From assembly GCA_965655095.1 (NCBI GenBank), contig OZ296656.1, positions 39,928,001-39,992,000 on the forward strand: DNA of 64,000 nucleotides, written 5' to 3'. This DNA comes from Haplodiscus bocki. Its lineage: Eukaryota. The notes below the pieces were generated by a model. It was not told the DNA's origin and did not search any database. It saw only the letters and a list, made by a program, of their open reading frames with translations. This document shows, one piece after another, positions 1-64,000 of the stretch. Both the position numbers and the translations under genes were made by a program. Within the stretch, counting starts at the first letter, position 1; the number at the start of each line of letters is the position of its first letter.

Positions 1-3000
1 AGCCATGCCAAAGACCATGCATAGGAAACCCTGCGAAAAATGTAACGCAAAAAACCTCTGCAAAAAAGAGCAAGGGAAAAATCCCTGCGAAAGAGCTCAT
101 GGAACTCTCTGCTGAAAAAGAGTGCAGGATAAAAGGGTCCCACGAAAGAGCGTGCCGAAAAACTTTTGGGATATAGGGCGTGGGAAAAAAGGCCTTGCTC
201 AAAAGCGCACCTCAAAAACCCCTGCGGTAGGGCAGCCGCAAAATGGTTCTGCGAAGAAGCGCACGGGGAACAGCCCTAATAAATGCGAACGGAATAAACC
301 ACGCCAAAAGAGCGAACGCAAGAAGCCACTGCAAAGAATCGCAAGGAAAAAGTTCCTGAGGAAGAGCCCATGGATGCCTCCGTTGCGAAAGAGTGACCGG
401 GGAAACAGTCTGCCGAGAGATAGCACGGAAAAAACTCCCGCAAAATAACCTTTGGAATCGTCCATGCGAAACAGTTCTCAGAAGATGTCCCCAAGGAGGA
501 ACCCATGGTAAATGCACTGCCAAAGGCCATGCAGACGATGCCCTGCAAAAGATGTTACGCAAAAAATCAACTTCAAAAAACAACCAGGATAAAACACCTG
601 CGGGATAGGTCATCGAAATCTCCGCTACAAAAGAGTGCAAAATAAAAGGGCTCCAGGACAGAGCGTACCAAAAAAACCCCAGCGAAAGTGCCCAAGGAAG
701 TCTCCCTCGCGAAAAAGTCCACGGAGAAGGCCCCGAAAAAAATGCACCGAAAAATTTTCCGCGAGAGACCGCACTAAAAACGACCCTGCGAAATTGTCCA
801 TGGAAACCGTCCATGCAAAAGAATGCACGGGAAAAGCCCCCGGGAAAAGGCTCAAGGGAAAATCTCTGTGAAAGAGCGTGCCGAAAAAGATTCCTGAAAC
901 AGGGCTCGGAAAAGGACCCCCGTACAAAAACGCACGGTAAGAATCCCTGCGAAAGAGAGCACGGAAAATAGTTCTGCACAAAAAAGCATGAAAAGGAATT
1001 TGCAAAGTAGCGCTAGAAGAAAATCTCTGCGAAAAAGCGCACGCAAAAAGACATTGCAAGGAAGCGAACCGAAAACGCTCCTGGGATTAGCTCATGGACA
1101 TCTCCGCTGCGAATAAGTGCGCGGAGAAACAGCCCCGCGAAAGAGAGCACGAAAAAAGCCCCCACAGAAAAACCAATGGATATCGTTCATGCGAAAGGGT
1201 TCACGGAATTTGTCTCCAGGAAAGAGCCCATTGTAAAAACCCTGCCAAAGACCACGCAGTCGAAGCCCTGCAAAAGATGTTACGCAAAATGCCTCTGCAG
1301 AAAACACCCAGGAAAAAACCCCTGCGGGAGAGCTCATGGACGTCTTTGCTACAAAAGAGTGCAAAATAAAAAGCTCCAGGACAGAGCGTACCAAAAGCCC
1401 CAACGAAAGTGCCCAAGGAAATCTCCCTCGCGGAAAATTCCACGGAGAAGGCCCCGGAAGAAAAGTGCACAAAAAACTCTGCGACAAAGCAAACTGAAAA
1501 CCGCCATGCGAAAGAGTCCATGGTAACCGTCCATGCGAAAGTGTTCACGGAAGATATCCCCGAGAAAGAGGCTACTTAAAATCCCTTCGAAAGTGAATGC
1601 AGAAGAAACCCTGCGAAAGAAGGCATGAAAATTGACTACGCAAAGGAGTGCACGGAAGATGTCCCTTGGAAAGAAACCACAGGAACAGCCGCGGAAAAAG
1701 CATTGCGAAAAAGGCCAAGCAAAACAACCCCGCAAAAGCGCTCGCAGAAACAACCACTGCGAAAAAAGCGCCGCGAAACAATCCATGGAAATCGTCCATA
1801 AGGAGGAGTTCACGGAAACAGTCTCCAAGAAAGAGCCCGTGGTAAAAGCCATGCCAAAGACCATGCATAGGAAACCCTGCGAAAAATGTAACGCAAAAAA
1901 CCTCTGCAAAAAAGAGCAAGGGAAAAACCCCTGCGAAAGAGCTCATGGAACTCTCTGCTGAAAAAGAGTGCAAGATAAAAGGGTCCCACGAAAGAGCGTA
2001 CCAAAAAAGCCCCAGCGATGGAGCCCATAAAAACCGTCCATGCGAAAAGATGCACGCAGGACGCCTCAGAAAAAAATTCACCAAAAAATTTCCCGCGAGA
2101 GAGTGCACAGAAAACTATCCTGCAAAGAAACCATGGAAACCTTCCGTTCGAAAGTTTTTACGGAGGTTGCACCCGGAAAAAAAACCCTTTGGAAAAACCC
2201 TGCGAATGAGCGTGCCGAAAAACTTTTGAGATATAGGGCGCGGGAAAAAAGGCCTTGCTCAAAAGCGCACCTCAAGAACCCCTGCGGTAGGGCAACCGCA
2301 AAATGGTTCTGCGAAGAAGCGCACGGAGAACAGCCCTAAAAAATGCACCCGGAAAGAACCCTGCCGAAAGAGCGCACGAAGAAGCCATTGCAAAGAAGCG
2401 CACGACAATGCTCCTGAGGATGCTCCCATGGATGCCTCCGTTGCGAAAGAGTGCCCGGGAAAGCAGCACGGAAAAAACCCGCACAAAAAAACCAATGGGA
2501 ATCGTCCATGCAAAAAACTTCACGGAAAATGTTTCCAAGAAAGAGCCCATGGTAAAAGTTCTGCCGGAGACCATGCAGACGAAACCCTGCGAAGGATGTT
2601 ACGCAAAGAAGCCCCGGCGAAAAACAGCCCGGATAAAACTTCTGCGGGAGTGCTCATGGAAGTCTCCGCTACAAAAGAAAGCACAATATAAGGGCTCCAC
2701 GACAGAGCGTACTAAAAGGGCCCCAGCAAAAGTGCCCAAGGAGTTCTCCCTCGCAAAAAACTCCACGGAGAAGGCCCGGAAAAAAGTGCACCAAATAAAA
2801 TTCCGCGAGCGACCGCACTTGAAACGAACCTGCGAAAAACTCCATGGAAACCGTCCTTGCAAAAGAACGCGCGGGAGAAGCCCCCGGGAAAAGGCTCAAG
2901 GTAACATCTCCGTGGAAGATCGTGTCGATAAGGAGTCCTAAAAGAGGGCTTGAGAGTAAACCCCCGTACAAAAGCGCACGGCAATAAACCCTGCGAAAGA

Positions 3001-3250
3001 GAGCGGGGAAAATGGTACTGCACAAAATTGCACGAAAAAAAGCTTTGCAAAAAAGTGCTAGGAATAATTCTCTGCGAAAAGGCGCACGCAAAAAGACATT
3101 GCAAGGAAGCGAACCAAAAGCGCTCCTGGGATCAACTCATGGACATCTCCGCTGTAAAAAAGTGCCCGGGGAAATAGCCCCGCGAAAGAGAGCACGGAAA
3201 AAGCCCCGCGAAAGTTTTGCCTGGAAATTGTCCATTCAAGAGAGTGCTCG
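1..3250 (+). repeat. ~2.05-kb tandem duplication; the first copy lacks 214 bp
   Basis: Bases 1-150 are near-identical to 1847-1996 (offset 1846). GAGCGTGCCGAAAAACTTTTG at 148 matches 2208 (offset 2060). Downstream, ~640-1150 resembles ~2680-3200 at lower identity. Boundaries are approximate. Confidence 0.75.
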
Positions 3251-6200
3251 GAAAATGCTCCTGCGAAAAAGCGCACGAATTAGGGCCCTGTGGTTCAGCT
3301 CACGGAAATATCCGCTGCCAAGGAGTGTGCGAAAGAACAAAACTGCAAAAGCAGCACAGAAAAAGCCCCTGCGGAAGAGAGCACGCAAAAATACGCTGGA
3401 AAAGGCACAAGGAAAGGCCCCTGCTATTAAGCCCATAGAAATCTCCTCTGCGGAAGAGTGAACGGAGAAATTCCCGGAAGAAAGTGAACCAAAAATCGTC
3501 GAACAAAAGAGCGAAATCAAAAAGACTTTGCGGAAGAGTCGACGGAAGTCGTCCAATCAAAAGAGTGCACGGAAGATGCACCCGCGGAAACGCCCACGAG
3601 AAAAGCCTTGCGAAAGTGCCTACCAAAAAATCCCCCGCGAAGAAGCCCATGAAAGTCTCCCCTGCGAAAAGTGCAGGGAGAAGCCCCCAAAAAAATGCAC
3701 CAAAAACTCTTCCGCGAGAGAGCGCACTAAAATCGACCCTGCAAAAAAGTTCATGGAAACTGTCCTTGCGAAAGAATGCACGGGGTATGCCCACGTCAAA
3801 AGCTCAAGGGAAAAACCCTGCGAAAGAGCGTGCCGAAATTGTTTCCTGAAAGAGGGCTCGGAACTAGACCCCTGCACAAAGCGCGCGGCAAGAACCCCTG
3901 CGAAAGAGTGCACCGAAAATGGTTCTGCAGAAAAGCGCACGAAAAAAGCTTTGCAGAAAAGCGCTCGGAAAAAATCTCTGCAAAAAAGCGCACGCAAAAA
4001 GACATTGCAAGAAAGCGAACCGAAAACGTTACTGAGGAAGAGATCATGGACATCGCCAGGGCAAAGAATTGCACGGGAAAGCAGCCCAACGAAGGAAAAC
4101 ATGGAAAAAGCACCGGCGAAGAATCCCACCAAAATTGTCCATCCAAAAGAGTTCACGGAAGACGTGCCGGAAAATATTCTACGGTAAAAGCCTTGCCAAA
4201 GACCATGCAGAAGAAAAACTGCGATAGAGGGCACGGAAAGAAGCCCCTGCAAAAAAACGCACGGAAAAAAGGCCTCACAAAAAAAGCTCGTGGAACTCTC
4301 CCCTGCAAAAAATTGCAGAATGAAAGGGCCCCGTGAAAGAGTCCATCGAAATCTCCCCTGCGAAAAAATGTACCGAGAAGGCTTCGAGAAAAATTGCACC
4401 GAAATGTTTCCCGCGGGAGAGCAATCTGAAAATGACCGTGCGAAAGACTCCATGGAAACCGTCCATGCTAAAATGTGCAAAGAAGATGCACCCGTGAAAG
4501 ATCCCACGGAAAAGCCTTGCGAAAGCGCGTGCGGAAAAAGCCTCGCAAAAGAGGACGCGGTTAAAAGCCCCTGTACAAATGCGAACGGCAGAAACCCCGG
4601 CGATAGGGCACACACAAAATGTTTCTGCGGAAAAGCGCACGGAGAGGAGCACTAAAAAAGCGCATGCAAAAACCCCTGGAAAAGAGCGCACGCAAAAATC
4701 CACTGAAAGAAAGCGCACGGAAAAAGCCCTCACAAAAGAGCTCGTGAAACTCTACCGTGAAATAGCGGAGATTAAAATGACACCGCTAAAGAGAGTACTG
4801 GAAAAGCCCCCGCAAAAGAGCCCATGGAAACCAACAATGCGAAAAGATGCACGGAAGAGGCCCGGGAAAAGAATGCGCCAAAAAGTTTCCCTCGTGGGAG
4901 CGCACTGAAAACGACCCCGCGAAAGAGTCTATCGAAGCCGTCCTTGCGAAGGCTTGCACGGAAGAGGCGCTCGGGAAATAACCCATGGGAAAGGCCCATC
5001 GAAAATCGTGCCGAAAAAGTTTCGGGGAAAAGGGCGCGGAAATAAAACCCTGCACAAAACCGCAACGCAAAAACCCCTGCGGTAAGGCTCCCGAAAAATG
5101 GTTGCGCGAAGGAGCGCACGGAGAAGAGCCCTAAAAAACGCGCACTGAAAAAACCCCGCTGAAAGAGCGCACGCAAAAGTCAATGCAAAGAATCGCAAGG
5201 AAAAAGCTCCTGGGGATGAGCCAATGGATGCCTCCGTTGCGAAAGAGTGCCCGGGGAAACAGCCTCGCGAGAGATAGCACGGAAAAAGCTCCCGCAAAAA
5301 AGCCCCTTGGAAGTCGTCCATGCGAAGCAGTTCACGGCGGAAGATGTCACCAAGAAAGAGCCCACGGGATTTTCTCTGCAAAAAAGCGCACAGAAGAAGC
5401 CACTGCGTAAAAAAGGCACGGAACCAGCCCCCCCTGAAAAAGTGCTTGAAAATAACCACTGTGGAGAAGCGCTGGGAAAAAGCCATACCGAAAAAACCCA
5501 TGGAAATTTTCCATGCGAAAAAGTTCACGTAAGATATCCCCGAGAGGGAGCCCACTTAAAATCCTTGCGAAAGTGCATGCAGAAGAAACCCTGCGAAAGA
5601 GGACATAGAAAAAAGCCCCTGCAAAAAAGCGCACGGAAAAAGCTCCCACTAAAGAGCTCATGAAACTCTCCACCGTGAAAGAGTGCACGATAGAAATACC
5701 CCACAAAAAGCACATGGAAAAGCCACTTGTGAAAAAGCGAAAGACAAAAGTTCTTGCAAAATAGCGCAGCTAATTTGTTGCTCCGAAAAAACGCACGAGA
5801 AAGCCGCCACTGGAAACATCCCTGCAAAAAAATGCACGGAAGAGGCCCCTGAGAAAGAGCTCACGGTAAAAACCTCGCGATAGTTAATCCAGAAGACCTG
5901 GGAACGAAAGAGTACGTGGAAAAAAGGTCCTGCGAAAGAGTGCACGCAAAAAATCACTGCAAATAAGCGGACGGAAAAGGCGCCCGGGGATAAGTCCAGG
6001 AAAAGCTGCGCTGCAAAAGAAGGTTTGAGAAAAAAGCCCGCGAAAGAGTCCATGGAAATCGTCCACGCGAAAGTGTCCAAGGAATGTGCCCCCGTAAAAA
6101 ATCCTACGAAAGCGCGTGTGGAAAATGCACAGCAAAAGAGAACACGGCAAAGACTCCTGCAAAAGGGAGCAAGGAAATATCAACTGCTAAAAAAGACACG

Positions 6201-9200
6201 GAAAAGCCCCTGCGAATAAACCCATGGAAATTTCCCCTGCGAAAGAGGGCATGGTGAAGACACGGATTAAAAAAGCACCGAAAAATCTCCCGCAATATAG
6301 CGCACCGAAATCGACCCCGCGAAACGGTGCACGGTAAGAAAGCCCGGATAAGGGCGAATTGAAAAAACCACTCCGATAAAACGCACGGAAGAAGCCGGGC
6401 AATGAGCCACTGAAGATCGTCTATGCGAAAAAAGTGCACGCGGAAAAAAGCCCACGGAAAAATCCTGCGAAAAAGCGTGCGGCAAAAACCGCTGAGATAG
6501 AACGCACGTAAAAAATCTTCTGCGGAAAGGCGCACGGAAGGAGTCCCTGCAAAAAAGCGCACGGGAAAAGCCCCTGCGAAAGAGCACAGGCACAAAGCCA
6601 TTTCAGAGAAGCGAAGCGAAAGTGCTCTTGGGGATGAGCTCATTGACATCACCGCTGCAAAAGAGTGCCGCGGGAGACAACCCCGCGAAAGAGAGCACTG
6701 AAAAAGCCCCAGCGAAGAAGCCCACGGAAGAGGACATTTGAGAAAGTGCACGGAAGAAGCTCTAACAAAAGGGCTCGCGTAAAAAATTCCCGCGAAGGAG
6801 CACACGGAAAAGACCCCTGCAAAAGAGTGCACGAAAGATTCGGAAAGAAAGCAGCGCAGAAAAAAACTACTATGAAAGAGCGCAAAAAAAGCCCCTGCGA
6901 ATGATCGCACCGACAAAGTCCCCTTCAAGAAGTCCACGGAAAAAGCACTGGTGGTAGAGCGCACAACACAATCTTTCACAAGAAGCGCAGGTGAAAAAAA
7001 GCTGCTGCAAAACAGCACACGAAAACCCCGTCCCGGCAAAAAAAAGACCACAGAATAAGCACCTGTGAACGAACGCACAGAAAAGCCCTTACAAAGAGCA
7101 CAGGGGAAAAGTTGCTGCAAAAAATCGCACGGAAAACCACTGCGGAAAAGTGAAAGGAAAAAGCCACCGCTAGTGAGCGCACTGAGGAAGGCGCTATGGA
7201 AGGGCAGACTGAAAAAACGCCAGAGAAAGAACGCACCGAATAATCCTCCGCGAAAGAGCGCACTGTACTTAATCGTGCGAAAGTGTGCGCCAAAAAGATT
7301 TTCCTTGACCGAGCGCACCGAATAAGCCACTGCAATAAAACGGCACAGAGAAGTAGCGCACCAAAAATTCCCCCCAAGAGTGCGCACTGAAAACGACCCT
7401 GGGGAAGAGTCCATGCAGCTCGTCCATGCGAAAGAGCTCACGGAAGAAGCCCCCAGGAAAAACCCACGGGAAAAGCCTTGCGAAAAAGCTCGTGGAGAAA
7501 ATACTTGTGAAAAGTGCACGAAAAAAATCTTACATAAGAGCGCAAGTAAAAAACGTCTGCGGAAGAGTGCGCATGCAAAAAGCCGTTCTGAAACAGCGCA
7601 AGAAAGAGCCCCTGCTAAAAAGTGCATGGAAATCTATGCTGCAAGAGTGTGCGCGGGATAAAAGCCCTGAGAAAGAGAGCACGGAGAATGGCCTGCGAAC
7701 TATCCCATGGAAGTCTCCCCTGCCAAAGAGAGCACGGAAGAAACCACTGCAAAGGAGCGCACGGAAAATGCTCCCGGGGCTGATCCCATGAATATCTCTG
7801 CTGCAAAAAAGTGCACGAGAAAACAGACCCGCAAAAATTACACGGGAAATGCACATTTAGAAAAGTGCACAAAAAAGATCTTACAAAAGAGCGCAGGGAA
7901 CGTTTACCCGCAAAAGAGGGCACGGAAAAGCCCCATGATAAAACCCAGGGAAAAAGACTTTGTGGTAGAGCGTACGAAAAGGTCTTTTGCAAGAGGGCGC
8001 ATCCAAAAGACCCACGCAAAAGAGCGCACCGAAAACTCCTCCGCAAAAAAGACCACAGAAAAAGCATCTGTGAATGAACAGTCGAAAAAAAGCCTTAAAA
8101 GGAGCGCAGGTGAAAAACTGCTTCAAAAGAAGCCCAGGGGAAATCTCTGCGGAAGAATGGACGGAAAAAGACGCCGTTAGCGAGCGCAGTGAAGAATGTG
8201 GTACGAAAGAGAGCACTGAAAAGACCACCGAGAGAGAGAGCGCACCAAAAAACCTCTGGCGAGAAAGCGCACTGAAATTAATCTTGCAAAGGAGTGCACG
8301 GCACGAAATCCCGCGAACAAGCGCAAAGAGGAAACCTTTTAGAACAGTGGGCGCGGAACCAACCCCCGCGAAAGAGTGCTCGCAAAAAACCGCTCCGAAC
8401 AAGCGCACAGGAAGGAGCCCCTGCAAATAAGCGCACGAATGACGTCCCAGCGAAATAGCGCACCGGAAAAAGCCGCCTTCAAAAAACCCACGGAAAAGCA
8501 CTGGTAGTAGAGCGCACAAACAAATTGTTTTACAAAAAGCGCAGGGGTAAAACTGCCGCAAAAGAGAGAACGGAAAAACCTTTGCAGAAGAGCGCACAAA
8601 AAAATGCCTTTCTGAAAATTTGCGAGGAAAAAATCCAATAGAAAAAAATTATGGAGTCAGCTTCGCCATATCAACGCACGAAGGAGGCCCTGCAAGAAAG
8701 CGAACGAAAAACGCCCAAGCGAAAGTTGCCATAAAAGTTGTCCCCGCAAAACGGTGCACGGAAAAAAACCTCGCATAACCGAGCATGGAAATAGCCCCCG
8801 CGAAAAAACCCACGAGAAAAGCACATGTGAACAAGTGCACGAATAGAATAAAGTCTTTACAAAGGGGCGAAGGTAAAAAGTTCCCGCGAAAGAACGAACA
8901 AAAAAACCCTTGCGAAGAGCGCACGAAGCAAGCGCCTGCGAAGGAATCGATGGACACTGTCCATGCAAAAGAGTACACGGAAGACGCTACCGCAAAAAAG
9001 TGCACAATGAAAAACCCGCGGAGGAGCGCATGGAAAAAACCACTTCAAAAAAACGCACGGAAGAAGCCCGCGAAAAACACATGGAAACCGTTCATGCGAA
9101 AAGGTGCACGGAAACTGCCCCCGTGAAAAAGCTCACGGGAAAGTCCTGCGAAAGAGCGTGAGGAAAAAGCTTTTTGAGAGAGGGCGCGGAAAAAAACCCG

Positions 9201-9849
9201 ATCACAAAAGCGCACGGTAGAAACCGCTGAGATGGAGCGCACGTAAGAGAGCTTCTGCGGAGAAGCGCACGCTAGGAGCCACTGCAAAGAAGCCCATGAA
9301 AAAAGTCCCAGCGAAAGAGCGCACCAAAAAAGCCGCCTTGACAGAAACCACGGAAAAGCACTGGTAGTAGAGCGCACAAACAAAATTTTTCACAAAAAGC
9401 TCAACTGAAAAACCCACTGGAAATAAATAAACCGAAAGCCCCCCCTGCAAAAGAGACCACAAAAAAGCACCTGTGAATGACTGCACAAAAAAACCTCTAC
9501 AAAGGAGCGCAGGTATGAAACTCCTGCCAAAAAGGGCGCAGAAAAAACCACTGTGAAAAAGCTAACCAAAATTTTTTCTAAAAAGCTTACAGAAAAAATC
9601 AGCGCAAACGACCGCTCAGAAAAATTCACTGCGAAAAAAAACACGGAAGAAACCGCTGCGATGCAGTGCTTGCAAAAAACCACTGCGAACGAACGCGCGA
9701 AAAAAGCCCCGCGAAAGAGTCCATGGAAATCGTCCTTGTCAATGAGTTCACGTAAGATGTCCCCGGGAGAGAGCCCACGGTGAAAGCCCTGCAGATGTGC
9801 ATGCAGAAAAAGCCCGGTGATGGAGCGCAAGGAAAAACCCCTGCGAAAG

Positions 9850-11110
9850 AGAGCACCGAAAAGGCTCCCTTGACAAAACCCACGTAAATAGCACTGGTGG
9901 TGAAGCGATCAAAAAAATCTTTTACAACAGCGCAGGTTAAAACCTACTGCAAAAGAGGGCACTGAAAACATCTGCGGAAGAGTGGACGGGAAAAGCCATT
10001 GCTAGCGAGCGCACTGAAAAGGGCGCAACGAAAAGGTGCTTTGAAAACACCCCAAGAAAAAGTGCACCGAAAAATCCCCTGCGAGGGAGCGCACTGAAAT
10101 TAATCCTTCGAAAGAGTGCAATGAAGAAATTCCCGCGAACGACGGCGCAGAAGAAGCCATTGCGAAAAAAAACAAGGAACAAGGCGCTGTGAATGAGTGC
10201 TTGCAAAAAACCACTGCAAAACAAACGCTAGGAAAAAAGGCCCCGCGAAAAAGCTCAAGGAAATCGTCCATGCGAAAGTGTTCATGTAAGATGTCCCAGA
10301 CAGAGCCCATGGTAAAACCACTGCGAGAGTGCATGCAGAAAAAGCCCTGCGAAAGAAGCCATCGGAAAAAGTACCGAGAAGGAGTTCATGGAAATCGTCC
10401 ATGCGGAAGACTCCGAGTATGCTGTCCCCGGGAGGAAGAGCGCAAAGAAAAAAGCCCCGCTATGAAACCCATGGAACTCATCCATGCGAAAGAGTTCATG
10501 TAAGATGTAAGATGTCCCCGGCAGAGTGCCCACTGTAAAAGCCCTGTGAAAGTACATGCATAAGAAGCCCTGTGAGAGAGCGCAAGAAAAAAGCCCCTGC
10601 GGAAGAACGCACCGAAAAGGCTCCTGTGACAAAACCCACGGAAGTAGCACTGGTGGTAGAGTGCACAAAAAATCATTTAAAACAAACAAACAAACGCAGG
10701 TGAAAACCTGCTGCAAAAGAGGGCACCGAAAACTTCTGCGGAAGAGTAGACGGCAAAAGCCACTGGTAGCGAAAGCACTGAAAAAGGCGCTATGAAAAAG
10801 TGGACTGAAGAAACCCCAGAGAAAGAGCACACCGCAAAACCCCCTGCGAGAGAGCGCACTGAAATTAATCCTGTGAAACAGTGCATAGAAACGAATCCCC
10901 GCGAACGACAGCGCAGAAGAAGCCATTGCGAAATAAAACAAGGAAAAGGCCGCTGCGAAGGGGTGCTTGCAAAAAGCCACTGCAAAAAAACGCTAGGAAA
11001 AGGCCCCGCAAAAAAACTATGGAAATCGTCCATGTGAGAGAAATCACGCAAGATGTCTCCTCGAGGGAGCCCGAAGTAAAAGCCCTGCGAAAGTGCATGC
11101 AGAAGAACAC
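9850..11110 (+). repeat. Diverged ~756-bp tandem duplication
   Basis: GCACCGAAAAGGCTCC...ACAAAACCCACG...TAGCACTGGTGGT occurs at 9853 and 10609, with collinear similarity downstream (e.g. GCGCACTGAAATTAATCCT and GCGCAGAAGAAGCCATTGCG in both copies). Confidence 0.7.
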
Positions 11111-13169
11111 CTCCGGAAAAGGGTATGGAAAAAGCCCCCGTGAAAGGGCTCATGAAAAATTCTCTTGCGGAAACGTTCACGGGAAAAGAATCCCGCGATA
11201 GAGCGCACAAAAAAAGTTTTAGAAAAGGGCGCAAGTAAAAAGCTCCTGCAAAAAAGATCGCAGAAAAAACCCCTACGAAAAAGCACACCATAAAATTTTT
11301 GCAAAAAAGCTCACAGAAAAAACACCTGTGAGAGAGCGCACGAAAAAAACCGTACATATGAGCGCAGGTAAAAATCGGCTGCGAAAGAGTGCACAGAAAA
11401 ATTCTGCGGAAAAGTGGACGGAGAACGCCAGTGTTAACGAATGCAATGAAAAAACCCGAAGAAAAAGGCAGAACGAAAAATCCCGCCCCTGAAAGCCTGG
11501 TTTAAATTGTTCCTGCGAAAGAATGGACGGAGAAAGAAATCCAGCGAAGGAGCGCACAGGAAAGGCACTTCTAAAAAAAAGCACGGAGCAAACCGCCGCG
11601 AAAGAGTTCTCTCAAAAAACCACTGCTAAAAACGCACGGAAAAAGCTTCCGCGAAAAAACCCACGGAAATCATGCATGCGGAAAAGTTCGCGGAAGACAG
11701 CCCGGGGAAGGAGCCCACGGTAAAAGCCTTGCGAGAGTGCATGCAGAAGAAGCCGTGGAAAAGAGCGCAAAGAAAAAAGCCCCGCTATGAAACCCATGGA
11801 ACTCATCCATGCGAAAGAGTTCATGTAAGATGTAAGATGTCCGCGGGAGAGAGCCCTCGATAAAAGCCCTGTGAAATTGCATGCAGAAGAAGCCGTGCAA
11901 AAGAGCGCATAGAAAAAAGCCCTAAGAAGGAAACCCTGTAAATCGTACATGGAAAAGACTCCTGCTAGGCGGAGAAAGCCACTACTAACGAGCGAACTGA
12001 AATAGGCACTATGAAAACGCACACTTACAAAACCTTACAGAGAGAGCGCACAGAGAAAGCCACTTCGAAAAAAAGGCTCGAAACAAGCAACTACGAATGA
12101 GTGCTGCCAAAAAGCCCCTGCAAAAAAGAGCACGGAAAAAGCCCTACGAAAACGCACGCGCAGAGCCACTGCGAAAATGTGCACGGAAAAAGCCCCCGCG
12201 AAAAAGGCCATGTATATCGTGCATGCGAAAAAATTCGCGGAAGACGTCCCCGGGAAATACATCATAGTAAAAGCCTTGCAAAAGTGCCTGCAGAAGAAGC
12301 CCTGCAAAGGAGGACATGGAAAAAAGCCCGTGCAAGAAAGCGCACGGAAAAAACCCTACTAAAAAGCGAAGGCACAAAGCCACTGCGAAAATTGTTTGGA
12401 AAAGACCCCCAAGAAAGAGCACGATAAAAAGATTCGCAAAAAATTCCACGAGAGTAGCACTTGTGAAAGGGCGCACAAAAAAAAGTCTGACAAAATAGTG
12501 CAGCTAAGAAATCCGCGAAGAAATGCAAGGAGAAAACTGCGGAGACAACGCACCAAAAAGCCCCCGAGAGAAAGTGCACTGAAAAAGCCCTTGCAGAAGA
12601 GGGCACGGAAGATGCCCCCGGGAAAGAACCCACGGTAAAAGCCTTGCGGATGTTAAAGCAAAAAAAGCCCTGAGAACGAAGGAGGGTAAAGAAAAAAGGC
12701 GTTGCGGAAGATTGCACGCAAAAAACCACTGCAAAAAAGTGCACGGAAAAGGCTCCGGGGATCAACCCATGTAAGTTTTCGCCGCAAAAGAGGGCTTGGA
12801 AACTAGCCCCTGCGACCACTGCGATTGAGTGCACGCAAAAAAACACTGCAAGGAACCGCACGGAAAAACCCTCCCTGAGGAAGCCCATGGCCCATGGAAA
12901 TCTCTCCTGTAAAAATAGTGCACAGGAAAAGAACCCCGCGGAAGAAAGCACTGGAAAACCACCTGCGAAAGAGAGCACGAAGGATACCTTTACAAAGGAG
13001 CAACGATTAAAAACTCCTGCAAAAACAGGCGCAGAAAAAGCCCCTGCCGAATAAGACACTAAAATAAATTTGACAGAAAGCCACCTGAAAAAGCACCTGT
13101 GAAAGAGAGCACAAAAAAAGCCCAGACAAAGCTGCGCAGGTAAAAAACTGCTATTAAAAAGCGCAGTCA

Positions 13170-14450
13170 ATAAGCCCCTACCAAAGAGCGCAAGGAACAA
13201 TTCCACGGTAAACAGCCGCAGATAAAGCACATGTGATACATCGCACAGAATAGGCCCTTACAGATGAATGCAGATAAAGAACTTTTAAATAAGAACACAC
13301 TAAAACAGCCCTCTTGAAGAAATCAGCGGAAGAAGCATTTGTGGTAGGGCGCCCAAGAAAGTCTTACAAAGGCGAATGCAAAAAGTCCACGCGAAATAGC
13401 GCACCGATCAACCCCCCCCACAGAAAAGACCACAGAAAAAGCACCTGTGACATAAAGCACAAAAAAAGCCCTTACAAAGAGCGCCGATGAAACTCTGCTG
13501 CAAGAAAGCACACGGAGAACCTCTGCGAAAGACGGGACGGAAAAAACCACTGCTAACGAGGGAACTGGAAAAAGCGCTATGAGAGAGCGCACTGAAAAAA
13601 CCCAAGAAAAAAGCACACCGATATATCCCCCGCAAGAAGGCGCATTGAAATTAATCATTCGGAAGAGTGCGAGGAGAGAATCCGACTGAACGGGCGCGCA
13701 GAAAAAACTACTGCGAAAATAAAGCACGGAGGAAGTTGGTGCGAAAGAGTGCTCGCGAATAGCCACTGCGAAGGAATTCATGGAAGTCGTCCATGCGAGA
13801 GAGTTTACGGTTGATGTCCACGGGAAAGAGCGCACGGTAAAAAACCTGCGAAAGTGCTTACAGATGAAGCCCTGCGAAAGTGGGCATAGAAAAAAGCCCC
13901 TGGAAAAAAGCGCACAGAAAAAACCCCCACGAAAGAGCTCATGGAACTCTCCGTTATTGAAAAAGTGCTTGATAAAAAAGCCACGCAAAGAAGCCCACGG
14001 AAAAAGCACCTGTGAAAAAGCACACGACAAAGCCTCTTAGAAAAAAGCGCAACCAACCAGCCGCTGCAAAAAAGTGCTAGGAAAACCCTCTGCAAAAACC
14101 CCACGGAAAAGACCCTTAGGAAAGAACAGAAGGAGAAAATCGAAGAGAGAACGCACCAAAACGTCCCCCATGAGAGAGCGCAATGAAACCACCCCTGCAA
14201 AAGAGAGCACGAAAAATGCCACCGGGAAAGAGCCCACGGTAAAAGCCTTGCAAAAGTTCATGCAGAAGAAGCACTGTGAACAAAAAAGGACGTGGATAAA
14301 AGGTCCTGGGAATGAGTGCACGCAGAAAATAACTGCAAATAAGCGCACGGAAAAAGCTCCCGGGATAGGCCCATGAATAACTGCGCTACCAAAGCAGGTA
14401 TGGAAAAAAGCACCGCGAGGGAGTCCATGGAAATCGTCCATGCGAAGGAG
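13170..14450 (+). repeat. Solitary partial copy of the ~1.97-kb HOR unit, ~19 kb upstream of its tandem array
   Basis: AGCCCCTACCAAAGAGCGCAAGGAACAATTCCACGGTAAACAGCCGCAGATAAAGCACATGTGATACATCGCACAGA at ~13173 matches ~32104. The same spurious minus-strand ORF start (MLYLRLFTVELFLALFGRG) occurs at 13230, 32161, 34126, 36110, 38077 and 40053. Confidence 0.85.
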
Positions 14451-17400
14451 TGCACGGAAAACAAGCCCCGGGAGAAAATGAACAGAAAAACACCTGTGAA
14501 AAAGCGCAGGATAGGGACCTTTAGAAAAGGGCGCAGAGAAAATCCCTGTGAAACATCACACCAAAATTTTTTTTGAAAAGCCCCATGGAAAAGATACCCG
14601 TAAAATAGGTCACGAAAACAGCCCAGACAAAGCAAAGTTGGTGAAAAGTTGCTGCAATTGAGCGCCCGGAAAAACTCCACGCTAAAATGTACACAAGAGA
14701 AACACCTGTGGAACAGCGCACAAAAATTCACCTATAATAGAACGCAGATAAAAAGCCCAGACAGAGCAGCTCAGGTGAAAAACAGCTCCAAAGGAGCGCA
14801 CGGAAAAGCCTATGCGAAAGTCTACGCGGGCCAAGCCACTGCTATAGAGCGCACTCAAAAAGCTCCTATCAAAGACCGCAGAGAGAAATCCCCCGCAAAA
14901 AAGCGCACTGAAATTAATCCTGCAAAAAACACACGGAAAAAAATCTCAGCGAGGGAGCGCACTGAAAAAGCCACTTCAACAGAAGGAACGGAACAAGCCG
15001 TCTTGAAAGAGTGCTCGCAAAAAGGCAGTGCGATAAAGTGCACGAAAAAAGCCCCCGAGACAAAGCCTATGGAAATCGCCCATGCAAAAGAGTTCACGAA
15101 AAATGTCCCCGGGCAGCCCACGGTAAAAGTGCCTCCGGAAGTGCATGCAGAAGGAGCCCTGCGAGGAAGGGCAAGAAATGTTGACCCGCGCAAAAAGTCC
15201 ATGTAAATCGTCCGTGTGAGAGTGTTTAAGGAAGATGTCCCTGGGAAAGAACCCACCCTAAAAGCCCCGGGAAAGTGCAAACAGATGAAGCCTTGCGAAA
15301 GGGGGCATGGAAAAAGCCCCTACAAAAAAGCGCACCGATTTATCCCCGCGAGAACGCGCACTGAAATTATTCATTCGAAAGAGTGCAAGGAGAGAATCCA
15401 GCTGAACGAGCGCGCAGGAAAAACCACTGCGAAAATAAAGCACGGAAGAAGTTGGTGCGTAAGAGTGCTCGCGAAAAGCACCGCGAAAAAGCTCATGGAA
15501 GTCGTAAATGCGAGAGAGTTTACGGTAGATGTCCACGGAAAGGAGCGCACGGTATAAAGCCTGCGAAAGTGCATACAGATTGAGCCCTGCGAATGAGGGC
15601 ATAGACAAAAGCCCCTGCAAAAAAGCGCACAGAAGAACCCCCACGAAAGAGCTCATGGAACTCTCCCCCACGAAAAAGTGCTTGACAAAAAAGCCACGCA
15701 CAGAAGCCCTCGGAAGAAGCACTTGTGAAAGAGCGCACGACATAGCCTCTTAGAAAAGGGCGCAGCTAACCAGCGGCTCCAAAAAAGCGCACGGAAAAAC
15801 CTCTGCCGAAAACGCACGGAAAAAAGCCCCGCAAAGGAATGCAAGGGGAAAATCGAAGACAGAACCCACCAAAACGTTCCTCGTGAATGAGAAAGCGCAA
15901 CGAAACTACCCCTGGAAAAGAGAGCACGGAAAATGCCACCGGGAAAGAGCCCACGGTATAAGCTTTGCAAACGTTAATGCAGAAGAAGCCCTGTGAACGA
16001 AAGAGGACGTGGAGAAAAGGTCCTGCAAAAAAGTTCATGCAAAAATTCACTGAAAATAAGCGCACGGAAAAAGCTCCCGGGATAAGCCATGAATAACTGC
16101 GCTGCGAAAACAGGCATGGAAAAAAGCACCGCGAGGGAATCCATGGAAATCGTCCATGCGAAGGAGTGCACGGAAAACAAGCCCCGGTAGAAAATGAACA
16201 GAAAAACACCTGTGAAAAGGCGCAGGATAGGGACCTTTAGAAAAGGGCGCAGAGAAAACCCCTGTGAAAAATCACACCAAAATTTTTTTTGGAAAAGCCT
16301 CATGGAAAACACACCCGTAAAATAGGTCACGAAAACAGCCCAGACAAAGCAGTGCTGGTGAAAAGTTGCTGCAATTGTTCGCCCGGAAAAACTCCACGCT
16401 AAAATGTACACAAGAGAATCACCTGTGGAATAGCGCACAAAAATTCACCTATAATAGAACGCAGATAAAAAGCCCAGACAAAGCAGCTCAGGTGAAAAGC
16501 CGCTCCAAAGGAGCGCACGGAAAAGCCCATGCGAAAGACTACGCAGGCCAAGCCACTGCTAAAGAGCGCACTCAAAAAGCTCCTATCAAAGACCGCACCG
16601 AGAGATTCCCCGCAAAAAAGCGCTTTGAATTTAATCCTGCAAAAAACACACGGAAAAAAAATCCCAGCGAGAGAGCGCACTGAAAAAGCCACTTCAACAG
16701 AAGGAACGGAACAAGCCGTCTTGAAAGAGTGCTCGCAAAAAGGCAGTGCGATAAAGTGCACGAAAAAAGCCCCCGAGACAAAGCCTATGGAAATCGCCCA
16801 TGCAAAAGAGTTCACGAAAAATGTCCCCGGGCAGCCCACGGTAAAAGTGCCTCCGGAAGTGCATGCAGAAGAAGCCCTGCGAGGAAGGGCAAGAAATGTT
16901 GACCCGCGCAAAAAGTCCATGTAAATCGTCCGTGTGAGAGTGTTTAAGGAAGATGTCCCTGGGAAAGAACCCACCCTAAAAGCCCTGGGAAAGTGCAAAC
17001 AGATGAAGCCTTGCGAAAGAGGGCATGGAAAAAGCCCCTACAAAAAAGCGCACCGATTTATCCCCGCGATAACGCGCACTGAAATTATTCATTCGAAAGA
17101 GTGCAAGGAGAGAATCCAGCTGAACGAGCGCGCAGGAAAAACCACTGCGAAAATAAAGCACGGAAGAAGTTGGTGCGTAAGAGTGCTCGCGAAAAGCACC
17201 GCGAAAAAGCTCATGGAAGTCGTAAATGCGAGAGAGTTTACGGTAGAAGTCCACGGAAAGGAGCGCACGGTATAAAGCCTGCGAAATTGCATACAGATTG
17301 AGCCCTGCGAATGAGGGCATAGACAAAAGCCCCTGCAAAAAAGCGCACAGAAGAACCCGCACGAAAGAGCTCATGGAACTCTCCCCCACGAAAAAGTGCT

Positions 17401-18630
17401 TGACAAAAAAGCCACGCACAGAAGCCCTCGGAAGAAGCACTTGTGAAAGAGCGCACGACATAGCCTCTTAGAAAAGAGCGCAGCTAACCAGCGGCTCCAA
17501 AAAAGCGCACGGAAAAACCTCTGCCGAAACCGCACGGAAAAAAGCCCCGCAAAGGAATGCAAGGGGAAAATCGAAGACAGAAACCACCTAAACGTCCCCC
17601 GTGAGAGAGCGCAATGAAACCACATCTGGAAAGGAGAGCACGGAAATGCCACCGGTAAAGAGCCCACGGTATAAGCTTTGCGAAAGTTAATGCAGAAGAA
17701 GCCCTGTGAACGAAAGAGAACGTGGAGAAAAGGTCCTGCAAAAAAGTTCATGCAAAATTTCACTGAAAATAAGCGCACGGAAAAAGCTCCTGGGATAGGC
17801 CCATGAATAACTGGGCTGCGAAAACAGGCATGGAAAAAAGCGCCGCGAGGGAGTCTATGGAAATCGTCCATGCGAAGGAGTGCACGGAAAACAAGCCCCG
17901 GGAGAGAATGAACAGAAAAACGCCTGTGAAAAAGCGCAGGAAAGGGACCTTCAGAAAAGGGCGCAGAGAAAACCACTTTGAAACATCACACCAAAATTTC
18001 TTTTCGAAAATTCCCGTAGAAAAGACACCTGTAAGATAGGTCACGAAAAAAACCCAGACAAAGCAGTGTTGGTAAAAAGTTGCTGCAATTGAGCCAACGG
18101 AAAATCTCCACGATAAAATGTACACAAGAAAAACACCTGTGGAACAGCGCACGAAAAAAACACTTATAATAGAACGCAGATAAAAAGCCCAGAAAAAGCA
18201 GCTCAGGTGAAAAGCCGCTCCAAAGGAGCGCACGGAAAAGTCTTTGCGAAAGACTACGCGGGCCAAGCCACTGCTAAGGGGCGCACTCAAAAAGCTCCTA
18301 TCAAAGACCGCACCGAGAAAGCCCCCGCAAAAAGCGCACTGAAATTAATTCTGAAAAAAAACACGGAAAAACTCCCAGAGAGGGAGCGCACAGAAAAAGC
18401 CACTTCAAAAGAAGGAACGGAACAAGCCGTCGTGAAAGGGTCCTCGAAAAAAGGCCCTGCGAATAAGCGCACGAAGAAAGCCCCGGAGACAAAGCCTATG
18501 GAAATCGTCCATGCGAAACAGTTCCCGAAAGATGTCCCCGGGCAAAAGCCCACGGTAAAAGCGCTGCGAAAGTGCATGCAGAAGAAGCCCTGCGAGGAAG
18601 GGCAAGAAAAATTGCCCCGCGAAAGAGTCC
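13610..18630 (+). repeat. ~1.72-kb HOR, ~3 tandem copies
   Basis: The marker GCCTCTTAGAAAA occurs at ~14032, 15745 and 17463. Near-identical ORF translations are offset by 1717-1718 (15216/16934, 15258/16976, 15383/17101, 14649/16366). Confidence 0.9.
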
Positions 18631-18763
18631 ATGTAAATTATCAATGGGAGAGTGTTTAAGGAAGATGCCCCGGGGAAAGAACCCACCGTAAAAGCACTGG
18701 GAAAGTGGAAACAGAAGCAGCCCTGCGGAAGACGGCATGGAAAAATGCCCCTACAAAAAAGCG
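18498..18763 (+). repeat. Two adjacent copies of the ~133-bp five-monomer module (example; the module recurs throughout the window)
   Basis: ATGGAAATCGTCCATGCG at 18498 and its diverged equivalent ATGTAAATTATCAATGGG at 18631 are 133 bp apart. Each is followed by GATG(T/C)CCCGGG - CCCAC(G/C)GTAAAAGC - AAAGTG..CAGAAG.AGCCCTGCG - GGCA. Confidence 0.85.
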
Positions 18764-21700
18764 CACGCGCAAAGCCAATTCTGAAAAGTGCTCGGAAAAG
18801 ATCCCCACGAAGGAGCTGATAGAAATCTCCCCCGCAAAACAGTGCACGTTAAAAAAGCCCCGCAAAAAATTTCACGGTAAAAGCACTTGTGAGAGAACGC
18901 ACAACAGAATTTCTTACAAAAGCGCGAAGTTAAAAAGCTGCTGCGAAAAAGAGCACGGAAAAAACCTCCGCGAAAGGGTGCACGGAGAAAAGCCCCGCAA
19001 AAAAATGCAAGGAAAAAACGCCGGAGAGAACGCACCAAAAAATTCCCCGCCAGAGACCGCACTGCAAATGTCCGTGCAAAAGAAAGCACGGAAGATCCCC
19101 CGTGAAGGAGCCCACCGTAAGGTCCCTGCGAGAGTGCATGGAGAAGATATCCTACGACACAAGGCATGGAAAAAAGCCCCGCCCAAAAAACTCATGGAGA
19201 TCCTCCGTGCGAAAGAGTTCACCTAAGATGTCCCAAGAGAGAGCCCACCTAAAAGCGCTGCGAATATGCATGCAGAAGGGCCCTGCGAAAAGTGGCATAG
19301 AAAAAAACGCACGGTAAAAGCCCTTCAAAAAAGCTCATGCAAAAGGCCACTGCAAAAAAACGCTCGGAAAAAAACCCCAAGAGAACCTCATGAAGTTTTC
19401 CTTGGTGAAAGAGTGCAAGATAAAAAGTCCCCGTGAAAAAGCCCACAGAAAAAGCGCTTGTGAAAAAGCGCATAATGGAAGTTATTAGAAAAGAGCGAAT
19501 CTAAAAAGCTGCTGCGGAATAGCGCACGCAAAAGCCTCATCCATGCCCGCATGGAAAAAAGCACTACAAAGGAATGCAAGGAGAGAATCCCGGAGAAAAC
19601 GATCCAAAATGTCCCCCGGGAGAGAAGACACTGAAAACGCCCCTGGAAAAAAGAGCACGGAAGATGACACCGGGAAAGAGCTCACAGTAAAAGCCTTGCG
19701 GAAGTTAATGCAGGAGAAGCCCAGCGAACGAAAGAGAACGTGGAAAAAAGGTCCTGCGAATGAGTGCACGCAAAAAATACCTGCAAATAAGCGCACGGAA
19801 AAGGTTCCCGGGGATAAGCCCATGAAAAACCGCGCTGCGAAAGCAGGCATGGAAAAAAGCACCGCGAAGGAGTCCATGGAAATCGTCCATGCGAAGGAGT
19901 GCACGGAAAACAAGCCCCGGGAGAAAATGAGCAGAAAAACACCTGTGAAAAAGCGCAGGAAAGGGACCTTTAGAAAAGGGCGCAGAGAAAACCGCTTTGA
20001 AACATCACACCAAAGTTTCTTTTCAAAAATCCCCATGGAAAAGACACCTGTAACATAGGTCACGAAAAAAACCCAGACAAAGCAGTGTTGGTAAAAAGTT
20101 GCTGCAATTGAGCCAACGGAAAGCTTATGCAAAAGACTACATGGACAAAGCAACTGCTAAATGGTGCACTCAAAAAGTCCCTACCAATGAGCGCACGGAT
20201 ACACTCCACGCTAAGATGTCCATAAGAGGATTACCTGTGGAACAGCGCACGAAAAAACACACTTATAATGGAGCGCAGAGAAAAAGCCCAGACAAAGCAG
20301 CTCAGGTGAAAAACTGCTCCGATGGAGCGCACGGAAAAGCCTATGCGAAGGACTGCCAAAGAGCGCACTCAAAAAGGTCCTATCAAAAACTGCACCGAGA
20401 ACTCCCTCGCAAGAAAGCGCACTGAAAGTAATCCTGCCAAAAACACACGGAAAAAAATCCCAGCGAGAGAGCGCACTGAAAAAGCCACTTCAACAGAAGG
20501 AACGGAACAAGCCGTCTTGAAAGAGTGCTCGGAAAAAGGCACTGCGAAAAAGTGCACGAAAAAAGCCCCCGAGACAAAGCCTATGGAAATCGCCCATGCA
20601 AAAGAGTTCATGAAAAATGTCCCCGGGCAGCCCACGGTAAAAGTGCCTCCGGAAGTGCATGCAGAAGAAGCCCTGCGAGGAAGGGCAAGAAATGTTGACC
20701 CGCGCAAAAAGTCCATGTAAATCGTCCGTGTGAGAGTGTTTAAGGAAGATGTCCCTGGGAAAGAACCCTCCCAAAAAGCCCTGGGAAAGTGCAAACAGAT
20801 GAAGCCCTGCGAAAGAGGGCATGGAAAAAGCCCCTACGAAAAAGCGCACCGAAATATCCCTCGCGAGAACGCGCACTGAAATTAATCATTCGAAAGAGTG
20901 CACGCATTGAATCCGGCTGAACGAGCGCGCAGAAAGAACCACTGCAAAAATAAAGCAGGGAGGAAGTTGGTGCACAAGAGTGCTCGCGAAAAGCACCGCG
21001 AAAAAGCTCATGGAATTCGTCCATGCGAGAGAGTTTACGGTAGATGTCCAGGGAAAAGAGCGCACGGTAAAAAGCCTGCAAAAGTGCATACAGATTGAGC
21101 CCTGCGAAAGAGGGCATAGAAGAAAGCCCCTGCAAAAACGCGCACAGAAAAACACCCACGAAAGAGCTCATGGAACTCTCCCCCACGAAAAAGTGCTTGA
21201 TAAAAAAGCCACGCAAAGAAGCCCTCGGAAGAAGCACTTGTGAAAGAGCGCACGACATAGTCTCTTAGAAAAGAGCGCAGCCAACCAGCGGCTCCAAAAA
21301 AGCGCACGGAAAACCCTCTGCCAAAACGCACGGAAAAAAGCCCCGCAAAGGAATGCAAGGGGAAAATATAAGACAGAAACCACCAAAACGTCCCCCGTGA
21401 GAGAGCGCAATGAAACCACCCCTGGAAAGGAGAGCACGGAAAATGCCACCGGGACAGAGCCCACAGTATAAGCTTTGCGAAAGTTAATGCAGAAGAAGCC
21501 CTGTGAACGAAAGAGGACGTGGAGAAAAGGTCCTGCAAAAAAGTTCATGCAAAAAGTCAATTGAAATAAGCGCACGGAAAAAGCTCGCGGGATAAGCCCA
21601 TGAATAACTGCGCTGCGAAAACAGGCATGGACAAAAGCACCGCGAGGGAGTCCATGGAAATCGTTCATGCGAAGGAGTGCACGGAAAACAAGCCCCGGGA

Positions 21701-24700
21701 GAGAATGAACAGAAAAACACCTGTGAAAAAGCGCAGGAAAGGGACCTTTAGAAAAGGGCGGAGAGAAAACCCCTTTGAAACATCACACCAAAATTTCTTT
21801 TCGAAAATCCCCATGGAAAAGACATCTGTAAGATAGGTCACGAAAAAAACCCAGACAAAGCAGTGTTGGTAAAAAGTTGCTGCAATTGAGCCAACGGAAA
21901 TTCTCCACGCTAAAATGTACACAAGAAAAACACCCGTGGAACAGCGCACGAAAAAAAACACCTATAATAGAACGCAGATAAAAAGCCCAGACAAAGCAGC
22001 TCAGGTGAAAAGCCGCTCCAAAGGAGCGCACGGAAAAGCCTATGCGAAAGACTACGCGGGCCAAGCCACTGCTAGGGGGAGCACTCGAAAAGCTCCTATC
22101 AAAGACCGCACCGAGAAATCCCCCGCAAAAAAGCGTACTGAAATTAATCCTGCAAAAAACACACGGAAAAAAATCCCAGCGAGGGAGCGCACTGAAGATG
22201 TCCGTGCAAAAGGAAGCACGGAAGATGCCCCCGTGAAGGAGCCCACCGTAAAAGCTTTGCGATAGTGCATGCAGAAGAAGCCCTACCACAGAAGGCATGG
22301 AAAAAAGCCCCACCAAAAACGCCCATTGAATTTCTCCGTGTGAAACGGTTCACGTAGGATGTCCCGGGAGAGAGCCCACGGTAAAAGCGCTGCGAATATG
22401 CATGCAGAAGAAGCTCTGCCAAAAAGGGCATGAAAAAAACCGCCGCGAAGGAGTCCATAATTTGTCCGTGCGAAAGTAATCACGTAAGATGTCCCCGGGC
22501 AAAAGCCAACGGTAAAAGCGCTGCGAAAGTGCATGCAGAAGAAGCCCTGCGAGGAAGTGCATGAAAAATTGCCCCGCGAAAGAGTCCATGTAAATTATCA
22601 ATGGGAGAGTGTTTAAGGAAGATGCCCCGGGGAAAGAACCCACCGTAAAAGCACTGGGAAAGTGGAAACAGAAGCAGCCCTGCGGAAGACGGCATGGAAA
22701 AATGCCCCTACAAAAAAGCGCACGCGCAAAGCCAATTCTGAAAAGTGCTCGGAAAAGATCCCCACGAAGGAGCTGATAGAAATCTCCCCCGCAAAACAAT
22801 TCACGATAAAAAGGCCACGCAAAAAAATTCACGGAAAAAGCTCTTGTGAGAAAGCGCACAACAGAAATTTTTAGGAAAGTGCGAATTTAAAAAGCTGCTG
22901 CGAAAAAGAGCACGGAAAAAACCTCCGCGAAAGGGTGCACGGAGAAAAGCCCCGCAAAAAATGCAAGGAAAAAACGCCGGAGAGAACGCACCAAAAAATT
23001 TCCCGCCAGAGACCGCACTGAAAATGTCCGCGCAAAAGAAAGCATGGAAGATGCCCCCGTGGAGGAGCCCACCGTAAGGTCCCTGCGAGAGTGCATGGAG
23101 AAGATGTCCTACGACAGAAGGCATGGAAAAAAGCCACGCCAAAAAAACCCATGGAGATCCTCCGTGCGAAAGAGTTCACCTAAGATGTCCCGAGAGAGAG
23201 CCCACGTAAAAGCGCTGCGAATATGCATGCAGAAGGGCCCTGCGAAAAGTGGCATAGAAAAAAACGCACGGTAAAAGCCCTTCAAAAAAGCTCATGCAAA
23301 AGGCCACTGCAAAAAAAACGCTCGGAAAAAAACCCCACGAGAACCTCATGAAGTTTTCCTTGGTGAAAGAGTGCAAGATAAAAAGTCCCCGTGAAAAAGC
23401 CCACAGAAAAAGCGCTTGTGAAAAAGCGCATAATGGAAGTTATTAGAAAAGAGCGAATCTAAAAAGCTGCTGCGGAATAGCGCACGCAAAAGCCTCCTCC
23501 ATGCCCGCATTGAAAAAAGCACTACAAAGGAATGCAAGGAGAGAATCCCGGAGAAAACGATCCAAAATGTCCCCCGGGAGAGAAGACACTGAAAACGCCC
23601 CTGGAAAAAAAGAGCACGGAAGATGACACCGGGAAAGAGCTCACAGTAAAAGCCTTGCGGAAGTTAATGCAGGAGAAGCCCAGCGAACGAAAGAGAACGT
23701 GGAAAAAAGGTCCTGCGAATGAGTGCACGCAAAAAATACCTGCAAATAAGCGCACGGAAAAGGTTCCCGGGGATAAGCCCATGAAAAACCGCGCTGCGAA
23801 AGCAGGCATGGAAAAAAGCACCGCGAAGGAGTCCATGGAAATCGTCCATGCGAAGGAGTGCACGGAAAACAAGCCCCGGGAGAAAATGAGCAGAAAAACA
23901 CCTGTGAAAAAGCGCAGGAAAGGGACCTTTAGAAAAGGGCGCAGAGAAAACCGCTTTGAAACATCACACCAAAGTTTCTTTTCAAAAATCCCCATGGAAA
24001 AGACACCTGTAACATAGGTCACGAAAAAAACCCAGACAAAGCAGTGTTGGTAAAAAGTTGCTGCAATTGAGCCAACGGAAAGCTTATGCAAAAGACTACA
24101 TGGACAAAGCAACTGCTAAATGGTGCACTCAAAAAGTCCCTACCAATGAGCGCACGGATACACTCCACGCTAAGATGTCCATAAGAGGATTACCTGTGGA
24201 ACAGCGCACGAAAAAACACACTTATAATGGAGCGCAGAGAAAAAGCCCAGACAAAGCAGCTCAGGTGAAAAACTGCTCCGATGGAGCGCACGGAAAAGCC
24301 TATGCGAAGGACTGCCAAAGAGCGCACTCAAAAAGGTCCTATCAAAAACTGCACCGAGAACTCCCTCGCAAGAAAGCGCACTGAAAGTAATCCTGCCAAA
24401 AACACACGGAAAAAAATCCCAGCGAGAGAGCGCACTGAAAAAGCCACTTCAACAGAAGGAACGGAACAAGCCGTCTTGAAAGAGTGCTCGGAAAAAGGCA
24501 CTGCGAAAAAGTGCACGAAAAAAGCCCCCGAGACAAAGCCTATGGAAATCGCCCATGCAAAAGAGTTCATGAAAAATGTCCCCGGGCAGCCCACGGTAAA
24601 AGTGCCTCCGGAAGTGCAAACAGATGAAGCCCTGCGAAAGAGGGCATGGAAAAAGCCCCTACGAAAAAGCGCACCGAAATATCCCTCGCGAGAACGCGCA

Positions 24701-27700
24701 CTGAAATTAATCATTCGAAAGAGTGCACGCATTGAATCCGGCTGAACGAGCGCGCAGAAAAAACCACTGCAAAAATAAAGCAGGGAGGAAGTTGGTGCAC
24801 AAGAGTGCTCGCGAAAAGCACCGCGAAAAAGCTCATGGAATTCGTCCATGCGAGAGAATTTACGGTAGATGTCCAGGGAAAAGAGCGCACGGTAAAAAGC
24901 CTGCAAAAGTGCATACAGACTGAGCCCTGCGAAAGAGGGCATAGAAAAAAGCCCCTGCAAAAACGCGCACAGAAAAACCCCCACGAAAGAGCTCATGGAA
25001 CTCTCCCCCACGAAAAAGTGCTTGATAAAAAAGCCACGCAAAGAAGCCCTCGGAAGAAGCACTTGTGAAAGAGCGCACGACATAGTCTCTTAGAAAAGAG
25101 CGCAGCTAACCAGGGGCTCCAAAAAAGCGCACGGAAAACCCTCTGCCAAAACCGCACGGAAAAAAGCCCCGCAAAGGAATGCAAGGGAAAAATATAAGAC
25201 AGAAACCACCAAAACGTCCCCCGTGAGAGAGCGCAATGAAACCACCCCTGGAAAGGAGAGCACGGAAAATGCCACCGGGAAAGAGCCCACGGTATAAGCT
25301 TTGCGAAAGTTAATGCAGAAGAAGCCCTGTGAACGAAAGAGGACGTGGAGAAAAGGTCCTGCAAAAAAGTTCATGCAAAAATTCACTGAAAATAAGCGCA
25401 CGGAAAAAACTCCCGGGATAAGCCCATGAATAACTGCGCTGCGAAAACAGGCATGGACAAAAGCACCGCGAGGGAGTCCATGGAAATCGTTCATGCGAAG
25501 GAGTGCACGGAAAACAAGCCCCGGGATAGAATGAACAGAAAAACACCTGTGAAAAAGCGCAGGAAAGGGACCTTTAGAAAAGGGCGGAGAGAAAACCCCT
25601 TTGAAACATCACACCAAATTTTCTTTTCGAAAATCCCCATGGAAAAGACGTCTGTAAGATAGGTCACGAAAAAAACCCAGACAAAGCAGTGTTGGTAAAA
25701 AGTTGCTGCAATTGAGCCAACGGAAATTCTCCACGCTAAAATTTACACAAGAAAAACACCCGTGGAACAGCGCACGAAAAAAACACCTATAATAGAACGC
25801 AGATAAAAAGCCCAGACAAAGCAGCTCAGGTGAAAAGCCGCTCCAAAGGAGCGCACGGAAAAGCCTATGCGAAAGACTACGCGGGCCATGCCACTGCTAG
25901 GGGCGCACTCGAAAAGCTCCTATCAAAGACCGCACCGAGAAATCCCCCGCAAAAAAGCGTACTGAAATTAATCCTGCAAAAAACACACGGAAAAAAGTCC
26001 CAGCGAGGGAGCGCACTGAAAATGTCCGTGCAAAAGGAAGCACGGAAGATGCCCCCGTGAAGGAGCCCACCGTAAAAGCTTTGCGATATTGCATGCAGAA
26101 GAAGCCCTACCACAGAAGGCATGGGAAAAAGCCCCACCAAAAACGCCCATTGAATTTCTCCGTGCGAAACGGTTCACGTAGGATGTCCCGGGAGAGAGCC
26201 CACGGTAAAAGCGCTGCGAATATGCATGCAGAAGAAGCTCTGCCAAAAAGGGCATGAAAAAAACCGCCGCGAAGGAGTCCATAATTTGTCCGTGCGAAAG
26301 TAATCACGTAAGATGTCCCCGGGCAAAAGCCAACGGTAAAAGCGCTGCGAAAGTGCATGCAGAAGAAGCCCTGCGAGGAAGGGCATGAAAAATTGCCCCG
26401 CGAAAGAGTCCATGTAAATTATCAATGGGAGAGTGTTTAAGGAAGATGCCCCGGGGAAAGAACCCACCGTAAAAGCATTGGGAAAGTGGAAACAGAAGCG
26501 GCCCTGCGGAAGACGGCATGGAAAAATGCCCCTACAAAAAAGCGCACGCGCAAAGCCAATTCTGAAAAGTGCTCGGAAAAGATCCCCACGAAGGAGCTGA
26601 TAGAAATCTCCCCCGCAAAACAGTTCACGATAAAAAGGCCACGCAAAAAAATTCACGGAAAAAGCTCTTGTGAGAAAGCGCACAACAGAAGATTTTAGGA
26701 AAGTGCGAATTTAAAAAGCTGCTGCGAAAAAGAGCACGGAAAAAACCTCCGCGAAAGGGTGCACGGAGAAAAGCCCCGCAAAAAAATGCAAGGAAAAAAC
26801 GCCGGAGAGAACGCACCAAAAAATTTCCCGCCAGAGACCGCACTGAAAATGTCCGTACAAAAGAAAGCACGGAAGATGCCCCCGTGAAGGAGCCCTCCGT
26901 AAGGTCCCTGCGAGAGTGCATGGAGAAGATGTCCTACGACAGAAGGCATGAAAAAAAGCCCCGCCAAAAAAACACTTGGAGATCCTCCGTGCGAAAGAGT
27001 TCACCTAAGATGTCCCGAGAGAGAGCCCACGTAAAAGCGCTGCGAATATGCATGCAGAAGGGCCCTGCGAAAAGTGGCATAGAAAAAAACGCACGGTAAA
27101 AGCCCTTCAAAAAAGCTCATCATGCAAAAGGCCACTGCAAAAAAAACGCTCGGAAAAAAACCCCACGAGAACCTCATGAAGTTTTCCTTGGTGAAAGAGT
27201 GCAAGATAAAAAGTCCCCGTGAAAAAGCCCACAGAAAAAGCGCTTGTGAAAAAGCGCATAATGGAAGTTATTAGAAAAGAGCGAATCTAAAAAGCTGCTG
27301 CGGAATAGCGCACGCAAAAGCCTCCTCCATGCCCGCATTGAAAAAAGCACTACAAAGGAATGCAAGGAGAGAATCCCGGAGAAAACGATCCAAAATGTCC
27401 CCCGGGAGAGAAGACACTGAAAACGCCCCTGGAAAAAAGAGCACGGAAGATGACACCGGGAAAGAGCTCACAGTAAAAGCCTTGCGGAAGTTAATGCAGG
27501 AGAAGGAAGCCCTGCGAACGAAAGAGAACGTGGAAAAAAGGTCCTGCGAATGAGTGCACGCAAAAAATAGCTGCAAATAAGCGCACGGAAAAGGTTCCCG
27601 GGGATAAGCCCATGAAAAACCGCGCTGCGAAAGCAGGCATGGAAAAAAGCACCGCGAAGGAGTCCATGGAAATCGTTCATGCGAAAGAGTGCACGGAAAA

Positions 27701-28450
27701 CAAGCCCCGGGAAAGAATGAACAGAAAAACCCGTGTGGAAGAGCACAGGAACAAGACCCTTAAAAAAAGGCGCAGAGAAAACCCCTGTGAAACATCACAC
27801 CATTTTTTTTCGAAAAACCCCATGGAAAAAACACCTATAAAATAGGTCACGAAAAAAACCCAGACAAAGCAGTGTTGGTAAAAAGCTGCTGCAATTGAGC
27901 GAACGGAAAGCCTATGCAAAAGACTACATGGACAAAGCAATTGCTAAATGGTGCACTCAAAAAGTCCCTTCCAATGAGCGCACGGATAAACTCCACGCTA
28001 AAATGTCCACAAGAGTGGTGCAGTGTGGAACAGCGCACGAAAAAACACACTTATAATAGAGCGCAGAGAAAAAGCCCAGACAAAGCAGCTCAGGTGAAAA
28101 ACTGCTCCGATGGAGCGCACGGAAAAACCTATGCGAAGGACTGCTAAAGAGCGCACTCAAAAAGGTCCTATCAAAAACCGCACCGAGAACTCCCTCGCAA
28201 GAAAGCGCACTGAAATTAATCCTGCAAAAAACACACGGGAAAAAATCCCAGCGAGAGAGCGCACAGAAAAAGCCACTTCGAAAAAAGGAACGGAACAAGC
28301 CGTCGTGAAAGTGTGCTCGCAAAACGGCACTGAGAATAAGCGCACGAAAAAAGCCCCCGAGACAAAACCTATGGAAGTCGTCCATGCGAAAGAGTTCACG
28401 AAAGATGTCCCAAGGCAAAAACCCACGGTAAAAGTGCCGCGAAAGTGCAT
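18530..28450 (+). repeat. ~3.96-kb HOR, ~2.5 tandem copies (second copy 3.82 kb); contains a 1.72-kb-type unit internally
   Basis: GATGTCCCCGGGCAAAAGCC occurs at 18531, 22488 and 26312 (offsets 3957, 3824). Matching ORF translations lie at 20099/24058 (identical), 20322/24281 and 18656/22613/26437. Confidence 0.9.
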
Positions 28451-28541
28451 GCAGAAGAAGCCCTGCAAGGAAGGGCATGAAAAATTGCCCCGCGAAAAAG
28501 TCCATGTAAATTATCGATGGGAGAGTGTTTAAGGGAGATGT

Positions 28542-28598
28542 CCCTGGGGAAGAACCCACCGTAAAAGCCCTGGGGAAGAACCCACCGTAAAAGCCCTG
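28542..28598 (+). repeat. Perfect single-monomer (26-bp) tandem duplication
   Basis: CCCTGGGGAAGAACCCACCGTAAAAG x2 plus CCCTG. Homologous sites (~18669, ~22626, ~26450) carry one copy. Confidence 0.9.
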
Positions 28599-30495
28599 CG
28601 AAAGTGCAAGCAGAAGCAGCCCTGCGAAAGAGGGCATGGAAAGAAGCCCCTACAAAAAAGCGCACGCACAAAGCCACTTCTGAAAAGTGCTCGGAAAAGA
28701 TCCCCATGAAGGAGCTCATAGAATTCTCCCCCGCAAAACAGTGCACGTTAAAAAGGCCCCGCAAAAAATTTCACAATAAAAGCACTTGTTGGAGAGCGCA
28801 CAACAAAATTTCTTACGAAAGTGCGAAGTTAAAAACCTGCTGCGAAAAAGACCACGGAAAAGCCTCCGCGAAAGACCGCACGGAAAAACGCCCCGCGAAG
28901 AAATGGAGGGAAAAAACGTCGGAGAGAACGCACCAAAAAATTTCCCGCGAGAGGGCGCACTGAAAATATCCGTGCGAAAAAAAGCATGGAAGATGCCCCC
29001 GTGAAGGAGCCAACGGTAAAAGCCTTGCGAAAGTTAATGCAGAAGAAGCCGTGCGAACAATGGGGCATGGAAAAAAGGCCCTGCAAAGCAGTGCCCGCAA
29101 AAAATCCACTGCAAGAAAGTGCACGCAATAGGCCCGCGTGAAAGAGCCCATGGAAGTTTTGCTGCCAAAAAAGCGCACGGGAAAGGAGCCCCCGGAATGA
29201 ATGCACTGAATATTAGCTGTGAACGAGCGCAGGAAAAGACCCTGAGAAAAGAGCCCAGATGAAAGTCTCCTGCAAAAACGGGCACAGAAAAAATCCCTGT
29301 GAAACGGCACACCGAAAAACGCCTTACAGAGGAGCGCAGATAAAGAGCTTCTACGAAAGAGCGCACCAAAACAGCCGCTCTTGAGAAAACCCACAATAAA
29401 AGCTTCTGTGAAGGAAGGCACAAAAGAAGCCCTTTCCAAGAGCGCAGGTTAAAACCTGCTGCAAGAAAGCACACGGAAAACCTCTGCGGAAGACAGGACG
29501 GAGAAAGCCACTGCTAACAAGCGAACTGAAGAGGACGCTATGAAGGAGCGCACTGAAAAAACACCGAAGAAAGAGCGCAACGAAAAATCTCCCGCACTGA
29601 AAGTAATCATTCAAAACAAAGAGCGGAAAAAAATCCGGGAGAATGCGCGCGCAGAAAAAGCCACTTCGAAAAAAAAAGCACGAAATGGCCGCCGCGACAG
29701 AGTGCTCATGAACGACTCCCCTAAAAAAGCTAATGGAAACTGTCCAAGCGAGATAGCTTGCGGCAGATATCCCGGGGAAAAAACCATGGTAAAAGCCCTG
29801 CAAAAGTTCATGCAGAAGAAGCCCCGCCAAAAAGGGCATGAAAAAAGCCGCCGCGAAGGAATCCAAGGAAATTGTCCATGCGAAGGAATTCACGTAAGAT
29901 GTCCCCGGGAGAGAGCCCAAGGTAAAAGCCCTGCGAGAGTGCATGCAAAGGAGGCCCTACGACAGAAGGCATGGAGAAAAGCCCCGCCAGAAAAGCCCAT
30001 GAAAATCCTCCGTGCCAAAGATTTCACCTAAGATGTCCCGGGAGAGAGCCCAATTTAAAGCGTTGTGAATATGCATGCAGAAGGGCCCTGTGAAAAAGGG
30101 AATGGAAAAGAAACGCACGGTAAAAGCCCTACAATAAAGCTCACGCAAAAGGCCACTGCGAAAAAACGCTTGGAAAAAAACCCCACGAAAACTTCATGGA
30201 GTTTTCCTCTGTGAAAGAGTGCAAGATAAAAAGGCCTCAAGAAAAAGCCCACGGAAAAAGGGCTTGTGATAAAGCGCACAATGGAAGCTCTTAGAAAAGA
30301 GCGAAGGCAAAAAGCTGCTGCGGCAAAACACACGGAAAGGCCTCTTCGAAGCACCCACGGAAAAAAGCACTATGAAAGAATGCAGGAAAACCCCGGAGAA
30401 AACGCACCGAAATGTCACCCGTGAGAGAAGACACTGAAAACGCCCCTGGAAAAGAGAGCACCGAAGATGCCATCGGGAAAGAGCCCACAGTAAAA

Positions 30496-31912
30496 GCCTT
30501 GCGAAAGTTAATGCAGAAGAAGCCCGGCGAACGAAGGAGGACGTGGAAAAAAGGTCCTGCGAATGAGTGCACGCAAAAAATAACTGCAAATAAGCGGACG
30601 GAAAAAGCTCGCGGGGATAAGCCCATGAATATTTACGCTGCGAAGGAAGGCATGAAAAAAAAGCTCGCTAAAAAGTCCATGGAAACTGTCCATGCGAACG
30701 ATGGCACAAAAGATGCCCCAGGAAAGAGCCAATGGAAGTCTCTCCTGCAAAAAGTGCGCGGTAGAAGAGCTTCGCGAAACAATGCACGGAAAAAATACCT
30801 TTGAAAGAGCGCACAAAAAAAAGCACAGACAAAGCGGCTCAGGTATAAAGCTGCTCCGATGGAGCGCACGGAAAAAGCTATGCGAAAGACTACGTGGACC
30901 AAACCACTGCTAAAGAGCGCACTCAAAAAGCCCGTACCAGAGACCGCACCGAGAAATCCCCCGCAAGAAAGAGCACTGAAATTAATCCTGCAAAAAAATA
31001 CACGGAAAAAATCCCAGCGAGTGAGCGCACAGAAAAAGTCACTTCTAATTAAAGGCACGGAGCAAACCGCCGCAAAAGAAAGCTCTCAAAAAGCTACTGC
31101 TGAAAAGCGCACAGAATAAGCCCCAGCGAAAAAACCCTTGGAAACCATGCATGCCAAAAAGTTCGCGGAAGATAACCCAAAGAATGACCCCACGGTGAAA
31201 GCCTTGCGAAAGTTAATGCAGAAGAAGCCCGGCGAACGAAGGAGGACGTGGAAAAAAGGTCCTGCGAATGAGTGCACGCAAAAAATAACTGCAAATAAGC
31301 GCACGGAAAAAGCTCGCGAGGATAAGCCCATGAATATTTACGCTGCGAAGGAAGGCATGAGAAAAAAGCTCGCTAAAAAGTCCATGGAAACTGTCCATGC
31401 GAACGATGGCACGAAAGATGCCCCAGGAAAGAGCCAATGGAAGTCTCTCCTGCAAAAAGTGCGCGGTAGAAGAGCTTCGCGAAACAATGCACGGAAAAAA
31501 TACCTTTGAAAGAGCGCACAAAAAAAGCCCAGACAAAGCGGCTCAGGTGACAAGCTGCTCCGATGGAGCGCACGGAAAAAGCGAAAAAGCTATGCGAAAG
31601 ACTACGTGGACCAAGCCACTGCTAAAGAGCGCACTCAAAAAGCCCGTACCAGAGACCGCACCGAGAAAACCCCCGCAAGAAAGAGCACTGAAATTAATCC
31701 TGCAAAAAAATACACGCAAAAAAATCCCAGCGAGTGAGCGCACAGAAAAAGTCACTTCTAATTAAAGGCACGGAGCAAACCGCCGCAAAAGAAAGCTCTC
31801 AAAAAGCTACTGCTGAAAAGCGCACAGAATAAGCCCCGGCGAAAAAACCCTTGGAAACCATGCATGCCAAAATTTCGCGGAAGATAACCCAAGGAATGAC
31901 CCCACGGTGAAA
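30496..31912 (+). repeat. 705-bp tandem duplication at the left edge of the 1.97-kb array
   Basis: GCCTTGCGAAAGTTAATGCAGAAGAAGCCCGGCGAACGAAGGAGGACGTGG occurs at 30496 and 31201. ORF pairs 30508/31213 and 30692/31397 are offset by 705. Confidence 0.9.
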
Positions 31913-34900
31913 GCCTTGGGAGAGTGCCTGCAGAGGCGACCCTGCAAAGGAGGGAAAAGAAGAAGGCTCCGCGAGGAAACCCATAGAACTCATCCATGCG
32001 AAAGAGTTTATGTAAGATGTAAGATGTCCGCGGGAGAGAGCCCTCGATAAAAGCCCTGCAAAAAAGCATGCAGAAGAAGCCGTGCAGAAGAGCGCACTCG
32101 AAAAGCCCCTACCAAAGAGCGCAAGGAACAATTCCACGGTAAACAGCCGCAGATAAAGCACATGTGATACATCGCACAGAAGAGGCCCTTACAGAAGAAT
32201 GCAGATAAAGAACTTTTAAATAAGAACACACTAAAACAGCCCTCTTGAAGAAATCAGCGGAAGAAGCATTTGTGGTAGGGCGCCCAAGAAAGTCTTACAA
32301 AGGCGAATGCAAAAAGTCCACGCCAAATAGCGCACCGAACAACCCCCCCCCGCAAAAAAGACCACAGAAAAAGCACCTGTGATATAAAGCACAAAAAAAG
32401 CCCTTAAAAAGAGCGCCGATGAAAAACTGCTGCAAGAAAGCACACGGAAAACCTCTGCGTAAGCCGGGACGGAAAAAACCACTGCTAACGAGGGAACTGG
32501 AAAAGGCGCAATGAGAGAGCGCACTGAAAAAACCCAAGAAAAAAGCACATCGATATATCCCCCGCAAGAAGGCGCATTGAAATTAATCATTCGAAAGAGT
32601 GCAAGGAGAGAATCCGACTGAACGAGCGCGCAGAGAAAACTACTGCGAAAATAAAGCAAGGAGGAAGTTGGTGCGAAAGAGTGCTCGCGAATAGCCACTG
32701 CGACAGAACTCATGGAATTCGTCCATGCGAGAGAGTTTACGGTTGATGTCCACGGGAAAGAGCGCACGGCAAAAACCCTGCGAAAGTACATACAGATGAA
32801 GCCCTGCGAAAGAAGGCATAGAAAAAAGCCCTTGGAAAAAAGCGCACAGAAAAAACCCCCACGAAAGAGCTCATGGAACTCTCCCTTATTGAAGAAGTGC
32901 TTGATAAAAAAAGCCATGCCAGGAATCCCACGGAAAAAGCACCTGTGAAGGAGCGCACGACAAAGCCTCTAAGAAAAAAGCGCAACTAACCAGTCGCTGC
33001 AAAAAAGTGCTAGGAAAACCCTCTGCAAAAAACGCACAGAAAAAACCTTAGGAAAGAATACAAGGAGAAAACGCCGGAGAGAACGCACCAAAAAGTCGCC
33101 CGTGAGAGAGCTCACTCAAAACGCCCCTGCAAAAGAGAGCACGGAAGATACCATCGGGAAAAAACCCACGGTAAAAGCCTTGCGAAACTTAATGCAGAAG
33201 ATGCCCTGCGAACGAAAGAGGACGTTGATAAAAGGTCCTGCGAATGAGTGCACGCAAAAAATCACTGCAAAGAAGCGCACGGAAAAGGCTCCCGGGGATA
33301 ATCCCATGAATATCTGCGCTGCGAATAAAGGCATGGAAAAAGCCCGCTAAAGAGTCCATGGAAACTGTCCATGCGAAAGATGGCACGAAAGATGCCCCAA
33401 GAAAGAGCCAATGGAAGTCTCTCCTGCAAAAAAGTGCGCGGTAAAGGAGCTTCGCGAAAGAATGCACGGAAGAAATACCTTTGAAAGAGCGCAAAAAAAG
33501 CCCAGACAAAGCGGCTTAGGTAAAAAGCTGCTCCGATGGATCGCACGGAAAAAGCTATGCGAAAGACTACGTGGACCAAGCCACTGCTAAAGAGCGCAAT
33601 CAAAACGCCCCTACCAGAGACCGCACCGAGAAATCCCCCGCAAGAAAGAGCACTGAAATTAATCCTGCAAAAAAATACACGGAAAAAATCCCAGCGAGTG
33701 AGCGCACAGAAAAAGTCACTTCCAATTAAAGGCACGGAGCAAACCGCCGCAAAAGAAAGCTCTCAAAAAGCCACTGCTAAAAAGCGCACAGAATAAGCCC
33801 TCGCGAAAAAACCCTTGGAAACCATGCATGCCAAAAAGTTCGCGGAAGATAACCCAGGGAAGGAGCCCATGGTGAAAGCCTTGGGAGAGTGCCTGCAGAG
33901 GAGACCCTGTAGAAGAGGGAAAAGAAGATGGCCCCGCGAAGAAACCCATGGAACTCATCCATGCGAAAGAGTTCATGTACGATGTAAGATGTCCGCGGGA
34001 GAGAGCCCTCGACAAAAGCCTTGCAAAAAAGCATGCAGAAGAAGCCGTGCAGAAGAGCGCACTCAAAAAGCCCCTACCAAAGAGCGCAAGGAATAATTCC
34101 ACGGTAAACAGCCGCAGATAAAGCACATGTGATACATCGCACAGAAAAGGCCCTTACAGAAGATTGCTGATAAAGAACTTTTGAAAAAGAACACACTAAA
34201 ACAGCCCTCTTGAAAAAATCAACGGAAGAAGCATTTGTGTTAGGGCGCCCAAGAAAGTCTTTCACAAAGGCGAATGCAAAAAGTCCACGCGAAATAGCGC
34301 ACCGAACAACCCCCTCCCCCCCCCCCCCGCAAAAAAGACCACAGAAAAAGCACCTGTGACATAAAGCACAAAAAAAGCCCTTACAAAGAGCGCCGATGAA
34401 AAGTTGCTGCAAGAAAGCACACGGAAGACCTCTGCGTAAGACGGGACGGAAAAAACCACTGCTAACGAGGGAACTGGAAAAGGCGATATGAGAGAGCGCA
34501 CTGGAAAAACCCAAGACAAAAGCACACCGATATATCCCCCGCAAGAAGGCGCATTGAAATTAATCATTCGAAAGAGTGCAAGGAGAGAATCCGACTGAAC
34601 GAGCGCGCAGGAAAAACTACTGCGAAAATAAAGCACGGAGGAAGTTGTTGCGAAAGAGTGCTCACGAATAGCCACTGCGAAAGAATTCATGGAAGTCGTC
34701 CATGCGAGAGAGCTTACGGCTGATGTCCACGGGAAAGAGCGCACGTCAAAAACCCTGCGAAAGTGCATACAGATGAAGCCCTGCGAAAGAGGGCATAGAA
34801 AAAAGCCCTTGGAAAATAGCGCACAGAAAAAAAACCCACGAAAGAACTCATGGAACTCTCCCTTATTGAAAAAGTCCTTGATAAAAAAGCCATGCAAAAA

Positions 34901-37900
34901 AGCCCACGGAGAAAGCACCTGTGAAAGAGCGCACGACAAAGCCTCTAAGAAAAAAGCGCAACTAACCAGCCGCTGCAAAAAAGTGCTAGGAGGACCCTCT
35001 GCAAAAAACGCACGGAAAAAACCCTTAGGAAATAATACAAGGAGAAAACGCCGGAGAGAACGCACCGAAAAGTCGTTCTTGAGAGAGCGCACCGAAAAGA
35101 CCCCTGCAAAAGAGAGCACGGAAGATGCCCCCGTGAAAGAGCCCACGGTAGAAGCCTTGCGAAAGATAATGCAGAAGAAGCCCGGCGAACAAAAGAGGAC
35201 GTGGAAAAAACGTCCTGCGAATGATTGCACGCAAAAAATAACTGCAAATAAGCGCACGGAAAAGGCTAAGGGGGATAAGCCCATGAATATTTACGCTGCG
35301 AAAGAAGGCATGAAAAAAAGCCCGCTAAAGAGTCCATGGAAACTGTCCATGCGAACGATGGCACGAAAGATGCCCCAGGAAAGAGCCAATGGAAGACTCT
35401 CCTGCAAAAAGTGCGCGGTAGAAGAGCTTCGCGAAACAATGCACGGAAAAAATACCTTTGAAAGAGCGCACAAAAAAAAGCACAGACAAAGCGGCTCAGG
35501 TATAAAGCTGCTCCGATGGAGCGCACGGAAAAAGCTATGCGAAAGACTACGTGGACCAAACCACTGCTAAAGAGCGCACTCAAAAAGCCCGTACCAGAGA
35601 CCGCACCGAGAAATCCCCCGCAAGAAAGGAAAAAGCACTGAAATTAATCCTGCAAAAAAAACACGGAAAAAATTCCAGCGAGTGAGCGCACAGAAAAAGT
35701 CACTTCTAAATAAAGGCACGGAGCTAACCGCCGCAAAAGAAAGCTCTCAAAAAGCCACTGCTAAAAAGCGCACAGAATAAGCCCTCGCGAAAAAACCCTT
35801 GGAAACCATGCATGCCAAAAGGTTCGCAGAAGATAACCTAGGGAAGGAGCCCACGATGAAAGCCTTGGGAGAGTGCCTGCAGAGGAGACCCTGCAAAAGA
35901 GGGAAAAGAAGAAGGCCCCGCGAAGAAACCCATAGAACTCATCCATGCGAAAGAGTTTATGTAAGATGTAAGATGTCCGCGGGAGAGAGCCCTCGATAAA
36001 AGCCCTGCAAAAAAGCATGCAGAAGAAGCCGTGCAGAAGAGCGCACTCGAAAAGCCCCTACCAAAGAGCGCAAGGAACAATTCCACGGTAAACAGCCGCA
36101 GATAAAGCACATGTGATACATCGCACAGAAGAGGCCCTTACAGAAGAATGCAGATAAAGAACTTTTAAATAAGAACACACTAAAACAGCCCTCTTGAAGA
36201 AATCAGCGGAAGAAGCATTTGTGGTAGGGCGCCCAAGAAAGTCTTACAAAGGCGAATGCAAAAAGTCCACGCCAAATAGCGCACCGAACAACCCCCCCCC
36301 CCGCAAAAAAGACCACAGAAAAAGCACCTGTGATATAAAGCACAAAAAAAGCCCTTAAAAAGAGCGCCGATGAAAAACTGCTGCAAGAAAGCACACGGAA
36401 AACCTCTGCGTAAGCCGGGACGGAAAAAACCACTGCTAACGAGGGAACTGGAAAAGGCGCAATGAGAGAGCGCACTGAAAAAACCCAAGAAAAAAGCACA
36501 TCGATATATCCCCCGCAAGAAGGCGCATTGAAATTAATCATTCGAAAGAGTGCAAGGAGAGAATCCGACTGAACGAGCGCGCAGAGAAAACTACTGCGAA
36601 AATAAAGCAAGGAGGAAGTTGGTGCGAAAGAGTGCTCGCGAATAGCCACTGCGACAGAACTCATGGAATTCGTCCATGCGAGAGAGTTTACGGTTGATGT
36701 CCACGGGAAAGAGCGCACGGCAAAAACCCTGCGAAAGTACATACAGATGAAGCCCTGCGAAAGAAGGCATAGAAAAAAGCCCTTGGAAAAAAGCGCACAG
36801 AAAAAACCCCCACGAAAGAGCTCATGGAACTCTCCCTTATTGAAGAAGTGCTTGATAAAAAAAGCCATGCCAGGAATCCCACGGAAAAAGCACCTGTGAA
36901 GGAGCGCACGACAAAGCCTCTAAGAAAAAAGCGCAACTAACCAGTCGCTGCAAAAAAGTGCTAGGAAAACCCTCTGCAAAAAACGCACAGAAAAAACCTT
37001 AGGAAAGAATACAAGGAGAAAACGCCGGAGAGAACGCACCAAAAAGTCGCCCGTGAGAGAGCTCACTCAAAACGCCCCTGCAAAAGAGAGCACGGAAGAT
37101 ACCATCGGGAAAAAACCCACGGTAAAAGCCTTGCGAAACTTAATGCAGAAGATGCCCTGCGAACGAAAGAGGACGTTGATAAAAGGTCCTGCGAATGAGT
37201 GCACGCAAAAAATCACTGCAAAGAAGCGCACGGAAAAGGCTCCCGGGGATAATCCCATGAATATCTGCGCTGCGAATAAAGGCATGGAAAAAGCCCGCTA
37301 AAGAGTCCATGGAAACTGTCCATGCGAAAGATGGCACGAAAGATGCCCCAAGAAAGAGCCAATGGAAGTCTCTCCTGCAAAAAAGTGCGCGGTAAAGGAG
37401 CTTCGCGAAAGAATGCACGGAAGAAATACCTTTGAAAGAGCGCAAAAAAAGCCCAGACAAAGCGGCTTAGGTAAAAAGCTGCTCCGATGGATCGCACGGA
37501 AAAAGCTATGCGAAAGACTACGTGGACCAAGCCACTGCTAAAGAGCGCAATCAAAACGCCCCTACCAGAGACCGCACCGAGAAATCCCCCGCAAGAAAGA
37601 GCACTGAAATTAATCCTGCAAAAAAATACACGGAAAAAATCCCAGCGAGTGAGCGCAGAGAAAAAGTCACTTCCAATTAAAGGCACGGAGCAAACCGCCG
37701 CAAAAGAAAGCTCTCAAAAAGCCACTGCTAAAAAGCGCACAGAATAAGCCCTCGCGAAAAAACCCTTGGAAACCATGCATGCCAAAAAGTTCGCGGAAGA
37801 TAACCCAGGGAAGGAGCCCACGGTGAAAGCCTTGGGAGAGTGCCTGCAGAGGAGACCCTGTAGAAGAGGGAAAAGAAGATGGCCCCGCGAAGAAACCCAT

Positions 37901-40900
37901 GGAACTCATCCATGCGAAAGAGTTCATGTACGATGTAAGATGTCCGCGGGAGAGAGCCCTCGACAAAAGCCTTGCAAAAAAGCATGCAGAAGAAGCCGTG
38001 CAGAAGAGCGCACTCAAAAAGCCCCTACCAAAGAGCGCAAGGAATAATTCCACGGTAAACAGCCGCAGATAAAGCACATGTGATACATCGCACAGAAAAG
38101 GCCCTTACAGAAGATTGCTGATAAAGAACTTTTGAAAAAGAACACACTAAAACAGCCCTCTTGAAAAAATCAACGGAAGAAGCATTTGTGTTAGGGCGCC
38201 CAAGAAAGTCTTACAAAGGCGAATGCAAAAAGTCCACGCCAAATAGCGCACCGAACAACCCCCCCCCCCCGCAAAAAAGACCACAGAAAAAGCACCTGTG
38301 ATATAAAGCACAAAAAAAGCCCTTACAAAGAGCGCCGATGAAAAACACTGCTGCAAGAAAGCACACGGAAAACCTCTGCGTAGGACGGGACGGAAAAAAC
38401 CACTGCTAACGAGGGAACTGCAAAAGGCGCTATGAGAGAGCGCACTGGAAAACCCAAGAAAAAAGCACACCGATATATCCCCCGCAAGAAGGCGCATTGA
38501 AAATAATCATGCGAAAGAGTGCAAGGAGAGAATCCGACTGAACGAGCGCGCAGAAAAAACTACTGCGAAAATAAAGCACGGAGGAAGTTGGTGCCAAAGA
38601 GTGCTCGCGAATAGCCACTGCGAAAGAACTCATGGAAGTCGTCCATGCGAGAGAGTTTACGGTTGATGTCCACGGGAAAGAGCGCACGTCAAAAACCCTG
38701 CGAAAGTGCATACAGATGAAGCCCTGCGAAAGAGGGCATAGAAAAAAGCCCTTGGAAAAAAGCGCACAGAAAAAAAACCCACGAAAGAACTCATGGAACT
38801 CTCCCTTATTGAAAAAGTCCTTGATAAAAAAGCCATGCAAAAAAGCCCACGGAGAAAGCACCTGTGAAAGAGCGCACGACAAAGCCTCTAAGAAAAAAGC
38901 GCAACTAACCAGCCGCTGCAAAAAAGTGCTAGGAGGACCCTCTGCAAAAAACGCACGGAAAAAACCCTTAGGAAATAATACAAGGAGAAAACGCCGGAGA
39001 GAACGCACCGAAAAGTCGTTCTTGAGAGAGCGCACCGAAAAGACCCCTGCAAAAGAGAGCACGGAAGATGCCCCCGTGAAAGAGCCCACGGTAGAAGCCT
39101 TGCGAAAGATAATGCAGAAGAAGCCCGGCGAACAAAGGAGGACGTGGAAAAAACGTCCTGCGAATGATTGCACGCAAAAAATAACTGCAAATAAGCGCAC
39201 GGAAAAGGCTAAGGGGGATAAGCCCATGAATATTTACGCTGCGAAAGAAGGCATGAAAAAAAGCCCGCTAAAGAGTCCATGGAAACTGTCCATGCGAACG
39301 ATGGCACGAAAGATGCCCCAGGAAAGAGCCAATGGAAGACTCTCCTGCAAAAAGTGCGCGGTAGAAGAGCTTCGCGAAACAATGCACGGAAAAAATACCT
39401 TTGAAAGAGCGCACAAAAAAAAGCACAGACAAAGCGGCTCAGGTATAAAGCTGCTCCGATGGAGCGCACGGAAAAAGCTATGCGAAAGACTACGTGGACC
39501 AAACCACTGCTAAAGAGCGCACTCAAAAAGCCCGTACCAGAGACCGCACCGAGAAATCCCCCGCAAGAAAGGAAAAAGCACTGAAATTAATCCTGCAAAA
39601 AAAACACGGAAAAAATTCCAGCGAGTGAGCGCACAGAAAAAGTCACTTCTAAATAAAGGCACGGAGCTAACCGCCGCAAAAGAAAGCTCTCAAAAAGCCA
39701 CTGCTAAAAAGCGCACAGAATAAGCCCTCGCGAAAAAACCCTTGGAAACCATGCATGCCAAAAGGTTCGCAGAAGATAACCTAGGGAAGGAGCCCACGAT
39801 GAAAGCCTTGGGAGAGTGCCTGCAGAGGAGACCCTGCAAAAGAGGGAAAAGAAGAAGGCCCCGCGAAGAAACCCATGGAACTCATCCATGCGAAAGAGTT
39901 TATGTAAGATGTAAGATGTCCGCGGGAGAGAGCCCTCGATAAAAGCCCTGCAAAAAAGCATGCAGAAGAAGCCGTGCAGAAGAGCGCACTCGAACAGCCC
40001 CTACCAAAGAGCGCAAGGAACAATTCCACGGTAAACAGCCGCAGATAAAGCACATGTGATACATCGCACAGAAAAGGCCCTTACAGAAGAATGCAGATAA
40101 AGAACTTTTAAATAAGAACACACTAAAACAGCCCTCTTGAAGAAATCAGCGGAAGAAGCATTTGTGGTAGGGCGCCCAAGAAAGTCTTACAAAGGCGAAT
40201 GCAAAAAGTCCACGCCAAATAGCGCACCGAACAACCCCCCCCGCAAAAAAGACCACAGAAAAAGCACCTGTGATATAAAGCACAAAAAAAGCCCTTACAA
40301 AGAGCGCCGATGAAAAACTGCTGCAAGAAAGCACACGGAAAACCTCTGCGTAAGATGGGACGGAAAAAACCACTGCTAACGAGGGAACTGGAAAAGGCGC
40401 TATGAGAGAGCGCACTGGAAAACCCAAGAAAAAAGCACACCGATATATCCCCCGCAAGAAGGCGCATTGAAATTAATCATTCGAAAGAGTGCAAGGAGAG
40501 AATCCGACTGAACGAGCGCGGAGAGAAAACTACTGCGAAAATAAAGCAAGGAGGAAGTTGGTGCGAAAGAGTGCTCGCGAATAGCCACTGCGACAGAACT
40601 CATGGAATTCGTCCATGCGAGAGAGTTTACGGTTGATGTCCACGGGAAAGAGCGCACGGCAAAAACCCTGCGAAAGTACATACAGATGAAGCCCTGCGAA
40701 AGAAGGCATAGAAAAAAGCCCTTGGAAAAAAGCGCACAGAAAAAACCCCCACGAAAGAGCTCATGGAACTCTCCCTTATTGAAGAAGTGCTTGATAAAAA
40801 AAGCCATGCCAGGAATCCCACGGAAAAAGCACCTGTGAAGGAGCGCACGACAAAGCCTCTAAGAAAAAAGCGCAACTAACCAGTCGCTGCAAAAAAGTGC

Positions 40901-43900
40901 TAGGAAAACCCTCTGCAAAAAACGCACAGAAAAAACCTTAGGAAAGAATACAAGGAGAAAACGCCGGAGAGAACGCACCAAAAAGTCGCCCGTGAGAGAG
41001 CTCACTCAAAACGCCCCTGCAAAAGAGAGCACGGAAGATACCATCGGGAAAAACCCACGGTAAAAGCTTTGCGAAAGTTAATGCAGAAGATGCCCTGCGA
41101 ACGAAAGAGGACGTGGATAAAAGGTCCTGCGAATGAGTGCACGCAAAAAATCACTGCAAAGAAGCGCACGGAAAAAGCTCCCGGGGATAATCCCATGAAT
41201 ATCTTAGCTGCGAATAAGGGCATGGAAAAAGCCCGCTAAAGAGTCCATGGAAACTGTCCATGCGAAGGATGGCAGGAAAGATGCCCCAGGAAAGAGCCAA
41301 TGGAAGTCACTCTTGCAAAAAAGTGCGCGGTAAAGGAGCTTCGCGAAAGAATGCACGGAAGAAATACCTTTGAAAGAGCGCAAAAAAAAGCCCAGACAAA
41401 GCGGCTCAGGTAAAAAGCTGCTCCGATGGATCGCACGGAAAAAGCTATGCGAAAGACTACGTGGACCAAGCCACTGCTAAAGAGCGCAATCAAAAAGCCC
41501 GTACCAGAGACCGCACCGAGAAATCCCCCGCAAGAAAGGAAAGAGCACTGAAATTAATCCTGCAAAAAAATACACGGAAAAAATCCCAGCGAGTGAGCGC
41601 ACAGATAAAGTCACTTCTAATTAAAGGCACGGAGCAAACCGTCGCAAAAGAAAGCTCTCAAAAAGCCACTGCTAAAAAGCGCACAGAATAAGCCCTCGCA
41701 AAAAAACCCTTGGAAACCATGCATGCCAAAAAGTTCGCGGACGATAACCCAGGGAAGGAGCCCACGATGAGAGCCTTGGGAGAGTGTCTGCAGAGGAGAC
41801 CCTGCAGAAGAGGGAAAAGAAGAAGGCCCCTTGAAGAAATCCAAGGAACTCATCCATGCGAAAGCGGTCATGTAAGATGTAAGATGTCCGCGGGAGAGAG
41901 CCCTCGATAAAAGTCCTGCAAAAAAAAGCATGCAGAAGAAGCCGTGCAAAAGAGCGCACTCAAAAGCCCCTACAAAAGAGCGCAAGGAACAATTCCACGG
42001 TAAACAGCCGCAGATGAAGCACATGTGATACATCGCACAGAAAAGGCCCTTACAGAAGAATGCAGATAAAGAACTTTTAAAAAAGAACACACCAAAACAG
42101 CCCTCTTGAAGAAATCAACGGAAGAAGCATTTGTGGTAGGGCGCCCAAGAAAGACTTTTACAAAGGCGAATGCAAAAAGTCCACGCGAAATAGCGCACCG
42201 AACAACCCCCCCCCCCGCAAGAAAAGACCACAGAAGAAGCACTTGTGATAAAAAGGACAAAAAAGCACTTACAAAGGGCGCCGATGAAAAGTTGCTGCAA
42301 GAGAGCACACGGAAGACCTCTGCGTAAGACGGGACGGAAAAAACCACTGCTAACGAGGGAACTGGAAAAGCCGCTATGAGAGAGCGCACTGAAAAAACCC
42401 AAGAAAAAAGCACACCGATATATCCCCCGCAAAAAGGCGCATTGAAATTAATCATTCGAAAGAGTGCAAGGAGAGAATCCGACTGAACGAGCGCGCAGAA
42501 AAAACTACTGCGAAAATAAAGCACGGAGGAAGTTGTTGCAAAAGAGTGCTCACGAAAAGCCACTGCGAAAGAACTCATGGAAGTCGTCCATGCTAGAGAG
42601 CTTACGGCTGATGTCCACGGGAAAGAGCGCACGTCAAAAACACTGCGAAAGTGCATACAGATGAAGCCCTGCGAAAGTGGGCATAGAAAAAAGCCCTTGG
42701 AAAAAAGCGCACAGAAAAAAAACCCACGAAAGAACTCATGGAACTCTCCCTTATTGAAAAAGTCCTTGATAAAAAAGCCATGCAAAAAAACCCACGGAAA
42801 AAGCACCTGTGAAAGAGCGCACGACAAAGCCTCTTAGAAAAAAGCGCAACTAACCAGCCGCTGCCAAAAAGTGCTAGGAGAACCCTCTGCAAAAAACGCA
42901 CAGAAAAAACCTTAGGAAAGAATACAAGGAGAAAACGCCGGAGAGAACGCACCAAAAAGTCGCCCGTGAGAGAGCTCACTCAGAACGCCCCTGCAAAAGA
43001 GAGCACGGAAGATACCATCGGGAAAAAACCCACGGTAAAAGCCTTGCGAAACTTAATGCAGAAGATGCCCTGCGAACGAAAGAGGACGTTGATAAAAGGT
43101 CCTGCGAATGAGTGCACGCAAAAAATCACTGCAAAGAAGCGCACGGAAAAGGCTCCCGGGGATAATCCCATGAATATCTGCGCTGCGAATAAAGGCATGG
43201 AAAAAGCCCGCTAAAGAGTCCATGGAAACTGTCCATGCGAAAGATGGCACGAAAGATGCCCCAAGAAAGAGCCAATGGAAGTCTCTCCTGCAAAAAAGTG
43301 CGCGGTAAAGGAGCTTCGCGAAAGAATGCACGGAAGAAATACCTTTGAAAGAGCGCAAAAAAAGCCCAGACAAAGCGGCTTAGGTAAAAAGCTGCTCCGA
43401 TGGATCGCACGGAAAAAGCTATGCGAAAGACTACGTGGACCAAGCCACTGCTAAAGAGCGCAATCAAAACGCCCCTACCAGAGACCGCACCGAGAAATCC
43501 CCCGCAAGAAAGAGCACTGAAATTAATCCTGCAAAAAAATACACGGAACAAATCCCAGCGAGTGAGCGCACAGAAAAAGTCACTTCTAATTAAAGGCACG
43601 GAGCAAACCGCCGCAAAAGAAAGCTCTCAAAAAGCCACTGCTAAAAAGCGCACAGAATAAGCCCTCGCAAAAAAACCCTTGGAAACCATGCATGCCAAAA
43701 AGTTCGCGGACGATAACCCAGGGAAGGAGCCCACGATGAGAGCCTTGGGAGAGTGTCTGCAGAGGAGACCCTGCAGAAGAGGGAAAAGAAGAAGGCCCCT
43801 TGAAGAAATCCAAGGAACTCATCCATGCGAAAGCGGTCATGTAAGATGTAAGATGTCCGCGGGAGAGAGCCCTCGATAAAAGTCCTGCAAAAAAAAGCAT

Positions 43901-45500
43901 GCAGAAGAAGCCGTGCAAAAGAGCGCACTCAAAAAGCCCCTACCAAAGAGCGCAAGGAACAATTCCACGGTAAACAGCCGCAAATAAAGCACATATGATA
44001 CATCGCACAGAAAAGGCCCTTACAGAAGATTGCTGATAAAGAACTTTTAAATAAGAACACACTAAAACAGCCCTCTTGAAGAAATCAGCGGAAGAAGCAT
44101 TTGTGGTAGGGCGCCCAAGAAAGTCTTACAAAGGCGAATGCAAAAAGTCCACGCGAAATAGCGCACCGAACAACCCCTTCCCCGCAAAAAAGACCACGGA
44201 AAAGGCACCTGTGATATAAAGCACAAAAAAAGCCCTTACAAAGAGCGCCGATGAAAAACTGCTGCAAGAAAGCACACGGAAAACCTCTGCGTAGGACGGG
44301 ACGGAAAAAACCACTGCTAACGAGGGAACTAGAAAAAGCGCTCTGAGAGAGCGCACTGAAAAAACCTAAGAAAAAAGCACACCGATATATCCCCCGCAAG
44401 AAGGCGCATTGAAATTATTCATTCGAAAGAGTGCAAGGAGAGAATCCGACTGAACGAGCGCGCAGGAAAAACTACTGCGAAAATAAAGCACGGAGGAAGT
44501 TGGTGCGAAAGAGTGCTCGCGAATAGCCACTGCGAAGGAATTCATGGAAGTCGTCCATGCGAGAGAGTTTACGGTTGATGTCCACGGGAAAGAGCGCACG
44601 GTAAAAACCCTGCGAAAGTGCATACAGATGAAGCCCTGCGAAAGAGGGCATAGAAAAAAGCCCTTGGAAAAAAGCGCACAGAAAAAAAACCCACGAAAGA
44701 ACTCATGGAACTCTCCCTTATTGAAAAAGTCCTTGATAAAAAAGCCATGCAAAAAAGCCCACGGAGAAAGCACCTGTGAAAGAGCGCACGACAAAGCCTC
44801 TTAGAAAAAAGCGCAACTAACCAGTCGCTGCAAAAAGTGCTAGGAAAACCCTCTGCAAAAACCGCACGGGAAAAACCCTTACGAAAGAATACAAGGAGAA
44901 AAAGCCGGAGAGAACGCACCGAAAAGTCGCCCATGAGAGAGCGCACCGAAAAAACCCCTGCAAAAGAGAGCACGGAAGGTGCCCCCGTGAAAGAGCCCAC
45001 GGTAAAAGCCTTGCGAAAGATAATGCAGAAGAAGCCCGGCGAACAAAGGAGGACGTGGAAAAGACGTCCTGCGAATGATTGCACGCAAAAAATAACTGCA
45101 AATAAGCGCACGGAAAAGGCTAAGAGGGATAAGCCCATGAATATTTACGCTGCGAAAGAAGGCATGAAAAAAAAGCCCGCTAATGAGTCCATGGAAACTG
45201 TCCATGCGAACGATGGCACAAAAGATGCCCCAGGAAAGAGCCAATGGAAGTCTCTCCTGAAAAAAAGTGCGCGGTAAAGGAGTTTCGCGAAAGAATGCAG
45301 GGAAGAAATACTTTTGAAAGAGCGCAAAAAAAGCCCAGACAAAGCGGCTGCGGCTCAGGTAAAAAGCTGCTCCGATGGATCGCACGGAAAAAGCTATGCG
45401 AAAGACTACGTGGACCAAGCCACTGCTAACGAGCGCATTCAAAAAGCCCCTACCAGAGACCGCACCGAGAAATCCCCCGCAAGAAAGCGCACTGAAATTC
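31200..45500 (+). repeat. ~1.97-kb HOR, ~7 tandem copies, with A/B alternation giving a ~3.95-kb dimer period
   Basis: The marker GTA(A/C)GATGTAAGATGTCCGCGGGAGAGAGCCCTCG occurs at 32012, 33977, 35961, 37928, 39904, 41872 and 43841 (spacings 1965-1984). Identical or near-identical ORF translations recur at every second unit (32712/36663/40602; 34689/38632). Confidence 0.93.
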
Positions 45501-46599
45501 AACCTGCGAAAATGTGCATGGAAAAAATTTCCCTTGCCCGAGGGCACCGAAAAAGCCACTGCAATAGAAAGGCATGGAAAAAGGCCCGCGAAAAAATGGC
45601 AGCAAAAAGCCACTGCGAAAAAGCTCTCGGAAAGAGTCCACCGAAGTAGCCCCCGGCGAAAGCCCACGGTAAAAGCGCTGCGAAAGTGCATGCAGCAGAA
45701 GCCCTGCGAGGAAGGGCATGAAAAATTGCCCCGTGAAAGAGTCCATGTAAATCGTCCAAGGGAGAGTGTTCAAGAAAGATGTCCCCGGGAATGAACCCAC
45801 GGTAAAAGCCCTGGCAAAGTGCAAGCAGAAGAAGCCCTACAAAAGAGGGCATGGAAAAAAGCCCCTACAAAAAAGCGCAGGGAAAAAGCGCACGCACAAA
45901 GTCACTTCAAAAAAGTGCTCGGAAAATATCCCCACGAAGGAGCTGATAGAATTCTCCCCCGCAAAACAGTGCACGATAAAAAGGCCCCGCAAAAACTTCC
46001 ACGGTAAAAGCACTTGTGAGAGAGCGCACAACAGAATTTCTTACAAAAGTGCGAGGTTGAAAAGCTGCTGCGAAAAAGACCTCGGAAAAACCTCCGCGAA
46101 AGACCGCACGGAGAAGAGCCCCGCGAAGAAATGCAAGGAAAAAACGCCGGAGAGGACGCACCAAAAAATTCCCCGCGAGAGAGCGCACTGAAAATATCCG
46201 TGCGAAATAAAGCATGGAAGATGCCCCCGTGAAGGAGTCCACGGTAAAAGCCTTGCGAAAGTTAATGCAGAAGAAGCCGTGCGGACAAAGGGGGATGGAA
46301 CAGAGGCCCTGCAAAGCAGTGCCCGCAAAAAAACCACTGCGAGAAAGTGCACGGAATAGGCCCCCGTGAAAGAGCCCATGGAAATCTCTCCTGCCAAAAA
46401 AGTGCACGGAAAATTAGCTGTGAACGAGCGCAAGAAGAAAGCCCAGACAAAGCAGTGCTGGTAAAAAGCTGCTGCAAAGGAGCGCACAGAAAGGCTTATT
46501 CGAAAGACTACATGGACAAAGCCACTGCTAAAGAGTGCACTCAAGAGCCCCTACCAATGAGCCCACGGAAAATCTCTACGCAAAAATGTCCACAAGAGA

Positions 46600-49500
46600 A
46601 ACACTTGTGGAACACCGCACGAAGAAAACACTTACAGAGGGGCGCAAAAAAACCCAGCGGGAGAGCACACCAATAGAACTTTGCGGAGAAGCTCATGGAA
46701 AAAACGCTTGTGAAAAAACGCACGAAAAATATTTACATAAGAGCGCAGGTAAAAAACTGCTGCGGAAGGACGCACGGAGAAGCGTCTGCAAAAAAGCGCA
46801 TGAAATCGTGCCCGAAGATTGAGCGCACAAAAGCGGCCCTGCAAGGAAACGGTCAAAAAAAGCTCCAGCGAAAGTTGCCAAGAAAGTCGCTCCTGGAAAT
46901 CAGTGCACGGAAAAAAAGCCCTGCAAAAGTGCGCATGGAAATAGCCACCGCGAAAAAGCCACATGAAAAGCACACGCGAAAAAATGTGCAGCAAAAGCCT
47001 TTACAAAAAACGCAGTAAAAACTCGTGCCAAAAATGGCGCAGAAGAAGCCCTGTGAAAGAGCACATCAAAATTTCTGCGAAAAAACCCAAGGAAAAAGCC
47101 AGTGAAAGAGCTCACGAAATAAATCCTACGAAAGAGACCAGTTAAAAAACTGCAGCGAAATAGCGCACGGAGAAGCGTCTGCAAAAAAGCGCATGGAGTC
47201 AGCCCCAACGAAGGAGAGCACAAAGAAGGCCCTGCAAGAAAAGGGGCGGAAAAAGCTCCAGCGAAAGTTGTCATGAAAAACCCCTGCGAAACAGTGGACG
47301 GAAAAAAACCTTGCAAAAACGAGCATGGAAAAAGCCCCCGCGTAGAAGCCACCGGAAAAACGCAAGCGAAATTGTGCGCCAAAAAAGCGCTCACAAAAAA
47401 AGCGCATGTAAAAGCTCTTGCCAAAAAGGGCACAGAAAAAGCGCTTGTGAAAAGTCACACCAAAAAAATTCTTTGAAAAAACTAACGGAAAAAACACCTG
47501 TGAAAGAACGCACAACGAAAAGATTACATGAGAGTGCAGGTAAAAAACTGCTGCGAAAGAGCGAATGGAGAATCTTTTGTGGAAAAGCGCAGGGAAAAAG
47601 CCTCTCTGAAATACCGCAAGGGAAACACCAGTAAGAAATTGCAAGGAATCAGCCCCGGCGAATGAACGCACAAGGATGGCCCTGAAAAGAAGCGAGCGGA
47701 AAAAGCTCGAACGAAAGTTGCCAGGAAAGTTGCCCCTGAAAATCAGTGCACGGGAAAAAATGCCGAGCAAAACTGAGCATGAAAAAAGCCACTGAGGAAA
47801 AACCCACGGGAAAAACAAATGTGAAAGAAGGCACAAAGAAGCCCTTCCAAAAAGGCGCAGGTAGAAATTTCCTGCGAACGAGCGCACGGATAAAACACCT
47901 GTGGAAGAGCGTACGAGAAAAGGCCAGACAAAGCGGTGCAGGTAAAAAAATGCTACCAAAGAGCGCACGGAAAGTCTTTTGCCAAAGATTTTACGGATAA
48001 AGCTACTGCTGAAGCCCTCACTTGAAAAGCTCAATTCAATGGGCGCCCGCAAACATTCCACACCAAAAAGCCCATAAAAAGGCACCGGTGAAACGGCGCA
48101 CCGAAAAATTTTTACAGAAAAGCGCGGATAAAGATCTCCTACAAAAGAACGCAACAAAATGCCCTTTCGAAAAGACCCGCGGAAATAGCAATTGTGGTAG
48201 AGCGCACAAAAAACTTTTTACAAAAGGGAGCATGCAAGGAACCAACGCGAAAGAGCGCAACCAAAAAAACCCCCAAAATAGAGACCACAGAAGAAGCATC
48301 TGTAAAAGAACGCACAAAAAGGTCCTTACAAAGAACGCAGATGAAAAGATGCTGCAAGAAAGCGCATAGAAGACATCTGCGGAAGAATGGACGGGAAAAA
48401 CACTTCTAGCGAGCGCAATGAAAAAGGTGCTACGAAAGGGCGCAATAAAAAAAACCCCAGAGAAAGGGCGCACCGAATTTTTCCCAGCAACAGAACGCAC
48501 TAAAGTTACTCCTTCGAAAGTGTGCACGGAAAGAACTTCCCGCGACCGAGTGAACCAAACAGACCACTGCGGTAAAAAGGCACGGAACAAGGCCCCGGGA
48601 AAAAGTGGCCGCAAAAAGCCACTGCGAGAAAAGAAAAAGCTCTCGGGAAAAGCCCCCGCGAAAAAAGCCCATGGAAATCGTCCATGTGAAAAAATTCACG
48701 CAAGATGTCGCCGGGAGAGAGCCCACGGTAAAAGCTTTGGGAAAATGCATAGAGAAAAAGCCTGCAAAAATGCATGCAAAAGAAGCCCTGCGAAAGAGGG
48801 CATTGGAAAAAGCCCCTCCGAACGAGTGCACGCAAAAAGCAACAGCAAGAAAACACACGGAAATAGCCCCCGTGAAAGAGCCCATGGAAATCTTTCATGC
48901 AAAATAGTGCGCGGGAAAGGAGCCCCGCAAAAGAACTCACGGAAAAAGCCCCCCTGAAACAGCTCGAGGTAAAACCTCTCAAAAAACGCATGGAGTCAGC
49001 CCCGGCAAAAGAGCGCACAAAGAGGGCCCTGCAAAAAAGCGAGCGGAAAACGCTCACGCGAAAGTTGCCATTAAAGTCACCCTGCAAAACATGGCTGGGA
49101 AAAAAACCATGCAAACGCGAGCATCGAAAAAGCCCCCTGGATAAAATTGACGTAAAAATTGTTCGTGGTAGAGTGCACAAAAAAACTTCTACGAGGGGGT
49201 GCATCCGGAAAACCAACGACAACCGGCGCAGCAAAAAAAGCTCCTGCAATAGAGACCACAGAAAAAGCATCTGTGAAAGAGCGCACAAAAAAAGCCCGTA
49301 CAAAGATGGCAGGTGAAAAGCTGCTGCAGAAGAGTGGACGGAAAGCCTCTGCGGAAGATTGAACTGAAAAAGCCACCGCTAGCGAGCACACAGAAAAAGG
49401 CGCTTTGAAAGGCCGCATTGAAAAAAGCCCAGAGAAAGAGAGCACCCAAAAAACCCTCGGAGAGAGCGCACTCAATTTATTCCTGCGAAAGTGTGCACGG

Positions 49501-52500
49501 AAAAAAATCCCTGGACCGAGCGCACCGAAAAAGCCACTGCGATATGAAGGCACGGAAGAAGCCCCCGCAAAAAATTGGTCGCAAAAGCCACTGCAAAAGA
49601 GCTCTCGGAAAAAGCCGCCGCGAAAAGAGCTCATGGAAATCGTCCATGCGAAAAACCTCATGCAAGATGTCGCCGGGAGAAAACCCATCCTAAACGCACT
49701 GCAAAAATGCATGCAAAAGAAGCCCTGCGGAGGAGGGCATGGAGAAAAGCCCCTTCGAAAGAGTGCTCGCAAATAGCCACTGTGAAAGAACGCTGGGGAA
49801 AGCCCACGGAAAAGGCGCTTGTGAAAAAAAGCACACAATAGAAGCTCTTAGAAAAGAGTGAAGCTGAACTTCTGCTGCGGGAAAGCGCACAGAAAAACCT
49901 CCGTGAAAACCCGCACTGAAAAAAGTCTTACGAAAGAATGCAAGGAGAAAACGCCGTGGAGAACGCACCAAAAATTCGCCCGTGAGAGAGTACAATGAAA
50001 ACGAACCTGGAAAAGAGAGCACGGAAGACGCCATCGGGAAAGAACCCACGGTAAAAGCCTTGAGAAAGTTAATGCAGGAGGAGCCCTGCGAACGAAAGAG
50101 GACGTGGAAAAAAATTCCTGCAAATGAGTGCACGCAAAAAATCACTGCAAATAAGCGCACGGAAAAGGCTCCCGGAGATAAGCCCATGAACAACTGCCCT
50201 GCGAACGAAGGCATGGAAAAAAGCACCGCGAGGGAGTCCCCGGAAATCGTCCATGCAAAAGAGAGCACGGGAAATTAGCCCCGGGAAAGAAAAACACCTG
50301 TGAAAGAGCGCAGGAAGAGACCCCAGACAAAGCAGTGCTGGTAAAAAGCTGCTGCAAAGGAGTGCACGGAAAAGTTTTTTCGAAAGACTACATGGAGAAA
50401 GCCACTGCTAAAGAGTGCACTCAAAAAGCCCCTACCACTTGCGCACGGAATAACTCCACGCTAGAAAGCCCACCAATTTGCACCTGTGAAACAGCGCAAG
50501 AAGAAATCTTTAGTTAAGAATGCAGGTAAAAAACTGCTGCGAAAGAGCGAATGGAAAAACCTCTCCGGAAGAGCGCACGGAGAAGACCATTAAAAAAGTG
50601 CAAGGAATCAGCCCGGGCGAAGGACCGCATAAGGAAGACCTGAAAGAAAGCGCGCGGAAAAGGCTCAGGCAAAACATGCTATGAAAGTTGACCCTGCAAA
50701 TCAGTGCCCGGAAAAAAAGCCCAGCAAAACAATCATGGAAAAAGACCCCGAGAAAAATCCACGGGGAAACAAGTGCGAAAGAACGCACAAAAAAGCCATT
50801 ACAAAAAAGCGGAAGAAGAAAGTTCCAGCGAAACAGCGCACGGATAAAACAACTGTGAAAGAGCGTACGAAAAAAGCCCGAGCAAAGCAGCGCAGGTAAA
50901 AAGATGCTACCAATGAGCGCACGGAGAAACTTCTGCGAAAGTATTTACGGACAAATTCACTGCTAAAGCGCTCACTCAAAAAATTTAATTAAATGAGCGC
51001 CCGAAAATTTCCACGCCAAAAAGCCCATAAAAAAGCACCGGTGATACGGCGCACCGGAAAAATTTTACATAAAAGCGCAGAAAAATACCTCCTACGAAAG
51101 AGCGCAACAAAAAAGCCCCTTCGAAAAAACCCGCGGAAATAGCATTTGTGGTAGAGCGCACAGAAAAACTTTTACAAAAGGGAGCATGCAAAAAACCAAC
51201 GCGAAAGAGCGCAGCGAAAAAGCCCCCGAAAAAGAGACCACATAAAAAGCATTTGTGAAAGAACCCGTAAAAAAGCCCAGACAAAGCTGTGTTGGTAAAA
51301 TTATGCTGCGAAGGAGCGCACGGAAAAGGTTCTTCGAAAGACTACATGGACAAAGCGACTGCTAAAAAGTGCACTCAAAAAGGCCCTACTAATTGCGCAC
51401 GGAAAAACTCCACGCTAAAATCTCCATCGAAAAGCACCTGTGAAACAGCGCACTAGAAAACCCCTACAGAAGGGCGCAGGTAAGAACATCCAGCGAAAAG
51501 GGCGCAAAAAATCCCCAGTTGAAGTGCATACCAAAAGAGTTTCGCGAAAAAGCTCACGGAAAAAACACTTGTGGAAACGCTTACGAAAAAAACGTTACAT
51601 AAGAGGGCAGTTAAAAAACTGCTGCCAAAGAGCGCTCGTAGAAGTGTCTGTAAAAAAGCGCATGGAATCAGGTCCGACGAATGAACGCACAAAGGAGACC
51701 CTGCAAGGAAACGGGCGTAAAAGGCTCAAGCGAAGGTTGCCACGAAAATCGCTCCTGGACATCAGTGCACAGAAACAAAGCCCTGCAAAAATGCGCATGG
51801 AAATAGCCACCGCGAAAAAGCCAAAGGAAAAGCACAAGCGAAAAAATGTGCAACAAAAGGCTCTACAAAAAACGCAGTAAATTATTGTGCCAAAAAGGGC
51901 GCAGAAGAAGCCCCTGTGAAAGAGCACACCAAAAAAGTTCTGCGAAAAAACTCACGGAAAAAACCTGTGAAAGAGCTCGCGAAATAAATCCTACAAAAGA
52001 GATCAGTTAAAAAAACTGCACGGAAATAGTGCACGGAGAAGCGTCTGCGAAAAAGCGCATGGAGTCAGCCCCAACGAAAGAGAGCACAAAGAAGGCCCTG
52101 AAAGAAAAGGGGCGGAAAAAGCACAAGCGAAAGCTGCCATGAATGTTTCAAAAAACGCTTGTGAAAACAGAGCACGATAAAAGCTCTTACAAAAGAATGA
52201 AGCTGAAAATCTGCTGCGGAAAAGCGTACAAAAAAGCCTCCGCGAAGGCCCGCACGGAAAAAAGCCTTACGAAAGAATGCAAGGAGAAAACGCCGTAGAG
52301 AACGCACCAAAAATTCGCCCGTGAGAGAGTACAATGAAAACGAACCTGGAAAAGAGAGCACGGAAGACGCCATCGGGAAAGAACCCACGGTAAAATCCTT
52401 GCGAAACTTAATACAGGAGAAGCCCTGCGAACGGAAAAAGACGTGGAGAAAAGGTCCTGCAACTGAGTGCACGCAATAAATCACTGCAAAGAAACGCACG

Positions 52501-53650
52501 GAAAAGGCTCCCGGGGATAATCCCATGAATATCTGCGCTGCGAAAAAGGGCATAGAAAAAAGCCCCGCGAGGGAGTCCATGGCAATCGTCCAAGCAAAGG
52601 AGAGTACGTGAAATAAGCACCCCGAAAGAATGAACGGAAAAACACCGGTGCAAGAGCGCAGGAAGAAAAACCAGACAAAGCAGTACGAGTAAAAACTTGC
52701 CGCAAAGGAGCCCACGGAAAAGCTTATTCGACAGACTACATGGACAAAGCCACTGCTAAAGAGTGCACTAAAAAAGCCCCTACCACTTGCGCACGGAAAA
52801 ATTCCACGCTAAAAAACCCGCCGAAAAGCTCCTGTGAAACAGCGCACGAAGAAATCTTTACTTAAGAATGCAGGTAAAAAACTGCTGCGAAAGAGCGAAT
52901 GGAAAATCCTTTCTGGAAGAGCGTACGGAAAAAATACCCTCAGAAATAGCGCAAGCAAAAGACCAGTAAAAAAGTGCAAAGAATCTGCCCCGCCGATGGA
53001 CCGGATATTTTCCTGAAGGAAAATGATCAGGCGAAAGCTGCCATGAAAGTTGCCCCTGCAAATCACTGCACGGATAAAAAGCCCGGCAAAAACAAGCATG
53101 GAAAAAGGCACCGATAGAAACCCACGGGAAAACAAATGTGAAAAAATGCACAAAAAAGCCCTTACAAAAAGGCGCAGGTAGAAAGTACCTGCAAAAGAGC
53201 GCAAGGATAAAACACCTGGGATAGAGCATACGAGAAAAGCCCAGACAAAGCAGCGCAGGTAAAAAGATGCTGCCAAAGAGCGCACGGAAAATCTTTTGCC
53301 AAAGATTTTACGGATAAAGCTACTGCTGAAGCGCTCACATGAAAAGCTCAATTCAATGAGCGCCCGCAAAAATTCAACGCTGAAAAGCCCATAAAAAAGC
53401 ACCGGTGAAACGGCGCACCGAAAAGTTTTTACAAAAAAGCGCGGATAAAGATCTCGTACGAAAGAGCGCAACAAAAAAACCCTTCAAAAAAACCCGCGGA
53501 AATAGCATTTGTGGTAGAGCGCACAGAAAAATTTTTACAAAAGGGAGCATGCAAAGAACCAATGCGAAAGAGCGCAGCGAAAAAGCCCCCGAGAAAGAGA
53601 CCACATAAAAAGCATCTGTGAGAGAACGCTCAGAAAAACCATTACATAGA
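46600..53650 (+). repeat. Diverged, interrupted members of the 1.46-kb HOR family mixed with cassettes of the other HOR families
   Basis: Family markers (GATTTTACGGATAAAGCTACTGCTGAAGC at ~47987 and ~53303; GTTACATAAGAGGGCAGTT at 51594; GCGCATGGAGTCAGCCCCAACGAA at ~47189 and ~52055) occur at irregular spacing. Confidence 0.75.
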
Positions 53651-55179
53651 GCGCAGGTGAAAATCTGCTGCAAAAGAGTGCACGGAAAACTCTGCGGAAG
53701 AGTGGACAGAAAAAGCCACCGCTAGCTAGTGCACTGAAAAAGCCGTTATGAAAGGCCTCAGTGGTAAAACCCCAAAGAAAGAGCGCACTGAAGTTAATCC
53801 TTCGAGAGTGTGCAGGGAAAAAACTTCCCGCGACCGAGTGAACCGAAAAAACCACTGCGGTAAAAAGGCACAGAACAAGCCCCCGCGAGAAAGTATTCGC
53901 AAAAAGCCACTGCGAAGAAACTCTCGGAAAAAGCCCTCCTGAAAAGAGCCCATGGAAATCGTCCATGCGAAAGTGCTCAAGTAAGATGTCCCGGAGAAGG
54001 CCCATGGTAAAAGCACTGCGAGAGTGTATGCAGAAAAAGCCCTGCGAAAAAAGGCATGGGAAAAAGTCCCGAAAAGTAATTCATGGAAATCGTCTATGGG
54101 AAAAAAATCATGCAAGTTGTCACCGGGAGAGAACTCCCGGTAAAAGCCTTGAAAAATACATGCAGAAGAAGCGCTGCAAAAGACGGCATGGAAAAAATCC
54201 CCATCGAAAGAGTGCACGCAAAAAACCACTGCAGGAAAGCACATGGAAAAAGCCCTGGGAAATGTCTCCTGTGAAAAAATGCACGGAAAGAAGTCCCCGC
54301 GGACGAGCGCACAGAGGAAGTCACTGCAAAAGAAAGGCACAGAACTAGCCCCTGCAAAGGTGTGCTCGCAAATAGCCACTGTAAAAAGGCGCTGGTGAAA
54401 AGCCCCCGCAAAAAAACCCATGGAAAATGTCCATGCGAAAGAGTTCACGTAAGATGTCCCTGAGAGAGGGAGCCCACTCAAAATCCCTGCAAAAATGCAT
54501 GCAGTAGAAGCCCTGCGAAAGAGGGCATGAATATAGACCACGCAAAGGAGTGCACGGAATATGCTCCCTGCAAAGAACCCACGGGAAAAGCCGCGGAAAA
54601 GCCCTGCGAAAGAGGATAAGGAATAAAAACCCTGCGAAAGAGTGCACGCAAGAAACCATTGCGACAAAGCGCACTGAAAATCGTTCCTTGAAAGTGTCCA
54701 TGGAAGTTGTCCATGCGAAGCATGGCACATAAGGATCCCGGGAAAGAGCCATTGGAAATTTCTCCTGCGAAAAAGTTCACGAGAATGGAACACTGTGAAA
54801 AAATGCACCGAAAAAACACCTATGAAGGAGCGCACGCAAAAAATCAAACAAAGGAGCGCAGATGAAAAACTGCAGCGAAAGATTGCACGGAAAAGCGTGT
54901 TCAAAAAAACGCATGAAATCAGCCACGGCGATAGAGTCCAAAAAGAAAAACAAGGCCCTGGAAGAAAGCTCGCGGAAAAACCTCAAGCGAAAGTGACCAA
55001 GAAAGTAGCCCCTGCAAAACAGTGAACGGAAAAAAACCCTTCGAAAGCGAGCATGGAAATAAACACCGCAAAACAGGCACGGGAAAAAGACATGTGAAAA
55101 AGTGCCCGAAAGAAACCCTTACAAAAGAGCGCGGGTAAACAGCTCGTGCAAAAACAGCGCATAAAAACCCTTCTGAAAA

Positions 55180-58100
55180 AGCTTACGGAAAAAAAACCTG
55201 TGAAAGAGTTCACGAAATAAAACCCACAAAAGAGCGCAGTTAAAAAGCTGCAACGGAATAGCGCACGGAGAAGCGTCTGCAAAAAACCGCATGGAGTCAG
55301 CCTCAACGAAAGAGAGAACAAAGAAAGGCCAGGCAAGAAAAGGGGCGGAAAAGGCTCGAGCGAAAGTTGCCATAAAAGTTGCCCCTGCAAATCAGTGCAC
55401 GGAAAAAAAACCAGCAAAAGCAAGCATGGAAAAAGGCTCCAAGGGAAACCCAAAGGAAAGCAAATGTGAAAAAATGCACGAAAAAACTCTTACAAAAAGG
55501 CGCAGGTAGAAAGTTCCTGTGAAAGAGCGCACGGATAAAACACCTCGGATAGAGCGTACGAGAAAAGCCTAGACAAAGTAGTGCAGGTAAAAAGATGCTA
55601 CCAAAGAGCACACGGAAAATCTTTGCCAAAGATTTTACGGATAAAGCTACTGCTGAAGCGCTCACTTGAAAAGCTCCATTCAATGAGCGCCCGCAAACAT
55701 TCCACGCTAAAAAGCCTATAAAAAAGCACCGGTGAAACGGCGCACCGAAAAGTTCTTACAAAAAAGCGCGGACTAAGATCTCCTACGAAAGAGCGCAACA
55801 AAAAAACCTCTTCGAAAAAACCCGCGGAAATACCGTTTGTGGTAGAGCGCACAAAAAATGATTTACAAAAGGGAGCATGCAAGGAACCAACGCGAAAGAG
55901 CGCAACCAAAAAAACCCCCAAAATAGAGACCACAGAAAAAGCATCTGTGAAAGAACGGACAAAAAAGCCCAGACAACGCTTTGTCGGTAAAATTTTGCTG
56001 CAAAAGAGCGCACGGAAAAGATTTTTCAAAAGACTACATGGACAAAGCGACTGCTAATGAGTGCACTCAAGAAGCCCCTACTAATTGCGCAAGGAAAAAT
56101 TCCACGCTAAAAAGCCCATCGAAAAGCACCTGTAAAACAGCGCACTAAGAAAACTCCTACAAAAGAGCGCAGGTAAAAATTTCCAACGAAAAGGGCGCAA
56201 AAAATCCCCAGTTGAAGTGCACACCAATTGAATTTCGCGGAAAAAGGTCACGGAAAAAACACTTGTGGAAAAACGTACGAAAAAACGTTACATAAGAGGG
56301 CAGTTAAAAAACTGCTGCCAAAGAGCGCTCGTAGAAGTGTCTGTAAAAAAGCGCATGGAATCAGGCCCGACGAATGAACGCACAAAAGAGACTTTGCAAG
56401 ATAACGGGCGTAAAAGACTCAAGCGAAAGTTGCCAAGAAAATCGCTCCTTGAAATCAGTGCACAGAAAGAAAGCCCTTCAAAAGCGAGCATGGAAATAGT
56501 CACCGCGAAAAAGCCACAGGAAAAACACACGCGAAAAAATGTGCAGCAGAAGGCTTTACAAAAAACGCAGTAAAATCTTGTGCCAAAAACGGCGCAGAAG
56601 AAGCCCCTGTGAAAGAGCACACCAAAAAAGTTCTGCGAAAAAACTCACGGAAAAAACCTGTGAAAGAGCTCACGAAATAAATCCTACAAAAGAGATCAGT
56701 TAAAAAACTGCAGCGAAATATGCACGGAGAAGCGTCTGCAGAGAAACGCATGGAGTCAGCCCCAACGAAAGAGAGCACAAAGAAGGCCCTACATGAAAAG
56801 GGTCGGGAAAAGCACAAGCGAAAGCTGCCATGAAAGTTGCGCCTGCAAATCACTGCACGGATAAAAAGCCCGGCAAAAACAAGCATGGAAAAGGCACCGA
56901 TAGAAACCCACGGGAAAACAAATGTGAAAAAATGCACAAAAAAGCCCTTACAAAAAAGCGCAGGTAGAAAGTTCCTGCAAAAGAGCGCAAGGATAAAACA
57001 CCTGGGATAGAGCATACGAGAAAAGCCCAAACAAAGCAGCGCAGGTAAAAAGATGCTACCAAAGAGCGCACGGAAAATCTTTTGCCAAAGATTTTACGGA
57101 TAAAGCTACTGCTGAAGCGCTCACTTGAAAAGCTCAATTCAATGAGCGCCCGCAAAGATTCCACGCTAAAAAGCACATAAAAAAGCAACTGTAAAACAGC
57201 GAACTAAGAAAACCCCTACAAAAGAGCGCAGGTAAAAATGTCCAACGAAAAGGGCGCAAAAAATCCCCAGTTGAAGTGCACACCAATTGAATTTCGCGGA
57301 AAAGCTCACGGAAAAAACACTTGTGGAGAAGCGTACGAAAAAAACGTTACATAAGAGGGCAGTTAAAAAACTGCTGCCAAAGAGCGCTCGTAGAAGTGTC
57401 TGTAAAAAACCGCATGGAATCAGGCCCGACGAATGAACGCACAAAGGAGACTTTGCAAGAAAACGGGCGTAAAAGACTCAAGCGAAGGTTGCCAAGAAAA
57501 TCGCTCCTGGAAATCAGTGCACAAGAAAAAAGCCCTTCAAAAGCAAACATGGAAATAGCCACCGCGAAAGAGCCACAGGAAAAGCACAAGCGAAAAAATG
57601 TGCAGCAAAAGCCTCTACAAAAAATGCAGTAAAAACTCGTGCCAAAAATGGCGCAGAAGAAGCCCTGTGAAAGAGCACACCAAAACTTCTGCGAAAAAAC
57701 TCACGGAAAAAACCTAAGAAAGAGCTCACGAAATAAATCCTACAAAAAAAATCAGTTAAAAAACTGCAGCGAAATAGCGCACGGAGGAGCGTCTGCAAAA
57801 AAGTGCATGGAGTCAGCCCCAACGAAAGAGAGCACAAAGAAGGCCTTGCAAGGAAAGGGGCGGAAAAAGCACAAGCGAAAGCTGCCATGAAAGTTGCCCC
57901 TGCAAATCACTGCACGGATAAAAAGCCCGGCAAAAACAAGCATGGAAAAAGGCACCGATAGAAACCCACGGGAAAACAAATGTGAAAAAATGCACAAAAA
58001 AGCCCTTACAAAAAGGCGCAGGTAGAAAGTTCCTGCGAACGAGCGCAAGGATAAAACACCTGGGATAGAGCGTACAAGAAAAGCCCAGACAAAGCAGCGC

Positions 58101-61100
58101 AGGTAAAAAAATGCTACCAAAGAGCGCATGGAAAATCTTTTGCCAAAGATTTTACGGATAAAGCTACTGCTGAAGCGCTCACATGAAAAGCTCATTTCAA
58201 TGAGCGCCCGAAAAAATTCCACGCCAAAAAACCCATAAAAAAGCTACGGTGAAACGGCGCACCGAAAAATTCTTACAAAAAAGCGCGGATGAAGATCTCC
58301 TACGAAAAAGCGCAACAAAAAAACCTCTTCGAAAAAACCCGCGGAAATACTGTTTGTGGTAGAGCGCACAAAAAATGTTTTACAAAAGGGAGCATGCAAG
58401 GAACCAACGCGAAAGAGCGCAAGCAAAAAAACCCCCAAAATAGAGACCACAGAAAAAGCATCTGTGAAAGAACGGACAAAAAAGCCCAGAGAACGCTGTG
58501 TCGGTAAAATTACGCTGCAAAAGAGCGCACGGAAAAGGTTTTTCAAAAGACTACATGGACAAAGCGACTGCTAATGAGTGCACTCAAAAAGCCCCTACTA
58601 ATTGCGCACGGAAGAATTCCACGCTAAAAAGCCCATCGAAAAGCACCTGTAAAACAGCGCACTAAGAAAACCCTACAAAAGAGCGCAGGTAAAAATGTCC
58701 AAAGAAAGGGGCGCAAAAAATCCGCAGTTGAAGTGCATACCAATAGAGTTTCGCGAAAAAGCTCACGGAAAAATTACTTGTGGAAACGCTTACGAAAAAA
58801 ACGTTACATAAGAGGGCAGTTAAAAAACTGCTGCCAAAGAGCGCTCGTAGAAGTGTCTGTAAAAAACCGCATGGAATCAGGCCCGACGAATGAACGCACA
58901 AAGGAGACCTTGCAAGAAAACGGGCGTAAAAGACTCAAGCGAAGGTTGCCAAGAAAATCGCTCCTGGAAATCAGTGCACAGGAAAAAAGCCCTTCAAAAG
59001 CAAACATGGAAATAGCCACCGCGAAAGAGCCACAGGAAAAGCACAAGCGAAAAAATGTGCAGCAAAAGCCTCTACAAAAAATGCAGTAAAAACTCGTGCT
59101 AAAAATGGCGCAGAAGAAGCCCCTGTGAAAGAGCACACGAAAACTTCTGCGAAAAAACTCACGGAAAAAAACTGTGAAAGAGCTCACGAAATAAATCCTA
59201 CGAAAGAGACCAGTTAAAAAACTGCAGCGAAATAGCGCACGGAGAAGCGCCTGCAAAAAAGTGCATGGAGTCAGCCCCAACGAAAGAGATCACAAAGAAG
59301 GCCCTGCAAGGAAAGGGGCGGAAAAAGCACAAGCGAAAGCTGCCATGAGAGTTGCCCCTGCAAATCACTGCACGGATAAAAAGCCCGGCAAAAACAAGCA
59401 TGGAAAAAGGCACCGATAGAAACCCACGGGAAAACAAATGTGAAAAAATGCACAAAAAAGCCCTTACGAAAAGGCGCAGGTAGAAAGTTCCTGCGAAAGA
59501 GCGCAAGGATAAGACACCTGGGATAGAGCGTACAAGAAAAGCCCAGACAAAGAAGCGCAGGTAAAAAAATGCTACCAAAGAGCGCATGGAAATTCTTTTG
59601 GCAAAGATTTTACAGATAAAGCTACTGCTGAAGCGCTCACATGAAAAGCTCATTTCAATGAGCGCCCGCAAAAATTCCACGCCAAAAAACCCATAAAAAT
59701 GCACCGGTGAAACGGCGCACCGAAAAATTCTTACAAAAAAGCGCGGATAAAGATCTCCTACGAAAAAGCGCAACAAAAAAACCTCTTCGAAAAAACCCGC
59801 GGAAATACCGTTTGTGGTAGAGCGCAAAAAAAATGTTTTACAAACGGGAGCATGCAAGGAACCAACGCGAAAGAGCGCAACCAAAAAAACCCCCAAAATA
59901 GAGACCACAGAAAAAGCATCTGTGAAAGAACGGACAAAAAAGCCCAGAGAACGCTGTGTCGGTAAAATTACGCTGCAAAAGAGCGCACGGAAAAGGTTTT
60001 TCAAAAGACTACATGGACAAAGCGACTGCTAATGAGTGCACTCAAGAAGCCCCTATTAATTGCGCAAGGAAAAATTCCACGCTAAAAAGCCCATCGAAAA
60101 GCACCTGTAAAACAGCGCACTAAGAAAACTCCTACAAAAGAGCGCAGGTAAAAATTTCCAACGAAAAGGGCGCAAAAAATCCCCAGTTGAAGTGCACACC
60201 AATTGAATTTCGCGGAAAAGGTCACGGAAAAAACACTTGTGGAAAAACGTACGAAAAAACGTTACATAAGAGGGCAGTTAAAAAACTGCTGCCAAAGAGC
60301 GCTCGTAGAAGTGTCTGTAAAAAAACGCATGGAATCAGGCCCGACAAATGAATAGACAAAGGAGACCTTGCAAGAAAACGGGCGTAAAAGACTCAAGCGA
60401 AGGTTGCAAAGAAAGTCGCTCCTGGAAATCAGTGCACAGAAAAAAAGCCCTTCAAAAGCGAGCATGGAAATAGCCACCGCGAAAAAGCCACAGGAAAAGC
60501 ACACGCGACAAAACGTGCAGCAAAAGCCTTTACAAAAAACGCAGTAAAAACTCGTGCCATAAATGACGCAGAAGAAGCCCCTGTGAAAGAGCACACCAAA
60601 TTTTCTGCGAAAAAACCCAAGGAAAAAACCTGTGAAAGAGCTCACGAAATAAATCCTACAAAAGAAATCAGTTAAAGAACTGCAGCGAAATAGCGCACGG
60701 AGAAGCGTCTGCAAAAAAGCGCATGGAGTCAGCCCCAACAAAAGAGAGCACAAAGAAGGCCCTGCAAGAAAAGGGTCAGAAAAAGCACAAGCGAAAGCTG
60801 CCATGAAAGTTGCCCCTGCAAATCACTGCACGGATAAAAAGCCCGGCAAAAACAAGCATGGAAAAAGGCACCGATAGAAACCCACGGGAAAACAAATGTG
60901 AAAAAATGCACAAAAAAGCCCTTACAAAAAAGCGCAGGTAGAAAGTTCCTGCAAAAGACCGCAAGGATAAAACACCTGGGATAGAGCATACGAGAAAAGC
61001 CCAAACAAAGCAGCGCAGGTAAAAAGATGCTACCAAAGAGCGTACCGAAAATATTTTGCCAAAGACTTTACGGATAAAGCTACTGCTGAAGCGCTCACTT

Positions 61101-64000
61101 GAAAAGCTCAATTCAATGAGCGCCCGCAAAAATTCCATGCTAAAAAGCCCATAAAAAAGCACCGATGAAACGGCGCACCGAAAAGTTCTTACAAAGAAGC
61201 GCGGATAAAGATCTCCTACGAAAGAGCGCAACAAAAAGCCTCTTCGAAAAAACCCGCGGAAATAGCATTTTGTGGTAGAGCGCACAAAAAACTTTTTACA
61301 AAAGGGAGCATGCAAGGAACCAACGCGAAAGAGCGCAACCAAAAAAACCCCCAAAATAGAGACCACAGAAAAAGCATCTGTGAAGGAACGGACAAAAAAG
61401 CCCAGACAACGTTTTGTCGGTAAAATTTCGCTGCAAAAGAGCGCATGGAAAAGGTTTTTCAAAAGACTACATGGACAAAGCGACTGCTAATGAGTGCACT
61501 CAAAAAGCCCCTACTAATTGCGCACGGAAGAATTCCACGCTAAAAAGCCCATCGAAAAGCACCTGTAAAACAGCGCACTAAGAAAACCCTACAAAAGAGC
61601 GCAGGTAAAAATGTCCAGAGAAAGGGGCGCAAAAAATCCGCAGTTGAAGTGCATACCAATAGAGTTTCGCGAAAAAGCTCACGGAAAAATTACTTGTGGA
61701 AACGCTTATGAAAAAAACGTTACATAAGAGGGCAGTTAAAAAACTGCTGCCAAAGAGCGCTCGTAGAAGTGTCTGTAAAAAACGCATGGAATCAGGCCCG
61801 ACAAATGAACGCACAAAGGAGACCTTGCAAGAAAACGGGCGTAAAAGACTCAAGCGAAGGTTGCAAAGAAAATCGCTCCTGGAAATCAGTGCACAGAAAA
61901 AAAGCCCTTCAAAAGCGAGCATGGAAATAGCCACCGCGAAAAAGCCACAGGAAAAGCACAAGCGAAAAAATGTGCAGCTAAACCCTCTACAAAAAATGCA
62001 GTAAAAACTCATGCCAAAAATGGCGCAGAAGAAGCCCTGTGAAAGAGCACATCAAAATTTCTGCGAAAAAACCCAAGGAAAAAGCCAGTGAAAGAGCTCA
62101 CGAAATAAATCCTACAAAAGAAATCAGTTAGAAAACTGCAGCGAAATAGCGCACGGAGAAGCGTCTGCAAAAAAGCGCATGGAGTCAGCCCCAACGAAGG
62201 AGAGCACAAAGAAGGCCCTGCAAGAAAAGGGGCGGAAAAAGCACAAGCGAAAGCTGCCATGAAAGTTGCGCCTGCAAATCACTGCACGGATAAAAAGCCC
62301 GGCAAAAACAAGCATGGAAAAGGCACCGATAGAAACCCACGGGAAAACAAATGTGAAAAAATGCAGAAAAAAGCCCTTACAAAAAGGCGCAGGTAGAAAG
62401 TTCCTGCGAAAGAGCGCAAGGATAAAACACCTGGGATGGAGCGTACGAGAAAAGCCCAGACAAAGCAGCGCAGTTAAAAAAATGCTATCAAAGAGCGCAC
62501 GGAAAGTCTTTTGCCAAAGATTTTACGGATAAAGCTACTGCTGAAGCCCTCACTTGAAGAGCTCAATTCAATGAGCGCCCGCAAACATTCCACGCTAAAA
62601 AGCCCATAAAAAAGCACCGGTAAAATGGCGCACCGAAAAATTCTTACAGAAAAGCGCGGATAAAGATCTCCTACGAAAGAGCGCAACAAAAAAACCTCTT
62701 CAAAAAAATCCGCGGAAATAGCATTTGTGGTAGAGCGCACAAAAAACTTTTTACAAAAAGGAGCATGCTAAGAACCAACGCAAAAGAGCGCAACCAAAAA
62801 AACCCCCAAAATAGAGACTACAGAAAAAGCATCTGTGAAAGAACGCACAAAAAAGCTCAGACAATGCTGTGTCGGTAAATTTATGCTGCAAAAGAGCGCA
62901 CGGATAAGGTTCTTCAAAAGACTACATGGACAAAGCGACTGCTAATGAGTGCACTCAAAAAGCCCCTACTAATTGCGCACGGAAGAATTCCACGCAGAAA
63001 AGCGCATCAAAAAGCACGTGTAAAACAGCGCACTAAGAAAACCCCACTAAGAAAGAGCGCAGGTAAAAATGTCCAACGAAAAGGGCGCAAAAAATCCCCA
63101 GTTGAAGTGCACACCAATAGAATTTCGCGAAAAAGCTCACGGAAAAAACACTTGTGGAAAAGCGTACGAAAAAAAACGTTACATAAGAGGGCAGTTAAAA
63201 AACTGCTGCCAAAGAGCGCTCGTAGAAGTGTCTGTAAAAAAACGCATGGAATCAGGCCCGACAAATGAACGCACAAAGGAGACCTTGCAAGAAAACGGGC
63301 GTAAAAGTCTCAAGCGAAGGTTGCAAAGAAAATCGCTCCAGGAAATCAGTGCACAGAAAAAAGCCCTTCAAAAGCGAGCATGGAAATAGCCACCGCGAAA
63401 AAGCCACAAGAAAAGCACAAGCGAAAAAATGTGCAGCAAATGCCTCTACAAAAAATGCAGTAAAAACTCGTGCCAAAAATGGCGCAGAAGAAGCCCTGTG
63501 AAAGAGCACATCAAAATTTCTGCGAAAAAAACCAAGGAAAAAGGGAAAAAGCCAGTGAAAGAGCTCACGAAATAAATCCTACAAAAGAAATCAGTTAGAA
63601 AACTGCAGCGAAATAGCGCACGGAGAAGCGTCTGCAAAAAAGCGCATGGAGTCAGCCCCAACGAAAGAGAGCACAAAGAAGGCCCTCCAAGAAAAATGGT
63701 GGAAGAAGCACAAGCGAAAGCTGCCATGAAAGTTGCCCCTGCAAATCACTGCACGGATAAAAAGCCCGGCAAAAACAAGCATTGAAAAAGGCACCGATAG
63801 AAACCCACGCGAAAACAAATGTGAAAAAATGCACAAAAAAGCCCTTACAAAAAGGCGCAGGTAGAAAGTTCCTGCGAAAGAGTGCACTGAAGAAAGACCT
63901 GGGATAGAGCGTATGAGAAAAGCCCAGACAAAGCAGTGCAGGTAAAAAGATGCTACCAAAGAGCGCATGGGAAATCTTTTGCCAAAGATTTTACGGATAA
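55180..64000 (+). repeat. 1,458-bp HOR, ~6 tandem copies (one shortened by ~400 bp), running off the window end
   Basis: GTTACATAAGAGGGCAGTTAAAAAACTGCTGCCAAAGAGCGCTCGTAGAAGTGTCTG occurs at 56287, 57346, 58803, 60261, 61719 and 63178 (spacings 1059, 1457, 1458, 1458, 1459). Confidence 0.93.

What the first reader, a model, noticed from the sequence alone, without database searches (positions are those of the whole stretch)
1..64000. Gene-free array of at least 64 kb with nested periodicity (13-14 bp > 26-27 bp > ~133 bp > 0.7-2 kb > ~4 kb): candidate uncharacterised centromeric or subtelomeric satellite
Seen: every level of periodicity listed, no unique sequence and no inversion. Established: nested monomer-to-HOR organisation is typical of eukaryotic centromeric satellites (e.g. 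primate alpha satellite; mouse major satellite built from short sub-repeats) and of complex telomere-associated arrays (e.g. Chironomus). Inference: this is structural chromosomal DNA. Several different kb-scale HORs derived from such a short monomer within 64 kb is unusual, and I do not recognise the family. If the contig proved prokaryotic, viral or organellar it would be far more exceptional.
Basis: partly seen in the sequence, partly recalled or inferred. Interest (0 to 1): 0.7.

Follow-up and report, generated by a model that had tools for sequence, protein, structure and literature searches.

The report
Large layered 27-bp-based satellite array
The window is the older edge of a real, gene-free block of about 230-250 kb of tandem DNA built from a 27-base unit, sitting mid-chromosome in a 1.5-Gb animal genome; it is a previously undescribed satellite of an ordinary kind, and nothing tested marks it as a centromere or chromosome end.

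Summary
All 64 kb is one-way, non-coding tandem DNA. The base unit is 27 bp (a 13-mer plus a 14-mer), with about 2,370 copies, each about 72% identical to the consensus. Local repeats of 0.7-4 kb sit on top. The 133-bp level is only local.

The window is G000:C9:39,928,001-39,992,000 on a 92.8-Mb contig. The array runs from about 39.75-39.775 Mb to 40,006,925, roughly 230-250 kb. It has a young core (39.776-39.905 Mb; 1.79-kb units, 98-100% identical), and the window lies in the older right flank.

The kb-scale units occur at this locus only. The 27-bp family occurs at more than 15 other loci on at least eight contigs, including an array of at least 70 kb on C5.

A subtelomeric position is refuted: the array lies at 43% of the contig, and I found no telomere repeats. 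A centromeric role could not be tested and has no positive support: no CENP-B box, no hairpin excess, several arrays per contig, and an ankyrin-repeat exon about 19 kb away.

Most likely this is an ordinary complex satellite shaped by unequal exchange, similar in build to ruminant satellite I.

No paper held the consensus. Earlier notes of this scan describe other single-locus layered satellites in this genome. My look-ups turned up no note on this family.

The read-mapping tool, the encoding-contig tool and further genome fetching were closed.

The parts
1..64000 (+). One-way satellite array, A-rich strand on +. It holds about 2,373 monomers of 27 bp with consensus CCCTGCGAAAGAG+CGCACGGAAAAAGC. 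Monomer lengths are 27 (44%), 26 (28%), 28 (13%) and 25 (7%). The window is the older right flank of an array of about 230-250 kb, C9:~39.75/39.775-40,006,925.
3001..13000 (+). Old, unhomogenised stretch. The best non-self copy of any 1-kb tile is 64-78% identical or absent. It contains one weak 764-bp x1.9 duplication at 9752-11158.
13607..18766 (+). 1718-bp repeat, 3.0 copies, 91% matches.
19001..28000 (+). Two to three copies of a repeat of about 3.8-3.96 kb (spacings 3825, 3957-3959), 96-99% identical.
22199..22708 (+). Local 133-bp repeat, 3.9 copies, 75% matches. Its twin at 26023-26532 is the same part of the next 3.8-kb copy.
26023..26532 (+). Second copy of the local 133-bp x3.9 block.
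31189..45528 (+). 1967-bp repeat, 7.3 copies, 93% matches. It is paired into 3943-3951-bp super-units that are up to 99.8% identical.
45529..53000 (+). Older stretch. Nearest copies are mostly 74-82% identical, rising to about 87-92% in the last 2 kb.
56095..64000 (+). 1059-bp (x2.8) and 1458-bp (x4.7, 94%) repeats. GC falls to 0.44 here.

Best explanation
This is an ordinary, non-coding, locus-specific complex satellite.

Proposed history:
1. A 13-14-bp motif doubled into a 27-bp unit and grew into a long one-way array.
2. Its monomers drifted to about 72% identity with the family consensus.
3. Unequal exchange between misaligned repeats then re-copied kb-sized pieces of this already old array, repeatedly and most recently in the centre.

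This gives a young core of 1.79-kb units (super-unit 1792+1792+1115 = 4699 bp, copies 98-100% identical). The older flanks, to which the window belongs, carry patches of different 0.7-4-kb repeats and stretches never re-copied.

Shown: the anatomy, the extent, the single-locus nature of the kb units, the dispersal of the 27-bp family, and unit-length changes in quanta of the short repeat.

Inferred: the unequal-exchange mechanism, and that the block is a neutral or heterochromatic structural element with no sequence-specific function.
For: - Periodicity and consensus fit hold over 174.6 kb.
- Extent: satellite signature in all bins from 39,828,001 to 40,002,565 and at 39.775 and 39.80 Mb, absent at 39.75 Mb and beyond 40.007 Mb. 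The last 90 bp lie after a young LTR insertion.
- Layering: dot matrix, 20-mer spacings and nearest-copy identities.
- A core-specific 26-mer has 67 hits (<=1 mismatch), all on C9:39,776,285-39,904,305 and all on the + strand.
- A 510-bp window query finds nothing above 69% identity off C9.
- Of 14 distinct large indel lengths between successive core units, 12 lie within 0.2 of a multiple of 13.43 bp (binomial p about 6e-4). That is what out-of-register pairing of the short repeats predicts.
- GC is 0.59 in the consensus, 0.49 in the core and 0.44 at the right end, against 0.35-0.40 in the flanks. That fits decay with age.
- Non-coding: only 44% of monomers are 27 bp long, so no frame holds. 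No Pfam, Rfam or tRNA hit.
Against: - Function was not tested in any way. No reads, chromatin, methylation or expression data could be reached.
- The array is large, mid-chromosome and layered, so a centromere role is not excluded.
- The inventory of the 27-bp family is partial. Only near-consensus copies could be listed in full. Old diverged arrays elsewhere are seen only through rare consensus-like words.
- The indels counted are not all independent events.
Confidence: 0.7

Rival explanations
1. The array is the centromere, or centromere core, of chromosome C9. On this reading the 27-bp family is the species' centromeric satellite with chromosome-specific higher-order units, as with primate alpha satellite.
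For: - Size is about 230-250 kb, at 43% of a 92.8-Mb contig.
- The build is layered, with a young homogeneous core and older flanks.
- The kb units are private to C9 while the short unit is shared with other contigs.
- Only one transposon insertion was seen in about 179 kb read.
Against: - Near-consensus arrays lie at 15 loci on only eight contigs. C1, C2, C4 and C5 each have several, and none lies on C3, C8, C10, C11 or the unplaced contigs.
- C9 has a second locus at 58.70 Mb.
- The next-largest arrays seen are at C5:115.8 Mb and C2:16.3 Mb, so position shows no common pattern.
- There is no CENP-B box and no excess of single-strand folding (z -0.18 and +1.64).
- Unique sequence starts directly at the array's end, and an ankyrin-repeat exon lies about 19 kb away.
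- Earlier notes of this scan list several other large single-locus satellites in this genome, so size alone does not single this one out.
Confidence: 0.17
2. The 27-bp repeat is the internal minisatellite of a mobile element that scattered it over the genome. The C9 array is then an old, runaway expansion of one such copy. This concerns origin and is compatible with the best explanation.
For: - Short arrays of about 1-3 kb hold perfect 43-54-mers of the same consensus on eight contigs, which suggests recent spread.
- Earlier notes of this scan report that Helitron/Helentron-type elements with internal tandem repeats are common in this genome and have seeded other satellites. I did not check this here.
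Against: - The 455 bp directly right of the C9 array are unique in the genome.
- The next repeat, a dispersed element of about 420 bp, does not lie beside any of the known 27-bp loci.
Confidence: 0.3
3. It is a subtelomeric or telomere-associated repeat.
Against: - The array is interior, at 39.9 of 92.8 Mb.
- No TTAGGG or TTAGG runs occur in the window or in about 240 kb of neighbouring DNA.
- Ordinary DNA lies on both sides.
Confidence: 0.02
4. It is an assembly artefact, or the coding repeat of a giant protein gene.
For: - Several kb of the core are 100% identical at 4699-bp spacing, where copy number could be mis-assembled.
- The window has more long open frames than shuffles: 172 against 42-69 of at least 120 aa.
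Against: - A graded mosaic of 64-100% identical copies over about 240 kb is not what collapse or duplication errors produce.
- The excess of open frames follows from a consensus that has no stop codon in any of its six frames.
- 56% of monomers are not 27 bp long, so no reading frame persists.
- No Pfam match reaches its cut-off.
Confidence: 0.03

Closest known systems
Ruminant satellite I and, from my own knowledge, the bovine 1.706/1.711/1.715 'patchwork' satellites: kb-sized units built from 23-bp or 31-bp subrepeats
   Same: In both, a short subrepeat (here 27 bp, itself 13+14) is still traceable throughout, while the units that are actually homogenised are 0.7-4 kb long. Cervid and bovid satI monomers of 0.8-1.4 kb are thought to have arisen from a 31-bp subrepeat (PMC7288315).
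   Different: - No sequence relation is expected, and none was tested.
- Ruminant satI is centromeric on most chromosomes with one dominant unit length. Here the kb units are private to one locus, vary from block to block, and the short-unit family is also scattered in small arrays.
- The strong A>T strand asymmetry is peculiar to this family.
Primate alpha satellite with chromosome-specific higher-order repeats and layered centromeres
   Same: A shared short unit carries locus-specific higher-order units. A young homogeneous core is flanked by older, diverged layers, all in one orientation within the array.
   Different: - The monomer is 27 bp, not about 171 bp, so it is not nucleosome-sized.
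- There is no CENP-B box.
- The family is not confined to one site per chromosome.
- No centromere evidence exists.
Satellite families with both long arrays and short dispersed euchromatic arrays, such as Drosophila 1.688 and Tribolium TCAST (own knowledge), or the tandem-repeat-bearing MITEs of bivalves (title listed, PMC3879986, not read)
   Same: The same repeat occurs in a few very long arrays and in many arrays of 1-3 kb across chromosomes.
   Different: A link of the short arrays to a mobile element could not be tested here.

Membership tests
Complex satellite DNA (kb-scale units built from short subrepeats) | Head-to-tail tandem copies in one orientation over a long stretch | tested here: met
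   No minus-strand HSP in 174.6 kb. The array is about 230-250 kb long.
Complex satellite DNA (kb-scale units built from short subrepeats) | The short subrepeat is detectable throughout and beyond chance | tested here: met
   72-73% identity and 4.6% indels to the 27-mer consensus in every bin. Shuffles give 63-64% and 16%. Autocorrelation is 0.436 at lag 27 against 0.287 expected.
Complex satellite DNA (kb-scale units built from short subrepeats) | Long units resemble each other far more than their internal subrepeats do | tested here: met
   kb units are 90-100% identical, while monomers are about 72% identical to the consensus.
Complex satellite DNA (kb-scale units built from short subrepeats) | Non-coding | tested here: met
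   No Rfam, tRNA or Pfam match. Monomer lengths do not keep a reading frame.
Centromeric satellite | Bound by CENP-A/CENH3 and located at the primary constriction | not testable with these tools
   No chromatin or cytological data are available.
Centromeric satellite | One principal array per chromosome, with the family shared by all or most chromosomes | tested here: inconclusive
   Near-consensus arrays lie at 15 loci on 8 contigs, with several on each of C1, C2, C4 and C5 and none on many contigs. Old diverged arrays cannot be listed in full.
Centromeric satellite | CENP-B box, or dyad symmetry / non-B DNA potential. These are frequent in centromeric satellites but not obligatory. | tested here: not met
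   0 CENP-B box matches. DNA folding z-scores are -0.18 and +1.64 against shuffles.
Subtelomeric / telomere-associated repeat | Position at a chromosome end, next to telomere repeats | tested here: not met
   The array lies at 39.9 of 92.8 Mb. No telomere-like runs occur in the DNA held.
Transposon-borne minisatellite expanded into a satellite | Arrays at different loci are flanked by the same element termini | tested here: inconclusive
   The right flank of the C9 array is unique for 455 bp. The left flank and the small loci could not be read.

The most novel reading that the evidence does not exclude
The array is the functional centromere of this chromosome, in an animal that earlier notes of this scan take for a coral (not verified here). 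The strand-asymmetric 27-bp family would then be the species' centromere-competent repeat, with private kb-scale higher-order units on each chromosome that carries a large array. I know of no sequence-defined centromere in a coral.
Probability: 0.15. Interest if true: 0.6.

Novelty: new member of a known kind. Interest (0 to 1): 0.27.

Why it matters
As it stands, this adds one well-delimited satellite family to the repeat catalogue of a 1.5-Gb animal genome. I found no description of the family, but its build is a known kind. It is a clear example of an old short-unit array being rebuilt from the centre outwards in kb-sized pieces, with unit lengths changing in steps of the 13.4-bp repeat.

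It would matter more if chromatin data placed the centromere here. The private 1.79-kb unit (C9:39.776-39.905 Mb) would then be a ready FISH and ChIP target. The contrast with the near-consensus array on C5 would allow a test of how centromere repeats turn over.

Tried and rejected
- Literature: six 16-mers of the consensus, both strands, occur in no paper. A search on coral satellites and centromeres gave nothing relevant.
- Other collections: the consensus 20-mer in JGI metagenome contigs gave three hits, all single chance matches in unrelated, non-repetitive contigs.
The best relatives are unnamed ENA proteins. I therefore say only 'animal'. 'Probably coral' rests on earlier notes and was not checked.
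- Genome-wide abundance: the degenerate pattern GCRAAR x3 was not specific. It also picks up a different TGCAAAGAA-type satellite, so I did not use it.
- Hairpin or dyad-symmetry idea (TGCG-AAAGAG-CGCA): rejected by the folding z-scores.
- CENP-B box: none.
- CpG decay as an age marker: CpG observed/expected is about 1.0 everywhere, so it carries no signal.
- Coding repeat: rejected.
As a result, the left edge, the small loci and the C5 and C2 arrays were seen only as coordinates. I did not try to read them by another route.
Full report
**Where the window lies.** The window is G000:C9:39,928,001-39,992,000, + strand. The assembly has 1.50 Gb in 6,626 contigs, and C9 is 92.81 Mb long. It is therefore a eukaryotic chromosome-scale scaffold, and the window sits at 43% of its length. 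Earlier notes of this scan call the organism an animal, probably a stony coral. I could not confirm that.

**Checking the observation: composition and short periods.**
- The window is A 39.6%, T 12.8%, G 24.2%, C 23.4%. GC is 0.44-0.50, and AT skew is about +0.5 in every 2-kb bin.
- Self-identity peaks at lags 13/14 (0.385/0.390), 27 (0.436), 54 (0.393) and 80/81. Composition alone predicts 0.287. Odd multiples of 13.4 score below even ones, so the unit is a 27-bp dimer of a 13-mer and a 14-mer.
- Anchored counts give the consensus CCCTGCGAAAGAG + CGCACGGAAAAAGC.
- I aligned 174.6 kb of the array to this cyclic consensus by wrap-around alignment. Every 6-kb bin gives 72-73% identity with 4.6% indels. 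Composition shuffles give 63-64% with 16% indels, and flanking DNA gives 53%. All 27 positions have a clear majority base (0.54-0.89).
- The window holds about 2,373 monomers: 44% are 27 bp, 28% are 26, 13% are 28 and 7% are 25.

**Checking the observation: kb levels.** TRF with long periods and 20-mer spacings confirm the following:

| Period (bp) | Copies | Matches | Window position |
|---|---|---|---|
| 764 | 1.9 | 80% | 9752-11158 |
| 1718 | 3.0 | 91% | 13607-18766 |
| about 3825 and 3957-3959 | 2-3 | 96-99% | 19-28 kb |
| 705/713 | not measured | not measured | about 28-30 kb |
| 1967 (paired into 3943-3951) | 7.3 | 93% | 31189-45528 |
| 1059 | 2.8 | 81-92% | from 56095 |
| 1458 | 4.7 | 94% | 57158 to the window's end |

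- The 133-bp level is only local. It occurs as two blocks of 3.9 copies at 75% identity, and these are the same part of successive 3.8-kb copies. There is no distinct window-wide peak at 133.
- There is no inversion: six shared reverse-complement 14-mers and no minus-strand HSP.
- No foreign insert lies in the window. All 128 bins of 500 bp keep AT skew of at least 0.41 and 68-76% identity to the consensus.

**Checking the observation: gene content.**
- No Rfam family and no tRNA were found. None of the ten long ORFs tested, of the 136 mechanical ORFs of at least 120 aa, reaches a Pfam cut-off.
- The window has more long open frames than shuffles: 172 against 42-69.
- This follows from a consensus with no stop codon in any of its six frames. 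Most monomers are not multiples of three, so no frame persists.

**Extent and anatomy of the whole array.**
- I read 100 kb to the left, 100 kb to the right and twenty 2-kb samples further left.
- The satellite signature is present in every bin from 39,828,001 to 40,002,565 and at 39.80 and 39.775 Mb. It is absent at 39.75 Mb and beyond.
- At 40,002,561-40,006,836 a 4.28-kb Ty3/gypsy element is inserted. It has gag-protease and RT-RNaseH-integrase domains. Its 171-bp LTRs are 99% identical, and the target duplication is AAACC.
- About 90 bp of satellite follow the insertion, so the array ends at 40,006,925.
- The array is therefore about 228-251 kb of satellite. I saw one transposon insertion in the roughly 179 kb I read.

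**Layering.** A dot matrix, 20-mer spacings and nearest-copy BLAST identities of 1-kb tiles show a layered structure.
- The core is young. It consists of 1.79-kb units and shortened derivatives (1766, 1553, 1336, 1291, 1115 bp). These include a super-unit of 1792+1792+1115 = 4699 bp whose copies are 99.9-100% identical.
- The right flank, which is the window, is a mosaic. Some stretches have no copy above 78% identity (window 3-13 kb). Window 45-53 kb is also older, mostly 74-82%. The other blocks are re-copied two to seven times at 90-99.8%.
- GC falls from 0.59 in the consensus to 0.49 in the core and 0.44 at the right end. The flanking DNA has 0.35-0.40, which fits decay with age.
- CpG observed/expected is about 1.0 throughout and carries no age signal.

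**Mechanism.**
- I aligned successive core units, delimited by a diagnostic 26-mer. They are 89.5-99.9% identical.
- They differ by large indels of 26, 93, 136, about 200, 213, about 242, 289, 443, about 456, 472, 616, 674, 940 and about 1566 bp.
- Twelve of these 14 lengths lie within 0.2 of a multiple of 13.43 bp (binomial p about 6e-4). That is what out-of-register pairing of the short repeats during unequal exchange or slippage would produce.
- The core units are as far from the 27-mer consensus as the flanks. The kb-scale amplification therefore acted on an already old array.
- These steps are inferred from the pattern, not observed.

**Distribution in the genome: the kb units.**
- The kb units are private to this locus. 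A core-specific 26-mer (up to one mismatch) has 67 hits. All lie on C9:39,776,285-39,904,305 and all on the + strand. None lies on unplaced contigs.
- A 510-bp piece of the window finds nothing above 69% identity off C9.

**Distribution in the genome: the 27-bp family.**
- The consensus 20-mer (up to one mismatch) has 2,861 hits genome-wide, against 0 for the control. Only 20 of them fall in the 174.6 kb of the C9 array that I held.
- The exact 43-mer has 95 hits, listed in full:

| Contig | Positions (Mb) |
|---|---|
| C1 | 84.29, 155.47 |
| C2 | 36.54-36.55, 82.87 |
| C4 | 62.556, 85.54, 103.64, 107.56 |
| C5 | 105.13, 110.645, 115.80-115.87 |
| C6 | 2.16 |
| C7 | 21.21 |
| C9 | 58.70 |
| C12 | 21.116 |

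- The C5 stretch at 115.80-115.87 Mb spans at least 70 kb. Most of the other loci span only 1-3 kb.
- Rare consensus words also mark diverged arrays at C2:16.33-16.39 Mb and C1:86.90-86.92 Mb.
- Overall there are a few large arrays and many small ones. Several contigs carry more than one, and many carry no clean copy at all.

**Interpretation.**
- Subtelomeric is refuted by position and by the absence of telomere-like runs.
- Centromeric cannot be tested without chromatin or cytological data.
  - In its favour are the size, the mid-chromosome position, the layering and the private kb units.
  - Against it are the multi-locus distribution, the lack of a CENP-B box and the lack of excess single-strand folding (z -0.18 and +1.64).
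  - Also against it are the unique sequence directly at the array's end and an ankyrin-repeat exon about 19 kb away. In addition, earlier notes describe other large single-locus satellites in this genome.
- A transposon origin of the family is plausible because near-perfect short arrays are scattered widely. The one flank I could test is unique, and the other flanks could not be read.

**Comparison with known satellites.**
- The build matches complex satellites whose kb units derive from short subrepeats. An example is ruminant satellite I, with 0.8-1.4-kb monomers from a 31-bp subrepeat (PMC7288315). From my own knowledge, the bovine 'patchwork' satellites built on 23-bp units are similar.
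- It also resembles the layered organisation of primate alpha satellite, but with a 27-bp monomer and no centromere evidence.
- No paper holds the consensus words, and a metagenome scan gave only chance hits.
- I file it as a new member of a known kind.

**Limits.**
I did not try to get those letters another way.
- The left edge is known only to within 23 kb. The other arrays are known only by coordinates, and the inventory of diverged arrays is incomplete.

Noticed in passing
L020:561-4836 (C9:40,002,561-40,006,836; 10.6-14.8 kb beyond the window's right end): A young 4.28-kb Ty3/gypsy LTR retrotransposon sits inside the last ~90 bp of the array. Its 171-bp LTRs are 99% identical, the target duplication is AAACC, and it has gag-protease and RT-RNaseH-integrase frames. 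Its Pol is 99% identical to a 130-member protein cluster, so the family is recently active.
   Followed up: yes
L020:5380-5800 (C9:~40,007,380-40,007,800): A dispersed repeat of about 420 bp, SINE- or MITE-like, with 838 first-look candidates genome-wide at 76-86% identity. The 455 bp between it and the array's end are unique.
   Followed up: partly
G000:C5:115,803,315-115,873,343: A second large array of the same 27-bp family, at least 70 kb long and much closer to the consensus than the C9 array, with many perfect 43-54-mers. It is known only by coordinates.
   Followed up: partly
G000:C1:9,617,161-9,637,021 (- strand): A different A-rich satellite built on a TGCAAAGAA-like 9-bp motif, at least 20 kb long. 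It turned up with a degenerate pattern. Any relation to the 27-bp family is unknown.
   Followed up: no
G000:C2:16,330,848-16,389,491 and C1:86,903,192-86,916,403: Sparse consensus-like 27-mer words spread over 58 kb and 13 kb. They suggest further old, diverged arrays of the family.
   Followed up: no
L024 (C9:40,044,001-40,046,000): A run of 200 N, an assembly gap, about 37-39 kb to the right of the array's end.
   Followed up: no
L022:3584-4036 (C9:~40,025,600): An open frame with ankyrin repeats (Pfam E 1e-10), about 19 kb from the array's end. There is also a weak DEG/ENaC channel hint at L028:6811-7233. Genes therefore lie close to the array.
   Followed up: partly
window, all six frames: The 27-mer consensus has no stop codon in any frame. 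The satellite therefore yields far more long mechanical ORFs than shuffled sequence (172 against 42-69 of at least 120 aa; longest 509 aa). This is a trap for gene callers.
   Followed up: yes
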